NCBI GenBank assembly: GCA_900546635.1
Contig: URDS01000003.1
Span: 252 to 64,251, forward strand
DNA length: 64,000 nucleotides
Direction of reading: 5' to 3'
From: an uncultured Eubacteriales bacterium
Lineage (GTDB): Bacteria; Bacillota; Clostridia; Oscillospirales; CAG-272
Part shown: positions 1 to 64,000 of the stretch, piece by piece
Layout of the letters: the number at the start of each line of letters is the position of its first letter
Numbering within the stretch: the stretch's first letter is position 1
Notes under the pieces: generated by a model
Seen by the model: the letters and a program-made list of their open reading frames with translations, nothing else
The model's database searches: none
Told to the model about the DNA's origin: nothing
Translations under genes and position numbers: made by a program

Positions 1-91
1 GAACGCATGGCGATACCCTCTTTGTTTTCAGAGCTTTCGGAGGATTTTTTTCAAGCTTTGAGCGCTTCAACGACCGCTTATCAAATCGCGG

Positions 92-1495
92 TTATCCGCC
101 GACTGTGTTGCTGCCCGCCGTGCTGCTGATAATGACGCCGTTTTCAAATATGCCGGTGATCGTCCGCCCGCTCGGCCAGGTATAGGTTCCCTCGCCGGTC
201 AGCTGGTTGTCCTTAAAGCTGCCGGTATACGTTTCGCCGTTGGCAAAGGTGTAGGTTCCCTGTCCGTTGCGCATGTCGTTTTTGTAGTTGCCCTCGTACA
301 CGTCGCCGTTGGCAAAAACCTGCTTGCCGTATCCCTCTTTAACGTCGTTTACATAGGTGCCTTCAAAGGACGCCGCGCCGCTTGTGTATACGCCGCTTCC
401 GTTCTTGCGTCCGGCGGCGAACTGCCCCTCATAGACGCTGCCGTCCGCGTAGGTCAGCTTTCCGGCGCCTGCGGGATAATCGTTTTCAAAATTGCCCTCG
501 TACACGTCGCCGCCGGCGTAGGTCAGCGTGCCGTAGCCGTTTTTGCGGTCGTCGGCGAACAGGCCGGTATATACATCGCCGTTTGCATAGGTCAGCGTGC
601 CCTGTCCCTCTTTTTTGTAATCCTCAAATCCGCCGACATACACGCTGCCGTCCGAATAGGTGATTGTATTTCCCTCCGTCAGCCGGCCGCGGGTGCGCTG
701 TCCGCCCGGATCCGAGGCGGAAATCCAGCCGCTTTCCGGCGCGCCGGAGCGAACAATGCCGAAAAATTTGATCGTGCGGCCGTCGGCGCAGGCGCTGCCC
801 GTGTAGCGGACGCCGCAGAAGAACAAAACAAGAAAGATCAGCAGCAGCGCGCTGAGCGCAAGAAGCGCCGCGCGGAAGCGCGGATCCAGCTTTTTGCGCC
901 GGTAGGGCGCTACGCGGCGTTTTTTCGGTTTCGGGGGTTTGTAACCGCCCTTTTTTCCGGCGTGCACATAGGTCGGAAATTCGTTTGTGTCCGCGCGCTC
1001 GTCCGCGTCGGCGCCGTAGCTGTAGCTTGTCCGCGCGGGAATATGGGCGGCGCTCTGCGTGCGCGGCGTTTTGGGCGCCGGGCGCACGGGAATTTGATTT
1101 TGTGTTCGCCCGCTTTCGGCTGTGCGCGCGCCGCCGGTGGTTTGGCGTGCGCCGCTGACCGTTTGGCGCGTGTCTTTGGCGGTTTGGCGTGCTTCGCCGG
1201 CGGGTTGGTACATACCGCCGGTCCGGCGCGCGCCGTTTGCAGTCGGATGCGCGTTGTCGGCTGTTCGCGTCCGCGCTTTGCGGGGCGCACCGCCGTAGGC
1301 GGGCGAAGCCGAAGCCGATTCATTTTTCGCGGTCTGTGAAACCGCGGCAGGGCGTTTGGTTTGGATCGCTGTACCGGCCGCCGCGTAATTTTTCGTCGCG
1401 GCAAACGCCTTTTGGCGTCTTGCGTCCCGCTCGCGCGCTTCGGCGAGCGCGGCCCGCTCGGCGGGCGTGGTCGGCGTATATTCGTTTTTCTCCAT
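92..1495 (-). CDS. MORN-repeat membrane protein with a low-complexity Arg/Thr/Ala-rich N-terminus
   Basis: 467-aa ORF. The C-terminal half has about 9 tandem MORN-type units, e.g. GTLTYANGDVYTGLFADDRKNGYGTLTYAGGDVYEGNF. One hydrophobic helix (ALLALSALLLIFLVLFFCGV). The N-terminal ~200 aa are disordered, with ARQT-like repeats. Confidence 0.8.
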   Translation of the reverse strand: MEKNEYTPTTPAERAALAEARERDARRQKAFAATKNYAAAGTAIQTKRPAAVSQTAKNESASASPAYGGAPRKARTRTADNAHPTANGARRTGGMYQPAGEARQTAKDTRQTVSGARQTTGGARTAESGRTQNQIPVRPAPKTPRTQSAAHIPARTSYSYGADADERADTNEFPTYVHAGKKGGYKPPKPKKRRVAPYRRKKLDPRFRAALLALSALLLIFLVLFFCGVRYTGSACADGRTIKFFGIVRSGAPESGWISASDPGGQRTRGRLTEGNTITYSDGSVYVGGFEDYKKEGQGTLTYANGDVYTGLFADDRKNGYGTLTYAGGDVYEGNFENDYPAGAGKLTYADGSVYEGQFAAGRKNGSGVYTSGAASFEGTYVNDVKEGYGKQVFANGDVYEGNYKNDMRNGQGTYTFANGETYTGSFKDNQLTGEGTYTWPSGRTITGIFENGVIISSTAGSNTVGG

Positions 1496-1510
1496 TGGTC
1501 GTTCGCTCCG

Positions 1511-2065
1511 TCAATTTTTGATCATCGTGATGGCGTTGTCCGCCAGCACCAGCAGTTCCGGGACAAAATACAGCAGGACAAAGCACAAAACCGTGCAAAG
1601 TACAAATGTGACCACCAGCGTCGCAAAACCGCCTTTTACCGGCTTGAACCGCTTGTCTGCGATGTATTTGTCCTCCTCGCGAAGATAGAAGCGCGCGCGC
1701 TGCGTCTCCCCGTCGTTTGCGTTCGGATCCTCGGTGCGCACGTATTTGGAAAGGACGCTCGGACGCCGGAGGCTGCGTCGGATCAGGCGTTTGTCGCAGC
1801 CGATCTCCGCCAGCGTTTTGGCGTGTTCGGGCGTGAATGCGTCCGTTTTATACAGGCGGCGAATCGGCCGGCCTAAAAAATCGCTCGAATAATAAACGCC
1901 GACCGAAGCCAAAAAGACGCCGGCGCAGATACCGATGATTAAAAAAATCAAAAATCGTTCTATTTCCGTCCCGTCAAAGTTTTGCAGAACCGCAAGGTCG
2001 GGTGAAAAGTATTTATAATAGAAGTATTCGCGAATTTCTTCCAGCATGGCTGAAAAATCCGACAT
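1511..2065 (-). CDS. Hypothetical membrane protein (two predicted TM helices)
   Basis: Start chosen at internal ATG 2065 (MSDFSAMLEEIRE...), preceded by a GGAGGA RBS (reverse complement of 2071-2078). Hydrophobic segments FLIFLIIGICAGVFLASVGVYY and ATLVVTFVLCTVLCFVLLYFV. Lies directly downstream of spo0J. Confidence 0.6.
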   Translation of the reverse strand: MSDFSAMLEEIREYFYYKYFSPDLAVLQNFDGTEIERFLIFLIIGICAGVFLASVGVYYSSDFLGRPIRRLYKTDAFTPEHAKTLAEIGCDKRLIRRSLRRPSVLSKYVRTEDPNANDGETQRARFYLREEDKYIADKRFKPVKGGFATLVVTFVLCTVLCFVLLYFVPELLVLADNAITMIKN

Positions 2066-2160
2066 GGCTTTCCTCCTTGTCTTGTCAGTCCGCCGCGGCG
2101 GACAAAAAGTTATCGATGCGTTTCGGGTCAAAAGCCGCGCTTGTACCCGCTTGCATGGTA

Positions 2161-2346
2161 TTTTGCATAAGACGGTTTTCCGCATGGGGCAGTTTCCGCG
2201 CAGATGTGATTTTTTTGCGTATGACGGCTTTTCGCGCGTGGATGATTTTTTTGCGTATGACGGTTTTCCGTGTGTGGATGATTTTCTGTGTATCGTGTTT
2301 TTTGGCGCGTGGGTTTTTGTTTTTGCATAGGACGGTTCTTTCCGTA
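2161..2346. repeat. Iteron-like array: four copies of a ~26-bp motif TTTTGC(A/G)TA(A/T/G)GACGG(T/C)T.T..CG
   Basis: Copies start at 2161, 2213, 2249 and 2321. The two central copies lie within a ~36-bp tandem duplication (2203-2276). Confidence 0.6.
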
Positions 2347-2522
2347 TGCGGCTATACGGCTATACGGCTATACGGCTATACGGCTATACGGCTATACGGC
2401 TATGCGGCTATGCGGCTATACGGCTATACGGCTATGCGGCTATGCGGCTATGCGGCTATAACGGCTATGCGGCTATGCGGCTATATGGGCAATACGACTA
2501 TGCGGTTATACGGCTATACGGC
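2345..2522. repeat. 8-bp microsatellite (TATRCGGC)n, about 22 units
   Basis: Read directly: tatgcggc tatacggc x6 tatgcggc x2 and so on. A few degenerate units at the 3' end. Confidence 0.92.
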
Positions 2523-2622
2523 GGCGTTTTGCAAGGGTGCGGACGTTCAAAAATAGGCTGTTTTTCGTAAAATAGGGAAGCGTAGTTCTTATATTCCGCA
2601 AAAATGGCCGCGATTTTCGGCT

Positions 2623-3504
2623 TTACTGCTCAATAATTTCCTCGCCGCAGAGTTTACGGAGCAGGATTTCCAGATCCTCGTCGTCCTCAAACGACACCTG
2701 CACGGATTTCGCATGCCCCCGGCGGTTGATGCGTACCCGGCGGCCGAGCAAATCCATCGCTTTGTGTTCGAGTTCGGCGTAATAGTCGATTTTGAGCCCC
2801 AGTTCGGGCACCGGTTCTTCGTCCCCCTGATGCGTCAGCTGATTTTCTTTTTTGACCAGTTCCTCGGCCGCGCGGACAGACAGGCCGCCGGCAACGATCT
2901 TGGCCGCGATGGCCGGTTCTTTTTCGCGGTCTTTCAGCGCGAGCAGGGCGCGCGCGTGTCCCGCGGAGAGTTCGCCCGTGCCGAGCATGGTCAGCACGTC
3001 GTCGGACAGGTCCAAAAGACGCAGCGCGTTGGTGATCGTGCTTCTGCCCTTGCCGACCTTTTGCGAAACTTCCTCCTGCGTAAGTCCGTAACTGCCGATC
3101 AGCGCGCGGTAAGCCTGCGCTTCTTCGATCGGATTCAAATTTTCCCGCTGAATGTTTTCAATCAGGGAAATCTGCGCGGTTTCGATGTCGCTTTTGTCTA
3201 AAATGATGACCGGAATTTCGGTGAGTCCCGCCATTTTAGACGCGCGGTAGCGGCGTTCGCCCGCGATGATCTGATAATGGCCGTCGGCGATTTCGCGCAC
3301 CAGAATCGGCTGCAGGACGCCGTGGGCGGCAATGGAATCGGCCAGTTCGGCCAGCGCCTCGCCCTCAAAGATTTTGCGGGGCTGATCCGCTTTGGGTTCG
3401 ATCAGTGAAAGGCGCAGTTTTGTGAGGCTGCCGCGTTCGTCTACCGTATTGTCGTAGAAAATATTGTCAAATCCTTTTCCGAGTCCGGACGGCTTTTTCG
3501 CCAT
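2623..3504 (-). CDS. spo0J: Chromosome partitioning protein ParB/Spo0J
   Basis: 293 aa with ParB-box motifs: GLGKGFDNIF, LIEPKADQPRK, GVLQPILVR, IIAGERRYRASKMAG. An HTH region follows. Sits directly downstream of soj. Confidence 0.92.
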   Translation of the reverse strand: MAKKPSGLGKGFDNIFYDNTVDERGSLTKLRLSLIEPKADQPRKIFEGEALAELADSIAAHGVLQPILVREIADGHYQIIAGERRYRASKMAGLTEIPVIILDKSDIETAQISLIENIQRENLNPIEEAQAYRALIGSYGLTQEEVSQKVGKGRSTITNALRLLDLSDDVLTMLGTGELSAGHARALLALKDREKEPAIAAKIVAGGLSVRAAEELVKKENQLTHQGDEEPVPELGLKIDYYAELEHKAMDLLGRRVRINRRGHAKSVQVSFEDDEDLEILLRKLCGEEIIEQ

Positions 3505-3682
3505 AATGTTCCCCCTGTGCCCGCAGATTCAAAGCGTTTGACGCAATTTGAAGCGGGCGTATGATGAAATCGTTTTGCAAAACGCCGTTTTTGAAAAAAC
3601 GGCGGATCCGTTTGGGCGCGCTTTTACGGGTGTGTTTTGTTTTTCGTGTGGTTTGCGTGTCCCCGCGCCGCCTGTTTCCCGC

Positions 3683-4444
3683 TCAGATGCGATCGAGCAG
3701 TTCTTTGGCGACTTCCAGATATTCAGCCGCGCCTCTTGAGGATTTGTCATGATAGTATACGGGCGTGCCGAAGCCGGGCGCTTCGCTGAGCTTGACGTTT
3801 CTGGATACCGGCGTTTTGAAAAGCTTATCCGAATAATATTTTTTCAGTTCGGAAATGACCTGCATCGTCAAAATCAGGCGGCCGTTGAACATCGTCACCA
3901 GAATGCCGCAGATTTCGAGTTCGGGATTATAGAGCTGCTTGATTTTGCGGATGGTCAGCATCAACTGCGAAAGTCCCTCCAGCGCGTAGTATTCGCACTG
4001 CATCGGGATGATGACTGCGTCGGACGCGGCAAGCGCGTTGACCGTAATCATGCCGAGCGAGGGCGGACAATCGATAAAGATATAATCGTATTCGTCCCGA
4101 AGTGTGGAAAGCTGATTTTTCAGGCGGTATTCCCGGTTGCTGAGTTGGTACAAATCAAATTCTGCGCCGGCCAGCGAAATATTGGATGGAATTACGGAGA
4201 GATTTCTAAATTCGGTTTGAATGACGGCTTTTGCGGCGCCCACTTCATCGATCAGGATCTCATAAGAGGTTGCTTTCAGGTTCTTTTTGTTGATGCCGAC
4301 GCCGCTGGTGGTATTTCCCTGCGGGTCCAAATCAATAAGCAGAACCTTTTTGTCCAATATCCCTACGGAAGCGGCGATATTGACTGCCGAGGTGGTTTTG
4401 CCCACGCCGCCCTTTTGGTTGGCAAAGGCGATGATTTTTCCCAT
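3683..4444 (-). CDS. soj: ParA/Soj partition ATPase
   Basis: Start at ATG 4444 (MGKIIAFANQKGGVGKTT, deviant Walker A), with a GGAGGAAAG RBS upstream. DLDPQGN and IIDCPPSLG motifs present. Confidence 0.92.
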   Translation of the reverse strand: MGKIIAFANQKGGVGKTTSAVNIAASVGILDKKVLLIDLDPQGNTTSGVGINKKNLKATSYEILIDEVGAAKAVIQTEFRNLSVIPSNISLAGAEFDLYQLSNREYRLKNQLSTLRDEYDYIFIDCPPSLGMITVNALAASDAVIIPMQCEYYALEGLSQLMLTIRKIKQLYNPELEICGILVTMFNGRLILTMQVISELKKYYSDKLFKTPVSRNVKLSEAPGFGTPVYYHDKSSRGAAEYLEVAKELLDRI

Positions 4445-4627
4445 ACTTTCCTCCAAATGTGCATAAACAAAGCTGTTAAAGGTTTCCGGTTGTCGAAGCC
4501 GCAAATAAAGGTCATGCGCGAAAATTGCGGCGTATACTGTATTATACCATCAAATTGGGGGCAAGTCAACCGGGAAACCGATGAAGCTGCGTTTTTCACA
4601 TAAAAAACACATGGGGGTTTGAAAAAA

Positions 4628-4643
4628 TGTTTCACGTGAAACC
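4628..4643. promoter_or_regulatory. parS centromere-like site (15/16 match)
   Basis: TGTTTCACGTGAAACC against the Firmicute parS consensus TGTTNCACGTGAAACA. Lies 184 bp upstream of soj. Confidence 0.8.
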
Positions 4644-4684
4644 ATGTCCCGGACTTTTTTGGCATATGCGGTTCTTGCGCGTGA

Positions 4685-4700
4685 TGTTTCACGTGAAACC
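4685..4700. promoter_or_regulatory. Second parS site, identical 16-mer
   Basis: TGTTTCACGTGAAACC again, 57 bp from the first. The flanking ATGTTTCACGTGAAACCATGT is duplicated. Confidence 0.8.
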
Positions 4701-5385
4701 ATGTGAAACACAAGATGTTGTTTCAAATTCCGAATCAATGGACTATATATTGTGTCAAGATCAAAAATGCAGGATGAATGCCGCCCTCTATGCCCGGCGC
4801 GAACAATTTTTGCGGTTTTGTTTAAATCTTCATATATATAAATAGGAAGATTTATCAAAAAAATTTTCCGGTTTTCCCTTTTTGCGGTTTTGCGGAACGG
4901 CGGTTTTGTAAAACGGCAAACCCTGTTCGGACGGCATAGGTTTGACCGGAATCCAATTATCAAGGCGCGCATATAGTAAAAAATAGGAAATGAAAACAGA
5001 AAACGGATGAGACCGCCGGTAAAGGCGGCGCGAAGCCCGAAATCTGATTTTAAGCGGGCTTTTGGGAGATAGAATTTTGGCTTTTCGGATCGGGTACATA
5101 TATATGATTGGTAAGAAGTTGAAAAAGCGGCGGCGGCATTCGACGTTTGTGCGACAAAAAACGGGCAGGCGGAGATTTGAATATGTCCCTCTGCGAATGT
5201 TCAAAGAAAAATTTTTTCTGACGGCAAAACGGAACCGCTGCGCGCTTTTTTTCGGTTCAAATTTCTTTGAAAGCCTATAAAAATTCAGGAGATTTTTTAC
5301 AGACGGCGTATAAAATTCAGAAAAACGGGCAACCCTTTCTGCGGCACGGGAGAATATTGGCAATGTGAAGATTTGCAAAAAAGTG

Positions 5386-5414
5386 TTGACAAAGGAGGAA
5401 GTGTGTGCTAACAT
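5386..5414 (+). promoter_or_regulatory. Candidate sigma-A-type promoter for the SleB-family gene
   Basis: TTGACA (5386-5391), 17-nt spacer, TAACAT (5409-5414). About 120 nt upstream of the ATG at 5537. Confidence 0.35.
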
Positions 5415-5536
5415 GTAACATGTTTTCGTCAGGTTATCTGAGAAACGCGGTAAAAAACGTTTTCAAACCGATACAAATGACGAAACATTCTGCCTGTGGC
5501 AGAAGGGAAACCCCATATTTTGAAAGGAGAAGCAAG

Positions 5537-6379
5537 ATGAATCTATGCAGGAAGGCTGCGCTGCTGTTTGCTCTGGCGGCGCTCTCTGTAATGCTGATGT
5601 CATTTACTTGCGCGGCCTCGGAAAATACCGGTGATTCCATTGATCTTTATGTGAACAGCGTCCCTGTGGACGGCGCCGTGCTCGTAGACGGTACGGCGTA
5701 TGCTCCTTATCGCATTTTGGTCAGCGCGATTGATCCTGCGGCGGCTTATGATTGGGACGGAGATACCCGTGCCTCGGTTGCCGTCAGCGAGGGCATTGAG
5801 ATCCGTGCGTATGCGGATCAGCATTACATCGAAGCCAACGAAAGAGTTCTTTATAACGAAACGGCAAAAAATTTGACAGTTGAGGATGTGTTGTACATTC
5901 CGGTTCGCTCTGTAGCCCGCGCCTATTCGCTCGAATGCGAGTGGAGCGCAAAGGAAGAGGCGGTTTATCTGAGCGGTACGGTCACGCCGATTGTGAGCGG
6001 CGATGAATTTTATGATGAAGACGTTCTCTATTGGCTCTCCCGTATCATTTCGGCCGAGAGTCGCGGCGAACCGATGCTCGGACAGATCGCCGTCGGCAAT
6101 GTCGTGCTGAACCGCACGGAGGACGGATCGTTCCCGGATACGGTTTACGGCGTGATTTTCGACCGCAAGAACGGAACGCAGTTTACGCCGGCGGCGAGCG
6201 GGTCGATCTACAATGATCCGACCGAGGACGCCGTGCGCGCGGCAAAAATCGTACTGGAAGGCGTTGAGGTCGTGGAGGACGCGCTGTTCTTCTGCGCCGG
6301 CCGCGTGAGCAGCGGAAGCTGGATGGATAAGAACCGCGAATACGTGGAGACTATCGGCAATCACGTGTTTTACGCCTGA
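5537..6379 (+). CDS. Secreted cell-wall hydrolase, SleB/CwlJ family, with an N-terminal copper-amine-oxidase-N-like stalk domain
   Basis: Start at ATG 5537 with an AAAGGAGA RBS. Signal peptide MNLCRKAALLFALAALSVMLMSFTCAAS. C-terminal region YWLSRIISAESRGEPMLGQIAVGNVVLNRTEDGSFPDTVYGVIFDRKNGTQFTP is typical of the SleB hydrolase_2 domain. Confidence 0.8.
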   Translation: MNLCRKAALLFALAALSVMLMSFTCAASENTGDSIDLYVNSVPVDGAVLVDGTAYAPYRILVSAIDPAAAYDWDGDTRASVAVSEGIEIRAYADQHYIEANERVLYNETAKNLTVEDVLYIPVRSVARAYSLECEWSAKEEAVYLSGTVTPIVSGDEFYDEDVLYWLSRIISAESRGEPMLGQIAVGNVVLNRTEDGSFPDTVYGVIFDRKNGTQFTPAASGSIYNDPTEDAVRAAKIVLEGVEVVEDALFFCAGRVSSGSWMDKNREYVETIGNHVFYA

Positions 6380-6689
6380 GTAGGGCGGTGAATTTTCACA
6401 TTGCTTTTTGCGCCCCGCACGCCGCGGCAGTGCGGCACACCGGTAATCGCGGGGAAGAAAGCGCGGTGAAAAGATTGAGCAAACAAGTTTATAAAAAGGG
6501 AGGCAAAGCGAGTTTTCGCTTTGCCTCCCTTTTTGACCGCTGCAAAGAAGAAAGCAGACCGCCAAGGGATTGTAAAGGCGCTGCGTCATACAAAAGCGCG
6601 ATTTTTCACATAGGGACGGGGCTTTTTTTCGCGGAGCGGGGCAAAATCCGCCCGTATGACAGCCGAAACCGCCGCAGAACCGGAATGTT

Positions 6690-7045
6690 TTCGGAGCGGG
6701 CGAGGCTGTTCCGGCGGGACAAGGTGGCGGTGCGAGCGGATTTGAGCGAACGAAGCTGTTCCGACGGGACAAGGTGGCGGGGCGGATTCGAGCGGGCGAG
6801 GCTGTTTCCCGGCGGGGATGAGGTGGCGGGGCGAGCGGATTTGAGTGGACGAGGCTGTTCCGGCAGGAGCGAGGTGGCGGGGCGAGCGGATTCAAGCGGA
6901 CGAGGCTGTTCCCGGCGGGGACAAGGTGGCGGGGCGAGCGGATTCGAGCGGACGAAGCTGTTCCCGGCGGGGACAAGGTGGCGGGGCGAGCGGATTTGAG
7001 CGGACGAGGCTGTTTCCCGGCGGGACAAGGTGGCCGGAGCGGGGG
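6690..7045. repeat. Non-coding tandem array, about 7 units of ~52 bp
   Basis: Unit GA(G/A)GCTGTTCCCGGCGGGGACAAGGTGGCGGGGCGAGCGGATT(T/C)GAGCGGAC. Unit starts at 6711, 6761, 6798, 6851, 6902, 6954 and 7006. One unit carries an internal deletion. Confidence 0.85.
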
Positions 7046-7245
7046 CTGCGGCGCGGTCAAATACCGCTTTCTGCGGGGGCGGCGCGGTCGGAGCGGCATT
7101 CAACCATCCATGCGTGGCGGGTCTGCGCGCGGGCGGTTGACAAGCGCGCGGCGGCGGTGTATAATGTGTACATAATTTTACCCATATTGCCGGAATCTGC
7201 ATGGTGCATACACACGATACCGGCGCTATAGACAAGGAGACCGTT

Positions 7246-8574
7246 ATGAGCGAAAAAACGGAGCCGCGCGCGCTTCAGGGCGCGATGGAACTGCTGCCGA
7301 AAGATCAGATCCTTTTTAACCGTATGTACGATACCATCCGCGGCGTGTATGAACAATTCGGGTTTCTGCCGCTGGATACGCCGACAATCGAATATTCCGC
7401 CGTTTTGCTGGCCAAGGCGGGCGGCGAGACCGAAAAACAGATTTACCGCTTCACCAAGGGGGAGACCGACCTCTCTCTGCGCTTTGATCTGACCGTGCCG
7501 CTGGCGCGGTATGTCGCGCAGCACAAGGAGGAATTGGCTTTTCCGTTCAAGCGCTACCAGATGGGCAAGTCCTTTCGGGGCGAGCGTCCGCAGAAAGGGC
7601 GCTTCCGCGAATTTTATCAGTGCGACATCGACGTGATAGGGCCGGGCGAACTCGATCCGATGTATGAGGCGGAAATGCCCGCCGTGATCTATCAGGTGTT
7701 CCGAAAGCTGAAGCTCGGCCGGTTTGTCATTCGGATCAACAACCGCCGGATTTTGAACGGCTTTTTTGAAACGCTCGGACTTGAAGGGAAGATCGCGGGC
7801 ATTCTGCGCGCGGTGGACAAGCTGGAGAAGATCGGCGCGCAGAAGGTGCGCGAGGAGCTTCTTTCGCTGTCGGTGTCCGAGGACGCGGCTGCCCGGATTT
7901 TGGACTTTATCGGCATTCGGGGGCGCAATGCGGAGGTGATCGCCGCGCTGCGCGCGCTCGGAATCGAAAATGAAACCTTCCGCACGGGTGTGGACGAGCT
8001 TGAAACCGTTCTGAACTGCGCCGCCGCATACGGCGTGCCGGAGGAAAATTTGTGCGCCGACCTCACGATCGCGCGCGGGCTTGACTATTACACCGGCACG
8101 GTATACGAGACGATGCTTGCTGATTATCCGTCGCTCGGCAGCGTCTGTTCGGGCGGCCGTTATGACGATTTGACCGGGTTCTACACGGACGACAAGCTGC
8201 CCGGCGTCGGCGTTTCCATCGGTCTTACCCGCCTGTTCTCGCAGCTAAAGAGCGAAAATCTGCTCCCAGACGGGCAGTCGGCGCTTGTGGACGTGCTGGT
8301 CGTTCCGATGTCCGCGGCGGAGAGAGCCGCGGCGCTTTCGGCGTCCGCCGTTCTGCGCGGCGCGGGACTGAACGCCGATGTGTACTGGCTGGAGCGCGGC
8401 ATTAAGCCCAAAATGAAATTTGCCAACCGCAGCGGGATCCCGTATGTTGCGCTGATCGGCGAGAGCGAGGCGCAGAGCGGACTTGTCGCGCTGAAAAATA
8501 TGGAGACCGGCGAGCAGACCCTGATGGCCCCCGACGAGGCGGCAAAAGCCGTTCTGCGCGGGAAAACGGTTTAA
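7246..8574 (+). CDS. hisS: Histidine--tRNA ligase
   Basis: Start at ATG 7246 with an AAGGAGA RBS. Class II motifs: FRGERPQKGRFREFYQCD, GLDYYTG, GGRYD. C-terminal anticodon-binding domain present. Confidence 0.92.
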   Translation: MSEKTEPRALQGAMELLPKDQILFNRMYDTIRGVYEQFGFLPLDTPTIEYSAVLLAKAGGETEKQIYRFTKGETDLSLRFDLTVPLARYVAQHKEELAFPFKRYQMGKSFRGERPQKGRFREFYQCDIDVIGPGELDPMYEAEMPAVIYQVFRKLKLGRFVIRINNRRILNGFFETLGLEGKIAGILRAVDKLEKIGAQKVREELLSLSVSEDAAARILDFIGIRGRNAEVIAALRALGIENETFRTGVDELETVLNCAAAYGVPEENLCADLTIARGLDYYTGTVYETMLADYPSLGSVCSGGRYDDLTGFYTDDKLPGVGVSIGLTRLFSQLKSENLLPDGQSALVDVLVVPMSAAERAAALSASAVLRGAGLNADVYWLERGIKPKMKFANRSGIPYVALIGESEAQSGLVALKNMETGEQTLMAPDEAAKAVLRGKTV

Positions 8575-8876
8575 GCGCGTTTTGCCGCCGACCGCGCGGG
8601 ACTCTCAAAGTCAGTTTTCTTTTTTCGGCTGCGTTTTGTGCGCTTCGGCGCGCGCAAAGATAAGCTTTTACAATAGGCTTACAATAGGCTGTAGAGAAAT
8701 CGCAGGGGCTGTCCTCTGCGTCGATTCGGAACCCGGCGGAGACTGTGGATACACGATCTTGAAAAGGGACAATCGTTTCCGGTATGTGACCGTCGTCCGT
8801 GCAATCAAAAACAACGGCGCAAAGCAGGAATATAGATAAAAGACAAGAGAGAGACGACATCAAAAAGGAGAAAAAT

Positions 8877-9689
8877 TTGCTTTATTTTGAACCGGTACAA
8901 CCGGATTTGTATAAACTGCGGGTTCCGTTTGAGAATATTTATACGGGCGTGTTCTGCATTGTGACCGCCGCGGGCGCGGTGATTATAGACAGCGCCGCCG
9001 GCGCTTATGACATCCGGCAATACATTCTTCCGGCGCTTGAAGCGCTGGGAAAGACCTTGGGAAATCGGACTTTGGCGGTGCGCCGGATCTTATGCACCCA
9101 TGCGCACGGCGATCATACCGGCGGCCTTTCCGCGCTGCATGCCCGGTTCCCGGAGGCAAAAATCGGCGCTTTTTCACAGAGCGTTTGCCCCGCGCTGTCT
9201 GTTTCGGCGTTTGAAACGCTTTCCGACGGCGACATTCTCATGGACTGCGTTCAGGTGCTGCACCTGCCCGGTCATGCGGACGATTCGGCCGGATTTTTGG
9301 ATCTGCGTACCAAAACGCTGATCTGCGGGGATTCTTTGCAGTTCTTTGGCGTCGGACGGTACGGATGCGGGGTTGCGTCGTGGTCTTCGTATCTGGAGAC
9401 GCTCAACCGGCTGCTTGAAGCCGATATTGAAAATATCGTCGCCTCGCACGACTATGTTCCGATGGGCGGCAATGCGTCCGGCGCCGAAGCGGCGCGCGCC
9501 TATATCAAGGGCTGTCTTGCCTGCGCGGAGCAGATTCGGGCGTTTGTGCGCACCGAATGCCTGCTTCACCGCACGGAGCCCAAAAAGATCGCTTCGACCT
9601 TTAACAAAAGGGTCGGCGCTGCGCGGAGACTGCCCCCTCTGCCCGCGGCTTCGGTGCGGTGCATCATGAAAGAGGAAGATTGGAAGTAG
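8877..9689 (+). CDS. MBL-fold metallo-hydrolase
   Basis: HAHGDHTGG (HxHxDH) motif. Start placed at TTG 8877, which sits 7 nt after an AAAAGGAGA RBS. The track ORF begins at 8799 but has no RBS there. Confidence 0.72.
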   Translation: MLYFEPVQPDLYKLRVPFENIYTGVFCIVTAAGAVIIDSAAGAYDIRQYILPALEALGKTLGNRTLAVRRILCTHAHGDHTGGLSALHARFPEAKIGAFSQSVCPALSVSAFETLSDGDILMDCVQVLHLPGHADDSAGFLDLRTKTLICGDSLQFFGVGRYGCGVASWSSYLETLNRLLEADIENIVASHDYVPMGGNASGAEAARAYIKGCLACAEQIRAFVRTECLLHRTEPKKIASTFNKRVGAARRLPPLPAASVRCIMKEEDWK

Positions 9690-9746
9690 TCCGCCCCTTT
9701 TGGGCAGTACATACCGCGTGAGCGCGGAATTTTACGGAGGGATTTT

Positions 9747-10478
9747 ATGCAGACGGTCGAAGAAACGGTGCAGGCGCGCTTGTTTGAAATGCGGGATCCG
9801 GCTTACAAGGCCTTTCACAGCCGGCTGATCCCGACGGTGGATCCCGAAACGATCTTAGGCGTCCGCACGCCGGCGCTGCGCCGGTATGCCCGCGCGCTTG
9901 CCAAAACGCCCGAAGCGGAGGCGTTTCTGCGCATTCTGCCGCACCGGTATTATGAGGAAAACAATCTGCACGGCCTTTTGATCGAGGCGATGTCCGATTA
10001 CGACCGGGTCATAGAAGCGCTCGATGCGTTTTTGCCGTATGTGGACAACTGGGCGACCTGCGATCTGATGCGCCCGCGGGTGTTTGCAAAGCATTTGCCC
10101 GCTTTGTCCGGGCAGATCGGTCTTTGGCTGCGCTCGGCGCATCCGTATACGGTCCGCTTTGGCTTGGAGATGCGCATGGTCTTCTTTCTGGACGCGCATT
10201 TTCGCCCGGAATATCTGGAAGAAGCGGCGGGGGTCCGGTCGGACGAATACTATGTGCACATGATGGTCGCGTGGTTTTTTGCGACCGCGCTCGCCAAACA
10301 ATATGATGCGGCTTTACCTTTTCTGACAGAACGCCGCCTGGATGCGCGGACGCAGAACAAGGCGATCCAGAAAGCGCTTGAAAGCTTTCGCGTCCCCGAT
10401 TCGCAAAAAGCGTATTTGCGGACGCTCAAAGTAAAATCTTCCCCCGATAATGCCGCGCTCATTGGTGATTTTAAATAA
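9747..10478 (+). CDS. DNA alkylation repair protein (AlkD-like HEAT-repeat family)
   Basis: 243 aa. The pattern DPAYKAFHSRLIPTVDPETILGVRTPALRRYARAL ... NWATCDLM is typical of this family. Confidence 0.72.
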   Translation: MQTVEETVQARLFEMRDPAYKAFHSRLIPTVDPETILGVRTPALRRYARALAKTPEAEAFLRILPHRYYEENNLHGLLIEAMSDYDRVIEALDAFLPYVDNWATCDLMRPRVFAKHLPALSGQIGLWLRSAHPYTVRFGLEMRMVFFLDAHFRPEYLEEAAGVRSDEYYVHMMVAWFFATALAKQYDAALPFLTERRLDARTQNKAIQKALESFRVPDSQKAYLRTLKVKSSPDNAALIGDFK

Positions 10479-10696
10479 GCGGTGCAAAAAACCGGTAGAA
10501 AAAAAGATTTTTTAAACGATACGAGCCGTTCTGTTTTTGGGTTAAATCGGGAAAAGCTGCAATCCATGCGGTTCAAGATTTTTCGCATGAAAAAGAAAAA
10601 TTTCAGGATTCTGATTTTGACAAATATTACCAGTTGCACATGCTATTCTGTATCCAGTTTGTCCGGCGGCAGCCGGTTGTGTATACAGGGGGATTT

Positions 10697-10918
10697 ATGA
10701 ATTATTGTTGTGTGGAAGAGCAATTGGCAGATGAGGAAACGGGAAGCTATACCGCGTACGCGGTGGCGGTCGAACTGGACGGAACGCGGATTCGGTATCT
10801 TTCGGATGCGTTTTCCGATCATGAGCAGGCGCTGCGTTTTATTGCTCTTTGCAACGAGCTTCAGCCGTGTCCGATTCATTTACGGGAAATGATCGAAGAT
10901 TTTATCGTGAGCGAATAG
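10697..10918 (+). CDS. Small hypothetical protein (73 aa)
   Basis: Internal ATG 10697 follows an AGGGGGA RBS. Acidic and Cys-containing. Resembles small conserved clostridial proteins of unknown function, but this was not verified. Confidence 0.45.
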   Translation: MNYCCVEEQLADEETGSYTAYAVAVELDGTRIRYLSDAFSDHEQALRFIALCNELQPCPIHLREMIEDFIVSE

Positions 10919-11000
10919 GCGGCCAACCCGCGGTTTTGCGACCGCGCGACGCGGTTTTGGCGGCGTTTCGCCTGTTTTGACCGGTGTTTGGAGGGCGATG

Positions 11001-11717
11001 ATGGCAAAAACGGCGGAAATGAAAATTATCGCGCATATTGATACGGCGTTCCCCGAAAAGTTCGGGATTCCGCGGCAGAGCGGGCTGGCCGAAACCCGTG
11101 CGACCGTGGTGTTTGAGCCGGAATACCGGAATCCGGACGCACTGCGCGGACTTGAGGACTATACGCACATTTGGCTGCTCTGGCAGTTTTCGGGCGCGCT
11201 GCGCGCGGACTGGTCGCCGACGGTGCGCCCGCCGCGCCTCGGCGGAAATGCGCGCATGGGCGTGTTCGCGACCCGCTCGCCCTTTCGGCCAAGTCCCATC
11301 GGGCTGTCGTCGGTGCGGCTGTGCGGCGTGCAGCTGCAAAGCGCGCGCGGGCCGCTTTTGCATGTGGCCGGCGCGGATCTGATGGACAAAACGCCCATCC
11401 TCGACATCAAGCCTTATCTTGCGTATACCGATTCGCATCCCGATGCGTCGGCCGGATTTTCCTGCGCGCCGGGAGAGGGCAGGCTGGCGGTCGTGTTCCC
11501 GGAAAAGATGCTGGAGGCGGTTCCGCCTGAGCATCGGGAGGCGCTGTGCGAGGTGCTGGCGCAGGACCCGCGCCCGGCTTATCAGGACATGCCGCAGCGG
11601 GTATACGGGCTTTCTTTTGCGGGGATGGAAATTCGGTTTTCGGTCGCTTCCGGGCGGCTGACCGTGCTGCGGGTGCGTTTTTCGTCGGAGCGGGACGGGG
11701 ACGGCGAGCGCATGTGA
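11001..11717 (+). CDS. trmO: tRNA (N6-threonylcarbamoyladenosine(37)-N6)-methyltransferase TrmO (TsaA/YaeB family)
   Basis: FGIPRQSGL, THIWLLWQFS, GVFATRSPFRPSPIGLSSVRL, TPILDIKPY. The ATG follows a GGAGGG RBS. Confidence 0.85.
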   Translation: MAKTAEMKIIAHIDTAFPEKFGIPRQSGLAETRATVVFEPEYRNPDALRGLEDYTHIWLLWQFSGALRADWSPTVRPPRLGGNARMGVFATRSPFRPSPIGLSSVRLCGVQLQSARGPLLHVAGADLMDKTPILDIKPYLAYTDSHPDASAGFSCAPGEGRLAVVFPEKMLEAVPPEHREALCEVLAQDPRPAYQDMPQRVYGLSFAGMEIRFSVASGRLTVLRVRFSSERDGDGERM

Positions 11718-11838
11718 GCTTTTGCCGGGCTGTCCGCGCGTCCGCCGCCGGGCGCATGTGAGCTTTTGCCGGGCCGCCCGCGCGTCCGCCGACGGGCGCA
11801 TGTGAGCTTTTACCGGGCCGCCCGCGCGCCGCCGGCGG
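11709..11838. repeat. Three tandem ~44-bp units; the first contains the trmO stop codon
   Basis: GCGCATGTGAGCTTTTGCCGGGC.G.CCGCGCGTCCGCCG.CGG at 11709, 11752 and 11796. Confidence 0.8.
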
Positions 11839-12206
11839 CGAGACGCGGCAAAGCGCACGGTTTGGGCTTTTTCGATCGTTTTTTAGTTGACCGCCTGTCG
11901 GCGCGCGGCCGGACGCAAAAGCCGCGGCGCGGGGATTGTGCGGCAATGTGCGAAACAGCGGCGCGTGTTTTGCGTGAAACAGCGCGGCACATACCCCGCT
12001 TTTCATCTGGCCGTGTATTCGGCTATGCGGGGGCTGCCCGGTTTGCGTGTGCATTAAGGTCTTCCACGGAACGCGCCTCCGAATGCTTGGCGCGCTTTGC
12101 GGAATGTGCCGGGGACGAATGCGAAAAAAGGGAAGCGCGGGTCGCCGGTTTTGCCGGCGATTTTGATGTTTCGGATGGACAAATTCGAGCATGGAGGTGT
12201 CGGACT

Positions 12207-13289
12207 TTGGAGACGGTGGTTTCGGTTGAGACAATGCGCCGCTCGGACGCCGGTACGATTGCGCGCGGCATTGACGGCCGCACGCTGATGTACCGCGCGG
12301 GGGAGGGGATTTTTTCCGCGTACCCCTGGCGGGGGCCTGCGGCGGTTGTGTGCGGCAGCGGGAACAACGCAGGGGACGGCTATGTGCTTGCGCTTTTGCT
12401 TGCGCGGGCGGGCGTTCCCTGCCGGATTTTTCTGCCGGAGGAACGCTTTTCCGAGGACGGACGCTTTTATTTCGAGCAGTGCCGCGCCGCTGGAATCGGC
12501 TTTGAAATTTGCGGCGGCACGCCGGATTTTTCGGGCTATGCCGAGATCGCCGACTGCCTGCTCGGCACCGGTTTTCGCGGCGAGGCGCGCGGAATGGCCG
12601 CGTCGGTGATTTCGCGCATCAATCAAAGCGGGGCTGCGGTCGTCAGCGCGGACATCAACAGCGGACTTTCGGGCGACGGCTTTCCGACCGGACTTTGCGT
12701 CGTCTCAGCGCTCACCGTTTCGGTGGGGTATTATAAGATCGGGCATTTTCTCGGCGCGGCGGATCAAAATATCGGCCGCCTTACGAACTGCAATATCGGC
12801 ATTGACCTCCTTGGCAAGGGGTATCCGCTGTTTTCTGCGGAGGAAGCGGCGGATTTTGCCTGCGGCGTCGGCGCGTCCGGCTTTGAGAATGCGAAAAACG
12901 CGGCCAAGCCGTTCAAAATGAATGCGTCCGATATGCCGGTGTGTCCCGGCGCGGCTGAAAGAGCGGCCGGAGCAGATACGGCGAGTACGCTGAATCGGCC
13001 GGGCGCGGAGAATGCCGCGTCTGCGGCAAAGCGTTTTTCTTTGGCGGCGCTGGCCGCGCGCGCGCCCGACGCGGAGCGCGGCGGCTTTGCGAGGGTGTTT
13101 GAGCGTGCGGAGGATTTGACGCGCGCCTTGGGCGGGGATGCGGGACTTGCGCCCATAGAGGCGGCGGAGCGGTACGCGCGCCGCACAGGCGGATGCGTTT
13201 TGCTCCGCGGGCGGGTTTCTCTGATAACCGACGGCGCGGATACTTGTTTTGTATGCCGCGCGCGCGAGGCGGATTTTATCGGATTGTAA
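12207..13289 (+). CDS. NAD(P)H-hydrate epimerase (YjeF N-terminal domain) with an atypical or decayed C-terminal extension
   Basis: TTG start at 12207, 7 nt after a GGAGGTG RBS. The epimerase domain is clear: VVCGSGNNAGDGYVLALLLARAG, DCLLGTGFRGEARG, VSADINSGLS. The last ~150 aa are Ala/Gly-rich and only faintly resemble the dehydratase domain (GGCVLLRGRVSLITDG). The ATP-binding motifs are missing. Confidence 0.7.
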   Translation: METVVSVETMRRSDAGTIARGIDGRTLMYRAGEGIFSAYPWRGPAAVVCGSGNNAGDGYVLALLLARAGVPCRIFLPEERFSEDGRFYFEQCRAAGIGFEICGGTPDFSGYAEIADCLLGTGFRGEARGMAASVISRINQSGAAVVSADINSGLSGDGFPTGLCVVSALTVSVGYYKIGHFLGAADQNIGRLTNCNIGIDLLGKGYPLFSAEEAADFACGVGASGFENAKNAAKPFKMNASDMPVCPGAAERAAGADTASTLNRPGAENAASAAKRFSLAALAARAPDAERGGFARVFERAEDLTRALGGDAGLAPIEAAERYARRTGGCVLLRGRVSLITDGADTCFVCRAREADFIGL

Positions 13290-13395
13290 CGCGGCGGCGC
13301 AAAGTCTTTTCGCCGCCGTGTTTGGAAAAACGGAAAACAGATCAAAAGATCCGCGTGAAAATTTTTTCACGCGGATCGCTGTCAAAAGAGTAAAA

Positions 13396-13486
13396 ATCGC
13401 AAATAAAATAAATATGTTTCCAAGGCGGACAAGTGCCGCCTTGGAAACACCTTACAGGCGCCCTCCTTGTTTTGGTTTTCCGACGG
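13396..13486. repeat. Dispersed structured repeat, copy A (short form)
   Basis: ATCGCAAATAAAATAAATATGTTTCCAAGGCGGACAAGTGCCGCCTTGGAAACACCTTACAGGCG... The 13-bp-stem hairpin lies at 13416-13448. Confidence 0.8.
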
Positions 13487-13549
13487 TTAAAGCCGCGTGA
13501 AAGAATTTTCACGCGGCTTTGTCTGTCAAAATATAGATTTCAGCGCATT

Positions 13550-13810
13550 TCAAAACCCATCGTCCGGAAACTTCAGCAATTTCCACGGTTCAATGCCGAG
13601 CGCGTCCGCAATGCAGAACAAAAGTTCAAGCGAAATCGGTTTCACCACGTTCGGCGCTTCCGCCATGCTGATGGTCGTGCGGCTGGTCTGCGCCTTTTCC
13701 GCCAGCCCCTCTTGCGTCATTCCGACAAGTTTGCGATAATACGCGATATTCAGTCCGAGCCGGATGTAGTTGTCTCGATGCAAAAAATCGACAGGTTTCG
13801 CTTTTGACAT
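13550..13810 (-). CDS. XRE-family HTH transcriptional regulator (phage repressor-like)
   Basis: 86 aa with the HTH LGLNIAYYRKLVGMTQEGLAEKAQTSRTTIS. Divergent from the structural genes. Confidence 0.85.
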   Translation of the reverse strand: MSKAKPVDFLHRDNYIRLGLNIAYYRKLVGMTQEGLAEKAQTSRTTISMAEAPNVVKPISLELLFCIADALGIEPWKLLKFPDDGF

Positions 13811-13895
13811 GGGTTCACCTCTTTCTCGCTCTCATAGATATACGTATAATTGTACCGGTAAAATGTGGAAATTCATACATTCTATTGTTTTGCTA

Positions 13896-13924
13896 TTGAC
13901 AAATAGAAGTTTGCAAGTCATAAT
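13896..13924 (+). promoter_or_regulatory. Candidate rightward promoter of the cassette
   Basis: TTGACA (13896-13901), 17 nt, CATAAT (13919-13924). It sits in an AT-rich divergent region, and the -35 element is embedded in an imperfect inverted repeat TCTATTG...CAAATAGA. Confidence 0.45.
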
Positions 13925-13968
13925 TATAAGTAGGTAAAATCAAGCGTTGAAATCAAAGGAGTAACAAG

Positions 13969-14295
13969 ATGGGAACAATCAACAAAAAAATGTTTTACAC
14001 ACCGGATATGGAACCGAGTTCAAGCCTGCGCGCGGAACTCGATATGATTGATACGCTGGCGGCGATGGACCTTGGCCGGCATCTTCTGGATTATATGGAC
14101 ACTTTGGCGCAAGAGGTTCGCGCGTCGGTAAAACGGGAACTGATGATTATCATTCGCGAGGTCATTGATATTCTGTCCGATAGTACGACGGATGATTTTA
14201 CGAAAGTGGATCAAATTGTAGATGTGTTCAACGAACGGGGAATCCACTGCGGCGGCTGCCACGATTTTGTGATTCCGCCTGAGGGAAGAGAGTGA
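13969..14295 (+). CDS. Hypothetical protein (108 aa), first rightward gene of the cassette
   Basis: ATG preceded by an AAAGGAG RBS. Acidic helical protein with a C-terminal CGGCH motif. No recognisable family. Confidence 0.55.
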   Translation: MGTINKKMFYTPDMEPSSSLRAELDMIDTLAAMDLGRHLLDYMDTLAQEVRASVKRELMIIIREVIDILSDSTTDDFTKVDQIVDVFNERGIHCGGCHDFVIPPEGRE

Positions 14296-14506
14296 AACGC
14301 TCTGCTTTTGCCGCGCTGTGAAAGCATCCGGTCTTTTGGTGCAAAGGGACCGGCCGGCTAAGCGGATTCGGGGATTGTTTTTTCTATCTTCGTATAGATC
14401 GCTCTGTCTTGCAAACGGATTTTGAATCTATAGTATGCCCCGTTCTATTTATATTATCAACCGTTTGCGCCAAAAAGGGGCGTTTCGGTCTTTATCCGTT
14501 AAAAAA

Positions 14507-14738
14507 TCAAAGTTTTTTGGCGATGAGGCGTACATTGGCGCCCCCCGCGGGGGCGTATTTTTGCCGCGCGCCGTTCTCGGCGGCGCTCGCGCGCCTGTAA
14601 GGTGTTTCCAAGGCGGCGCATGTCCGCCTTTTTCCGCCGCAAAACTAAGGTTTTGCGACGATAGGGCGCGTTCGCTCGCGCCGTCGCGCCGCCAATGGCG
14701 GCGCTGGCCGCCTTGTAAACGTATTTGATTTGCGATTT
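14507..14738. repeat. Dispersed structured repeat, copy B (reverse orientation, composite of more than one unit)
   Basis: Contains CCTGTAAGGTGTTTCCAAGGCGGCGCATGTCCGCC, CGCAAAACTAAGGTTTTGCG, GGGCGCGTTCGCTCGCGCCGTCGCGCC and the terminal GCCGCCTTGTAAACGTATTTGATTTGCGA. Confidence 0.8.
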
Positions 14739-14897
14739 TCACTTTTTTGACAGACTGCGGAGACGTTTCGTCTCCGTTTTTTTTATTTCATCGAAATACA
14801 GAAATTTCTGAACTTGCCGAAAAATCCCGGATCGCGCATGGATAATAAAAAGTGCGGCGGGGGACCGCCGAAATGCTTTGAAAAGGAGGAAGCCGAT

Positions 14898-15305
14898 ATG
14901 GAGAAAGCCAAACGGACAAACAAAGAGACGGCGTGTGGGGAAAGCCGCGAACACGGCGAAGCGTACAGCCCCGAAGAATCCGCCGCCCGCTCTGTTCTGT
15001 CCGAAAACGACCCTGAGATCGCCGATGTGCATGAAGTGCTCGCGGCGCTCAGCCGGATCGTGCGGCGCGAGGAGACCGAGGACGTACCGGTGAAGCTGCG
15101 CACCGAGACGCGCTCGGTGGACGCGGACGGGGAACCGGTCGTTGAGCGAAGCGAGCGCGTGGAGATGCAGGCGGCAAGGCCGCGTCTTTCGGATGTCAAC
15201 CGCAGCGCCGAACTGCTCGGCAAGTATTACGGCGTGTTCCGCGACCGCGTTGAGGGGAGCATCGCGCTGCCGGTCATGATCTGCGGCGAGGAAGACTTGC
15301 AGTGA
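14898..15305 (+). CDS. Phage terminase small subunit (P27-like)
   Basis: Start at ATG 14898 after an AAAAGGAGGA RBS. The C-terminal NRSAELLGKYYGVF pattern is typical of TerS. Its stop overlaps the terL start. Confidence 0.65.
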   Translation: MEKAKRTNKETACGESREHGEAYSPEESAARSVLSENDPEIADVHEVLAALSRIVRREETEDVPVKLRTETRSVDADGEPVVERSERVEMQAARPRLSDVNRSAELLGKYYGVFRDRVEGSIALPVMICGEEDLQ

Positions 15306-16633
15306 GCGAAGTGTACCTCCCCGATGTCGTCGGCGGCGGGTACGGTGCGTTTTGGCGCACGCGCGCCCGGTACCGGGTGGTCAAGGGCTCGCGCGCGTCC
15401 AAAAAAAGCAAAACGGCGGCGCTCTGGTATATCTACCATCTGATGCGCCATCCGGAGGCCAATCTCTTAGTCGTGCGGCGGACCTACCGGACGCTGGAAC
15501 GCTCGGCGTTTGCCGAACTGAAGTGGGCGATTTCACGTTTCGGGGCGGAAAAGCTCTTTGAGGCCAAAACCGCGCCGCTGGAAATCACGCTCAAATCGAC
15601 TGGTCAGAAAATTTTTTTCGCGGGGCTGGACGATCCGCTGAAGCTTACTTCCATGACCGTTTCGCGCGGCGTGCTCTGCTGGATGTGGATCGAGGAAGCT
15701 TTTGAGATCGACTCGGAGGAAGCGTTTGACACGCTCGACGAATCCATTCGCGGAGAGGTGCCGCCCGGCCTTTTCAAGCAGATAACGCTCACCTTTAACC
15801 CATGGAGCGACTCGCACTGGTTAAAGCGCCGCTTCTTTGACCGTCACGCCCCCGATATTTTCGCCATGACCGTCAATTACAAGGTTAACGAATGGCTGGA
15901 CGCGGCGGATTTACGGGTCTTTGAGGAAATGCGCCTGCGCGACCCCGAACGATACCGCGTTTGCGGACTGGGAGAATGGGGCGTCGGCGGCGGGCAGTTT
16001 TTCTCGGAGTTCCGGCACGACGTGCATGTCGCAGAACCCGGTCCGCTGCCCGCCGGGGCGCGGATCTACCGGAGCATTGACTACGGTTTGGACGCGCTGG
16101 CCTGTTTGTTTGTCGCGGTGGACTCGGCCGGGCGGGCGCTGGTCTTTCGCGAGGTGTACGCGCACGATCTGATCGTTTCCGAGGCGGCGGAGGCGATTCA
16201 AAACGCCTCTGCGGATTTAGACGTGTACTGCACCTTTGCGCCGCCCGACCTCTGGTCGCGCCAAAAGGACAGCGGCAAGAGCATCGCGACGCTCTTTGCG
16301 CGCGGGGGCGTGCCGCTGTCCTGCTCGGACAACAGCCGGGTAGGCGGCTGGCTTGCGCTCAAGGAGTGGCTGAAAATTCAGCGCGCCCCCGACGGCGGCG
16401 AGGACGCGCGGATGAAGATTTTTTCAACCTGCGAAAATCTGATTCGCTGCCTGCCCTCGCTTGTGGGCGACAAAAAGCGCGTCGGCGACTGCGAGACCGA
16501 GCCGCACGAGATCACGCATCTGCCGGACGCGCTCCGCTATTTCGCGGTGATGCAGACAAGCGCGCCGCGCGCGCAGCGCACGGTGAGCGTCCGGGATTTC
16601 ACGGGGCGCGGAAGCCGGGGCAAGCGGTTTTGA
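15302..16633 (+). CDS. Phage terminase large subunit
   Basis: 443 aa with a GTG start. Walker-A-like VVKGSRASKKSKT, then RRTYRTLERSAFAELKWAI, a LWIEEA-type Walker B (MWIEEAFE), and a C-terminal nuclease region (IDYGLD...). Confidence 0.88.
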   Translation: MSEVYLPDVVGGGYGAFWRTRARYRVVKGSRASKKSKTAALWYIYHLMRHPEANLLVVRRTYRTLERSAFAELKWAISRFGAEKLFEAKTAPLEITLKSTGQKIFFAGLDDPLKLTSMTVSRGVLCWMWIEEAFEIDSEEAFDTLDESIRGEVPPGLFKQITLTFNPWSDSHWLKRRFFDRHAPDIFAMTVNYKVNEWLDAADLRVFEEMRLRDPERYRVCGLGEWGVGGGQFFSEFRHDVHVAEPGPLPAGARIYRSIDYGLDALACLFVAVDSAGRALVFREVYAHDLIVSEAAEAIQNASADLDVYCTFAPPDLWSRQKDSGKSIATLFARGGVPLSCSDNSRVGGWLALKEWLKIQRAPDGGEDARMKIFSTCENLIRCLPSLVGDKKRVGDCETEPHEITHLPDALRYFAVMQTSAPRAQRTVSVRDFTGRGSRGKRF

Positions 16634-16919
16634 CTCTGGCGGGCGTTTTCAGCCGTGTTTGCGGCTTCGCCCCGCCCAAACCGGAATTGCCGCCCTGCCC
16701 GAACCGCACCCCGCCGCGAAACCGCGGATCCCCGCGCCGAAAAAGCCGGCGCGCAGCGCGAAAGACAACTTGACCGTCGTGCGGTCTGGGATTTCCGCGT
16801 TGAAAACGCCGCGCGCAGCGCGAAAGAAAACCCGGCAGCGCGCAGCCTGCCAAAATCCCGCGGCGGCGGGGCAAAATCGCCGCCGCCGCGGGCAAGTCCG
16901 ATAAAGGAGAAAAAACAAT

Positions 16920-17099
16920 ATGAAACAAATCACGGCAAAGCCGGCAAGGCATATCTGCTCGGTGGCCTCGTGCAGAAACACCGACTGCTTCCGCGTCTCG
17001 GGCAGTCCCAATCTGCTCGGCGGCTTTTACATCTGCGCCGACTGCGCGGGGCAGATCTACAAGCTGACCCGGCCGAAAAAGGCGGCAAAGCATGACTGA
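16920..17099 (+). CDS. Small Cys-rich (zinc-ribbon-like) protein, 59 aa; absent from the ORF track
   Basis: ATG 16920 after AAAGGAGAAAAAACAAT. Translation: MKQITAKPARHICSVASCRNTDCFRVSGSPNLLGGFYICADCAGQIYKLTRPKKAAKHD. C-x4-C ... C-x2-C spacing. Confidence 0.5.
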   Translation: MKQITAKPARHICSVASCRNTDCFRVSGSPNLLGGFYICADCAGQIYKLTRPKKAAKHD

Positions 17100-17286
17100 G
17101 GTGCTCGGACTTGCGTTTTGCGCCGCCGTACTTTTGCTGGAGGCGCTTCACCGCCGGGAGCGCGCCGCGCTTCTTTCCCGCCTTGACGGGGCGCGGCCGG
17201 CAAAAAAAGCAAAGCTGATGCATGCATCGGCGCACAGACGGGCGCTTGCGCGCCAGAGAGGAGGGGACGGCCATGAGTCTGTTTAA
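17092..17286 (+). CDS. Small hypothetical protein (64 aa, N-terminal hydrophobic helix)
   Basis: ATGA overlap with the previous ORF. It overlaps the portal start by 14 nt, a translational-coupling layout. Composition is weakly informative. Confidence 0.35.
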   Translation: MTEVLGLAFCAAVLLLEALHRRERAALLSRLDGARPAKKAKLMHASAHRRALARQRGGDGHESV

Positions 17287-19150
17287 ATTCAAAGAAAAAA
17301 CCAAGCCGCGGGGCGAGTACAAGGAAGACATTCTCGCCATGATCGACGCCGAGTGCCGCCGCCGTCACACGGAGCGCAGGCCGCTTGAGCTTCGCTGGAT
17401 GCTTTCGTCCAATTTTTACGCGGGGCACCAGTACTGCGACATCAATCCGTACGGCAGCGAGCTTGAGGACTACGCGCCCCCCTACGACTATATGGAGCGC
17501 GGAATCTACAACCGCATCGCGCCGCTGATCGACACGCGCATCGCCAATTTCAAGGCGCTCGATTTTTCGATGGAGGTCAGCCCCGCGACAAGCGAGCTTG
17601 CGGATTATGAAAAAAGTCTGATCGCCACGAGACTTCTCCGCCAGACGCAGTATAAATGCGATTTCCTTTCCAAAAAGGATTCCATGATTCTGTGGAGCGA
17701 GCTCTGCGGCACGGCCTTTCTGCTTTCGTGGTGGGACAAAAGCAAGGGGGACGCCTGCCGCGTCGGGGATGAGATTCTGCCGATGGGCGATCTGGATTTC
17801 GGCGTGCTCACGCCCTATGAGGTCCTGCCTGAGAGCATTTACAAGGAAAACCTCGCCGACCAGACTTCCGTGATTCTTGAACAGGTGGTGAGCGTTTCCG
17901 AGGTGGACAGGCGGTACGGCGTGCGGGTAAAGCCTGCGCAGGTCGATTCGTATGCGCTCGGCGTTTCGCCGGGCAGCGGCGGCTTCGGCTACACGGGCGC
18001 GACTTTTTCCATCGCCTACCGCAAGCCCGAAAATTCCACCTACGTGCGCACTTACATGGAAAAACCGAACGCGCGCTATCCCTCCGGGCGCATGATTATC
18101 GCGACGCCCGACCGCATTTTGTATTACGGGACGCTGCCGATCGACGAGTACCCGCTGGTTATGCTGCGCTGCAAAAACGCGGCCGGGATGTTCTTCGGGC
18201 GCTCGGTCATTGAGGATCTGATTCCGCTTCAGCGCGCGTACAACGGCGTGAAGAACAAGATTCACGACTACATCCGCACGCTGGCGCTCAACCCGCTGCT
18301 TGTGCCGGAGGGCGCGGTTGAGGACATGGAGGAGCTTGCGCAGAACGGAGTCGCGCCCGGCGACATTGTTGAGTACAACCCCGACCGCGGCGAGCCGAAG
18401 CCGCTTGCGAGCGCGGATTTCCCAAGCAGTGTGTTTGAAGAGTGTCAAAATCTGGCAAGTGAGATGGAATACGCCGCCGGACTTTCGCATCTGGGCGCGA
18501 CCGGCAACCAATCTTCCGCCCTGACCAGCGCGAGCGCGATCGAGCGCCTGCGCGAGATCGACGGCATCCGGCTTGCGCTGACGGCCGACTTGATCCGCGC
18601 CGCGGTGTTGCGCGCCGGTAAAATCTGGCTGAAGCTCTACAAGGCGCACGGAAGCTTTACGCATATCGAGCGGCTGACCGGCGCAAACGACCGGTCGGCG
18701 ATGCTTGTCTGGTGCGGCGAGGATATCAATTCCTACGACATCGTGTTTGAAAGCGAAAACACGCTGCTGCACAGCGACGAAAGCCAGATCGAAGCGATCC
18801 GCAGCGGAATCGCGCTCGGCCTCTTCGAGGACGAAACGGGCAGGATCCCGCGCGGCGTGAAGAAAAAGCTGCTCTGCCGGATGCACATCGGCGACTTTGT
18901 GCGCACGCTCTACGAAGACGATCTGCAAAGCGCGGCGGCGCGGCGGGAAAACGGCGAACTGCTTTCGGGCGCGCCGCTTGCGACCGGCGCGTGCGACGAC
19001 CATGAGATTCACATAGCCGAGCACCGGCGCGCCGCGCTGGAGTATTCCTATTATAAGATGAAGCAGCGCGATCCCCGGCGCGCGCAGGCGCTGGAGGACC
19101 ATATCGCCGAGCATGTAAAAATTTTCAAGGAGAAGAAGGAAAATGGATAA
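17273..19150 (+). CDS. Phage portal protein
   Basis: 625 aa from ATG 17273 (RBS GAGGAGGGGA). Its size, its position after terL, and its sequence character (RWMLSSNFYAGHQY..., acidic C-terminus) fit a portal. Confidence 0.8.
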   Translation: MSLFKFKEKTKPRGEYKEDILAMIDAECRRRHTERRPLELRWMLSSNFYAGHQYCDINPYGSELEDYAPPYDYMERGIYNRIAPLIDTRIANFKALDFSMEVSPATSELADYEKSLIATRLLRQTQYKCDFLSKKDSMILWSELCGTAFLLSWWDKSKGDACRVGDEILPMGDLDFGVLTPYEVLPESIYKENLADQTSVILEQVVSVSEVDRRYGVRVKPAQVDSYALGVSPGSGGFGYTGATFSIAYRKPENSTYVRTYMEKPNARYPSGRMIIATPDRILYYGTLPIDEYPLVMLRCKNAAGMFFGRSVIEDLIPLQRAYNGVKNKIHDYIRTLALNPLLVPEGAVEDMEELAQNGVAPGDIVEYNPDRGEPKPLASADFPSSVFEECQNLASEMEYAAGLSHLGATGNQSSALTSASAIERLREIDGIRLALTADLIRAAVLRAGKIWLKLYKAHGSFTHIERLTGANDRSAMLVWCGEDINSYDIVFESENTLLHSDESQIEAIRSGIALGLFEDETGRIPRGVKKKLLCRMHIGDFVRTLYEDDLQSAAARRENGELLSGAPLATGACDDHEIHIAEHRRAALEYSYYKMKQRDPRRAQALEDHIAEHVKIFKEKKENG

Positions 19151-19691
19151 TCGTGAATTTCCGGCGCTCGACTTCGCAGCGCTTGCCGCTCTGCCGGAGG
19201 ACGAACGCGCCGGCGCGCTCGCGGACTATGAAACGGCGGTGCGCGCCTATGCCGAGGACACCGGAAGGTCGGACGCGGCGGATGAACTCCGGCGCGCGCG
19301 CTACGAGGCGGCAAAGTACAAGATGGCGGCGGACGCAAGCTTTGCGGACTTCGGCGGGCGCATGGAGGCTGTCGAGCGCATTCTGGCCGAAACGCCCGCG
19401 CTCGACGCGCTCCCGGACGAGGAAAAGCTCCGCATGGCCTACTATATCGACCGCGGGATGCAAAAGAGCGCCGAACCGACCGCAGAAGAGCTTCTCGCGG
19501 CTGTTCGCCGCTCGCCCGAAGTGATGCGGACGCTTGAAGCGTCCTTCGCGGCCGCGCTCACGGCCAAAGACGAACCGGCGCTTTTTGCCAGCGCGGGCAA
19601 TTTCAGTATGCCCGCGACCGTGCGTGAAAAACCCAAAACCATAGGCGAGGCCTCCGCGCTTGCGCGCGAGGCGCTCGGACTAAAATCGTAA
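19143..19691 (+). CDS. Putative scaffolding protein
   Basis: 182 aa, helical and Ala/Glu/Arg-rich, lying between portal and capsid. Overlaps the portal stop. Confidence 0.55.
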   Translation: MDNREFPALDFAALAALPEDERAGALADYETAVRAYAEDTGRSDAADELRRARYEAAKYKMAADASFADFGGRMEAVERILAETPALDALPDEEKLRMAYYIDRGMQKSAEPTAEELLAAVRRSPEVMRTLEASFAAALTAKDEPALFASAGNFSMPATVREKPKTIGEASALAREALGLKS

Positions 19692-19704
19692 AGGAGAAAA
19701 AACA

Positions 19705-20922
19705 ATGGCACAAATTTTGACAAAGGTGGAAGCGATTCTCAAGGACAAGTATCAGCCCGCGCTCTGCAATCAGATCAACACGGAGCCCTCGCCCTTTCTG
19801 GAACGCATCAAAAAGGTCCCGCTGAAAAACAACACCATCAAGTGCGCCGCGCCTATAGGCATCAACGGCGGCTTCGGCTTTGGCGCGGAGGGCGTCGGCA
19901 CGCCCAAGGCGGGCGCGCAGCGCTATGCCTGCTTCGAGCTTGACGCGGTTGACATGTATGTCGATCTGCAGATTTCCAACAAGACCGTCGAACTGGCCAG
20001 CAGCAACGCCTCGTCCATGATTAACGCGCTGGACGGCGAGATTCGCGGTTCGTATGCGGCCGCGAAATGGAACATCGGCCGCGCGCTCTTCGGGGACGGC
20101 AGCGGCAAGCTGGCCGCCGTCAGCGCGGCGAGCGCGGCGAGCGGCGTGACCACGCTCACGCTTGACAGTGTGAAAAACGTGATCGAGGGACTGCGGATCG
20201 ACCTGTACAACACGCCGTCCACAGGCGACCCGACGCTGACCGACGCCAATTCGGGCAAGCGCATCATTTCGGTTGACCGCGCCGCAAAGAAGATCACGGT
20301 AGACGGCACGCTCACGCTCGGCGCAACCGGCGGATTCATCACCGTGCAGGGCAGCTACAACCGCGAGCTTTGCGGTCTCGGCGCCATCTTCACGGGCAGC
20401 AGCATCTACGGGCTTTCCAAGACCGACAATCCCTGGCTTGCGCCGACCGTCGTGGACGCGAAAAACGATCTGACCGATCTTGTGCTCTACCGCGGCGTCA
20501 AGCAGGCTAAGGATTACAAGGGCGCGTCTATCGACCTCATTATGATGGGCGACGACGCTTTCCTGGCTTACCAGGACTACATCCACACCAACAACATCAC
20601 CGTAGCCGACAAATATCAGTTTATCGGCGGCGCGGTCGGATACAAGGTGCTGGTCGGTTCCAGCGAGGTCGTGATCGTCAACGAGCGCTTCGTTCCCGAC
20701 GGGGAGGCCTGGGGCGTGGATACCTCCACGTTCTACCTTGAGGCGACGCCCTGGAACTTCATGGAAAAGGACGGCGGCATCTTCGTGCCGATGCCCGACA
20801 CCTCGATTTTCCGCGCGCTGCTTGCCTCTTATGGCAACCTGATGTGCGAAAATCCGGGCGGCGTGGTTCGCTTTACAAACGCGGGCGCCGCGGCTTCGAC
20901 GAGTAGTGGTTCGGGAACCTAA
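19705..20922 (+). CDS. Putative major capsid protein
   Basis: 405 aa with a strong RBS (AAAGGAGAAAAAACA). The position and the Gly/Ala-rich beta-type composition fit a capsid, and a hairpin follows at 20935-20960. Confidence 0.7.
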   Translation: MAQILTKVEAILKDKYQPALCNQINTEPSPFLERIKKVPLKNNTIKCAAPIGINGGFGFGAEGVGTPKAGAQRYACFELDAVDMYVDLQISNKTVELASSNASSMINALDGEIRGSYAAAKWNIGRALFGDGSGKLAAVSAASAASGVTTLTLDSVKNVIEGLRIDLYNTPSTGDPTLTDANSGKRIISVDRAAKKITVDGTLTLGATGGFITVQGSYNRELCGLGAIFTGSSIYGLSKTDNPWLAPTVVDAKNDLTDLVLYRGVKQAKDYKGASIDLIMMGDDAFLAYQDYIHTNNITVADKYQFIGGAVGYKVLVGSSEVVIVNERFVPDGEAWGVDTSTFYLEATPWNFMEKDGGIFVPMPDTSIFRALLASYGNLMCENPGGVVRFTNAGAAASTSSGSGT

Positions 20923-21004
20923 AGGAAAGCCGAACGGCTGAAGCCCGAGGGCTTCAGCCGCAGAACAATCCGTCCCGGAAACGGAACGGCGGATTCTATA
21001 AGGA

Positions 21005-21175
21005 GTTTACAAGGCGGACATGCGCCGCTTTGTAAACACCTTACGGGCACGCGAGCGCCGACCGTAGGAGGCGCGACGACGCGAGTGAACGTGCCCCATC
21101 GTCGCAAAACCTTGGTTTTGCGGCGGATTAAGGCGGCGCATGTCCGCCTTGTAAACATAGTTTATTTGTAAATTT
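21005..21175. repeat. Dispersed structured repeat, copy C (full-length, ~170 bp, with terminal inverted repeats)
   Basis: Left end GTTTACAAGGCGGACATGCGCCGCTTTGTAAAC. Core ACCTTACGGGCACGCGAGCGCCGACCGTAGGAGGCGCGACGACGCGAGTGAACGTGCCCCATCGTCGCAAAACCTTGGTTTTGCGGCGG. Right end AAGGCGGCGCATGTCCGCCTTGTAAACATAGTTTATTTGTAAAT. Confidence 0.85.
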
Positions 21176-21229
21176 TTACTGTACAGGGGGCGGTGCGCCG
21201 TCCCCTGTTTTCAAAAACGGGAGGATCGT

Positions 21230-21571
21230 ATGGATCTGAAAAAATTATACGGCGACTGCACGGTGCTGTGCGGCAGTGAACCGCCGCTCTACACATTTTT
21301 CGTGCATCTGGATATGGGGGTGCGCGCGCTGCTTGCGCGCTATCCGAAAAAGCTGCTTTTTTCGGAGGGGGAATACGCGCCGCCCGAAACGCTGTCGGAC
21401 GAGCTTGGGCTGCGCGAGGAATTTTATCTGCCGCTGCTCTGTTTTGTGGCATGCAGAAACGGCGGGGACAAGGCGCTTGACAAAACCTTTTCGGAGAGCG
21501 CCGAGGCGGCCTATCTCGGTCTTTGGCGCAAGCAGGCGCGTTCGCTGCGCAGAAAGGGGGATGTTTGGTAA
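21230..21571 (+). CDS. Hypothetical phage protein (113 aa), possible head completion/adaptor
   Basis: GGGAGGA RBS upstream. TAATG overlap with the next gene. Role inferred from position only. Confidence 0.5.
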   Translation: MDLKKLYGDCTVLCGSEPPLYTFFVHLDMGVRALLARYPKKLLFSEGEYAPPETLSDELGLREEFYLPLLCFVACRNGGDKALDKTFSESAEAAYLGLWRKQARSLRRKGDVW

Positions 21572-22137
21572 TGTTTTCGGCTGATATAACGGTAGGGGAA
21601 CTGCTTTCACAGGTGCAAAATGCATTTTTGCCGGCGCTGGAGATTCCACAGGCGTATCTGCTCTGCGAATACAACGCGCTGCTCCGCGCGCTCTATCTTT
21701 CGCTGCCGGGCGGGGATGAGACCCAAAAAATTGAGGCTGCGGACGGGCTTTTGCCCATTTTGGGCTCCCCGGCGCGCGTACGCCGCGTCTTTTTCGGCGA
21801 CCGAGAACTGCTTCGCGGCTCGCCCGCGCTGCTTGACGTTCTGCCCGACTATCCGCTGTTTTGCCCCGTGTCGGGCGGACTGCGGGTTCCCTATGACGGG
21901 GAATATACACTGCTTTTGCGTTCGCTGCCCGCGGCGCTCACGTCCGCGGAGGCGGCCACGTGCGCGGTCATGCTCGAAAACGAGGATGTTCCGATGATGC
22001 GCGCCTATCTGTTTCACCGCGCCTATCTGTATGCGGCGGACGGCGCGTGCGCCAATCTCTACGGCGCGGAATACAACCGTTTGCTGGAGGAGTTCCGGCG
22101 TGTGAGGGGAGTGCTCCGATGCGCGGACGAAGATTAA
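21571..22137 (+). CDS. Hypothetical phage protein (188 aa)
   Basis: Start at ATG 21571, coupled to the upstream stop. No recognisable motif. Confidence 0.5.
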   Translation: MFSADITVGELLSQVQNAFLPALEIPQAYLLCEYNALLRALYLSLPGGDETQKIEAADGLLPILGSPARVRRVFFGDRELLRGSPALLDVLPDYPLFCPVSGGLRVPYDGEYTLLLRSLPAALTSAEAATCAVMLENEDVPMMRAYLFHRAYLYAADGACANLYGAEYNRLLEEFRRVRGVLRCADED

Positions 22138-24008
22138 ATACCGAAAAGTTGCCCGCCACAGCGCGCAAAATTCTGGAAATCACCGACTTTTCGGGACTTT
22201 GCGACCGCGGCGCCGAGACCGGGAGTCTGCTCCTCGCCGACGGGATCCGCGTGCTGTCCGAGGGCGCGCTCGCCTCAATTCTCGGCAGTGTGCAGGTGAG
22301 CGTCGGGCAGAGCACGCTGCACCCCGGTGTATATACGCTCTATGACTGCTATGACAGCGTATATGAAACGCCGGTGAATACGGATTTTATCTATCGCAAC
22401 ATCTGTCCGGAGGATGTCATGGCCTATTCCGAAACCGAGACGGCGGCCTCCCGCGTACTGGTCGGGGAGAATTTGCTGCCCGGAAAGACCGCGGACGGCT
22501 ACCGCAATCTGCTCGGCGCGTACGCGGACGATAAGGCGTTTTACATTTTCTACGACGCGGTGCTCAACATCATCGATCATCGGCGAACCGATTCTTTTGA
22601 GTCGGTCGGAAGCGGCATCGTCGTGCAGTTTGAAAACCTCAAATCGACGACCTCCACCTACGCCTATACCGTGCACCAGCTTTGGCTGGACATGGTTACG
22701 CCGCGCACAGGCACGGTCGTATCCAAAATGATCGGCGCGGAGCGGACGCAGTTGTTTTCGGTGCCGGTAAGCCGCGAGCGGGCGACGCTTGTGTCGGAGG
22801 ACAGGCAGACCTATCGCTATGTTTCCTCCGCGTATACGCCCGATCTCGGCGCCGTCTATATTCCCCGCCCGGACACGCTGTATACCGACGATTACGCGGA
22901 ACTCGGCGAGAGGCGTCCCGAATACGAGACCTACGTCGAGGGAATGACGGTTGCGCACTACCGGAAGTATCTGACGGCCATCGGCGGCACGCCGGTGGGC
23001 GGGCGCGACTATGTGTTGGTTCTGCCGACGATGCAGATTTTAACGGTGAGCGGCGGGAGCATTTCGGTAGAGGCGCCGAGGAACGATATGCCACCGATGG
23101 AGCAAGCCGTACAGCATTTCGGGCGGCTTTTCGGTATTTTCGGAACCGAGATCTACGCTTCGAGAAACGGCGACTGCACCGACTTTACGCTGCCCGCGCC
23201 CGGAAGCACGGATGCGTCGGCCGCCTGGACGGCGACGACCGCGGGCAGGGAGGGCGCGTTTACCGCGCTTGCTTCTTTTGACGGCAAAATCGTGGCGTTC
23301 ACCGAAAAATCCATGCTGACCGTGGAGGGAAGCGAGCTTCCGTTTTCGCTTTCCTATGTGGGCGCGCACGGCTGCCGGTCGCAGTCGGCGCTGGCCGCAT
23401 GCGGGTCGTATCTCTATTTCGTCTCGGACGCGGGCGTGATGCGGTACAACGGCACCTCGGTGAAGTCGATTTCAAGCGACCTTTTGCCCGATTCGCTTGC
23501 GGATGCGTCGCTTTGCGCGACCGACGGGACGCTGCTGCTTTGTCTGCCGCTGTCCAAAACGATCTATATGTACGATTTGGCAAGCGAGATATGGAGCAGC
23601 CGGCGCGAGCACGAGGCGGAGATGCGTCTCTTCGGCGCGGGAAACATGGCCGCGCTCGTGTTAGAGCAAGGGCAGGGACAGCAGCTTCGGCTTGTAAACG
23701 GCGGCGCGGCGCAGTATGCGTTTGCGTTGCTTTTGGATTTTCCGCAGCGGCGGCGCATTTACAGAATTTCGCTCACTGCCGAGCTTGAAGCGGGCACGAC
23801 GCTCTCGGTTTCGGGCGCGGACGGGGATGCGATGTTCTCGACCACAGGGACGGACGGAAAGGTTCGCGCCTATTCGTTTGTGCCCCAAAATCTATATATG
23901 GAAAGCGGCGTTTTGCGCTTTTTCGGCGTGGGGCGCATCAAGCTTCACACACTGCGGCTGGAATACGCCGAGGTTGAAAACACATTTGGGAGGTATGGCA
24001 TATGCTGA
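22119..24008 (+). CDS. Large virion structural protein (629 aa), putative short-tail/nozzle or beta-propeller-like component
   Basis: ATG 22119 overlaps the upstream gene. The C-terminal half has repeated beta-strand patterns (GKIVAFTEKSMLTVEG, GSYLYFVSDAGVMRYNG, DGTLLLCLPLSKTIYMYD). Confidence 0.5.
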   Translation: MRGRRLNTEKLPATARKILEITDFSGLCDRGAETGSLLLADGIRVLSEGALASILGSVQVSVGQSTLHPGVYTLYDCYDSVYETPVNTDFIYRNICPEDVMAYSETETAASRVLVGENLLPGKTADGYRNLLGAYADDKAFYIFYDAVLNIIDHRRTDSFESVGSGIVVQFENLKSTTSTYAYTVHQLWLDMVTPRTGTVVSKMIGAERTQLFSVPVSRERATLVSEDRQTYRYVSSAYTPDLGAVYIPRPDTLYTDDYAELGERRPEYETYVEGMTVAHYRKYLTAIGGTPVGGRDYVLVLPTMQILTVSGGSISVEAPRNDMPPMEQAVQHFGRLFGIFGTEIYASRNGDCTDFTLPAPGSTDASAAWTATTAGREGAFTALASFDGKIVAFTEKSMLTVEGSELPFSLSYVGAHGCRSQSALAACGSYLYFVSDAGVMRYNGTSVKSISSDLLPDSLADASLCATDGTLLLCLPLSKTIYMYDLASEIWSSRREHEAEMRLFGAGNMAALVLEQGQGQQLRLVNGGAAQYAFALLLDFPQRRRIYRISLTAELEAGTTLSVSGADGDAMFSTTGTDGKVRAYSFVPQNLYMESGVLRFFGVGRIKLHTLRLEYAEVENTFGRYGIC

Positions 24009-25072
24009 TTAATATAAAGGCGGACGGCTGCCGTCTGTTTGCCGACCAGCCGGTGATTGCCAGCGGGTCGGTCGGGACGGTGAATGTGCGGTTTTGCTTG
24101 GATCCGCTGTGGGCGGATTATCAAAAGAGCGCGGTTTTCCGCGCCGGCGGCAAAAAATACACGATGCTTTTGACGGGCGACACCTGCGCGTTTCCGCAGG
24201 AGGCGCTGCAAAGGAGCGGCGAGGTGCATCTCGGCCTTGTGGGTGTTTGGGGCGGCAAAACGCTGACCAGCACCATGTGCCGCCTTGTGGTTTCGCCCGG
24301 CGCGCCGAAAAACGGGCAGGAGAGCGAAAATTATACGCCCGGACTGTATGAGCAGTTCGCGGCAAAATTTTCAAAATTCGAGAACATGACGGCGACCGCC
24401 GTGCAGGGCACCGAAACAAAGGTCAGCGTGACCACGGACGATACGGCCATGCGGCTGGATTTCACGCTGCAAAAGGGCGAGACGGGCGCGCAGGGCGCGC
24501 AGGGCGAGGCCGGCGGTTATTATACCCCGTCTGTTGACAGCGCGGGCAACCTGAGTTGGAGCGCGAGCAAATCCGGTATGCCGAGTGTCGGCGGCGCCTA
24601 TATCCGCGGCGAAAAGGGAGACGCCTTTACCTACGCGGACTTCACCGAGGAACAACTCGCGGCGCTGAAAGGCCCGAAAGGGGACACCGGCGCGAAAGGC
24701 GATACAGGCGCGGCCGGAGCGCCGGGCGCGGCGGCGGGCTTTGGTACGCCGACGGCGACGGTAAACGCAAACACGGGTACGCCGAGCGTCACCGTGACGG
24801 CCAGCGGCGCGGATACCGCAAAGGTGTTCAGCTTCGCGTTCGAAAACTTAAAAGGCGAAAAGGGCGATCCGGGAAGCGTTGAAAATATACCCGCCGCATC
24901 CGCCACGGCGGCGGGCGTTATCAAAATCGGAAGCGGGCTGAAAATCGACGCAGGCGGCACTGCGAGCGTGGACACGGTAAGCGCCGTCACGCAAAACAGC
25001 ACAAAGCCTATCACGTCCGGCGCGGTGTACGCGGCTATAGGGAACGTCGAGTCCCTGCTCGCGGCAATATAG
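24002..25072 (+). CDS. Tail fibre-like protein with collagen-like G-X-Y stretches
   Basis: GETGAQGAQGEAG, GPKGDTGAKGDTGAAGAPGAAAG and GEKGDPG triplet runs. 7-nt overlap with the upstream gene. Confidence 0.65.
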   Translation: MLINIKADGCRLFADQPVIASGSVGTVNVRFCLDPLWADYQKSAVFRAGGKKYTMLLTGDTCAFPQEALQRSGEVHLGLVGVWGGKTLTSTMCRLVVSPGAPKNGQESENYTPGLYEQFAAKFSKFENMTATAVQGTETKVSVTTDDTAMRLDFTLQKGETGAQGAQGEAGGYYTPSVDSAGNLSWSASKSGMPSVGGAYIRGEKGDAFTYADFTEEQLAALKGPKGDTGAKGDTGAAGAPGAAAGFGTPTATVNANTGTPSVTVTASGADTAKVFSFAFENLKGEKGDPGSVENIPAASATAAGVIKIGSGLKIDAGGTASVDTVSAVTQNSTKPITSGAVYAAIGNVESLLAAI

Positions 25073-25082
25073 GAGGGGCGGT

Positions 25083-25631
25083 ATGAGTATTGCAACGCAA
25101 ATCACACGGCTGAAAAATGCGAAAACCGCGCTTGCCTCCGCGCTGTCGGGCAAGGGCATAACTGTTCCGTCCGCGACAAAGCTTGACGGCTACGCGGCGC
25201 TGCTGAGCGGCGCCGCCGCCGTGGTCAACGTATCGGGCGACACGGTAACGGCCGACAAGCTGGCAAAGGGCTACACCGCGCACAACGCGGCGGGCACGCA
25301 AATCACGGGAACGATGGAAGCGGGCGGCGAGACCGCGACGCTGACGGTAGACAATGGCACAAGCTCGGCCATATCGGCTAAACTATACAATTTCGACGGT
25401 ACGGAGACCGCGCTTTCCTTCCCGAGCGGAACCTCCTCCCATACCGTGCCGAAATACGCATTTATCGAAGTCGATTCCGGCGGTTGTTACGCGGAATCTT
25501 ATACGGGGTGCAAAGCTTATTCCTCTGTGTCGCAGTATAACCCCGACATTGGCGATTTTGAACTGTATTTCGCCGGTTTGCTGGTTACGGCTTCTCAGGC
25601 AACTGTAAGTATATCTTACAATTATGTATAA
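25083..25631 (+). CDS. Hypothetical tail/fibre-associated protein (182 aa)
   Basis: GGAGGGG RBS. The N-terminus MSIATQITRLKNAKTALASALSGKGITVPS resembles fibre/assembly proteins. Position supports this. Confidence 0.45.
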   Translation: MSIATQITRLKNAKTALASALSGKGITVPSATKLDGYAALLSGAAAVVNVSGDTVTADKLAKGYTAHNAAGTQITGTMEAGGETATLTVDNGTSSAISAKLYNFDGTETALSFPSGTSSHTVPKYAFIEVDSGGCYAESYTGCKAYSSVSQYNPDIGDFELYFAGLLVTASQATVSISYNYV

Positions 25632-25674
25632 GCAATGTGCGAGCGAACGGTATACATACAGGAGGTGAATCAAA

Positions 25675-25908
25675 ATGACCTGGGAAATCATACTCGGCAT
25701 CATTACGCTTGTCGGCTTCGGCCTCTCGGTAATCACGCCGATTATCAAGCTCAATTCGAGCATAACCAAACTGAACTGCTCGATTGACAGCTTAAATCAG
25801 AACATGGCGCGCAACGAAGCGCGCATCACGCATCACGGCGAGCAGCTTGACAACCACGAGCACCGGCTTACTGTGCTGGAGGCGAAGGAGAAAGGAGACA
25901 AGGGATGA
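25675..25908 (+). CDS. Small membrane protein, N-terminal TM plus coiled coil (lysis accessory or holin-like)
   Basis: 77 aa. TM segment WEIILGIITLVGFGLSVITPII is followed by a heptad-like region. AGGAGGTGA RBS. Confidence 0.55.
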   Translation: MTWEIILGIITLVGFGLSVITPIIKLNSSITKLNCSIDSLNQNMARNEARITHHGEQLDNHEHRLTVLEAKEKGDKG

Positions 25909-26477
25909 TTATACCGTTTGAAACGGAGCAGGTAAAACTGACCTCCCCTTACGGGGAACGAACCTTAAACGGGCAGACGAATTTTCATACCGGATACGAC
26001 CTTGTGGGCGTCGGTTCAAAGAACGTGACGGCGGTTGAGAGCGGCACGGTCGTGCGTTCCCGAATCGTGACCGACAAGCAGAATCTCACATGGCAGTGGG
26101 GCAATTATGTTTGTGTGAAAACGGCGGCCGGACAGTACCATTATTACTGTCATTTGGACTCGCGCGCGGTGCGCGAGGGGCAGAATGTGAAAGCCGGCGA
26201 AAAGCTCGGCGTGATGGGGAACACGGGCTATTCGTTCGGTGCGCATCTGCATTTTGAGGTGCGGCGCGCGGACGGAAAAACGAAAGTCAATCCGGAGGAA
26301 GTGCTGCAAATTCCGAACGCGGTCGGCACATACGCGCGCATGTCGCTGAGCGCGGCGGTGGATGCGCTGCAAGCGCGCGGCGTGCTGTCAAGTCCGGAGT
26401 ATTGGAAGAAAAACGCGGAAAAACTGCAATATCTGCCCGATCTGATCCGCAACATGGCGGAGGCGCTTGCGCGATGA
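25905..26477 (+). CDS. M23-family peptidase endolysin
   Basis: HTGYDL ... GNTGYSFGAHLHFEVR (the HxxxD and HxH zinc motifs of M23). C-terminal ~50 aa contain the motif GVLSSPEYWKKNAEKLQYLPDLIRNMAEAL. Confidence 0.82.
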   Translation: MIIPFETEQVKLTSPYGERTLNGQTNFHTGYDLVGVGSKNVTAVESGTVVRSRIVTDKQNLTWQWGNYVCVKTAAGQYHYYCHLDSRAVREGQNVKAGEKLGVMGNTGYSFGAHLHFEVRRADGKTKVNPEEVLQIPNAVGTYARMSLSAAVDALQARGVLSSPEYWKKNAEKLQYLPDLIRNMAEALAR

Positions 26478-26725
26478 GGGAATTTTCAAAATGCGTGATC
26501 GCGCTTTTGATCGGCGCATGGTTTTTGTGCGCGCTGCTCGGCATCGCGGTCGTCCTCGTGCAGCTTGTGCGCGGGGACTGCGCCGTGAATCTGTCGGATC
26601 TTTTGCTGTATATCGGCGCGCCGATGACCGGCGGCATTGTGAGCTATATGCTCAAAAGCGCCTATGAGAACAAAGAGAAAATAAAGGGCGGCCATACGGA
26701 GCCGCCCCAGATTGATGAGGTGTGA
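26474..26725 (+). CDS. Two-TM small membrane protein (holin-like)
   Basis: ATGA overlap with the endolysin stop. TM segments VIALLIGAWFLCALLGIAVVLV and LLLYIGAPMTGGIVSYML. Confidence 0.55.
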   Translation: MREFSKCVIALLIGAWFLCALLGIAVVLVQLVRGDCAVNLSDLLLYIGAPMTGGIVSYMLKSAYENKEKIKGGHTEPPQIDEV

Positions 26726-26728
26726 GCA

Positions 26729-26935
26729 ATGAAAGAGCTTTTAAGAAAAGTGGGCAGCCGGAAATTTCTGGTGGCGGTGACGGGCGTCGTGAGCGGCATT
26801 GTGCTGATTGTCGGCGGCAATGTGACCGAGGGGGTGACGGCGGTTGTCGCCTCCGTGGTGGCGTATCTTGCGGCGGAGGGCATTGTGGATATGGCCGCCG
26901 TCAAAAAAGCGATCTGCGAGCAGGAAGAAAAATAA
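26729..26935 (+). CDS. Phage holin (LL-H-like small holin)
   Basis: 68 aa. SRKFLVAVTGVVSGIVLIVGG ... AVVASVVAYLAAEGIVD, with a charged C-terminus. Confidence 0.65.
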   Translation: MKELLRKVGSRKFLVAVTGVVSGIVLIVGGNVTEGVTAVVASVVAYLAAEGIVDMAAVKKAICEQEEK

Positions 26936-26973
26936 ACCGCCCGCCGCGTCGTAAGACGTTGGGTTATACAAAA

Positions 26974-27000
26974 GGCAGCCGCTTCCAGCGGCTGCCTTTT
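26974..27000 (+). terminator. Rho-independent terminator closing the lysis module
   Basis: GGCAGCCGC ttcca GCGGCTGCC followed by TTTT. Confidence 0.7.
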
Positions 27001-27002
27001 GA

Positions 27003-27385
27003 GCGTCGAAAAACCAAGGTTTTGCGGCGATGGGGCGTATTCTCGCGCCGTCGACGGCGGCACTCGCACGCCTGTAAGGTGTTTACAAGGCGGCACATGT
27101 CCGCCTTTTTCCGCCGCAAAACCTTGGTTTTGCGGCGATGGGGCGCGTATAGGCGTGAGGAGGGGCATGAGGGGGTACCAGGCGTCAGCCTGGGGGAGTC
27201 CTGATGCCAAAAAGGAGGGGCCCTGCGCAGCCGGGAGGCGTCCTGACGCCAAAAAAGAGCCCCCTTTTCGGGCGGTATATTCGCGCCGTCGCGCCGCCGA
27301 CGGCGGCGCTCGCGTATCAGCGCGTTCGCTCGCGCCCCGATACGCAAGTGCAAAGCATACTTTATTGCAAAATTGCAAAGTTCGG
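27003..27385. repeat. Dispersed structured repeat, locus D (composite array of ~380 bp, several partial units)
   Basis: Contains AAAACCAAGGTTTTGCGGCG, CCTGTAAGGTGTTTACAAGGCGGCACATGTCCGCC, a second CGCAAAACCTTGGTTTTGCGGCG, GCGCCGTCGCGCCGCCGACGGCGGCGCTCGCG and a terminal TTTATTGCAAAATTGCAAAG. Confidence 0.75.
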
Positions 27386-27389
27386 CTGC

Positions 27390-28730
27390 TTACCGGTCGT
27401 ACTCGGACAACAGCCATACCTTGCCCGTTTCGGCTTCGGCCTGAAAATTGCCGTTTTTCTGTTCGGACATACAGGCAAAAAGCAGATTGCCTTGTCCGTC
27501 GGTTTTCAGGTCGTACACGCTTAAATTGGCGAAGTTGTACCCGTCAAAGCCCCGTACCGCTTCGAGCGCGTCATACAAAACCGCGCCGTCGGCGCGCCGC
27601 AGGACGTACAGACGCTCGATTGCGGTCCCGAAGCTTGGGATCTCGCAAACGTTTATCAGCAGATAGTCGCCGAACGTGCAGCCACTGCGCATAAAATCTT
27701 CCGGATTCTTTTTCAGCGTTTCAAAAGCCGCGCCCGCCGCGTCCGCTTCGGAGACGGGAAGGCGGATTTCGTACATCTCTGCCGATGCGTCTTCGTCAAC
27801 CGAAACGTATATCGTGCTGATCTCATCCCGGCGAAAGCGCGGTATCCCGTCAAACGTAAACTGAAAATCGCGGTGTCCGTTGCCCGCGCCGCCGGATACG
27901 GCTATATGCTGCGCGGGGTATCCGTTGATCGAGATTTTCACGCTTTGGGCGACCAAATCCGCCTTTTCTTCGGGCGTTATGCCGGCCTCCGCGCCGTATC
28001 CGCCGCTGACAAAACTTTGAAGCTTGCCGAGAAGCTCCGACGAATAAAACAGCGCCTCATTTTGATAAAACGCCGCTGTAATCGAGTATCCCGTGCCTGA
28101 GCAGCAGAGCGCCGCGTTTAGATGATCGGCGTCGCCGCTTCCGAAGCGTCCGTCTTTTGTGTACGAAATCGAAAAGCCGCCGACGCCCTCTTCCGCCGTC
28201 GGACGCCCCTGCGACAGCCGGACGGAATATTCATAGCCGGCGCGGTCGGCGCTGAGAATGTCGAGCGTCCGGCGCTCGGCGTCCCAGTTTACGGTATAGC
28301 CGAAATCACGCATTTCCTCGGCCAAAATATAGGTTCTGCCGCCGATGTTGCAGGCGGTGACCGCGTTTCCGTCAAGATAGGTCACAATGTCGGTCTCATA
28401 GTAGGAACCGAGAATCGTTCCGGAGGGGAGATCGGATGTTTGCACGGCGGGCGGCGCTCCGTTTACCGGATGGGGCGCGCGGGAAATGCGGAGCGTTCTT
28501 TCCGATTCGCTAAAGACCACATCAAAGCTGTAGAAATGCATATCCTCGGCGCTGATTAGGGTCGCTCCGCCGATGTTGATCGAGTCGATCGCATATCCGT
28601 TTAAAGACGTGCGGATGTCGGTGGCATAGTAAACGCCCGCAATATCTCCGCTTTTGGCTTGACACACAAGGGGTATGGATAAGCAGATCAGAAACATTGC
28701 AAAGAAGAACATGCGCTTTTTCATTTTCAA
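27390..28730 (-). CDS. Secreted hypothetical protein with two N-terminal repeated domains
   Basis: Signal peptide MKMKKRMFFFAMFLICLSIPLVCQA. Repeat: GVYYATDIRTSLNGYAIDSINIGGATLISAEDM.. and GSYYETDIVTYLDGNAVTACNIGGRTYILAEEM.. Confidence 0.7.
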   Translation of the reverse strand: MKMKKRMFFFAMFLICLSIPLVCQAKSGDIAGVYYATDIRTSLNGYAIDSINIGGATLISAEDMHFYSFDVVFSESERTLRISRAPHPVNGAPPAVQTSDLPSGTILGSYYETDIVTYLDGNAVTACNIGGRTYILAEEMRDFGYTVNWDAERRTLDILSADRAGYEYSVRLSQGRPTAEEGVGGFSISYTKDGRFGSGDADHLNAALCCSGTGYSITAAFYQNEALFYSSELLGKLQSFVSGGYGAEAGITPEEKADLVAQSVKISINGYPAQHIAVSGGAGNGHRDFQFTFDGIPRFRRDEISTIYVSVDEDASAEMYEIRLPVSEADAAGAAFETLKKNPEDFMRSGCTFGDYLLINVCEIPSFGTAIERLYVLRRADGAVLYDALEAVRGFDGYNFANLSVYDLKTDGQGNLLFACMSEQKNGNFQAEAETGKVWLLSEYDR

Positions 28731-28823
28731 ATCTCCTTTACCGTCCGGATTTTTCCCTTTGATTCCGCAGCGCCGGTTTCACGCGCGGCGGCGCTTGCTT
28801 TGAAGCGCGGAAGACGCGGGAAA

Positions 28824-29174
28824 TCATGACCGCAGAATTTTTTCCATCGCCCTGCCCTTGGCCGCCTCGTCGATCAGCTTGTCCAAACACCGAATCAGCC
28901 GCATCGTGGGGTCTTCGATCGTTTCGACGCGAACGCCGCAGACCGTTCCCTTGATTTTTACGCTGTTCGGATGGATGAGAGGGGCGTTTGCAAAAAAAGT
29001 TTGATAATCCACGTCCTTTTGCAGCTGCGCCTCAAGACCCTTTTCATCATAGCCCGTGAGCCAGCAAATGATCTCGTCTGCTTCCTGCTTTGTGCGGCCT
29101 TTTCGCTCCGCTTTTTGCAGAAGCAGCGAATAAACCTTGGAAAATTTCATGGCAAATACTTTGCTGTTTTCCAT
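28824..29174 (-). CDS. DUF2200-like protein
   Basis: Start ATG 29174 (MENSKVFAMKFSKVYSLLLQKAERKGRTKQEADEIICWLTGY...), characteristic of the DUF2200 family. GGAGG RBS. Confidence 0.65.
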   Translation of the reverse strand: MENSKVFAMKFSKVYSLLLQKAERKGRTKQEADEIICWLTGYDEKGLEAQLQKDVDYQTFFANAPLIHPNSVKIKGTVCGVRVETIEDPTMRLIRCLDKLIDEAAKGRAMEKILRS

Positions 29175-29381
29175 AAAACGCCTCCGTAAATTCCGAATTT
29201 GCAGATCGCTTTTGAGACAAATCAAGGCAGCCGCAAATGCGGCTGCCTCAGTCTGTCGAACAAGCAGGACGTTTTCGACAAGGGGAGGCGCGCACGCCCG
29301 CTCCGTCGCTCCGGTCTCAAATGTCGGTTGCTTTTACGCCGATTGTGTCGGCTGCGTTTAGCGTCTTTTGAAAAGCCGCGC

Positions 29382-29915
29382 TCAGTTTTCGAGATCGCTT
29401 CCGAACTCGTTCAGATAGCCGAAAAGTCCGCCCGAAACCGCGTTCAGAAAATCGTCGTTGTTTTCCTCGGCGACAGTCCAGCTGCCGTCGGTTTTGACCA
29501 TGTTGACGGTTACGTTTTTGGTGGTGGTGGGCGCGTCGGCCGCTGCGAGTATGTCCAGCATCACTTTGCCGTCGGCGTCCCAGTCCTCCTCGCCCATGTG
29601 CGCCATGGCTTCGGTCAGATACTTTGTGAATACGGCCTGCATGTCAACCACGGTGATTTCGAGCGCGACCGTCGCCGTATCGCCGGAAATTTTTTCCTCG
29701 CCTACGGTGTATTTCATGTTTTCGTAGATTCTTTTCTGCATTTCCATATCTTCGTCGGTGAGCGAAGTATCCCCGTCCTCAAAAATCTCTCCGCTGCGGA
29801 GCTTTTCAAGTTCGTCGGTCAGAACCTGCGAGGGGGTCTTGCCGCCGCAGGAAACAAGCAGAAGGGCTGTAAGCAGCAGCGCTGCGGTCAGAAATAAAGA
29901 GACAAGTTTTTTCAT
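29382..29915 (-). CDS. Lipoprotein of unknown function
   Basis: Start ATG 29915. Lipobox LLLVSCGG after MKKLVSLFLTAALLLTA. GGAGGAAACC RBS. Confidence 0.7.
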   Translation of the reverse strand: MKKLVSLFLTAALLLTALLLVSCGGKTPSQVLTDELEKLRSGEIFEDGDTSLTDEDMEMQKRIYENMKYTVGEEKISGDTATVALEITVVDMQAVFTKYLTEAMAHMGEEDWDADGKVMLDILAAADAPTTTKNVTVNMVKTDGSWTVAEENNDDFLNAVSGGLFGYLNEFGSDLEN

Positions 29916-30069
29916 GGTTTCCTCCAAATACGGTGAATTATAGAACGATACTGCCGTTATTATATAAGATTTCAGCGGAAACGTCAATAGATTCTTGTGC
30001 TTTTCCGAACTTCGGGCGCGGCCGGGGAAAAAACGATTTTGCGCGTATGCAAATCTTTACGCATTTTTC

Positions 30070-30098
30070 TTGACAAAGCGTATATGCCGATGTATAAT
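30070..30098 (+). promoter_or_regulatory. Consensus sigma-A promoter for the tRNA pair
   Basis: TTGACA, 17 nt, TATAAT. Ends 24 nt upstream of the first tRNA. Confidence 0.7.
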
Positions 30099-30122
30099 AA
30101 TAAAGTATCGGACGGCGGTTTC

Positions 30123-30199
30123 GGACCATTAGCTCAGTTGGTTAGAGCTACCGGCTCATAACCGGTCGGTCCTAGGTTCGAGTCCTAGATGGTCCACCA
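30123..30199 (+). tRNA. tRNA with CAT anticodon (elongator Met or lysidine-modified Ile2)
   Basis: GGACCATTAGCTCAGTTGGTTAGAGC...CTCATAA loop...GGTTCGAGTCCTAGATGGTCCACCA. Cloverleaf folds by eye and CCA is encoded. Confidence 0.9.
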
Positions 30200-30265
30200 A
30201 AAGGGGAACGTCCAAATGCGCGAATGTTCCGATACGAGCGCTTCCGGGCGCTTCCCCGGCGCTTT

Positions 30266-30339
<74 letters not shown>

Positions 30340-30395
30340 AAAAGAAACGGCTGCTTATCTTATGATAAATTGCCGTTTCTTTTTGGTATTTTTCA

Positions 30396-30466
30396 CTTTT
30401 CTTTTCTTCTTTTTTCTTTTAAATTGGCGTTTCCAAATAAAAAGGAAAAAAGAAGAAAGAAAAAAG
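30396..30466. repeat. Polypyrimidine/polypurine imperfect inverted repeat (~25-bp arms, 19-nt spacer)
   Basis: CTTTTCTTTTCTTCTTTTTTCTTTT ... AAAAGGAAAAAAGAAGAAAGAAAAAAG. Confidence 0.7.
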
Positions 30467-30607
30467 CCGGTAGCTTTGCTGCGCAAAGCATTGAAAAAGA
30501 TACAAAAATAAGGTATGCTAATGCAAGGAGATATACGATTGCGAAATAAATAAAAAGTATGGTTTACGCCCTGCTGAAATTATAAGTCAGAATCGGAGGA
30601 TGCGCAT

Positions 30608-30991
30608 ATGTATGAGCCGAGTGTTGACGAGTTGTTTTTCTTTAACAGCTATTCTGATATGCTGCCGATTTATATGGAAATGATGAATTGGCTTACTGAT
30701 AAGTATGACGATATTTCTGTCAAGATCGGAAAAACGGCGATTTCTTTGCGGAATCAACATGTTTTTGCGACCGTATCGTTGCCTTGGAGAACGGTGAAGG
30801 GTTGGCCGCAGCGTTATCTTCTGTTTTCTATCGGGCTTCCTTATCATAAAGATTCGCCAAAGGTACGCTGCGCTGTTGAGCCGTACCCAAATCGCTGGAC
30901 ACATCATATTTTGGTAGAAACTGCGGAGGAATTTGACGAAGATTTGCGAAGTTGGATGGATGAGGCTTATTCTTTTTCCAAAGTTAAGTGA
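30608..30991 (+). CDS. Hypothetical protein (DUF5655/DUF4287-like)
   Basis: 127 aa. Pattern KIGKTAISLRNQHVFATV ... HHILVETAEEFDEDLRSWMDEAY. GGAGGA RBS. Confidence 0.55.
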   Translation: MYEPSVDELFFFNSYSDMLPIYMEMMNWLTDKYDDISVKIGKTAISLRNQHVFATVSLPWRTVKGWPQRYLLFSIGLPYHKDSPKVRCAVEPYPNRWTHHILVETAEEFDEDLRSWMDEAYSFSKVK

Positions 30992-31125
30992 TACGGGATA
31001 TAGGCGTGAACCAAGGCCGGAACGACTTACTTTGGCCGCCGACGAAAAGTGCGGTTCTATCGAAAAAGACAAAATGGTTTTCGTCTGTATATGAAAAAAC
31101 CAAATTAAAACTCGGAGAAAGAGAC

Positions 31126-32289
31126 ATGTATTCGCTTTTGCTTGCGCTCATTTATCTCGCTTTTATCAGCCTCGGACTGCCCGATTCGCTTCTTGGAGCG
31201 GGGTGGCCTGTGATCCATACCGATTTGAATGTTCCGATCTCTTATATGGGAATCGTTTCAATGGTCATATCGGGCGGAACGATTGTATCCAGTCTTCTGT
31301 CGGACCGGCTGACAAGAAAGCTCGGCACGCAGATTGTAACGGTAGCCAGCGTATTTCTGACGGCGCTGGCCCTGCTCGGATTTTCTATTTCCGGCCGGTT
31401 CTGGATGCTCGTGGTCTTTGCGGTTCCCTATGGACTCGGCGCCGGGGCGGTTGACGCCGCGCTGAACAACTATGTCGCCCTCCACTATACCTCAAAGCAT
31501 ATGAGCTGGCTGCACTGCTTTTGGGGAGTGGGAACGATCGTCAGCCCGTTTGTCATGAGCCGCGCGCTGGCAAATTCGGTTTGGAACAGCGGATACCGGA
31601 CGGTTGCGTTTATTCAGCTTGGCATCGGTTTGTTTCTGCTTGCCACGCTTCCGGTTTGGAAGAAAACCAACCCGAAAAAGGCCGGGGACGGGACGGCGCG
31701 CGTCGGGCTTGTCGGCGCGCTGAAAATCAGAGGCGTTCCCTATCTTTTGATCGGCTTTTTCGCGTACTGCGCCGCGGAAGCTACCGCGATGGGATGGGCG
31801 AGCACGTATTTGGTGGAAGTGAAAGGCCTGCCGACCGAACGGGCGGCGGGACTGGCCTCGCTGTTTTACATCGGACTGACCGCGGGCAGATTTCTCGGCG
31901 GCTTTCTTATGAATCGGTTCGGGGACAGAAAGATGATCCTTTTTGGCGCGTGCATTCTGTCGTGCGGAATTTTTTCCCTGCTGATCCCCGCAAAAGATCC
32001 GGTCGTTTCGCTTGTCGGGTTTGCCGTTATCGGATTTGGCTGCGCGCCGATTTACCCCTGTATCATTCATTCCACGCCCGCGAATTTCGGCGCGGAAAAT
32101 TCGGGCGCGATCATCGGGATTCAAATGGCGAGCGCCTATGTCGGCTCGACTTTTGTTCCGCCGTTGTTTGGATGGCTCGGAAGCCTTGTCGGTTTTTCGA
32201 TTCTTCCGGTCTATCTCCTTGCGTTTGTTCTTTTGATGGTCGGCATGGTGGAACTGACGTTCAGAACCGCGGCCAAACGCGGAACGTAA
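31126..32289 (+). CDS. MFS transporter
   Basis: Start ATG 31126. About 12 hydrophobic segments. GLPDSLLGAGWP and LSDRLTRKLG (motif-A-like). Confidence 0.8.
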   Translation: MYSLLLALIYLAFISLGLPDSLLGAGWPVIHTDLNVPISYMGIVSMVISGGTIVSSLLSDRLTRKLGTQIVTVASVFLTALALLGFSISGRFWMLVVFAVPYGLGAGAVDAALNNYVALHYTSKHMSWLHCFWGVGTIVSPFVMSRALANSVWNSGYRTVAFIQLGIGLFLLATLPVWKKTNPKKAGDGTARVGLVGALKIRGVPYLLIGFFAYCAAEATAMGWASTYLVEVKGLPTERAAGLASLFYIGLTAGRFLGGFLMNRFGDRKMILFGACILSCGIFSLLIPAKDPVVSLVGFAVIGFGCAPIYPCIIHSTPANFGAENSGAIIGIQMASAYVGSTFVPPLFGWLGSLVGFSILPVYLLAFVLLMVGMVELTFRTAAKRGT

Positions 32290-32353
32290 TTTGACGGTAT
32301 GCGCGAATGCGCGGGGAATTTCAGAAATTTTCAGCGGCGCGGAGGAATATTGT

Positions 32354-32572
32354 ATGATACGGTATGATCGATTGTGGGCGGTCATGAAAGAAAAAGGGGT
32401 TTCAACCTATCGTTTGAGAGCGGATCACGGATTCAATTCCAAAACCATCGCCAAGCTCCGAAACAACGAAAATGTCACGACGAATGCGCTGAATAAGCTC
32501 TGTGCGATATTAGACTGCGAGCTATCCGACATTGTTCAATATGAAAAAGATGAAACGGCGGAGAGTCTGTAG
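32354..32572 (+). CDS. Small HTH transcriptional regulator (XRE/Cro-like)
   Basis: Start ATG 32354 after a GGAGGAA RBS. Sequence: GVSTYRLRADHGFNSKTIAKLRNNENVTTNALNKLCAILDCELSDIV. Confidence 0.75.
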   Translation: MIRYDRLWAVMKEKGVSTYRLRADHGFNSKTIAKLRNNENVTTNALNKLCAILDCELSDIVQYEKDETAESL

Positions 32573-32575
32573 AAA

Positions 32576-33196
32576 ATGCTGAAAACAGAATGGCTTTTCT
32601 TTGATATAGGGTCAACGCTGGTTGATGAGTCTGAGGCTTATCATCACCGGATTCGGGAGATGATCGAGGGCAGTGAGATCACATTTGAACAGTTTTGCGA
32701 GATGCGCATCCGATTTGCCAAAAAAGGACTTGACGGGGATGCGGCTGCGGCGGCGTGGTTTCATTTAAAGAAGACGCCGTGGCATAGTGAGGATGAGATG
32801 CCGTACAGAGATACGGAAAGCGCGCTCTCCGCTTTGAAAGCGCGCGGGTATCAGATGGGCGTCATTGCAAATCAGGCGCCGGGCGCAGATTCGCGGCTTG
32901 AACGGTGGGGACTCTTGAAATTTTTCGATGTAGTCGCTACGTCGGCTGAAATGGGCGCCGCCAAACCGGACAGAGAAATTTTTCTGCGCGCTTTGAATCG
33001 GGCGAACTGCCGGCCGGAACATGCATATATGATCGGTGACCGGCTTGACAACGATATTGCCCCTGCCAAAGCGCTTGGTATGACAACGATTTGGATGATG
33101 AGGGGATTGGCCGCTTATCAATCACCGAAAAATGAAGCGGAAACTCCGGATTTTTCAGTCGGAAGCCTTAGCGACCTGTTGAAGTTGCTGCCTTAG
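32576..33196 (+). CDS. HAD-family hydrolase
   Basis: FFDIGSTLVD (DxD/T motif I), VIANQ, GDRLDNDI (motif IV). Confidence 0.8.
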   Translation: MLKTEWLFFDIGSTLVDESEAYHHRIREMIEGSEITFEQFCEMRIRFAKKGLDGDAAAAAWFHLKKTPWHSEDEMPYRDTESALSALKARGYQMGVIANQAPGADSRLERWGLLKFFDVVATSAEMGAAKPDREIFLRALNRANCRPEHAYMIGDRLDNDIAPAKALGMTTIWMMRGLAAYQSPKNEAETPDFSVGSLSDLLKLLP

Positions 33197-33270
33197 CGCG
33201 GTTGCCGGTGTTTTGGCATGCATAATGCGTTTATCGGTTTTGTATGAAAAAGAGATATTGAATGAAGAGA

Positions 33271-33306
33271 AAACCGCTCTTGCCTGAAAGCAAGCGCGGT
33301 TTTTGG
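33271..33306 (+). terminator. Rho-independent terminator after the HAD gene
   Basis: AAACCGCTCTTGC ctgaa AGCAAGCGCGGTTTTT. Confidence 0.6.
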
Positions 33307-33325
33307 TTTGTTGATAAAGATAAGA

Positions 33326-33486
33326 ATTGCAAATAAAATAAATACGTTTACAAGTCGGCCATGCGCCGCCTTGTAAACACCTTACGGGCGCGCGAGCGCC
33401 GACCGTAGGAGGCGCGACGGCGCGAGCGAACGCGCCCTATCGTCGCAAAACCAAGGTTTTGCGGCGGAAAAAGTCGGCCACGCGCT
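33326..33486. repeat. Dispersed structured repeat, copy E (forward orientation, right end truncated)
   Basis: ATTGCAAATAAAATAAATACGTTTACAAGTCGGCCATGCGCCGCCTTGTAAACACCTTACGGGCGCGCGAGCGCCGACCGTAGGAGGCGCGACGGCGCGAGCGAACGCGCCCTATCGTCGCAAAACCAAGGTTTTGCGGCGG. Confidence 0.85.
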
Positions 33487-33494
33487 TTTTTTCG

Positions 33495-34301
33495 TCAAAT
33501 CGCGATCATGCCCATCATCGTGCCGCGCTTTTCGCCCATGCGGCGGTGCGAGTAAAACAGATCGGGATTTTCAAAGGTGCAGAGACCGGAAAGATCGATG
33601 CCCGATTCGGGCAGCCCCGCGGCGAGCAGAAGCGTTTTGTTGATCTCGCCGAGGTCGCAGAGAAATTTTCCGGCCTCGCCCGCGGGGCGGAGGTGGCGCA
33701 GCGTCAGGCGATCCTCTCCGAGCACGTCCAGCACGCGCTTTGCGACCTCCTCGCCGACCTCATAGCGCGCCATGGAGATGTGCGGGCCTATCGCGGCGCG
33801 GATGTCCTCGGCGCACGCGCCGAGAAAGCACATTTTCGCGACCGCCTGCCCGACGATGTTTTCCACCGTGCCGCGCCATCCGGCGTGAACGGCGGCAATG
33901 ACTTTTGCGCCGGGGTCGGCCAGCAGAATCGGCACGCAGTCGGCCACCCGCACGCCGAGCGCCGTTCCGATGGAATCGGTGACGAGCGCATCCCCCTCGA
34001 AGGAGGCGGGCGTGTAAATGCCGTGGCCGCCGAGCGTTTTGTCCACGACCGTGACCTTGGCGGAGTGAATCTGCGGCATGACGATCAGGGTATGCGGATC
34101 GACATCGACCGCCTCGCAGAAGCGCTCGATATTTTTCTGTACGATAATATCCTTGTCTCCGCGGTAAAAACCGAGATTCAGGGACTTTGTATGCTCGGCG
34201 CGCGAAAGGCCGCCGATCCTTGTGGAAAAGCCGTGGCGAACCGGGTAGAGCGCCTCGGAATAAAAATAGGTTACGCCGTTGTAATCAGTGCGTTGTTGCA
34301 T
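33495..34301 (-). CDS. pgeF: Peptidoglycan editing factor PgeF (YfiH/laccase-domain family)
   Basis: ADCVPILL, HAGWRGT, and a C-terminal CT..NPDLFYSHRR motif. Start placed at ATG 34301; the track start at 34325 is a TTG. Confidence 0.82.
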   Translation of the reverse strand: MQQRTDYNGVTYFYSEALYPVRHGFSTRIGGLSRAEHTKSLNLGFYRGDKDIIVQKNIERFCEAVDVDPHTLIVMPQIHSAKVTVVDKTLGGHGIYTPASFEGDALVTDSIGTALGVRVADCVPILLADPGAKVIAAVHAGWRGTVENIVGQAVAKMCFLGACAEDIRAAIGPHISMARYEVGEEVAKRVLDVLGEDRLTLRHLRPAGEAGKFLCDLGEINKTLLLAAGLPESGIDLSGLCTFENPDLFYSHRRMGEKRGTMMGMIAI

Positions 34302-34314
34302 GGAATCTAACCTT

Positions 34315-35203
34315 TCATACTGCAAAAAGCTTGATCATTTTGACCGCGCTGCCCGCCGGGTATGCGCGCACCTCGCCCAGCCCGAAGAACACGTTTCGTT
34401 CGTAGAGCCGGACGCGCGCGCCGTCGGGCAGCGCGCTTTTGAGCTTGCTCTGATAGATCTCGCAGCCGTTTTTGCACAGCCGCGCGTAAAAATCGGGGAG
34501 TCTCAGCGCCTCAAGGTCCGAAAACGCGCTTTCCACGGGCAGAAGAAGCGATTGGCGCGCGTCGGCCTCAAGCGCCTCCAGTTCTTCGAGCGTGTGCGCC
34601 CGGTCGATCGAAAAGTCGCCGCTTTGCGTGCGCCGCAGCGCGGTCATGACCGCGCCGCAGCCGAGCGTCCGTCCGAGGTCGGCGATCACGGCGCGCACAT
34701 AGGTGCCTTTCGAGACGGAGAGGGCGAGCGTGTAAATATCCTTTTCGAGCGGCGCCGCTTCGATTTCGTAGATTTCGATTTCCCGCGGCGGGATTTCCGG
34801 CGTCTGTCCCTGTCTTGCGTAGTCGAGCAGCTTTTTTCCGCCGATCTTGACCGCGCTTATCATCGGCGGGGTCTGCATTCTGCGCCCGCGCATGGCCGCG
34901 GCCGCGGCCAGAACCGCGCCGCACGCCGGGACAGGCGCGCCGGTTTCCCGGAGCGTGCCGGTGCTGTCGTCGGTGTCGCTCACAACGCCGAGCCGGAACG
35001 CGGCCTCATAGCGCTTGTCGTGCGCGCTCAGATATTCGGAGGCCTTGACCGCGCGGCCGACGAGCAGCGGCAGAACGCCGGTCGCCATCGGGTCGAGCGT
35101 GCCGGTGTGTCCGATCTGCCTTGTGCCGTACAAACGGCGCGCGCGGTTGACGACATCGTGCGATGTCATGCCGGCCGGCTTGTCGAGAATCAGAATGCCC
35201 GAA

Positions 35204-35211
<8 letters not shown>
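34315..35211 (-). CDS. truB: tRNA pseudouridine(55) synthase
   Basis: GILILDKPAGMTSHDVV, GHTGTLDPMATGVLPLLVG. Confidence 0.92.
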
Positions 35212-37000
<1,789 letters not shown>

Positions 37001-37061
37001 TGTTTTTGTCTCCTTTGGCGTAAATCTGAAAATCTGAGATTCCGTGAAGCGGATCTATACT

Positions 37062-37102
37062 GAAAAGCAGGAGATTTCCCGCCGCACGCCGGCGGGACTG
37101 CT
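37062..37102 (-). terminator. GC-rich hairpin plus T-run in the aspS leader (possible attenuator or upstream-gene terminator)
   Basis: Minus strand reads CAGtCCCGCCGgcgtgCGGCGGGaaatctcCTGC followed by TTTTC, about 60 nt before the aspS ATG. Confidence 0.45.
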
Positions 37103-37342
37103 TGCTTTTGACGCAGTGAATTTATTTGTACAGTCGCGGGTATTTTCTTTTGATGCGTGTTTCGCCTTTTTTTCGCGGCAGGCGCGGATGCGCGCGGTTG
37201 TTTCGCAAAATCAAAATCGGTACATCCGGCGCTGCAAAAGACAGAGGCCGATGCGCGCGTTTTTATGCGCATCGAACGTAGAATTTGCCCGGATGCACGC
37301 GGCTTGGAACCAAAATAAAATTCTTCGGCAATCCTTATATTT

Positions 37343-38854
37343 TTATGCGTCCGGCGGCTTTGCCAGCCGCTTTCCGATGATTTCAAACGCCTTTTCATAG
37401 AGCGCTTGCCGGTTGTAGTAGTCCAGCGTCAGCCGGTCGGTCGTCTTTGCGTCAAGCGTGTCGGCCGCAAGGCGCTCGATGCTCCCGTATCCGAACAGGT
37501 TGGACAGGTCGTATACCGCGCTGTCGTAGATCACATCGAGCATCTTTTCGTCGTCGGGATTGCCCTGCGTGAGATTCTTTTGCACAAGCGGTTCGATGTA
37601 TCCGTAGGACAGAAAGGCCATGCGGTCGATCAGGTATTCGATCTTGCGCGTATCGGCCGCGCCGGCCGGGATCGCCAGAACCGGCGTTCCGCGCAGATCC
37701 ACAAAGCAGCGGTAATCCTCCGCGGCGTTTTGCTTTGGCATCGGCAAAAGGCCGATGTCGCTGATCGCGGTTTTGATCGTCTCAACTTCGGACAGCTTTG
37801 CAACGCCGAACAGGGAGGCCGCGTTTTCAAAAGCGGTCTCATGGACGCGCACGCTCTCCTCAAGCGACAGATCGATCACGGCCGAAAGCTTGTCCCGCAG
37901 CGTATCGAGCGTCACGGAGATTTCGGGCGTGTCCGAGGTGGATTCGGCAAAGCTGCCGCCGAGCGCGGTGTAAATAGCGAAAGCGTCCTCGCTGCCGAAC
38001 GTGAGACCGGAAAAGCCCGCGCCGTCGGGCGCGCCCGACGCATCCTGCGCGTCCGGCCCGGCCGTTTCGGCTTCCCCGGCGAAAACGCGATCCGTCTGCA
38101 TCTGATCCATCAGCGTCGGCACGGAGGGGGGATTTTCGTAAGCGGCGGCCGCCGTTTTGCTCACGGCCAGCAGTTCTTCAAAGGTAAACAGCCCGTCGAG
38201 CGCCGAGGCCGAGAGGGTGAGCGCCGTGTTTTCCGAATTTTCCAGCATACGGAGCAGCGAGCGGTTATACAGAAGAACCGAGGCGCCCTGCCGCGCGTCC
38301 AGCGCTGCGGAGGAGATCAGATAGCGCTTGCCGAACAGGGAAAGCTCGTCCATGCCGGCGGCGTCGTACCAGGGCAGCGTATCCTGTATGTATGCGCTGT
38401 CCGACGTGTCAAAGAGATGTCCGGCGGCCAGCAGCTTTGAAAGATTTTGCGCCGCGTCCGCGGCATAGAGGTTGTATTGGCGGTCGCCGGACAAAAGGTC
38501 GGCCGTCGCTTCGGCGTAAAAGTCGGCGGTATACGCGAGGTCCAGCGTGATGCCGGTTTCTTCTTTTAAGTGGTTGTTGCGCAGCCATACGCGCCGCGCA
38601 AGCCCGTTTTCGTCCGCCTGCCCGGTAAAATACGGATAGGCGGCGCGGTCGCACAGAAGGGAGAGCGTAAATCCGTCCGTGTCTGGGGGAACGACCAGCG
38701 TGGGGGAAAGAACCGTGAGGGACGCGCGGATCTCTTCATTTTCGCCGCTGATGTCGGTCACCCGCTTTGAGGCGGCCATTAGCAGTGCCGCGCCGGCGAG
38801 CAGTCCGGCAAGAACCGCAAAAACGAGAAACAAATAGACCTGCTTTTTCTGCAT
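37343..38854 (-). CDS. Membrane-anchored extracytoplasmic protein, solute-binding-protein-like
   Basis: N-terminal TM VYLFLVFAVLAGLLAGAALLMAA. The body loosely resembles the SBP at 52504-54024 (LFGKRYLISSAALD.., GYGSIERL..). No adjacent permease genes. Confidence 0.55.
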   Translation of the reverse strand: MQKKQVYLFLVFAVLAGLLAGAALLMAASKRVTDISGENEEIRASLTVLSPTLVVPPDTDGFTLSLLCDRAAYPYFTGQADENGLARRVWLRNNHLKEETGITLDLAYTADFYAEATADLLSGDRQYNLYAADAAQNLSKLLAAGHLFDTSDSAYIQDTLPWYDAAGMDELSLFGKRYLISSAALDARQGASVLLYNRSLLRMLENSENTALTLSASALDGLFTFEELLAVSKTAAAAYENPPSVPTLMDQMQTDRVFAGEAETAGPDAQDASGAPDGAGFSGLTFGSEDAFAIYTALGGSFAESTSDTPEISVTLDTLRDKLSAVIDLSLEESVRVHETAFENAASLFGVAKLSEVETIKTAISDIGLLPMPKQNAAEDYRCFVDLRGTPVLAIPAGAADTRKIEYLIDRMAFLSYGYIEPLVQKNLTQGNPDDEKMLDVIYDSAVYDLSNLFGYGSIERLAADTLDAKTTDRLTLDYYNRQALYEKAFEIIGKRLAKPPDA

Positions 38855-38931
38855 GAAGCCACCTCCTTATCCTAAAGTTTGCGGGATCTGCGAAATGACG
38901 TGTCCCGCGCCCGAACAAAACGCGGCGGGCT

Positions 38932-40077
38932 TCAGCCGCCCACGGGAACGCGGCGCACGCGCCGGCTTACAAGGCAGACCGCTTCATAGTTGATGGTTCC
39001 GGCGGCGCGGCAGAGCCGCTCGATGTTCTCGCCCTTCGCGTCAAAGATGCACACTTCGTCTCCGACGGCGGCGGGAATGCCGCTCACGTCGGCCATGCAC
39101 TGATCCATGCAGATCCGGCCGAGCAGGGGCGCGGGACGCCCGCTTATCATGACCGTGCCGTTTTTATAGGCGCGGATAAAGCCGTCCGCGTACCCGATGG
39201 GGATGGTCGCGACCGTGGTTTCGGCTATGGCGCGAAATTCCGCGCCGTAGCTTACCGTGTCGCCCGCGTGTACCGTGTGGATCTGCGCGATGCGGGACTT
39301 GAGGCGCATGACGGGAATCAGATTCGGGTCGGCCACCTCGCCCGACGGGGGCAGGCCGTAGAGCACGATGCCCAGCCGTACAAAGTCCTGGTAGAGCGCA
39401 GGCAGGCGGAGCGCGCCCGCGCTGTTGCAGATGTGTTTTTTCGGAAAGCGCAGTCCGGCGGCCTCGCACGCCCGCAAAGTGCGCAGATAGCGCTCGGTCT
39501 GGACGCCGGTCATCGCCGAGCCGGGCTCGTCCGCGCAGGCAAAATGCGAAAATACGCCGTCAATCCGCACGCCGGGCAGCGCCGCGGTCTCGCAGATCGC
39601 GCGCACGGTGTCTTTTAGACATTCGTCGTGCGTGTCAAAGCCGAGGCGGTTCATGCCGCTGTCGAGCTTGATGTGGCAGGCGACGCGCGTGTTCTGCGCG
39701 CTGGCCGCCGCGTCGAGCGCCCTTGCGTATTCGAGCGAGAAAACCGCCTGCGTCACGCCGTACCGGCCAAGCGCCGCGATGTTTTCGGGTTCGGGCGGCG
39801 TGTAGCCGAGAATCAGGATGGTTTCGGCGCGCGCGCCCGCGCGTCCGAGGATGGCGCAGACCTCCTCGGCCTCCTCAAGGCTGGAGACGGCGAAATGCCG
39901 CGCGCCCGCCTCGTAGAGCGCGGGGACGCAGAGCTTTGCCGAGTGGCCGTAGGCGTCGGCTTTGACGACGCACATCGCTTCGGTCGCGCCGGAGACCGCG
40001 CGCAGCTTCCCGCGAAGATATGTAAAATTGTGCCGCAGTGCCGAAAGGTCGATTTCGGCGATATTTTTTTCGGTCAT
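38932..40077 (-). CDS. alr: Alanine racemase
   Basis: VVKADAYGHS (PLP-lysine motif), a GYADG-type motif (IGYADGF), and RICMDQCM. Confidence 0.9.
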   Translation of the reverse strand: MTEKNIAEIDLSALRHNFTYLRGKLRAVSGATEAMCVVKADAYGHSAKLCVPALYEAGARHFAVSSLEEAEEVCAILGRAGARAETILILGYTPPEPENIAALGRYGVTQAVFSLEYARALDAAASAQNTRVACHIKLDSGMNRLGFDTHDECLKDTVRAICETAALPGVRIDGVFSHFACADEPGSAMTGVQTERYLRTLRACEAAGLRFPKKHICNSAGALRLPALYQDFVRLGIVLYGLPPSGEVADPNLIPVMRLKSRIAQIHTVHAGDTVSYGAEFRAIAETTVATIPIGYADGFIRAYKNGTVMISGRPAPLLGRICMDQCMADVSGIPAAVGDEVCIFDAKGENIERLCRAAGTINYEAVCLVSRRVRRVPVGG

Positions 40078-40081
40078 GATT

Positions 40082-40603
40082 TCACCCGTTTTCGATTATG
40101 CTGAATTTTACGATGTCCGCCGCGAGCTTCCGTCCGCCGATCTCGCCCTCAATCCGCACCGGCCGTCCGGCGCTGTCCAGCGAGAGCTTGTAGCTGTCCT
40201 TGCCGTAATCCCCGGAAAGGACCGAAAGGCCGTCCCGCTCGGTTTTTTTAATCAGGCAGCCGCGCGGGATTTCAAACAGCGCCGTGACGGCGAACAGGCC
40301 GGCCGTGCCCGGCGAGGCGGGAAAGGACAGCGCGTCCTTTTCCAGCGTGATCTGCCCGTCCGGCGTGCGCCGCGCGGTGACGCCCGCGAGATTCTCAGGC
40401 GCCGTGAAGCAGAGCGACTGTTCTTCGCTGTTTTTGGTATAGACCGCGCAGAATTGCGTTTTCTCGGTGGTACAGCTGATCTCGGCGGTAAAATCCGCGT
40501 CCTGATAAGCGAGCGGGTCGTGCTTTGTGCCCGTGCAGGCCGAAAGCAGGATGCAGAAAATCAAAGCAGGAATCGCCGCCGCGCGGCCGAAAACATGTCT
40601 CAT
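40082..40603 (-). CDS. Lipoprotein of unknown function
   Basis: Start ATG 40603 after a GGGAGG RBS. Lipobox ILLSACTG. Confidence 0.65.
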   Translation of the reverse strand: MRHVFGRAAAIPALIFCILLSACTGTKHDPLAYQDADFTAEISCTTEKTQFCAVYTKNSEEQSLCFTAPENLAGVTARRTPDGQITLEKDALSFPASPGTAGLFAVTALFEIPRGCLIKKTERDGLSVLSGDYGKDSYKLSLDSAGRPVRIEGEIGGRKLAADIVKFSIIENG

Positions 40604-40789
40604 ACAGAACCTCCCGTATAGCGGCGCGCGCCTTTTCGCGCGCGCCAAAAGTCTTTCGGCGCCGGGGTTCCGGCGCTTTTGCAGTTCGTTATACAGGATA
40701 TGAAAAGTATGCTTGAAACATGCGGGACACGGCCAAAACAAACGGCTTTCCGAGCGGGCGGGGATATATGCCGCCGCCCCGCTGTCCTT

Positions 40790-41329
40790 TTAAAGCTCCG
40801 GCAGATTGTCTGAGCGTACCGTTACAGAGGGGATCACGCGCCAGATGCAGTCGATCATGCGCGCGCTCGCGTCAAACAAAAGCGCCTCGCAGCCGCGGTC
40901 CGCTTCATAGACGAGCGCGTAGGCGCAGGCCGAGCGCTTGGAGGAACGCAGGTCGTGGATTTTCTTCGGGGTCAGGCCGCCCTCAAACCGGCCGTTTTGA
41001 TACGGCGCGCACCGGCGCGCGGATTTTTTCAGATCCACCGACAGCTTTTCCCGGCGGTACTGGCGGTTGTAGACGGCCGCCGCGTCGAAAATCGAGCCGG
41101 TCAGCGTGTATTCGTATTCGATCGCCGTAAATCTGGAGAGATACCAGAGGAGCGCGCCGGCCGCCGCGAGAATCACGGCCGACCAGAGCAAACCGAGGGC
41201 GGGCAGAAGAAAAAGAAAAAAGACAGCGGCAAAAAGCAGAGCCAGCGCCGCCGCCGCGCACAGCGCGGCGAGGTAGGCGCCCTCCGCCTTTTTCCGCACG
41301 GCGTATTCACAAAAATCATGCTCGTACAT
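40790..41329 (-). CDS. Hypothetical membrane protein (two adjacent TM helices)
   Basis: 179 aa with TM hairpin AALCAAAALALLFAAVFFLFLLPALGLLWSAVILAAAGALLWYL. GGAGGTA RBS. Confidence 0.6.
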   Translation of the reverse strand: MYEHDFCEYAVRKKAEGAYLAALCAAAALALLFAAVFFLFLLPALGLLWSAVILAAAGALLWYLSRFTAIEYEYTLTGSIFDAAAVYNRQYRREKLSVDLKKSARRCAPYQNGRFEGGLTPKKIHDLRSSKRSACAYALVYEADRGCEALLFDASARMIDCIWRVIPSVTVRSDNLPEL

Positions 41330-41645
41330 TTTGTATACCTCCGGGCATTTTTTTCATCAGCGGTACCGCGTGCGCGCGGATATGCGCGCGCGGCGGTACG
41401 AACTAACCCCGGCTTTGCCGTTCGGCTTCGGTTTTTCGCCGTTTCCGGGGTTTATATCAATTCAGTATAGCACACGCGCCCGCAAATTTCAATTATTTTT
41501 CTCGAATTCTCGCCGAATCTCTTGAATCCGGCGGCGATTTATAGTATCATATACGCGGAATCCGAAGAATCGGGATCCGCTCCGGCCGCCCTAAAGCCGA
41601 AAAAAAGGCGGCGCGGCCGGTACAGACGCATCGAAATTTTTTGAA

Positions 41646-41930
41646 ATGAGGTTGATTGAAATTAAAGCTGTAATCACAGTGATCGGCCGGGATCAGGTCG
41701 GCATCATCGCAAAAGTCAGCGCAAAATGCGCGGAGTACGGCGCGAATATTACCGAGATCACCCAGAGCGTGCTGGACAAGTATTTTGCCATGATTATGGT
41801 CGCGGAGATCGACGGACTGAAGGGCGATTTTTCCGTATTCGCGGATGGGCTGGCCGCGCTCGGCAGCGACGCCGGGTTGGAGATCCGCTGCATGCATGAG
41901 GATATTTTCGACTGCATGCATTCGGTATGA
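41646..41930 (+). CDS. ACT-domain protein (UPF0237 family)
   Basis: AVITVIGRDQVGIIAKVSAKCAEYGANITEITQSVLDKYFAMIM. Canonical partner of the UPF0210 gene that follows. Confidence 0.85.
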   Translation: MRLIEIKAVITVIGRDQVGIIAKVSAKCAEYGANITEITQSVLDKYFAMIMVAEIDGLKGDFSVFADGLAALGSDAGLEIRCMHEDIFDCMHSV

Positions 41931-41942
41931 GGAGAGCGCCCG

Positions 41943-43301
41943 ATGATTAATACTGCGGATATTCTTGAAACCATCAATATGATCCGGCAGGAGAATTTGG
42001 ACGTGCGCACGGTCACAATGGGCATTTCGCTCTATGACTGCGTTTCGGACGACTGCGACCGTCTTTGCCGGAATCTCTACGACAAGATCACCCGCCGCGC
42101 GGCAAATCTGGTTTCCGAGTGCGAGAAGCTGGAAAAGCTGTACGGCGTGCCGATCGTCAACAAGCGCATTTCGGTCACGCCGATTTCCTGCATCGGCGGA
42201 AAGAGCTCGCCTGAGGAATATGTGCGTATCGCCAAAACGCTCGACCGCGCGGCGCGCGATCTCGGCGTCAATTTTATCGGCGGCTTTTCCGCGCTTGTGC
42301 AAAAGGGCATGACGTGCGGCGCGGACCGCATGATCGAGGCGATTCCCGAAGCGCTGGCCGAGACCGAGCTTGTCTGCTCGTCGGTCAACGTCGGCTCGAC
42401 CCGCGCGGGCATCAATATGGACGCGGTCGCGCGCATGGGGCGCACGGTCAAAGAGGCCGCCGCGCGCACGGCCGACCGCGACGCAATCGGCTGCGCGAAG
42501 TTCGTCGTGTTTGCCAACGCGGTGGACGACAACCCGTTCATGGCGGGCGCGTTTCACGGCACGGGAGAGGGCGACTGCGTGATTAACGTCGGCGTCAGCG
42601 GTCCCGGCGTCGTGGAAAAGGCGGTTCGCCGCGCGGGCGACTGCGATTTTTCCGCGCTTGCCGACGTGATTAAAAAGACGGCGTTCAAAATCACGCGCGT
42701 CGGTCAGCTGATCGCGTATGAGGCTTCCCGCCGGCTGGACGTGCCCTACGGCATTGTGGATCTGTCGCTTGCGCCGACGCCGGCCGTCGGGGACAGCGTG
42801 GCGAATATTCTGGAGGCGATGGGACTTGAGCGCTGCGGCGGCTGCGGCACGACGGCGGCGCTTGCCCTGCTCAACGACGCGGTGAAAAAGGGCGGCGTTA
42901 TGGCGTCCAGCCATGTCGGCGGCCTTTCGGGCGCGTTTATTCCGGTCAGCGAGGACGCGGGCATGATCGCCGCGGCCGAGTGCGGCGTTTTGTCGCTTGA
43001 AAAGCTGGAGGCCATGACCGCGGTCTGCTCGGTCGGTCTGGATATGATCTGCATTCCCGGCGATACGAGCGCCGAGACGATCAGCGGCATCATCGCGGAC
43101 GAAATCGCCATCGGCATGGTCAACAACAAGACCACGGCCGTGCGCGTCATTCCCGCGCCGGGCACCAAGGTGGGCGACCGGGTTGAGTTCGGCGGCCTGC
43201 TCGGCCACGCGCCGGTCATGCGCGTCGCCGAGGTCTCCTGCGAGAAGTTTATCGCGCGCGGCGGACGCATTCCCGCGCCGATCCATTCGCTCAAAAACTG
43301 A
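41943..43301 (+). CDS. PFL-like UPF0210 (DUF711) family protein
   Basis: 452 aa. [46 protein letters not shown]. Confidence 0.85.
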
Positions 43302-43364
43302 GAAGCGGCGTCCATTCCCAAACCGTCCGAACCCGAAGCTTGCCAAAGCGAAACTTACATAGAT

Positions 43365-43417
43365 TCAAGGCGGCGCAGCCGCCTTTGGGCCAACCGGGAA
43401 AACCAAGGTTTTCCGAC
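43365..43417. repeat. Dispersed structured repeat, copy F (short form)
   Basis: TCAAGGCGGCGCAGCCGCCTTTGGG...GGGAAAACCAAGGTTTTCCGACGG. Confidence 0.6.
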
Positions 43418-43475
43418 GGCTGCATTGAATTTCTGCACAGGCGCCGGCAGATTGCCGGAGCGGAGGTGATTTTCC

Positions 43476-44624
43476 GTGAAAGTGAGAGTTTACGTTTCCC
43501 CGAAAACAGCGGGCACGCTCTGGACTCAGCAGGCCGTGCGCGCGATCTCGTCCGAAATTATGCAGAAACGGTATACGCCCGTTTTTTTGGACGCGCCCGA
43601 CGCGGCGTCGCTGGATTTCGACGAGATCTATGCGCCGGGCGAACGCCGGCTGCTGATTTACGTCGGCGCGTCGGTCGCGATTACGCCGCGCCTGCTTTCG
43701 CGCTTTTCCGAATGCGGCGTACACGGCATTTTCATCAATTACGAGTCCTTGGTGCTGTCCGGCCGCTATTCCAAAATCCTGCTTGATTATCGGGACGGTA
43801 TGCGGAAGATCATCAATTATCTGCTCGCGTCCGGCCGCTCGAATTTTGCGCTCTACGGCATCAATCCGAACTCGGCCACCGACATGATCAAGGACGGCTT
43901 TTTTTGCGAATACCTCGGCCGCGGCGGCAAAAATCCCGCGCGCGACATCTACTACAATTATGCGTCGCTGACCGGCTGCTTTGCCCGCTTTTTTGAAAAC
44001 CGCATGTGCTATGACGCGGTGATCTGCGCAAACGACGTGGTGGCGCTTTCGCTGGTCAGCCATCTGCGCGAAGCGGGGTTCTCCGTGCCGGAGGATCTGT
44101 ATGTGGTCAGCTTCGGTTCAAGCGTTCTGGCTTCGCTCAGCTTTCCGACGATCACCACCGTCACGGTGGACCATACGGAACTCGGACGGCAGGCCGTGCT
44201 GGCCTACGCCTATCTGTATAAGAATCCGGGCGACATTTCGCTCACCGTCAAGGTGGACGCGAAGCTGGTGGTGCGCGCGTCTACCGGCGGTCAGAAGCCC
44301 GCGGCGCGCGCCGATGCGTTTTCCTCTTTTTTGCAGCAGGTCCCGGATGTGGAATTTTACGACGACCCGGCGGCGCAGTGCATTTTCCGGGCGGAAACGC
44401 TGCTTTCGGGCTGCGACGAACTGGATCTCGGCATTCTGGAGGGCATTCTCAGAGACGAGACCTATCCGCGCATCGCGGAACGGCTGTACACCTCGGAAAA
44501 CGTCATTTCCTACCGCATCAAGCGGATGTGCCGCACGACCGGATGCCAGAAAAAAAGCGAACTTGTTTCCCTGCTTATGCCGTATATTGACAAAGATTCG
44601 ATTGGGAGGATGATGGACAAATGA
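43476..44624 (+). CDS. Transcriptional regulator: LacI-type sugar-binding sensor domain with a C-terminal LuxR/GerE HTH
   Basis: GTG start after a GGAGGTG RBS. No N-terminal LacI HTH. The periplasmic-binding-fold core is present (DAVICANDVVALSLVSHLREAGFSVPEDLYVVSFG...PTITTV). C-terminal LDLGILEGILRDETYPRIAERLYTSENVISYRIKRMCRTTG. Confidence 0.65.
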   Translation: MKVRVYVSPKTAGTLWTQQAVRAISSEIMQKRYTPVFLDAPDAASLDFDEIYAPGERRLLIYVGASVAITPRLLSRFSECGVHGIFINYESLVLSGRYSKILLDYRDGMRKIINYLLASGRSNFALYGINPNSATDMIKDGFFCEYLGRGGKNPARDIYYNYASLTGCFARFFENRMCYDAVICANDVVALSLVSHLREAGFSVPEDLYVVSFGSSVLASLSFPTITTVTVDHTELGRQAVLAYAYLYKNPGDISLTVKVDAKLVVRASTGGQKPAARADAFSSFLQQVPDVEFYDDPAAQCIFRAETLLSGCDELDLGILEGILRDETYPRIAERLYTSENVISYRIKRMCRTTGCQKKSELVSLLMPYIDKDSIGRMMDK

Positions 44625-45262
44625 CCGAGTTTGAAAAAATTCGCAATCGCAAGATGCTGGAGCGCACGGCCGAGCATCTCCGGCGCCGCCGGTATGAGGC
44701 GGTGGTCTGCGAGACGAGCGGGGAGGCCTGCGCCGCCGCGCTTGCGCGCATCGGGGCGGAAGATACTGTTGCGTTCGGCGGCAGCGTTACGCTGTCCCAG
44801 ATCGGTTTGATGGACGCGCTCCGCAGCGGACATGCGGGGCTTATCGACCGCGAACGCGCGAAAACGCCTGAGGAGAAAAAAGCGCTTATGCGTCGGGGAC
44901 TGACCGCCGACGTGTTTTTGATGAGCGCAAACGCCGTCAGCGAGAACGGCGTTCTGTATAACATCGACGGAAACGGCAACCGCGTCGCCGCCATGATCTA
45001 CGGCCCCGACCGGGTGCTGATGGTTGTCGGCGCCAACAAAATCTGCCATACCGAGGAAAGCGCGCTTGCCCGCGCGCGCGGCATAGCCGCGCCGGTCAAC
45101 GCGCAGCGCTTTGCGGGCATCGGAACGCCCTGCGCGGCGGACGGCGTTTGCCACGACTGCCTGTCCGAGCGCTGCATCTGCTCGAATATCGTGGTTTCCC
45201 GCCGCTGTCACGAAAAGGGGCGCATCACGGTGATCCTGGTCAACGAAAATCTCGGCTTTTGA
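44621..45262 (+). CDS. LUD-domain (lactate-utilisation LutC/YkgG-like) protein
   Basis: FGGSVTLSQIGL, LMSANAVSENGVLYNIDGNGNRVAAMIYGP, and a C-terminal Cys cluster. Confidence 0.7.
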   Translation: MTEFEKIRNRKMLERTAEHLRRRRYEAVVCETSGEACAAALARIGAEDTVAFGGSVTLSQIGLMDALRSGHAGLIDRERAKTPEEKKALMRRGLTADVFLMSANAVSENGVLYNIDGNGNRVAAMIYGPDRVLMVVGANKICHTEESALARARGIAAPVNAQRFAGIGTPCAADGVCHDCLSERCICSNIVVSRRCHEKGRITVILVNENLGF

Positions 45263-45320
45263 TAAAGCCTTTTAAAAATTAGAATTTGCTTTCATTTTGT
45301 ATACTTTATCGACAAGCTCA

Positions 45321-45360
45321 AGCTCCCCGCGGCGGAAAATCCCCGCGGGGAGCTTTTATA
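45321..45360 (+). terminator. Rho-independent terminator
   Basis: AGCTCCCCGCGG cggaaaatcc CCGCGGGGAGCT followed by TTTT. Confidence 0.75.
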
Positions 45361-45641
45361 CGCCGAAAAACCGGGGGCTTTCGATAGTCAAAAGCCGTCC
45401 GGTCTATTTCCCGCAAGCGCGGCTGCTTCCGCCCGCATGGAAACCCCCGCGTTTCTCCCCGATATCCCCAACATGCGGCCAATCCATACCATGCATAATG
45501 TTGTCCGATTTTGCGCTTTTCATTGTTTATCGCATCCGGTCGTTGACAGAAATACGGCCTGATTCTATAATGAAGCTATAAAAGTTTATCTGTTTTTGCG
45601 CATTTTGTACAAAATCGCATACAACACTTTGGGGGTTTACG

Positions 45642-47729
45642 ATGTTGACATTCGGCAAAACACCGGGGACTGAGAATCCGCCGGCATTTCGGATCCTGCC
45701 GCGGGACGGGGAGGGGCAGGCGCTCTGCACGCTGCTTCCGCCCGAGATCGAACGCGGGGACCGCAGCGTCCTTGGCCTTGAACTTTTGGAACGGACCGCG
45801 GCGGGCGCGTCCTATGCTTCGGACCTGTTTTCGGCTTCGGACAGCGTTTCGGACGAGGGCGGCGGCCTTTTCCGGATTGTCCGCACCGTGAAAAACGTGT
45901 CGGGTATTTCGCAGTCGGTCAAGCTGATCCAGACCGTGCGCGCCGGCTTTGCGCACACGCACTGGCTGATCCCCTGCGTCAATTACAACGGCAACGACTA
46001 CGGGCCGGGCAATTATCCGAAAGGCTTTTTGCGGGACGGCGAGCCCTGGATTTTCGCCTATGACCGCACCGGCATCCCCTCCTGCTCGCTCGGCGAGGAC
46101 GGCGAAACGGTGCTTGCCCTCTTTGCGTCCGACCGCGATCCGCTTTCGCTGACCACGTCGGTGTCGGTCACCTGCAACCCGGACGGCACGCTGAACCACA
46201 AAATCTACTATCCGGTCACCGAGGCGCCCTATTCGTATACCAACACCGATACGCTGACGCCCCGGCTGGACACCTATCTTTCGTTTGAGGCGGGCGAGGA
46301 AAAGCGCTTTGAAACCTATCTGTTTCTCGGCGTCCCGCCCTGGAAAAATTACGGCTTTGCGGCGCTCTGCGACCGGCTGACCGCCCTTTACCGCTTTGAC
46401 GACCGCGCGACCGTGCCCCCGGAGGAAGTTTGGGAGCTCGGCATTCGCTATGCCGGTCAGCTGATTAAGGATTACAAGGGACGCCGCCTCTTCGCTTCGG
46501 CCAGACGCGCGAATCTCGGCGCGCCGGCGTTCGATCCGCCGAAGGACAGCTTTGAAATCGGCTGGGCGGGACAAAACGCCCTGTCCGCGCGGCTGTTTCT
46601 TCTGCACTATATCAAAACCGGCGAGCGCCGCTATCTGGAGGACGGCATGGCCGTACTCGACGCCTGGGCGGAAAAGCAGGACGAGAGCGGCCTGTTCCTC
46701 GCGCACTACGAGTGGTACCCCGACCCCGGCGAGGGGCCGTGGATTCCCGCGCAGTCCGACCCCGGCATCATCGCGAACTTCCATATTCCGGGCGCGATCA
46801 CCCGCTGCGGCAAGGGCTGGTATCCTGAAGCCTGCAATCTCGGCTGGGGCGCGCTTGAGTTTGCCAAATCCTACGCGCTGCTCAAATCCATCGGCGTCGA
46901 AAAGCCCGAATATCTGAACTTTGCCGTGCGCACCTGCGATTTCTTCCTTGCGCACTTTACCGAGACCGAGGGCTTCGGCAAATCCTGGCGCTTTGACGGC
47001 ACGTCTTTTGACGCGACCGGCACGATCGGCGGCTTTGTGATTCCGGCGCTCCTTGAAGTGTACAAATGCACCGGGGCGGAAAAGTACCTCGATATGGCTG
47101 GGCGCGGCCTTGCGTTTTACGCCCGGCGGGACGTGGACGCGTTTGCCTGCACCGCGGGGGCTATAGACTGCGCGTGCGTGGACAAGGAAACCGTGTATCC
47201 GCTGATGGTCTCGGCGCTCGATCTCTATGATCTGACAAAAGACGCGCAGTATCTCGAATGGGCGAAAAAATGCGGCTATTATTTCTTCTCCTGGGCGTAT
47301 CACTACGATTGCCTCTACCCCGAAACCTCGGATTTTGCCCGCTACGGGTATCATACGCGGGGCGGCACGGCGGTTTCGGCGCAGCATCACGCGATCGACT
47401 CCTGGGGCTCGCTGCTCGTGCCCGAGTTCTTCCGCCTGTGGCGGCTGACCGGGGAGGACGCCTGGCGGGTTCGCGCCTACTCGATGTGGTGCAACGCGAC
47501 GCTCTGCATCGCCCGGGACGAAAACTATGTCATCAACGGCACGCCCCGCCCGGTCGGCAGTCAGAACGAAGCGTTTTTCCAGACGCGCTGGACGCGCTAC
47601 CGCCCGACGCCGGAGGAACGCGGGCATTTCAACAACTGGCTGATCGCCTGGGTCAGCGCCTACCGGCTGAACGCGCTCGATAAGCTGAACAGCGTGCTCG
47701 GCGAGGCCGACTGGTCGCTGCTTTCATAA
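45642..47729 (+). CDS. Putative six-hairpin (alpha/alpha)6-type glycoside-active enzyme, family not assigned
   Basis: 695 aa with no signal peptide. The C-terminal half has repeated helical-hairpin patterns (LLEVYKCTGAEKYLDMA, LDLYDLTKDAQYLEWAKK, FFRLWRLTGEDAWRV). Lies next to lacZ. Confidence 0.45.
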   Translation: MLTFGKTPGTENPPAFRILPRDGEGQALCTLLPPEIERGDRSVLGLELLERTAAGASYASDLFSASDSVSDEGGGLFRIVRTVKNVSGISQSVKLIQTVRAGFAHTHWLIPCVNYNGNDYGPGNYPKGFLRDGEPWIFAYDRTGIPSCSLGEDGETVLALFASDRDPLSLTTSVSVTCNPDGTLNHKIYYPVTEAPYSYTNTDTLTPRLDTYLSFEAGEEKRFETYLFLGVPPWKNYGFAALCDRLTALYRFDDRATVPPEEVWELGIRYAGQLIKDYKGRRLFASARRANLGAPAFDPPKDSFEIGWAGQNALSARLFLLHYIKTGERRYLEDGMAVLDAWAEKQDESGLFLAHYEWYPDPGEGPWIPAQSDPGIIANFHIPGAITRCGKGWYPEACNLGWGALEFAKSYALLKSIGVEKPEYLNFAVRTCDFFLAHFTETEGFGKSWRFDGTSFDATGTIGGFVIPALLEVYKCTGAEKYLDMAGRGLAFYARRDVDAFACTAGAIDCACVDKETVYPLMVSALDLYDLTKDAQYLEWAKKCGYYFFSWAYHYDCLYPETSDFARYGYHTRGGTAVSAQHHAIDSWGSLLVPEFFRLWRLTGEDAWRVRAYSMWCNATLCIARDENYVINGTPRPVGSQNEAFFQTRWTRYRPTPEERGHFNNWLIAWVSAYRLNALDKLNSVLGEADWSLLS

Positions 47730-47770
47730 AAAATCCGCGAAAAATCCGGCGCAGATCTACATTCGGATAA

Positions 47771-50839
<3,069 letters not shown>

Positions 50840-51415
50840 GGACATACGTTTTTTCCGCGTCCGCGGCGAATCCGACGCCAGCGTCAGCCCCGCGCGTCCG
50901 CGGCGAATCCGGCGCCAGCGTCAGCCCCGCGCGGCGGGAAAATACCCCGCGCTTTTGCCGGAGCAGATTGCGCGCCGCCGTGTGATAACCCGTTTTAAAG
51001 GCAGCCCCGCGCGGCGGTGAAAAGCCGGGATGGCCGCGCGATACCGCCCCCTCCGCCTGAAAAACCGGCCTCATCTGCGGGAACGCTTGGCGCTTTCCAT
51101 ATTTTGCATGGCGCGTTTGCGGAAAATTTTGAAAGTTTTTCTTGCGCGGCTTTGTAAAATTCTGTACAATGAATACAGAAAGCCGCGCGCAGTCTCACCG
51201 AGGCGGGCGCGTTTGGCGGCGGGCGCTTGTATGCCCGGATCGCAGTTTTTCCAAAGCGCGCAGCCATGGATTTTGTGCAGTTATTCTAATTGGTGTTCCG
51301 TTTTGTTGGCACATCTATACAAAAACGCCCGAAAATCGTAATTTTTGTCCGTTTTTATGCTTCGATTTGTCTTGCAAGACCGCATTGTTTTTTGTTACCA
51401 TAATAAAAGAAGAGC

Positions 51416-52282
51416 ATGACGGGAAGTCAAGCGCAAAAACGGACGAACGCAAATTCGGCGCAGTATGCGGGAGGGACAGGATTGCTCAGAGAGGAATACA
51501 AACTGACCGAAAAACGGCTGCCCGGACTGAATCCGGTCAGCTACGGACAGCAGAAATGCGAGCCCGGATTTTCGGTGAACGTACCGCGGCCCTATTGGGT
51601 TTTGCATTTTGTTGTCGCGGGTAAGGGGCGGTTCTTTACGGGCGGCGCCTCCTATGACATCAAGCCCGCGCAGATTTTTGTGATTCACCCGCACCAGACG
51701 CACGAGTACCGCGCGGACGACGCCGATCCGTGGCATTATATGTGGGTCTGCTTTGACAGCGACATCGACCTGCCGCAGATTCTCGGCACCGATGTGATTA
51801 CCGCGCCCGACTGCGGGCGGATCTTCTCGGAAATTTTGGAAGCGACGCACCTGGAAGCCGGGAAAGAGGAGTACCTGAGCGGGAAAATCTGGGAACTGAT
51901 GAGCGCGCTTTTGCGGCTTGAAGCCGGCCGGCAGAGCCGCCAGAACCCGTATGTTGTCAAGGCAAAGCGATATATCGAACAAAATTATATGACCGGCATC
52001 CGCGTGACCGACATCGCGCGGGAACTGAATCTTGACCGCAGCTATTTCAGCACGCTGTTTCGGAAATACACCGGCGTTTCGCCGCAGCAGTATCTGAACG
52101 ATTACCGGCTGGAACGCGCGGCGCACCGGCTGGCGCTCGGAGAGGATTCGGTCGCGGCGGCCGCCTATTATACCGGCTACAGCGATATTGTGAATTTTTC
52201 CCGGATGTTCAAAAAACATTTCGGCGTGGCGCCGAGCAAATACCGGGAAATGATTATGACCCACGCGGGGCTGATTCCCTGA
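51416..52282 (+). CDS. AraC-family transcriptional regulator
   Basis: Cupin-like N-terminus (WVLHFVVAGKG). C-terminal double HTH (ITDIARELNLDRSYFSTLFRKYTGVSPQQY ... YSDIVNFSRMFKKHFGVAPSKYR). The exact start is uncertain. Confidence 0.85.
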   Translation: MTGSQAQKRTNANSAQYAGGTGLLREEYKLTEKRLPGLNPVSYGQQKCEPGFSVNVPRPYWVLHFVVAGKGRFFTGGASYDIKPAQIFVIHPHQTHEYRADDADPWHYMWVCFDSDIDLPQILGTDVITAPDCGRIFSEILEATHLEAGKEEYLSGKIWELMSALLRLEAGRQSRQNPYVVKAKRYIEQNYMTGIRVTDIARELNLDRSYFSTLFRKYTGVSPQQYLNDYRLERAAHRLALGEDSVAAAAYYTGYSDIVNFSRMFKKHFGVAPSKYREMIMTHAGLIP

Positions 52283-52503
52283 TTTTGTGCAATCCATACA
52301 AAAAAACGTGCAAAAAATTTCAATGACAACGCGAATATCGGTAAAAAACCCCGCATTTTTTGCACGAAACAACATTGTGCATATCATTTCACACAAATGA
52401 CGCTGTTGTATGCGCGCTTCGGAATGCTATGATTAGCATACAGACAGGGCAAAACCAAATTTTTATAGTATCCAAATTATAGTACATAGAAAGGAAATGC
52501 GTT

Positions 52504-54024
52504 ATGTTTAACATGAAAAAAGCAATAACCCTTGCGCTGTGCGCGGCAATGCTGCTCAGCACCATGGCGTTGTTTGCCTGCGGCGAAAAGGAGCCCGTAA
52601 ACACAAGCGGTTCCGATCCGGTTTCGGACACGACACCGGCTTCTACGGAGGATACGACGGAGGCAACCGACCCTGTGGACGTGTTCACCCCGGTGGAGCA
52701 GAAGTATGAGGGCGACTTCAACCTTCTGGTTTCGGGAAAGGCGTCGGACTGCAACGTCGAGTTCAAGGACTTCTCCGCACTGGATGAAGGATACGAAAAA
52801 ACGCAGCTTGAAGAGGCCGTTTACCGGAAAAACGCCGCCGTGGAGGAACTGTACGGCATTCATCTGAATGTGATCGAGGACATGGGCGGCAGCAATCAGG
52901 GCTATCAGAAGCTGCTCACCGCCGCGACCGCGGGCAGTTCCGACTATGACGCGGCCATCATCGCGGCGTATGACGCCATTCCGCTGGCCACGGCGGACGC
53001 GCTGTATGAGCTCGGCTCCATCGAGTCGCTCCACCTGAACAATTCCTGGTGGGACCAGCGCGCCAACGGCGACCTGAAGATTCACGACGTGCTCTTCTTT
53101 GCCACCGGTGACATCACGGTTTGGGACGATATGCAGCAGAACGTGGTCGGCTTTAACAAACAGGTCAAAGCGGACCATAATATCGAGGATGATTTCTACG
53201 AGGTCGTCGCGGACGGCAAGTGGACGCTCGAAGCGCTGGCAACCTACGCCAAGGAAGTCACCGAGGATCTCAACCAGGACGGCAAATACGACATGACCGA
53301 CAAGTTCGGCATCATCACCTGGGACGACTCGACCTATGCGGTGTTCGGCGGCAGCGGTGAAAAGGTTGTTACGGTCGGCGACGACGGCGAGCTTTCGCTG
53401 ACGCTGACCGGCAGCGAGCGCATCGTGGATGTCATGACCAAATACACCAATATCTGCTTCGGCGGCGACGCGATCAACTATCAGCGCTATACCTCCAAAG
53501 AAGCGATCACGATGTTCTCTACCAACCGCGCGCTCTTCTTCCTCGGACGGCTTCAGTCGCTCGACAACTACCGCGACATGGAGACCGATTACGGTATTCT
53601 GCCCTATCCGAAATACGATGCCGACCAGGAAGAGTACTATTCCATGCCCTCCCCGTATCATATGACCTTCGTCTGCGTGCCTGTGATGGCCGGCGATCCC
53701 GAAAAATCGGGCGCGGTTTTGGAGGCGCTTGCTTACTACGGCAAGGAATACATGACCGGCGCTTACTACGACACGACGCTGACCGGCCAGTATTTCCGCG
53801 ATGAGAACAGCGTGGCGACGCTCGAACTGATGGCCGCGACCCGTACCTATGACATCGGATTCTATGTTCAGCCCGGCAATATCAACAAGGAACTGATCTT
53901 CCTCTTCCGCAAGGGAAGCACGGATTTCGTTTCGACGTTTGATTCCTATAAGGACGCTGCGACCGCGGCGCTCGCGCAGGTAAACGAGAAATACAAAGAG
54001 GCGGCTGAGGTCTGGGCACAGTAA
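52504..54024 (+). CDS. Extracellular solute-binding lipoprotein (ABC-type, orphan)
   Basis: Lipobox LFACGEK. 506 aa, typical large carbohydrate SBP composition. No permease or ATPase genes adjacent. Confidence 0.7.
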   Translation: MFNMKKAITLALCAAMLLSTMALFACGEKEPVNTSGSDPVSDTTPASTEDTTEATDPVDVFTPVEQKYEGDFNLLVSGKASDCNVEFKDFSALDEGYEKTQLEEAVYRKNAAVEELYGIHLNVIEDMGGSNQGYQKLLTAATAGSSDYDAAIIAAYDAIPLATADALYELGSIESLHLNNSWWDQRANGDLKIHDVLFFATGDITVWDDMQQNVVGFNKQVKADHNIEDDFYEVVADGKWTLEALATYAKEVTEDLNQDGKYDMTDKFGIITWDDSTYAVFGGSGEKVVTVGDDGELSLTLTGSERIVDVMTKYTNICFGGDAINYQRYTSKEAITMFSTNRALFFLGRLQSLDNYRDMETDYGILPYPKYDADQEEYYSMPSPYHMTFVCVPVMAGDPEKSGAVLEALAYYGKEYMTGAYYDTTLTGQYFRDENSVATLELMAATRTYDIGFYVQPGNINKELIFLFRKGSTDFVSTFDSYKDAATAALAQVNEKYKEAAEVWAQ

Positions 54025-54072
54025 CAAGCTGTGCCGGCCGGCGGGGTCTTGATGATAAGAAAGGTGGAACTT

Positions 54073-55482
54073 ATGAAAAAATTTAGAATTTTCCTGACCG
54101 TGCTCTGCGTCATGCTTGCCATGACCGCGCTTGCCGTAACCGCGTCCGCCGCGGGTACGGTGTACCTGAAAGATGGCGGCATCGGAGACGGATCAAGCGC
54201 CGCCGCGCCCCTCGGCGATCTTGCGGACGCAATGTCCGCGCTGCCAAACGGCGGTACGGTTGTGCTTTCGGGCGACTATACGCTGAAAAATTCGGCAAAC
54301 TATGACGCCGCGCTGCCTTCGTTTACGGCGCCGGCGACAAACGGCACAATTACGATCACGTCTGAGAACGGCGGCCGCCTGATTTTCAATTCGGGCGCGC
54401 GCTTCTTCTGCACCGGCAATATCGTGTTCAAGAACGTTACGCTCTACAACGCGGACGGCAAGACGGCTGTTATGGCCGCGCGCTTCTTTGAACTCACGTT
54501 TGACGAGGGCTGCGTGATGGATAATTTCTCCGAGTTTATCGTTGTCGGCGGTATGGAGCATACCAATGAAACCGTGGGCGTACCGGATGAGGATTATTCC
54601 AAGGATACGCACATTACGCTGCGCTCAGGCACGTTTGCCGAGATTGTCGGTCTCGGCAGAAACGTGGGACGCGCAAAGGGAAAAGCGGTCTATACCGGTA
54701 CGGCCAACCTGACCATCGGCGGCACGGCTGAGGTGAAAAAGGTGTTCGGCTGCTACCGCTGGGGCTCTGCGGCGGAAACGAACGGCAAGGCTAACATCAC
54801 GCTGGACGGCGGCTCTGTCGGTCTGTTTATCACGGCCTGCGGCGCCGAGCAGCATGCCTATACCTGCGACGTCAACGTTAAAATCACCGAAAATATGATT
54901 CCCGCAAACTATTTCACGCTTAAAGAACCCGGCTGGGGTTCGGACGCGGTTTGGTACGGCCTGACGGCGGGCGGCGCGTACGGTACGGTTGCCCTCAATT
55001 ACGGCACGACGAAGCTTGACCTCTCCTCTGCGAAAAACGTCACCGACGAGTGGCTGAAGAGCTATGTGTATCTCGATTCGTTCGGCACCGTGATTTCCTA
55101 CGGTCAGTCCGGCACCGTTATTAAAATGACCATTGGCGACATGAACGGTTATGTCAACGGCGTGGCGAAGAAGCTGGACGCCGCTCCGATTATCCGTCAG
55201 GACCGCACGATGCTGCCGGTTCGCTTTGTCGCTGAAAACCTCGGCGCTGCGGTTGCTTGGGACGGCGCTACGAGCACGGCGACGCTCACGAGCGGCACGA
55301 CCGAAATCAAAATCACGATCGGCGCAAAGACGGCGACGGTCAACGGCGTGGAGAAACCCCTTGACGCGCCTGCGTTCATCGAAAATTCGAGAACCTATCT
55401 GCCGGTCCGTTTCGTAGCGGAAGCGCTCGGCGCCGCGGTTGCCTGGGACGGCGCTACCAGCACGGCGACCCTTACGAAATAA
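54073..55482 (+). CDS. Secreted protein: one beta-helix-like module plus two copper-amine-oxidase-N-like stalk repeats
   Basis: Start ATG 54073 (AAGGTGGA RBS) with a signal peptide. Module GTVYLKDGGIGDGSSAAAPLGDLADAMSALPNGGTVVLSG. C-terminus has 2x ..RTMLPVRFVAENLGAAVAWDGATSTATLT.. Confidence 0.75.
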   Translation: MKKFRIFLTVLCVMLAMTALAVTASAAGTVYLKDGGIGDGSSAAAPLGDLADAMSALPNGGTVVLSGDYTLKNSANYDAALPSFTAPATNGTITITSENGGRLIFNSGARFFCTGNIVFKNVTLYNADGKTAVMAARFFELTFDEGCVMDNFSEFIVVGGMEHTNETVGVPDEDYSKDTHITLRSGTFAEIVGLGRNVGRAKGKAVYTGTANLTIGGTAEVKKVFGCYRWGSAAETNGKANITLDGGSVGLFITACGAEQHAYTCDVNVKITENMIPANYFTLKEPGWGSDAVWYGLTAGGAYGTVALNYGTTKLDLSSAKNVTDEWLKSYVYLDSFGTVISYGQSGTVIKMTIGDMNGYVNGVAKKLDAAPIIRQDRTMLPVRFVAENLGAAVAWDGATSTATLTSGTTEIKITIGAKTATVNGVEKPLDAPAFIENSRTYLPVRFVAEALGAAVAWDGATSTATLTK

Positions 55483-55580
55483 AACCGGATAAATCCGGTA
55501 GCGTCGGCGCGATTTTCCGCACTTGGAACATGCTTTTCGGCGCGGAAGCCGCGCGAAAGGGCGATCGGAACAGGCGCGCT

Positions 55581-55680
55581 GCCGGCGCAAGTTCTGCACC
55601 GGCGCAAATGGTACCGACGCCGGCGCAAGTGAAACGCCGACGCAAGTGAAACGCCGGCGCAAGTGAAACGCCGGTCAAAT
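55581..55680. repeat. Short tandem repeats (17-nt period, ~3.5 good copies plus degenerate ones) upstream of the giant gene
   Basis: ACGCCGGCGCAAGTGAA / ACGCCGACGCAAGTGAA / ACGCCGGCGCAAGTGAA / ACGCCGGTCAAATG, preceded by CCGGCGCAAGTTCTGCACCGGCGCAAATGG. Confidence 0.75.
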
Positions 55681-55886
55681 GCGATACCTGAAGATTTTTT
55701 GAAAAACGGCGCGGTTATTTGAAAACTGCCCTACGCTGTCAATATGTGCTGTCATTTTCCCGCGGCCGGATCTGAGATTCGGCTGCGGGATAAAGGTCGG
55801 GCGTACTTTGCCGCGCGCACATGGTTTTGACAGGATGGACGGCTGTAACCGCGCCGTTTGTAACCGAAAGGAAAGGATTCCCCTAA

Positions 55887-58800
55887 ATGAAACTAAAACG
55901 CATTTTCCTCTTTCTGTTTTGCGCCGCTTTGCTGTTCGCCGCGCTCTCTCTTTCCCCGGCGGCAGAGCAGAAGTATGTTTTTGTCAGTGATTCCGGCGAC
56001 CTCAAAAACTCTGGTCTTTCGGATTCCGAGCCTGTAAAAACGCTTGGACAGGCTTTTCAAAAGCTGGGCGCGGACGGCGGCACGGTCGTCGTCTGCGGCG
56101 TGACGACGCTGGACTCCGCGGCGATGGCCGCGTTTCCAAAGCGCGACAGCCTCATCACCTTTACCAGTACATGGGACGGCGTGGATTACAGTGCCAAAGG
56201 CGCGCGCCTCTCAATTCAAACCAGCGTGTTTCTCGGCGGGCCGACCAAGTTTGAAAACATCAAGCTGACTTCCGGAAACGGCGTCAACATCTTTTGTTGC
56301 GGCAACGATTTGACCATGGGCGGCGGTATCACCTGCCAGTACGCGCAAAATCCGATGGCCATTTGGGGCGGAACCGACTGCGCAAAACTGACGGTCGCGC
56401 ATATGGCGGACTATTTTGACTATACGATTCAGATCGACAGCGGAACCTTTTGGTATGTCCGCGGCGGCAGTCTCCGCTCGGACGAGACGCAGCCGGTCGG
56501 AACCATAGGCGATGTGACCATTCTCATCAACGGGGGCACCTTTACCTCGACATCCACTGCGCCGGACAAAAACGGCATCATTGCCGTGTCGGGCTTTGAC
56601 GCGCTCTACGGGGACGCCCGCATCATCATCAACGGCGGCACCATCAACTGCTCGGTCATGGGCATCGGCCGGCCGGGCTATAATTCCACCGTTTCCAACA
56701 ACGCCTACTCTAAAGGGGACGTACATATCACGATAAACGGCGGCAATTTCCGCGCGGGCGCCAAAATCGGCGCGGTGCACGACACGGTGGCGAGCTATGT
56801 CGGCGGCGACTTTTATCTGACGGTCAGCGGCGGGTATTTCCCGGCTTCGTTCGGCGGCTTTGACGCGCAGTGCGTGCGCGGAACCGCGTTTGCCGACATC
56901 GTGCCGACGATCAGCCAGCCGATGACCGGCTTTGCGAGAACGGTTTTTGTCAGCGGCAGCGGCAATGACGCGGCAAGCGGAAAGACAGCCGATATGCCGA
57001 AGAAAACGCTTTCCGCGGCGGCCGCGGCGCTCTTTGGCGAGGGCGGCGTGATCGTCGTCTGCGGCGATACGCAGGCCGGCGCCGAAACGCTGGCGGCTTA
57101 TTCCAAAACGCTCCGCATCACCGGCGCTTGGGCGGGCAAGGACTACCGCGCGGAGGGCGCAAAGCTGATACTTGACGGCACGCTCACGCTTGGCGGCGAC
57201 ACGCGCCTTGAGGGGCTGACGATTGCCGGCAGCGGCGGCTTCAACGCCGCGGGGCATGACCTGCTCGCCGGACAGAATCTCATCTGCACGGGCGCCGTGT
57301 CGCTGGACGGCGGCGCGGGCGGCGAGACGCACGGCGTTACCGTGCGTTCGGGCAGCTTTTCGGAAATTCGCGGCGGCAGTGTGACCGACAGCGGCGCGTC
57401 CACCTATGTACTGCTTGAGGACGGCAGCGTCGGCACGATTTACGGCGGCGGCGCGGGTACGCGCGGCGGCTGTATGGTGTCCGTGCGCGGCGGCAGCGTG
57501 ACAAACGCGGTTTACGCCGCCGAGGCGGGCACGCCCGCGGGCTGCGGCATCGAACTGCTCGGCGGCACGGTTGCGGGCGTCGTTGCGCCCGCAGCGTCCG
57601 GCACGGTCGCGAAATACAGCCTGCAAAACCGGGGCGCGTCCCTCACGGCTTCCGTGAATGAGAGCGGCGCGCAGTCGCTCTATGAAAGCGGCGCGGTCGT
57701 CTTTGTCCGCGACGGGGCGGAGGGCGACGGAACTTCGCCGGTGAACGCCATGGGCGACATCACCGAGGCTTCGGCAAAGCTCAGCGGCGGCGGTACCATC
57801 GTCGTCTGCGGAAAAGTGGCGCCGCAAAACGGAAAAACGCTCCGGTACACGGGCGGCAAGGTGACGATCACTTCCTTCTACGGCGGCCTTGACTATGCGG
57901 TGCTGGACGACGCGCAGATCGAACTTTGGAAATATCTGTCGCTTGCGGACGAGACCGAGATCCGCGACATCAAAATCGTCGCGGCGGCAAACGATACCTA
58001 TATCTCCGCCGAGGGCAACCGCCTGACGGTCGGCGAGGGTGTCGAGTGCGAAATCTTTTATGACAACCGCACCGAGGACTATCCCGATCTTGTCGCCGGG
58101 TCGGTGGTAAACGCGCCGAGCCTCAAAAAGAATCCGACGATCCTTGTATACAGCGGCACATGGGGCAGTCTTTGCGGCGGCCAGTTTACCACAAAGCTTG
58201 ACGCTTCGGCCTCCCGCCGCCTGACCGGCGATATTACGCTGACCGTTCGCGGCGGCACCTTTACCGACGACTGCTTTGTCGGCGGCATCAACAACCTGAC
58301 CGGAAACGCGGTGCTGAATGCCGAGGGCGGCACATTTGCCTGCTCGGTCTTCGGCATGGCGGGCGAGGCGCTCGCCTATACCGGCAATATCACGGTCAAT
58401 GCCGCGGGCAGCGCGTTTGAGGGCGACATCCGCGCGGCGCAGGACAAAACGCCGACCTTCAGCGGCGTTTATACGTTGAACATCGCCGGATCGGACGTCA
58501 GCCGCGCAAGCTCGATTCTCGGTACCGACGGCCTTGCGGGCGGCGGATCCTCCGCCGTCAATATTGCCGAGGGCGTCGATCTGACAGCGGCGCTTTCGGG
58601 CAGAATCGAGTATCAGAACCCCATAGCGGGCTTTGCTGACCCGTCCATTGTGTACGCGGACGGATGGTATTACTACACGTTTGCAAAAGATTACAAATCC
58701 AAACCGGCCGTCTGGATGGCCAAAGCGGCCAACCTCTGCGACATCGGCAAGGTAGAGCCGGTGCTTGTCTGGGGACAGGCGGTGTCAAACGACGGTGAGG

Positions 58801-60209
58801 AGATCACCAGCGTCTGGGCGCCGCAGCTCTATTACCTTGACGGCGATTGGTATGTCTATACGACCTGCGGCGTCAAAGAGGCGCTCGGCACCAGCAACTA
58901 TGACGTGCGCATTCCGCAGATCTGGAAAGCCAAAACGCAGGATCCCATCGGCGGCTACACCTATATGGGCACATTCCGCAACCTCGATACGGCGGTGACG
59001 TCTTTCCTGTCCCCGCGGCTTATCGAGCACGGCGGCAAGCTGTACATGGTCTGTAGCGGCTGCTTCCGCCCTGAGGACATGATCAATCAACATCTGCAGC
59101 GGCTGTTTATGTGCGAGCTTTCCGACCCGCTGACGATGGCCACGCCGATGCAGGTGGTTTCCGAGCCGATTTACGATTACGAAAAGAAGCTGATGGAGGG
59201 GCCGTTCCCGTTCTACGGGCCGGACGGCACGCTTTATATGATTTTTGCGGCCGGCCATACGCGCACTGACGAGTACTGCACCGGCATCATCCGCTTTGGC
59301 GGTACCGAAAAGGATTCGCTGCTCAAAGCTTCGCTTTGGGAGAAATTCTCCGAGCCGCTTCAGTTTACCGATTATGCAAATCTTGTCTATTCGCCGGGCG
59401 CGATGGTCGTGACAAAGGCGCCCGACGGCGAATATTTCGGCGTATACCACGCCAAGGAATACCACTATTCGGCGTTTACCATGCGCCGTATGCATATGCA
59501 GCCGATCACGTTTGACGAAAACGGCTTCCCGCATATGGAGGACCCGCAGCCGGTCGATACGGTACATACCATCGCCGCAAATCCGATGCCGGTTTCACAG
59601 CGTATCAGCGGCTTCGACACGACCGGAAAGCTGGACGCGGTCAGCCCGTTTAAGCCCGTGCGCACCTATGAAAACCAGTTTGCCGACGTAACGGCGGACA
59701 AATGGTTTTATCCGTATGTGACGCTTGCGTATGAATACGCGCTGGCAAACGGAACGAGCGGCACGGCGTTCTCGCCGGACAACAAGTTCACGGTGGCACA
59801 GGCGCTCACGGCGGCCGCCAACATCCACACCGCTTATTTCGGCGGCAGCGTTCCGGCCGCGGCGGCGGGCGAAGCGTGGTACGCGCCGTATGTAAACTAC
59901 TGTGTGGAAAAGGGCATCATTTCCGCGTCGCAGTTTGCGGATTATAATCGAAACATCACGCGCGGCGAAATGGCGGTCGTTTTTGCGGCCATTCTGCCGG
60001 ACGGCGAGTATGCGGCGGTCCGCACGGGCGTCTGTCCGGATGTCGGCGAAAATACGGCCTGCTATGCGGCGGTTACAAAGCTCTATCAGGCGGGTATTGT
60101 CGGCGGCGACTCGGGAACAGGCAACTACCGTCCGGACGACGAGATCATCCGCAGCGAGGCCTGCGTCATTTTCACCCGCATCGCCGCGGCTGACAAACGT
60201 ATCAAATAA
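55887..60209 (+). CDS. Giant secreted cell-surface protein: three beta-helix-like modules, a GH43-like domain and three SLH repeats
   Basis: 1440 aa with a signal peptide. Modules start near KYVFVSDSGD, RTVFVSGSGND and AVVFVRDGAEGDGTSP. GH43 signatures: NPIAGFADPSIVYADGWYYYTF, WAPQLYYLDGDWYVY, LMEGPFPF. C-terminal SLH-like repeats (FADVTADKWFYPYV...). Confidence 0.85.
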   Translation: MKLKRIFLFLFCAALLFAALSLSPAAEQKYVFVSDSGDLKNSGLSDSEPVKTLGQAFQKLGADGGTVVVCGVTTLDSAAMAAFPKRDSLITFTSTWDGVDYSAKGARLSIQTSVFLGGPTKFENIKLTSGNGVNIFCCGNDLTMGGGITCQYAQNPMAIWGGTDCAKLTVAHMADYFDYTIQIDSGTFWYVRGGSLRSDETQPVGTIGDVTILINGGTFTSTSTAPDKNGIIAVSGFDALYGDARIIINGGTINCSVMGIGRPGYNSTVSNNAYSKGDVHITINGGNFRAGAKIGAVHDTVASYVGGDFYLTVSGGYFPASFGGFDAQCVRGTAFADIVPTISQPMTGFARTVFVSGSGNDAASGKTADMPKKTLSAAAAALFGEGGVIVVCGDTQAGAETLAAYSKTLRITGAWAGKDYRAEGAKLILDGTLTLGGDTRLEGLTIAGSGGFNAAGHDLLAGQNLICTGAVSLDGGAGGETHGVTVRSGSFSEIRGGSVTDSGASTYVLLEDGSVGTIYGGGAGTRGGCMVSVRGGSVTNAVYAAEAGTPAGCGIELLGGTVAGVVAPAASGTVAKYSLQNRGASLTASVNESGAQSLYESGAVVFVRDGAEGDGTSPVNAMGDITEASAKLSGGGTIVVCGKVAPQNGKTLRYTGGKVTITSFYGGLDYAVLDDAQIELWKYLSLADETEIRDIKIVAAANDTYISAEGNRLTVGEGVECEIFYDNRTEDYPDLVAGSVVNAPSLKKNPTILVYSGTWGSLCGGQFTTKLDASASRRLTGDITLTVRGGTFTDDCFVGGINNLTGNAVLNAEGGTFACSVFGMAGEALAYTGNITVNAAGSAFEGDIRAAQDKTPTFSGVYTLNIAGSDVSRASSILGTDGLAGGGSSAVNIAEGVDLTAALSGRIEYQNPIAGFADPSIVYADGWYYYTFAKDYKSKPAVWMAKAANLCDIGKVEPVLVWGQAVSNDGEEITSVWAPQLYYLDGDWYVYTTCGVKEALGTSNYDVRIPQIWKAKTQDPIGGYTYMGTFRNLDTAVTSFLSPRLIEHGGKLYMVCSGCFRPEDMINQHLQRLFMCELSDPLTMATPMQVVSEPIYDYEKKLMEGPFPFYGPDGTLYMIFAAGHTRTDEYCTGIIRFGGTEKDSLLKASLWEKFSEPLQFTDYANLVYSPGAMVVTKAPDGEYFGVYHAKEYHYSAFTMRRMHMQPITFDENGFPHMEDPQPVDTVHTIAANPMPVSQRISGFDTTGKLDAVSPFKPVRTYENQFADVTADKWFYPYVTLAYEYALANGTSGTAFSPDNKFTVAQALTAAANIHTAYFGGSVPAAAAGEAWYAPYVNYCVEKGIISASQFADYNRNITRGEMAVVFAAILPDGEYAAVRTGVCPDVGENTACYAAVTKLYQAGIVGGDSGTGNYRPDDEIIRSEACVIFTRIAAADKRIK

Positions 60210-60392
60210 CGTATAAAATAAGGTAAAATCCTTTGTTTCCGCAGGCGTCGGGATTTGCCCGGCGGTTTCGGCGGCGGCAGCGTTTTGCTGAAAACGTCGA
60301 AAATGCACTTTTCGTTTTTACTGAAAAAAAGATTCTTTTTGTCCGCCAAACGCCGGTTCGGCGTTTGGCGGGATTTTGGAAAGGACATTGCT

Positions 60393-63300
60393 ATGAATTT
60401 TAAAAGAATCGGCGCGTTTCTCCTTTTATCCATTCTCGGTTTCTGTACCTGCGCGCTGACGCCTGCCGCGGCGGCGGAGCAGGTTCTCTATGTATGTGAT
60501 ACCGGTAACGACAAAAACACCGGTACCAGCGCGGCGGAGGCGCTCAAATCGCTGAACGTGGCGCTGATCCGCCTCGGCAAGGAGGGCGGCACGATCGTTG
60601 TCTGCGGCCCTTTGACGGTCGGCTCGGACGTGGAACTCAGCGCCTCGGCCGGAAAGACGACGATCACCGGCGTATACGGCGGCACGGACTATGTGAAGCA
60701 AAACAAGGCCGGCATTATTTTTTCGGGTAACGTGTATTTGAAATCCGAGCTTATTTTTGAAAATCTGGCGCTGAATTTTCACAGCAGCGGACCGGCGATC
60801 TACTGCCAGGGCAACAGTGTGACGTTCGGCGCGGGGCTGACCTGCTCCTATCTGTCCTCCGCGCCCGCCATTTGGGGCGGCACCTATGGGGGCCGCGTCG
60901 GCGTCACGGCCGATAGCATGACCTATTATGACTATACCATCCGCATTGACAGCGGCACCTGGAACTATGTCCGGGGCGGCAGTATGCGCGACGATGAAGT
61001 CCAGCCGGTCGGAACGGTCGGCAATGTGACCATTGAAATCAACGGCGGCACGTTCACGTCGAGAACCACCAACGCGACGAATAACGGCGTGATCGCCGCA
61101 ACCGGCTTTGACGCGCTCGACGGCGACGCCGAGATTCGGATAACCGGCGGCGATTTCAAGTGCGCGGTGGTCGGCGTCGGCCGTCCGGGGTATAACTCGA
61201 CCGTCTCCAACAACTACTACGGAAACGGGAACCTCTATATCACGATAACCGGCGGCACGTTCTCGGGCGCCGGCCGGATCAGCGCCGTGCAGGACAAGGT
61301 TGCATGCTGGATCGACGGCGATTTTTATCTGACCGTGACCGGCGGCGAGTTTTCCAAGGGCTTTGAGGGCATTGACGCGGCGTGCGTGCGCGGCAACGCG
61401 ATCCCAAACATCGATTATACCTATTATGAACAGGGACTGCGCGTGCGCGGCTTTGATCCGGTCGTGTTCGTCCGCGGGGACGGGGACGACGCGGCCGACG
61501 GCCTGTCGCCCGCCACGGCGAAAAAGACGCTTTCCGCCGAGAGCGGCGTGGTCGTGCTCTGCGGCGACATGTCCGCGGCGGGCGCTGCGCTTTCCGCGGC
61601 GGACGGCAAGGTTCTGCGCGTTACCGACAACTGGAACGGCGTCGATTACGATGCGACGCTGACGCTTGACGGCGAACTTTCCTGCGCGGGGGCGCTGACG
61701 CTTGACGGTGTGAAGCTTGCCGGAAAGGGCACACTGTCCGCCGCGGGCGATCTGACGGTCGGCGAGGGCGTGACCGGCGGCAGCGGAATCACGCTTTCCA
61801 CATCGGGCGGCGGCACGAGAAAAATCACCGTAAAATCCGGCGAGTTTGCCGGTATTTCGGGCGGAAATGCGGATGCGGGCGAGACGGTATTTGTGGTGAT
61901 CGACGGGGGCAGCGTCGGCGAAATCGTCGCGGCTGAAGGCGGAAACGCCGCGGTCGTGGTCTGCTCCGGAACGGTTACGGGCGACATTTATGCGTTTTCC
62001 GCCGGCGGCGACAGCGGCGCCGTATCCCTGCTCGGCGGCACAGTGAAAAGCGGCAGGGTCGCGGCGGCCAAAACGCCGTCCGGCCGCTCGGTCGATGTGT
62101 TCGGCATAACGGCGGCGGAAGGGCTGCTCTCCTCCAAGGCGCTTTTGGACTACAGCGCGGCGGAAAAACGGTACGCGCCAAACGAGGCTGTTTTTGTGGC
62201 CGATGGCGGCACGGGCGACGGAAGTTCGCCGCTCTCGCCCTTGGGTGACCTCAAAGCGGCGGTGGAAGCTTCGGGCAGCAAAACGGTCGTCATCTGCGGG
62301 CCGCTGACGCTGCGCTACGGACTGACGCTTCCGAAAATCGACGAGAAAACGACGATAACCAGTATGCACATGGGCATCGACTACCGCGAATTGTCGGACG
62401 CCTATCTTGAACTTTGGGAGGGACTGCGCCTGTCCGGCGAGACTGTTTTGTACGGTCTGCATGTCGTTGCGGCGACCAACTCCACCTACATTTCCGCCGA
62501 GGGAAATCCGCTGACCGTCGGTGAGGATATGCGGTGCAGCCTGTTTGAAAGCAAGCGCGTGGAGAAATATCCGGCGATTGCCGGCGGCTCGCGCACGCTG
62601 CGCAAAATCCTCAAGGCCGATACCAAGGTGGTGATTCAAAGCGGCACATGGGGCGTGGTTTCGGGCGGCGCGTATTCCTCGACGCCGGCCGGATTCAAGC
62701 TTACCGGCAGCACGGATCTCCGCATTGACGGCGGCCGGATCACCGGCGGCATCTATATCAGCGGCCAGAATCACCTCACCGGCGATTCGAGCCTTCTGAT
62801 TACGGGCGGCGAGATCGACTGTTCAATCTACGGTCTGCCTAGTGCGGACGTGATTCAAACGGGCGACATCCGCGCGGTGGTGCTCGGCGGCGCTTTGCGC
62901 GGGGACGTGCTGCTTGCGCAGGGCGGCGCGCCGACGCTGAACGGCAGCTTTACGCTCGATCTGCAAAAGGGCGACTTCAGTCGGATCGGCCAGGTTCGCG
63001 GAACCGGCGCCGCCGGAAATGCGAAGAGTACGTTGAATCTCGGCGCGGACGTGAAGACCGATACGGCCCTTGAGGGGACGATCACCTATCAGAATCCGAT
63101 CGCGGGCTACGCCGACCCGTCGGTCGTATTTGCCGACGGCTGGTATTACTACACGTTTTCAAAGGATTATAAATCCAAACCGGCCGTCTGGATGGCCAAA
63201 GCGGCCAACCTCTGCGACATCGGCAAGGTAGAGCCGGTGCTGGTCTGGGGACAGGCCGACGCGGCGGAGGGGCAGGAGATCACCGCGCTCTGGGCGCCGC

Positions 63301-64000
63301 AGCTGTATCATCTGGACGGCAGATGGTATGTCTACGCGGCGGCGCAGACCGGTCTGGATGCGGAAACGGGCGCGAATTACCGCCTGCCGTATGTCTGGGA
63401 GGGACAGCCCGACGATCCGACCGGCAGCTATACGATGATCGGCTGCATGAAGAACCTTGATACGAGCGTGTATTCCTATCTCTCTCAGCGGCTTATCGAG
63501 CACGGCGGCAAGCTCTATATGTTCTGCAGCGGCTTTTATTCGGCGGCGGACATTGCGCCGACGCATATCCAGCGACTGCGCGTCTGCGAGATGTCCAATC
63601 CCTATACGATGGCTTCAAAGCAGGTCGTCTTCTCCTCTCCGACGTACGATTATGAGAAGAATCTGATGGAGGGGCCGTATCCGTTCTACGGGCCGGACGG
63701 CACGCTTTGGCTGATTTTCGCGGCCGGGCATACCCGCACGGACGAATACTGCACCGGACTGATGCGGTTCAACGGCACCCAGTCGGATTCGCTCTTAGAT
63801 GCGTCTCTCTGGGAAAAATTCCCGGAAGCTTTCCAGTTTGTCGATTATGACAGCGGCGTGTATTCGCCGGGCGCGATGGTCATGACCGTCTCCCCGGACG
63901 GCAAGGACACGATTGCGGTCTATCACGCGAAAACCTATCACTATTCCGCCTATACCATGCGCCGCATGTACATGCAGAATGTGACCTGGGAGAACGGTAT
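60393..64000 (+). CDS. Second giant paralog (partial, runs off the window): three beta-helix-like modules plus a GH43-like domain
   Basis: Not in the ORF track because no stop is reached. ATG 60393 gives MNFKRIGAFLLLSILGFCTCALTPAAAAEQVLYVCDTGNDKNTG... I checked the frame at 62160 (AEKRYAPNEAVFVADGGTGDG) and at 63081 (ITYQNPIAGYADPSVVFADGWYYYTF). No + strand ORF is listed in this frame across 3.6 kb, which is consistent with it being open throughout. Confidence 0.8.
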   Translation, partial: MNFKRIGAFLLLSILGFCTCALTPAAAAEQVLYVCDTGNDKNTGTSAAEALKSLNVALIRLGKEGGTIVVCGPLTVGSDVELSASAGKTTITGVYGGTDYVKQNKAGIIFSGNVYLKSELIFENLALNFHSSGPAIYCQGNSVTFGAGLTCSYLSSAPAIWGGTYGGRVGVTADSMTYYDYTIRIDSGTWNYVRGGSMRDDEVQPVGTVGNVTIEINGGTFTSRTTNATNNGVIAATGFDALDGDAEIRITGGDFKCAVVGVGRPGYNSTVSNNYYGNGNLYITITGGTFSGAGRISAVQDKVACWIDGDFYLTVTGGEFSKGFEGIDAACVRGNAIPNIDYTYYEQGLRVRGFDPVVFVRGDGDDAADGLSPATAKKTLSAESGVVVLCGDMSAAGAALSAADGKVLRVTDNWNGVDYDATLTLDGELSCAGALTLDGVKLAGKGTLSAAGDLTVGEGVTGGSGITLSTSGGGTRKITVKSGEFAGISGGNADAGETVFVVIDGGSVGEIVAAEGGNAAVVVCSGTVTGDIYAFSAGGDSGAVSLLGGTVKSGRVAAAKTPSGRSVDVFGITAAEGLLSSKALLDYSAAEKRYAPNEAVFVADGGTGDGSSPLSPLGDLKAAVEASGSKTVVICGPLTLRYGLTLPKIDEKTTITSMHMGIDYRELSDAYLELWEGLRLSGETVLYGLHVVAATNSTYISAEGNPLTVGEDMRCSLFESKRVEKYPAIAGGSRTLRKILKADTKVVIQSGTWGVVSGGAYSSTPAGFKLTGSTDLRIDGGRITGGIYISGQNHLTGDSSLLITGGEIDCSIYGLPSADVIQTGDIRAVVLGGALRGDVLLAQGGAPTLNGSFTLDLQKGDFSRIGQVRGTGAAGNAKSTLNLGADVKTDTALEGTITYQNPIAGYADPSVVFADGWYYYTFSKDYKSKPAVWMAKAANLCDIGKVEPVLVWGQADAAEGQEITALWAPQLYHLDGRWYVYAAAQTGLDAETGANYRLPYVWEGQPDDPTGSYTMIGCMKNLDTSVYSYLSQRLIEHGGKLYMFCSGFYSAADIAPTHIQRLRVCEMSNPYTMASKQVVFSSPTYDYEKNLMEGPYPFYGPDGTLWLIFAAGHTRTDEYCTGLMRFNGTQSDSLLDASLWEKFPEAFQFVDYDSGVYSPGAMVMTVSPDGKDTIAVYHAKTYHYSAYTMRRMYMQNVTWENG

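Follow-up and report, generated by a model that had tools for sequence, protein, structure and literature searches.

A conserved structural-plus-lysis cassette of Clostridia, probably a domesticated short-tailed phage and a candidate gene transfer agent

Capsid-forming phage-inducible chromosomal islands (cf-PICIs) are small elements of 10-15 kb whose genes include those for a capsid, portal and terminase of their own. Another phage-like element, PBSX of Bacillus subtilis, packages ~13 kb of host DNA and causes lysis of the cell that produces it (PMC12946183). The first-pass annotation of the locus described here held that no gene transfer agent (GTA) had been described in Clostridia, but this is outdated: FpGTA, a podovirus-like GTA of Faecalibacterium prausnitzii, was posted as a preprint on bioRxiv in 2024 and appeared in Nat Commun in 2026 (Borodovich et al., PMC12946183). 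GTA-type packaging, with host fragments of 4-10 kb, was also measured in Christensenellaceae, Oscillospiraceae and relatives, where the loci were not identified (PMC12946183, Supplementary Data 1). The cassette presented here is a candidate GTA of a kind only lately shown in gut Clostridia, and could be a source of the packaging reported in these related families.

The cassette occupies positions 13550-26935 of the window (the whole stretch of 64,000 nucleotides that was analysed), or ~13.4 kb from an XRE regulator to the last membrane gene, with a gene block of 12.1 kb. It contains the genes for building, filling with DNA and releasing a short-tailed phage-like particle, in the order XRE, small ORF, TerS-like, TerL, portal, scaffold, major capsid, adaptor, nozzle, collagen-like fibre, holin-like, M23 and small membrane genes (Table 1). 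Every element named in the first-pass annotation was found where it had been placed, and of the two tiny ORFs listed between TerL and portal, one is conserved in relatives and the other is not. The genes on both sides are, as claimed, ordinary chromosomal ones (left: TrmO and a YjeF_N protein; right: a secreted protein, DUF2200, and the tRNA genes tRNA-Met and tRNA-Gly), and composition shows no break between cassette and flanks. I identified no integrase, excisionase, primase or replication gene among the cassette ORFs using Pfam and PHROG profiles, and no integrase or replication gene among Pfam-annotated neighbours within +/-10 kb, in agreement with the original claim; att-like direct repeats were likewise not found at the cassette. 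Tape measure and prohead protease genes are indeed missing, but their absence does not indicate reduction, because scaffold-assembling podoviruses normally lack both. DNA-ejection or internal core proteins were not recognised in the cassette.

Table 1. Features of the cassette and its edges, in window coordinates.
Feature	Position	Strand	Evidence
MITE-like hairpin repeat copy, left edge	13379-13461		inverted relative to copies 14567-14753 and 27004-27313
XRE-family HTH regulator, 86 aa, divergent from rightward genes	13550-13810	-	Pfam HTH_3 3.4e-8; PHROG transcriptional repressor families
Sigma-70-like promoter upstream of orf108	13896-13924	+	TTGACA-17-CATAAT, 11/12 matches; consensus scan, pattern match only
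orf108, 108 aa, possibly a regulator	13969-14295	+	identity 90% in L001, 69% in L002; dN/dS 0.16
MITE-like repeat and terminator-like hairpins, pre-TerS leader	14567-14777		hairpins 14538-14556 and 14757-14777, T-run after each
TerS-like	14838-15305	+	Terminase_2, C-terminal part only; phrog_51 5e-8
TerL, large terminase, ATPase and nuclease	15302-16633	+	Terminase_3 8.5e-53; TIGR01547 3.4e-37
Cys-rich protein, 59 aa	16920-17099	+	tblastn identity 50-98% across group A loci
Portal	17273-19150	+	P22_portal 3.6e-17; SU10_portal 3.6e-8; phrog_156 5e-25; start is that of the called gene
Scaffold-like	19143-19691	+	between portal and capsid; hhalign vs group C counterpart 95% probability, E 4e-8
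Major capsid protein, podovirus type, SU10_MCP-related	19705-20922	+	phrog_14242 8.6e-43; NF033394 4.5e-34
MITE-like repeat, capsid-g113 spacer	21005-21175		repeat family search
g113, 113-aa virion-module protein	21230-21571	+	conserved in groups A and B
Head-to-tail adaptor, 188 aa	21571-22137	+	hhalign vs group C counterpart 96% probability, E 2e-9
Predicted tail nozzle, 629 aa, beta-propeller	22119-24008	+	AF2 pLDDT 79.7, pTM 0.76
Collagen-like tail fibre	24002-25072	+	G-X-Y runs in translation; PHROG tail-fibre families
182-aa protein, distal fibre/receptor-binding candidate, lineage-specific	25083-25631	+	weak match to phrog_13589
Holin-like, 77 aa, membrane and coiled-coil	25675-25908	+	DUF7365 8.6e-6; phrog_1296 holin 9e-5
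M23 peptidoglycan endopeptidase, endolysin candidate	25905-26477	+	Peptidase_M23 1.8e-23; phrog_3578 endolysin 1.7e-26
Small membrane protein, 83 aa	26474-26725	+	called gene; conserved in group A; dN/dS 0.17
Small membrane protein, 68 aa, final cassette gene	26729-26935	+	52-97% identity across group A; dN/dS 0.07
MITE-like repeats, 2 or 3 copies, right edge	27004-27313		repeat family search

The XRE regulator is kept in the closest relatives only (88% identity in locus L002), orf108 has no Pfam or PHROG match, and a consensus scan detected no promoter-like site directly upstream of TerS. An ImmA-like M78 peptidase is encoded close to L002. The MITE-like repeats are confined to intergenic DNA and recent, and the left-edge copy is missing from the orthologous cassettes L001 and L002.

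The Terminase_2 match of the TerS-like protein spans profile positions 59-136 of 141, conservation in its family alignment is limited to the last ~100 residues, and its profile match to SF6 G1P (3zqp) is restricted to residues 74-148 of 164 (E 9e-5). Residues 1-58 are disordered in a single-sequence AF2 model, although this is weak evidence. Judged from these profiles, TerS is reduced to its oligomerisation core, without the N-terminal DNA-binding domain, and a TerS without this domain has also been reported for RcGTA and FpGTA (PMC12946183). Its partner TerL, placed in the PBSX terminase family by the TIGR01547 match, has dN/dS of 0.06-0.12; G29, K35, E132, D260, D316 and D409 count as invariant, each being shared by at least 95% of the 111 family sequences, and the Walker A, Walker B and nuclease Asp residues are all among the invariant positions. 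The Cys-rich protein that follows has no family match.

Among the head genes, the product encoded between portal and capsid is assigned, by position and profile homology, as a putative scaffolding protein; it has no protease domain. Distant members of the capsid family carry PF17236 (SU10_MCP), and dN/dS of the capsid protein is 0.05-0.13. The 113-aa protein has no family or PDB match, and the adaptor ortholog in L145 weakly matches PF24175 (SU10_adaptor). A structural role had been proposed for the 629-aa protein and is upheld: when its AF2 model was compared with the PDB by Foldseek, the top 18 matches all came from podovirus portal-tail complexes, and the matches include the SU10 tail (7z47_G, 4e-13), the T7 nozzle gp12 (7boy) and the P22 complex with gp10 (8u10), with P22 Gp10-like proteins among those in BFVD. 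The model thus predicts a podovirus tail nozzle fold. Conservation of the collagen-like fibre across species is confined to its N-terminus (residues ~1-170), the C-terminus being variable, and the 182-aa protein has no ortholog in L001 or L002, in which the fibre gene is longer instead. The holin-like ORF adjoins M23 throughout group A.

A single capsid query identified relatives in 68 species-representative genomes, a profile query gave at least 536 confirmed stretches, and a third scan with a group C capsid as query added about a dozen more loci, all in metagenome-assembled genomes. Carriers comprise at least about 500 species-representative Clostridia genomes, and all carriers found are metagenome-assembled. 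Each of the ~160 loci inspected is compact and host-flanked, with genes intact in nearly every one, and in ~16 group A species the core genes are each covered by full-length single HSPs. Five Pfam-annotated neighbourhoods covering all three identity groups (A, B and C) contain no integrase or replication gene, and extra flank checks agree. The first-pass annotation had raised the possibility of near-identical replicating or plaque-forming phages; the nearest isolated phages (Jasminevirus, 45 kb) are only 21-25% identical in portal and capsid.

Across these relatives, every cassette gene has dN/dS of 0.05-0.45. In Christensenellales the cassette adjoins the same host genes, the left flank being common to dozens of species, and capsid, portal and TerL distances correlate with those of RNase J (Mantel r = 0.92-0.96, n = 15, p = 0.0005). 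The corresponding values for a flanking deacetylase are r = 0.87-0.95 (n = 23). In same-locus species pairs, cassette and flanks have similar dS, and head genes agree with the housekeeping genes of the flanks in amino-acid identity. Group A nevertheless shows at least six different flank sets among ~16 species, context is variable in group B too, and L002, whose capsid is 94% identical, has no flank in common with the window; the explanation is either movement of the block or frequent rearrangement. Reading frames of orthologous cassettes are intact, evolve under purifying selection and co-diverge with the host flanks, but the block does not occupy one and the same locus in all relatives. These observations support a conserved, selected structural-plus-lysis-only locus. 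On gene content and descent, the block is probably a domesticated, chromosomally fixed descendant of an SU10/P22-type short-tailed phage that keeps particle genes only, GTA-like and vertically inherited. Strong selection on its relatives, and their inheritance together with the host, make it a good GTA candidate.

An ordinary decaying prophage, with late genes retained by chance, was the null hypothesis of the first-pass annotation. Although the locus is phage-derived, retains late genes alone and has MITE-like repeats in its spacers, those insertions are recent and only intergenic, the same reduced set of genes remains whole in well over 100 species, all genes are under constraint including the TerL catalytic residues, and the evolutionary rate of the capsid protein is below that of RNase J. 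Truly damaged copies look different: L078 and L079 are interrupted by a restriction-modification island, and the nozzle gene of L071 is split. Given intact genes in relatives, purifying selection and synonymous divergence equal to that of host flanks, I reject decay as highly improbable. A minimal mobile phage-like element or satellite, which would borrow replication and integration from the host or a helper phage and spread its own genome horizontally, would suit a conserved unit that runs from XRE to the last membrane gene between flanks that differ among close relatives, as well as the XRE switch, the M78 peptidase near L002 and a total of 13.4 kb that could fit a small head. It is nonetheless improbable, as integrase, excisionase, primase, replication gene and att-like repeats are all lacking, dS equals that of the flanks in same-locus pairs, and Mantel correlations with host genes are high. 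Moreover, each genome has one copy, 2.9 million IMG/VR contigs yielded 5 matches (0/5 with terminal repeats), and satellites that form capsids have no tail genes, whereas the cassette does.

A PBSX-like defective particle or bacteriocin would package host DNA without delivering it and serve to kill competitors or lyse part of the population. Its gene content would be identical to that expected of a GTA, TerL belongs to the PBSX family, ejection proteins are not recognised, and the fibre changes quickly at its receptor-binding end, even among near-identical cassettes, as in a targeting device; the authors of the FpGTA study left this possibility open for their own particle (PMC12946183). However, killing by PBSX needs a contractile tail, and the cassette lacks sheath, tube and baseplate, its tail parts being a podovirus adaptor and nozzle. 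TerS, TerL and portal are also strongly conserved, which suggests that filling heads with DNA matters, and I consider this explanation rather unlikely.

Under the favoured GTA-like reading, the rightward operon would be controlled by a local XRE-type switch, and portal, scaffold and capsid protein would form a procapsid with no protease. The core-only TerS would recruit TerL without site specificity, and TerL would therefore fill heads with whatever cellular DNA is present. Adaptor, nozzle and collagen-like fibres would finish the short tail, and the holin-like proteins and M23 hydrolase would lyse the producer cell. I infer particle production, random packaging, a head capacity below the locus size (~12 kb) and delivery to recipients. 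With no replication, integration or excision functions, the locus would persist only through vertical inheritance and host-level selection, as GTAs do. Against this, the 12.1-kb gene block may be self-packaged, an XRE repressor next to the operon is a prophage-like trait, and a PBSX-like outcome, in which DNA is packaged without delivery, fits the same data.

Among known systems, PBSX is also a defective phage-like element of a Gram-positive host with the same TerL family (TIGR01547), but it has a contractile myovirus tail, a ~28 kb cluster and a killer particle, whereas the tail of the cassette is short (adaptor and nozzle). Unlike the cassette, which has tail genes and lacks integrase and replication genes, cf-PICIs encode an integrase, regulators and a replication module, and hijack helper-phage tails in place of tail genes of their own. 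Podoviruses of the SU10/P22/T7 type share its portal (P22_portal, SU10_portal), capsid (SU10_MCP, in distant members), adaptor (SU10_adaptor), nozzle and scaffold-based assembly without a protease, but they are autonomous, 40-77 kb in size, with replication, transcription and ejection-protein modules. RcGTA of Alphaproteobacteria is similar in its ~15 kb structural cluster without replication or integration genes, its vertical inheritance under purifying selection and its TerS without a DNA-binding domain (PMC12946183). However, it is of the siphovirus type and has both a tape measure and a prohead protease, while the cassette is podovirus-like; the lysis and fibre genes of RcGTA also lie elsewhere in the genome, controlled by host CtrA and quorum sensing, whereas the cassette has its own lysis genes and a local XRE-type regulator.

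Finally, the protein families of the cassette differ from those of FpGTA, as compared by description: the capsid of FpGTA is labelled 'N4-gp56 family' and that of the cassette is NF033394/SU10_MCP-type, a Prp-like protein lies between the FpGTA portal and capsid genes, and the cassette TerL is of the Terminase_3/PBSX family. FpGTA also consists of two operons separated by 125 kb, whereas the cassette is one contiguous block, and evidence from particles, proteomics and packaged DNA is on record for FpGTA. Yet both belong to gut Clostridia, are near-ubiquitous within their clade and combine podovirus-type structural genes with an absence of replication and integration genes. Both also follow the order TerS (without a DNA-binding domain), TerL, portal, scaffold, capsid and conserved hypotheticals, and both include fibre, holin and endolysin genes.

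The phage-derived cassette forms a single contiguous block of 12.1 kb from TerS to its last gene (14838-26935), set between host genes. An ORF listing and Pfam, PHROGs and NCBIfam searches of all its open reading frames bear out the gene list of the first-pass annotation (see table). Those searches found no replication, integration or lysogeny-maintenance module in the cassette, and precomputed Pfam matches on the identical public contig show neither an integrase nor a replication gene in the 10 kb to each side. The left flank encodes TrmO and a YjeF_N protein and the right flank a secreted protein, DUF2200, tRNA-Met and tRNA-Gly, and GC content shows no break at the borders. The 'nnr-like' ORF of the left flank (11766-13289) spans 507 aa from its first start codon against 360 aa in the public call; YjeF_N is the only domain detected in it, and its upstream 147 codons, rich in Arg and Ala, are probably not coding.

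Features of the cassette and of the repeats in and around it (window positions)
Feature	Position	Strand or place	Family match
XRE HTH gene	13550-13810	leftward	
orf108, 108 aa	13969-14295		
TerS-like	14838-15305	rightward; first gene of a tightly packed run ending at 26935	
TerL		after TerS	Terminase_3 (8.5e-53); TIGR01547
Conserved Cys-rich ORF, 59 aa		between TerL and portal	
Portal		after the 59-aa ORF	P22_portal; SU10_portal
Scaffold-like protein		between portal and capsid	
Major capsid protein		after scaffold	phrog_14242 (8.6e-43); NF033394 (4.5e-34)
113-aa, 188-aa and 629-aa proteins		in that order 3' of the capsid gene	
Collagen-like fibre, then 182-aa protein		3' of the 629-aa gene	
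Holin-like 77-aa protein, M23 peptidase, two small membrane proteins		end of run	M23 peptidase (1.8e-23)
MITE-like repeat copies	13379-13461, 14567-14753, 21005-21175, 27004-27313, 33330-33480	all intergenic	

A strong promoter-like site lies 5' of orf108 and terminator-like hairpins lie 5' of TerS; an Rfam search of the cassette yielded no regulatory RNA, and a weak match to L20-leader fell below the gathering threshold. A family of MITE-like hairpin repeats, with cores AAGGCGGCGCATGTCCGCCTT and CGCCGCAAAACCTTGGTTTTGCGGCG, has inserted at five places in the window, of which four are cassette spacers, and inverted copies bracket the XRE-orf108 module. An att-site role for the copies at the two cassette ends was weighed and discarded: they are mutually inverted, occur also inside the cassette and about 6 kb past its right end, and have no counterpart in orthologous cassettes. 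Beyond this dispersed MITE there are no flanking direct repeats. The orthologous cassettes at L001 and L002, two of the roughly 160 loci inspected, lack the repeats, and the MITE invasion is therefore recent.

The 629-aa protein, aligned with 18 homologs and modelled with AF2 (pLDDT 79.7, pTM 0.76), is predicted to be a podovirus tail nozzle, recognised by its fold alone. The best 18 Foldseek PDB matches of the model are all podovirus portal-tail complex entries; matches include the SU10 tail, the T7 nozzle gp12, a P22 complex with gp10, Sf6, Pa223 and several cyanopodophages, and in BFVD P22 Gp10-like proteins are among them. Since an ortholog of the 188-aa protein in one relative matches SU10_adaptor, this match and the nozzle fold together indicate a short tail of portal, adaptor, nozzle and fibre, on a head predicted to assemble on a scaffold. 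Scaffold-built short-tailed particles normally lack both a tape measure and a prohead protease. The absence of these two proteins is therefore normal for the architecture and no mark of reduction. Against the PDB, profiles of the capsid, nozzle, adaptor and 113-aa proteins gave no useful match, and neither family searches nor Foldseek detected a contractile tail module (sheath, tube, tape measure, baseplate).

Even at 96% capsid identity, cassettes do not share the same distal fibre module: a 356-aa fibre and the 182-aa protein in the window (24002-25631), a single 449-aa fibre in L001 (9566-10915). Across the closest relatives (group A below), conservation of the fibre is confined to its first ~170 residues. 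Such a fast-varying, swapped fibre tip suggests, from sequence comparison, real adsorption to cells.

The TerS-like protein appears to lack a sequence-specific DNA-binding domain, as expected of gene transfer agents (GTAs). Only its last ~100 residues are conserved across species, and its Pfam match covers only positions 59-136 of the 141 of Terminase_2. On the 164-residue SF6 G1P structure, the family profile covers residues 74-148, a region that forms the oligomerisation core and excludes the N-terminal HTH domain; residues 1-58 come out disordered in a single-sequence AF2 model, which is weak evidence. A TerS without a DNA-binding domain has also been reported for RcGTA and for FpGTA, the GTA of Faecalibacterium prausnitzii (PMC12946183). 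In TerL, the Gly and Lys of Walker A, the Glu of Walker B and the three nuclease Asp are kept in 111 sequences. Two further genes in more distant relatives were tried as TerS homologs, a ~100-aa gene 3' of TerL in group C and a 111-150-aa gene 5' of TerL in group B, and hhalign supported neither.

Related cassettes are widespread. A single capsid query reached 68 species-representative genomes, a profile query at least 536 confirmed stretches, and relatives number in the thousands in the protein database. Every carrier is a Clostridia MAG, and many bear the label Christensenellaceae, Onthoplasma, Fimimonas, Borkfalkia or Oscillospiraceae; a Christensenella-labelled capsid query in search of a cultured carrier returned MAGs only, and Faecalibacterium does not occur among the 80 matches listed from the profile query. 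By capsid identity to the window the relatives fall into groups A (78-96%), B (57-65%) and C (30-37%). A six-gene core, TerL-portal-scaffold-capsid-adaptor-nozzle, keeps its order across the groups, and profile comparison finds the scaffold, adaptor and nozzle homologous between groups A and C.

Around this core the groups show variations of their own. The group B cassette L076 has an HNH endonuclease gene inserted 3' of TerL (2426-3064) and a fibre with a Peptidase_S74 intramolecular chaperone domain (11354-13036). Group C cassettes end in a ~300-aa coiled-coil DUF7934 protein (L042 13053-13949; L144 13048-13941) and often have no recognisable fibre and endolysin genes, a holin-like gene coming next in some lineages; by analogy with FpGTA, these functions may lie at a second locus. 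L002, the closest relative with a genomic context other than that of the window, carries an ImmA/IrrE-type M78 peptidase about 1.5 kb upstream of its XRE gene (the two at 238-840 and 2350-2640), which hints at a cleavable-repressor induction switch; no M78 peptidase gene adjoins the XRE gene of the window.

Among 2.9 million IMG/VR contigs only five matched. Of these, the three full-length contigs that were checked (L075-L077) lack terminal repeats, and in the other two (L078 and L079) a type I restriction-modification island (HsdM, HsdS, HsdR) with a YpsA/DprA-like gene truncates a group C cassette right 3' of the capsid gene; these two, catalogued as viral, look like host DNA. The five contigs therefore give no support for free virus genomes. 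Among isolated phages, Jasmineviruses (45 kb) come closest, their portal and capsid being 21-25% identical.

The genes are intact and under constraint. In about 16 group A species a single tblastn HSP covers each core gene end to end, and dN/dS (Nei-Gojobori) is 0.05-0.45 for all cassette genes; the intact frames and purifying selection that the first-pass annotation proposed to look for in relatives are thus both present. In species pairs with the cassette at the same locus, cassette dS matches that of the adjoining host genes (0.28-0.64 against 0.42-0.54 for L011/L012), and amino-acid identities agree. The inspected loci include only two damaged cassettes, the island-cut L078/L079 and L071, a metagenome variant of the P0041 cassette whose nozzle gene is split into ORFs of 439 and 161 aa (7287-9133). 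No integrase or replication gene appears in the Pfam-annotated neighbourhoods of groups A, B and C, which have host genes on both sides; this flank annotation comprises five Pfam neighbourhoods and ten extra flank proteins from the ~160 loci, the extra proteins being host products such as glutamine synthetase, a P-type ATPase, transporters and an aminopeptidase.

In group C the same genes lie left of TerL in dozens of species of several families: polysaccharide deacetylase, an SSB-like protein, a large membrane protein, a 166-200-aa protein and an SH3 membrane protein. To the right, the neighbours depend on the family (ispG-rimP-nusA-infB or RNase J, for example). Capsid, portal and TerL distances correlate with those of RNase J (Mantel r=0.92-0.96, n=15, p=0.0005) and of the flanking deacetylase (r=0.87-0.95, n=23, p=0.0005), and RNase J diverges faster than the capsid protein. 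Throughout the Christensenellales loci (L036-L068, L084-L141, e.g. L144 341-5900) the 166-200-aa protein and the oppositely oriented SH3_3 membrane protein always stand directly upstream of TerL, with the deacetylase, the SSB-like protein and the membrane protein, here of 800-900 aa, further left; these genes may be parts of the system, in regulation or lysis, or may reflect conserved synteny only. The expectation of one conserved locus holds within subclades of groups A and B (L007 and L069 are each flanked by yabP-yabQ-divIC-fumarase-acpS on one side and a MacB-type transporter on the other) and fails between them, where the context changes: L002, at 94% capsid identity to the window, has no flank in common with it. 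Vertical inheritance with the host and purifying selection are thus both found, with a caveat of context for groups A and B.

The cassette is probably a podovirus-derived locus for particles, passed on vertically and acting in the manner of a GTA. An XRE-type switch would control the operon, heads would assemble on the scaffold, and an intact TerL, together with a TerS that lacks DNA specificity, would fill them with cellular DNA; adaptor, nozzle and fibres would complete the tail, and holin-like proteins and the M23 hydrolase would release the particle. PBSX has the TerL family, and this alone, in common with the cassette, whose tail is of the podovirus type and without a contractile module, and a PBSX-like particle that delivers no DNA is an unlikely reading of the locus. 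What speaks for a minimal mobile element or satellite, an improbable reading too, is the varying context in groups A and B, the main argument against a strictly immobile element; PICI and cf-PICI, however, carry an integrase and a regulator/replication module and depend on the tails of helper phages, whereas the cassette has no integrase or replication gene and brings its own adaptor, nozzle and fibres. Plain prophage decay is very improbable, given that remnants of integrase genes, replication genes and att sites are missing, that the frames are intact in ~16 close species, and that the distribution is wide and syntenic.

Contrary to what the first-pass annotation supposed, a GTA of Clostridia would not be the first: FpGTA, a podovirus-like agent with a 10.5-kb operon and a 5.5-kb fibre/lysis operon, has already been described from Faecalibacterium, with capsids ~40 nm across holding 8.4-8.9 kb of DNA each (Borodovich et al., Nat Commun 2026; bioRxiv 2024; PMC12946183). 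That study measured, on a large scale, how capsids package host DNA in the human gut and found the locus for Faecalibacterium only; GTA-type packaging of 4-10 kb fragments was also seen in Christensenellaceae (HGM11616 sp900761075, QANA01 sp019420265), Oscillospiraceae, Onthomonas (sp900545815), Gemmiger, CAG-115, UBA1829, UBA11524, UMGS856 and others, whose loci were not found (PMC12946183). I found no description of the present family in the literature searched. More tentatively than the GTA-like reading itself, a single ancient domestication of an SU10-like podovirus could have been inherited across whole Clostridia orders (Christensenellales and Oscillospirales-like, at least ~500 species), as a GTA lineage as deep as RcGTA in Alphaproteobacteria and independent of FpGTA, and it might also be the source of the 4-10 kb packaging in gut Christensenellaceae, Oscillospiraceae and their relatives. 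The six-gene core in hundreds of Clostridia species offers a concrete, checkable candidate locus for gut taxa with measured packaging (Christensenellaceae, Onthomonas, Gemmiger, CAG-115 and others). If confirmed, it would be a second, independent podovirus-derived GTA lineage and among the most widespread routes of gene flow of gut anaerobes. A contig of this sort that a MAG or virome catalogue calls 'viral' can in fact be a host locus.

Compared with SU10/P22-type podoviruses, the cassette has portal, capsid, adaptor and nozzle of the same structural lineage but none of the replication and early-gene modules of an autonomous phage; its IMG/VR contigs have no terminal repeats, and no isolated phage is close to it. 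The cassette and five annotated relatives have the gene content by which a GTA is generally defined: genes for head, tail and packaging, and none for replication, integration or lysogeny maintenance. The FpGTA capsid is named 'N4-gp56 family' and adjoins a Prp-like protein (PMC12946183, Supplementary Data 2), whereas the capsids of groups A, B and C match NF033394 only, and no Prp match was obtained here for the gene that separates portal and capsid. FpGTA, moreover, is split into separate structural and fibre-lysis operons, unlike the one contiguous block of the cassette. Set apart by the NCBI family names, the cassette appears to represent a lineage other than FpGTA.

What the first reader, a model, noticed from the sequence alone, without database searches (positions are those of the whole stretch)
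21005..21175. Structured ~170-bp dispersed repeat with terminal inverted repeats (MITE/REP-like), six loci in this window
The same element recurs at 13396-13486, 14507-14738, 21005-21175, 27003-27385, 33326-33486 and 43365-43417, in both orientations and always between genes. The full copy here has three parts. (i) A 13-bp-stem hairpin GTTTACAAGGCGG-n7-CCGCCTTGTAAAC. (ii) A GC-rich core GGGCGCGCGAGCGCCGACCGTAGGAGGCGCGACGGCGCGAGCGAACGCGCCC that can fold on itself. (iii) The small hairpin CGCAAAACC-AA-GGTTTTGCG, followed by an inverted copy of the first hairpin. Outer ends carry an AT-rich terminal motif (TCGCAAATAAAATAAATA / TTTATTTGTAAAT in inverted orientation). Short forms keep the hairpins and delete the core. 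I cannot place it in any named RNA or repeat family from memory. It could be a non-autonomous transposable element, a REP-type element or a structured RNA.
Basis: seen in the sequence. Interest (0 to 1): 0.65.

Follow-up and report, generated by a model that had tools for sequence, protein, structure and literature searches.

The report
Terminator-hopping miniature transposon (IS1182-type MITE)
The repeat is a small gene-less jumping element that borrows the enzyme of IS1182-type insertion sequences, lands on transcription-terminator hairpins and copies the whole hairpin to both of its sides; this is a known kind of element, and the unusual part is its conserved folded core.

Summary
All six loci are copies of one modular repeat with about 200 loci (1% of the 2.18-Mb assembly), and a third of all contig ends stop inside it. 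The canonical element is about 165 nt: a 16-nt end (TCAGTCTGTCAAAAAA), an AT-rich spacer, hairpin A, GC-rich core B and hairpin C, which holds the other end. The flagged copy at 21005-21186 is a rearranged, atypical one. The left end is identical (16/16) to the end of a 1539-bp IS1182-family insertion sequence in the same genome, now a pseudogene, and matches the end consensus of full-length relatives across Clostridia. Single-unit copies carry the same host hairpin (19-33 nt, a different sequence at each site) on both sides. Four orthologous sites in a sister species have one hairpin and no element. Twenty-nine of 59 full-length relatives show the same whole-hairpin duplication. This is therefore an IS1182-type MITE. 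It is not a REP/RAYT element and matches no Rfam family. The hairpins covary strongly. The A-B core also recurs in several other families of the order, inside elements with the same ends, and its role is unexplained.

The parts
13348..13377 (.). Left copy of the host hairpin at locus 1 (GATCCGCGTGAAAATTTTTTCACGCGGATC).
   Evidence: Read. It abuts the element end. Its partner at 13490-13519 has the same stem and differs by 3 bases in the loop.
13378..13489 (+). Short-form MITE: end repeat (GCTGTCAAAAGAG), AT-rich spacer, hairpin A (13416-13448), a stub of core B, and a degenerate hairpin C with the right end (..CCGACGGTTA).
   Evidence: nhmmer hit 13379-13461, E=6e-18; sequence read.
13490..13519 (.). 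Right copy of the host hairpin at locus 1 (AAGCCGCGTGAAAGAATTTTCACGCGGCTT).
   Evidence: It is a diverged target duplication of 13348-13377.
14489..14757 (-). Two-unit MITE array on the minus strand: end repeat and spacer (14757-14722), A, the 3' half of B, C, then a second A, a B and a degenerate C.
   Evidence: nhmmer hits 14758-14633 (E=9e-32) and 14630-14490 (E=4e-21); sequence read.
14758..14776 (.). Host hairpin CGGAGACGTTTCGTCTCCG followed by a T-run, abutting the left end of the locus-2 element. No matching copy lies on the far side.
21005..21128 (+). The flagged copy, first part: hairpin A (21005-21037), core B (21038-21096) and hairpin C (21099-21128). It has no end repeat on this side.
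   Evidence: nhmmer hit 20998-21132, E=2e-37. A same-species metagenome contig (L011) is identical here.
21130..21186 (-). The flagged copy, second part: an inverted hairpin A with the loop flipped, then an inverted AT-rich spacer and a degenerate element end (..TTTTTACTGTACAG).
   Evidence: Inverted pair I18, 27 nt, 96% complementary; nhmmer minus-strand hit 21181-21130.
21184..21207 (.). Host terminator-like hairpin CAGGGGGCGGTGCGCCGTCCCCTG followed by TTTTC, abutting the inverted end.
26970..27000 (.). Host terminator hairpin AAAAGGCAGCCGCTTCCAGCGGCTGCCTTTT, abutting the right end of the locus-4 element.
27001..27380 (-). Two-unit long-form array on the minus strand. Unit 2 (27001-27107) is A-B-C plus the right end. 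Unit 1 carries the extra D module (about 27140-27270) inside B and has a degenerate AT-rich left end next to the stop codon of the gene at 27390-28730.
   Evidence: nhmmer hits 27107-26995, 27148-27110 and 27315-27270. The D module occurs at the same position in about 25 loci genome-wide.
33270..33304 (.). Host bidirectional terminator hairpin AAAACCGCTCTTGCCTGAAAGCAAGCGCGGTTTTT. The sister species G008 has a single copy at this site.
33305..33467 (+). Near-canonical MITE of the variant-2 left-end subfamily: end repeat GGTTTGTTGATAAAG, AT-rich spacer, hairpin A (33346-33378), core B (33379-33437) and hairpin C (33438-33467). It is absent from the orthologous site in G008. Two same-species strains carry an extra 122-nt D module here.
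   Evidence: nhmmer hit 33301-33473, E=3e-46; G008 comparison; strain variants L014 and L016.
33468..33485 (+). A half of hairpin A (AAAAAGTCGGCCACGCGC), a remnant of a further unit. It is also present in G008, so it predates the unit at 33305-33467.
43367..43419 (+). Degenerate remnant in the 43301-43476 intergenic gap: an A-like hairpin (AAGGCGGCGCAGCCGCCTTT) and a C-like hairpin (CCGGGAAAACCAAGGTTTTCCGACGG), with no recognisable ends.
   Evidence: blastn locus C3:43606-43676; gene calls.

Best explanation
[quoted passage not shown] It has no gene of its own. It keeps the 16-nt terminal repeats (TCAGTCTGTCAAAAAA at one end, TCTGACCGTCGAAAAA in reverse complement at the other) that an IS1182-family DDE transposase, supplied from elsewhere, recognises. 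That much is shown. The target is a DNA hairpin or palindrome of any sequence, in practice mostly intrinsic terminators. The likely mechanism is inferred from the model in PMC5678879: the two element ends are joined at the two outer feet of the palindrome on opposite strands, and gap repair then copies the whole hairpin onto both sides. The length of the duplication (19-33 nt here) is therefore set by the hairpin and not by the enzyme. Both neighbouring genes keep a terminator, so insertions should be nearly harmless, which fits the high copy number. Later events produce the variety of forms seen in the window. These are tandem duplication of the A-B-C unit, inversion between the palindromic A hairpins, gain or loss of a D module, and truncation. 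The internal hairpins A, B and C are under selection for pairing. I infer, without a test, that they act in cis as DNA structures that help the transposase or a host factor.
For: Ends: the MITE left end is identical (16/16) to the left end of a 1539-bp element at C2:8358-9896 of the same genome. That element encodes an IS1182-family transposase (NF033551, 370 bits against a 270-bit cut-off; DUF772 + DDE_Tnp_1_6), now broken by three in-frame stops. Full-length relatives (49-89% aa identity) in Clostridia share the end TCAGACTGTC(A/G)AAAAA.
Hairpin duplication by the MITE: about 23 of 41 near-full copies carry the adjacent site-specific hairpin on both sides. The mean alignment score is 15.3 against 6.7 for mismatched left/right pairs, whose maximum is 15.
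Hairpin duplication by the full-length IS: 29 of 59 copies have perfect or near-perfect direct hairpin repeats of 17-35 bp (median 24) abutting both ends. This includes all 7 listed copies in Chakrabartyella piscis and all 4 in a complete Christensenellaceae genome.
Empty sites: four orthologous sites in sister species G008 (89-95% identical flanks) hold one hairpin and no element where G000 has hairpin-MITE-hairpin.
Targeting: 47% of loci lie between convergent genes against 12% of all intergenic gaps. Only 3 of 128 internal loci overlap a called gene. There is no orientation bias relative to the flanking genes.
A solo IS end and a MITE sit at the same hairpin on contig C100.
Copy number: about 200 loci, and 72 of 220 contig ends fall inside the element.
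Against: No intact transposase with exactly matching ends is present in this assembly. The matching IS is a pseudogene, and the intact IS1182-family copy (C1:84690-86252) has ends that agree at only about 12 of 17 positions. Only G000, plus a remnant in G017, of the 20 genomes held for the genus has such a gene.
The right end of the MITE matches the IS end less well, about 11 of 16 positions.
The interior (A, B, C) has no similarity to any of the 80 IS relatives, so its origin is unknown.
Some MITE and IS copies have two different hairpins at their two sides. I attribute most of these to mis-joined contigs, because left and right hairpins pair up across contig ends, but recombination or another insertion pathway is not excluded.
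The strand-transfer geometry is inferred from insertion products and was not observed.
Confidence: 0.9

Rival explanations
1. The element is chiefly a gene for a small structured RNA (A-B-C) that spreads by riding in a MITE. The left end plus the AT-rich spacer would serve as its promoter, and the duplicated host terminator would end the transcript.
For: Stems covary strongly while loop and junction bases stay fixed (GGACATGYGCC, ACACCTTA, GCGAGTGCC..GGCGCGAGCGAAC), both within the genus and across several families of the order. A sigma-70-like site pointing inward (TTGATA, 17 nt, TAAAAT) lies in the left end at 33311-33339. A similar site occurs in 23 of 81 left ends, against 5.4 expected from shuffles and none on the other strand. 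One T.G wobble in B is conserved.
Against: The promoter-like site is confined to one subfamily, and the majority left end has none. The predicted start would fall inside the 5' arm of hairpin A. Apart from the one fixed T.G, G.T and A.C mismatches in the stems are equally frequent (67 against 56; 12 against 11 pairs), so neither strand is favoured as an RNA would require. There is no orientation bias relative to host transcription. No Rfam family matches. No transcript data could be obtained.
Confidence: 0.12
2. It is a REP/BIME-type palindromic repeat spread by a REP-associated tyrosine transposase (RAYT), or an IS200/IS605-type miniature element.
For: It has a modular mosaic of palindromes in both orientations, lies between genes and reaches high copy number. 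A Y1_Tnp fragment exists in the genome.
Against: The only Y1 transposase match is a truncated fragment with a stop codon (model positions 54-121). The element has terminal inverted repeats identical to those of a DDE-type IS. It creates target duplications. REP and IS200/IS605 elements have neither feature (established knowledge of those families).
Confidence: 0.02
3. It is a MITE mobilised by an IS30-family transposase of the IS1630 type, the other family reported to duplicate target hairpins.
For: The title of Calcutt et al. [quoted passage not shown] That is the same outcome as seen here.
Against: The single rve-domain gene in this genome is a two-ORF IS3-like element, not an IS30-like one. 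The MITE ends match IS1182-family ends exactly.
Confidence: 0.02

Closest known systems
IS1272 and its composite TnSha1 (IS1182 family, staphylococci)
   Same: They belong to the same transposase family as the partner IS found here (NF033551). They target DNA hairpins or terminators with no primary-sequence preference (PMC4923244, PMC5678879).
   Different: IS1272 and TnSha1 delete or replace the target hairpin and leave no duplication. This element and its full-length Clostridia relatives duplicate the whole hairpin. That is 'pathway b' in the PMC5678879 model, an outcome those authors did not find for IS1272. The element here is non-autonomous.
IS1630 of Mycoplasma fermentans (IS30 family; Calcutt et al. 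1999, PMC94219)
   Same: [quoted passage not shown] That is the same product as here.
   Different: It belongs to a different transposase family (IS30, with an rve-type catalytic domain), is autonomous and has different ends. No IS30-type gene is present in this genome. I did not read the paper itself, only its citation.
Modular bacterial intergenic repeats: BOX elements of Streptococcus pneumoniae, BIMEs of enterobacteria, Correia elements of Neisseria
   Same: They are short, non-coding, intergenic and high in copy number, are built from a few hairpin-forming modules in variable number, and are often found near gene ends (from my own knowledge).
   Different: They have no sequence similarity to this element, and BIMEs and Correia elements depend on other mobilising enzymes (from my own knowledge). 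None is known to duplicate a whole target hairpin. Here the mobilising family can be named from the ends.

Membership tests
MITE (non-autonomous derivative of an insertion sequence) | Short, with no coding capacity of its own | tested here: met
   Copies are 112-380 nt. Only 3 of 128 internal loci overlap a called gene by more than 40 nt.
MITE (non-autonomous derivative of an insertion sequence) | Terminal inverted repeats that match those of an autonomous IS | tested here: met
   The left end is identical (16/16) to the left end of the IS at C2:8358-9896. It matches the end consensus of the full-length relatives. The right end matches about 11 of 16 positions.
MITE (non-autonomous derivative of an insertion sequence) | Target-site duplication flanking each copy | tested here: met
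   Whole-hairpin direct repeats of 19-33 nt flank about 23 single-unit copies. Eighteen loci score at least 17 in the alignment test.
MITE (non-autonomous derivative of an insertion sequence) | Presence/absence polymorphism with intact empty sites | tested here: met
   There are four clean empty sites in sister species G008 and one in G017. Window locus 33305-33467 is absent in G008.
MITE (non-autonomous derivative of an insertion sequence) | A transposase supplied in trans that moves it | tested here: inconclusive
   The matching IS is a pseudogene with 3 in-frame stops. The intact IS1182-family gene on C1 has diverged ends. Intact relatives with matching ends exist in other Clostridia. Mobilisation was not assayed.
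IS1182 family (as the mobilising family) | DDE transposase matching NF033551, with DUF772 + DDE_Tnp_1_6 domains | tested here: met
   The partner IS copies score 440 and 370 bits against a 270-bit cut-off. The MITE itself encodes nothing.
IS1182 family (as the mobilising family) | Insertion at hairpin or palindromic targets | tested here: met
   Every examined end of the MITE and of the full-length relatives abuts a hairpin. The literature reports hairpin targeting for IS1272.
REP/BIME with a RAYT | An intact Y1 (HUH) REP-associated transposase in the genome | tested here: not met
   The only match is a truncated Y1_Tnp fragment with a stop codon at C11:28057-28257.
REP/BIME with a RAYT, and IS200/IS605 miniature elements | No terminal inverted repeats of DDE type and no target duplication | tested here: not met
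   Both features are present here.
IS30 family (IS1630-type) | An IS30-type transposase whose ends match the element | tested here: not met
   The single rve-domain gene is a two-ORF IS3-like element. The MITE ends match the IS1182 type.
Any Rfam RNA family | A covariance-model match at or near the gathering score | tested here: not met
   The window yields only two tRNAs at gathering score. The best match on the element at E<=10 is 20 bits against a 70-bit threshold.

The most novel reading that the evidence does not exclude
The A-B core would be a functional structured nucleic acid carried as cargo by IS1182-type MITEs, not inert filler. It has covarying stems around invariant bases (GGACATGYGCC, ACACCTTA, GCGAGTGCC..GGCGCGAGCGAAC). 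It is absent from every full-length IS examined. It recurs inside elements with the same ends in at least three families of the order. It could be a cis-acting DNA structure that recruits the transposase or a host protein and explains this MITE's success. It could instead be a small RNA with a role of its own.
Probability: 0.3. Interest if true: 0.6.

Novelty: new member of a known kind. Interest (0 to 1): 0.35.

Why it matters
For annotation, this one element explains about 1% of the genome, a third of the assembly's contig breaks and many 'structured RNA' false alarms in intergenic regions. Matching hairpins at contig ends can be used to join contigs. For transposon biology, the data give a clear natural record that one IS1182 subgroup duplicates whole target hairpins: 29 full-length copies, dozens of MITE copies and four empty sites. 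The IS1272 model predicted this outcome, but it was not found for IS1272. I found no paper describing IS1182-derived MITEs in the searchable literature, and a 2024 review of prokaryotic MITEs does not contain the term IS1182. The behaviour itself is on record for IS1630, and this scan has already noted it in many genomes. It is therefore a good example and not a new principle. The open point is the conserved, compensated A-B core.

Tried and rejected
1. Fuzzy-regex module scan of the whole genome: timed out. I replaced it with blastn-short and nhmmer.

Transcription is therefore untested.

3. Same-species metagenome contigs for empty sites at window loci 21005 and 33305: all were filled. They showed only a D-module polymorphism.

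4. RNAalifold on the raw profile alignment gave a poor consensus. I used the fold of the consensus, an unbiased scan of all column pairs, and then a hand-set structure tested with controls.

5. Search for an intact partner IS in the genus: none outside G000.

6. Similarity between the MITE interior and 80 IS relatives: none.

7. REP/RAYT, IS200/IS605 and IS30 partners: rejected.

8. Inward promoter as a general feature: rejected, since it occurs in only one subfamily.

9. Strand asymmetry of wobble pairs as a test for RNA: no asymmetry beyond one fixed pair.

10. 'Two different flanking hairpins' as evidence for a second insertion pathway: I did not adopt this, because left and right hairpins pair up across contig ends, which points to mis-joined contigs.

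Full report
**Observation.** The six stated loci are real copies of one repeat. This follows from the repeat finder families D7, D9, D10 and D13 and inverted pairs I1-I14 and from direct reading. The window is C3:252-64251 of a 2.18-Mb assembly in 110 contigs. Across that genome, blastn with the six copies finds 179 loci. An nhmmer profile built from 15 full copies finds 236 hits, 42 of them near full length. These merge into 200 loci, 21.6 kb or 0.99% of the assembly. Seventy-two of the 220 contig ends stop inside a copy, so the true locus count is somewhat lower and the assembly breaks at this repeat. Rfam finds only two tRNAs in the window and nothing meaningful on the element itself.

**Anatomy.** It has these parts, in order:
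- a left end, TCAGTCTGTCAAAAAA, or the variant AGCTTGTCGATAAAG
- an AT-rich spacer of about 21 nt, GTGAAAATCGCAAATCAAATAC
- hairpin A, GTTTACAAGGCGG-ACATGYG-CCGCCTTGTAAAC
- the 59-nt GC-rich core B
- hairpin C, CGTCGAAAAACC-TT-GGTTTTTCGACG, whose 3' arm runs into the right end ..CGACGGTCAGA

The right end is an imperfect inverted copy of the left end. Module strings show spacer-A-B-C as the commonest form. They also show head-to-tail A-B-C arrays of up to three units, short forms without B, and a long form. In the long form a D module of about 90-120 nt, with its own sub-repeats, sits at one fixed place inside B. About 25 loci have it.

**The flagged copy.** The copy at 21005-21186 is atypical. 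It is A-B-C with no end repeat on the left. An A hairpin with a flipped loop follows, then an inverted spacer and element end. This is most simply an inversion between two palindromic A hairpins followed by truncation. Its two inverted A hairpins are therefore not the family's terminal repeats.

**Flanks.** In single-unit copies, the sequence that directly abuts both ends is a hairpin of 19-33 nt. The hairpin differs from site to site, often has the form AAAA-stem-loop-stem-TTTT, and is present on both sides. Left/right alignment scores average 15.3, against 6.7 (maximum 15) for mismatched pairs. Most pairs have the loop in the same orientation, so they are direct repeats. Examples that are identical on both sides are C72:5443-5608, C12:7298-7467 and C5:9718-9889. 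A few pairs have the loop flipped, as can happen by inversion within a palindrome. A few copies have two different hairpins. However, a left-flank hairpin on one contig often matches a right-flank hairpin at the end of another contig, for example the left flank at C62:3180 and the right flank at C3:93. Mis-joins across the repeat therefore explain many such cases.

**Mobility.** I rebuilt putative empty sites (left flank, one hairpin, right flank) for ten loci with clear duplications and searched four genomes of the same genus. In the closest species, G008, four sites align without a break across the junction at 89-95% identity. Base-level alignment shows one hairpin in G008 where G000 has hairpin-element-hairpin: C12:7298, C72:5443, C14:14886 and C18:11208. 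The C14 site is also empty in G017. At C16:24009, G008 holds a different, short, inverted copy at the same hairpin, so that hairpin also carries a copy in G008, of a different form. For the window itself, the unit at 33305-33467 is missing from G008. G008 keeps a single copy of the hairpin at 33270-33304 and also has the A-half remnant found at 33468-33485. Two same-species metagenome strains carry a 122-nt D module at this locus that the window lacks.

**Partner.** A search with Pfam DDE_Tnp_1_6 finds two IS1182-type genes in this genome. Both match the NCBIfam IS1182 equivalog NF033551, at 440 and 370 bits against a cut-off of 270, and both have DUF772 + DDE_Tnp_1_6 domains.
- The copy at C2:8358-9896 (1539 bp) is in one reading frame with three in-frame stops. 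Its left end, TCAGTCTGTCAAAAAAA, is identical to the MITE left end over 16 of 16 bases. Its right end reads CAGTCTGTCAAAGAAC in reverse complement. It is flanked by two hairpins that differ only by compensated pairs and the loop.
- The intact copy at C1:84690-86252 has diverged ends, TCAGACTGAAGACAAAG.
- On contig C100, a solo end of the C1 type, a hairpin, a MITE and the same hairpin again lie in a row.

Within the 20 genomes held for the genus, only G000, plus a remnant in G017, has such a gene.

**Full-length relatives.** A scan of the genome collection with the C2 protein found 480 relatives and returned the best 80 loci, at 49-89% identity, in Clostridia MAGs and isolates. Nearly all the full-length elements examined (1.49-1.66 kb) end in TCAGACTGTC(A/G)AAAAA. 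Of 59 copies with both flanks available, 29 have perfect or near-perfect direct repeats abutting both ends. These repeats are 17-35 bp long (median 24), and each is a palindromic hairpin. They include all 7 listed copies in the complete Chakrabartyella piscis genome and all 4 in a complete Christensenellaceae genome. Whole-hairpin duplication is therefore a habit of this IS1182 subgroup, and the MITE inherits it.

**Alternatives for the enzyme.** The only Y1 transposase match is a truncated fragment. The only rve-domain gene is an IS3-like two-ORF element. The REP/RAYT, IS200/IS605 and IS30 explanations fail on these grounds.

**Context.** With a simple codon-usage gene caller, 3 of 128 internal loci overlap a gene. 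Forty-six of the 98 loci with genes called on both sides (47%) lie between convergent genes, against 12% of all intergenic gaps. In tandem-gene contexts the element points either way equally often: 11 against 10, and 10 against 9. This fits a DNA-level preference for bidirectional terminator hairpins. It argues against a strand-specific role in host transcripts.

**Structure.**
- Within G000 (63 units), hairpins A and C form 95% standard pairs, against 37-50% with shifted partners.
- An unbiased scan of all column pairs recovers a B stem, GGCGCG/CGCGCC, through a C-G to T-A swap in 13 copies.
- Across species the evidence is stronger. The stem of hairpin A is fully re-paired with a different sequence, for example GCATACAGAGCGG/CCGCTCTGTATGC in G017, while its loop ACATGYG stays fixed.
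- The outer stem of B becomes GGGGCG/CGCCCC, GGCTTGG/CCAAGCC, AGATTCG/CGAATCT or GGGTTCG/CGAACCC, while the inner sequence stays fixed.
- On a 21-sequence alignment, the hand-set structure gives 92.1% paired cells against 39-48% for slid partners. It has 28 of 41 pairs changed on both sides against 6-13, and no shuffle in 500 reaches the observed values.

**Distribution of the core.** A covariance model of A-B-C finds the core in 14 of 401 genomes sampled across the order, in 11 of 179 genera and several families. In G184, G373 and G114 the core again sits inside an element with IS1182-type ends and a duplicated hairpin. In G021, G364 and G402 it occurs in tandem arrays with a 183-nt period. 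The interior has no similarity to any of the 80 IS relatives.

**What the core does is open.** In favour of an RNA, there is a sigma-70-like site pointing inward at 33311-33339, and one T.G wobble is conserved. Four things count against an RNA:
- The promoter-like site is confined to one subfamily, 23 of 81 left ends.
- The predicted start would fall inside hairpin A.
- G.T and A.C mismatches are balanced: 67 against 56 cells, and 12 against 11 pairs.
- There is no orientation bias.

I favour a cis-acting DNA structure, but this is inference.

**Comparison with the literature.** IS1272 and TnSha1 (IS1182 family) target hairpins of no fixed sequence but delete or replace them (PMC4923244, PMC5678879). 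[quoted passage not shown] IS1630 (IS30 family) is reported, in the title of Calcutt et al. 1999 as cited in PMC7648426, to target and duplicate inverted repeats of variable length. I found no paper on IS1182-derived MITEs, and a 2024 review of prokaryotic MITEs does not contain the term IS1182. Earlier notes of this scan reached the same reading for other copies in this genome and for many other genomes. I treated them as leads and tested the claims here.

**Verdict.** This is an abundant, recently active IS1182-type MITE that duplicates terminator hairpins. It is a new member of a known kind. Its conserved structured core is unexplained and deserves a direct test.

Noticed in passing
window 14800-27000: The run of genes between the repeat copies at 13.4/14.7 kb and 27.0 kb is phage-like, with a P22-type portal at about 17222-19150. 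One element copy (21005-21186) sits inside it, between a 405-aa gene and a 113-aa gene. The copy is identical in a same-species metagenome contig.
   Followed up: partly
window 2345-2480: A tandem array of about 17 copies of an 8-nt unit (GCTATACG/GCTATGCG), preceded by four copies of a 29-nt repeat at 2161-2349.
   Followed up: no
window 6694-7037: About six tandem copies of a 51-52-nt GC-rich unit (..GCGGATTYGAGCGGRCGAGGCTGTTCCCGGCGGGG..).
   Followed up: no
window 11702-11833: Three tandem copies of a 44-nt unit at 82-100% identity, overlapping the start of the gene called at 11766-13289.
   Followed up: no
window 56411-59429 and 60923-63902: Two paralogous stretches about 4.5 kb apart at 73-82% identity (repeat families D2, D4, D5, D18). 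This looks like a tandem gene duplication.
   Followed up: no
G000 C2:8358-9896: A 1539-bp IS1182-family element whose transposase frame is intact apart from three nonsense codons (2 TGA, 1 TAG) and has no frameshift. One TGA aligns with a Trp in the intact paralogue on C1.
   Followed up: partly
L014:3830-3990 and L016:2390-2531 compared with window 33415-33440: Strains of the same species differ at one locus by the presence of the 122-nt D module inside core B. The module exchanges or inserts independently of the rest of the element.
   Followed up: partly
L153 (G402:C78:52535-52998) and G364:C35:49642-50105: In two other genomes of the order, and as a single hit in G021, the A-B core occurs in head-to-tail arrays with a 183-nt period. 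Each unit also carries a GGGGG/CCCCC hairpin and an AT-rich spacer. No IS-type ends were seen.
   Followed up: no
G000 contig ends, e.g. left flank at C62:3180 with right flank at C3:93; C27:21251 with C30:23953; C9:42415 with C9:74: Left- and right-flank hairpins of element halves match across contig ends. They could be used to order contigs, and they reveal likely mis-joins inside the repeat.
   Followed up: partly
L141 (G008:C6:4822-5316): The terminator hairpin hit in G000 at C16:24009-24175 also carries an element copy in the sister species. That copy is short (about 90 nt) and in the opposite orientation.
   Followed up: partly
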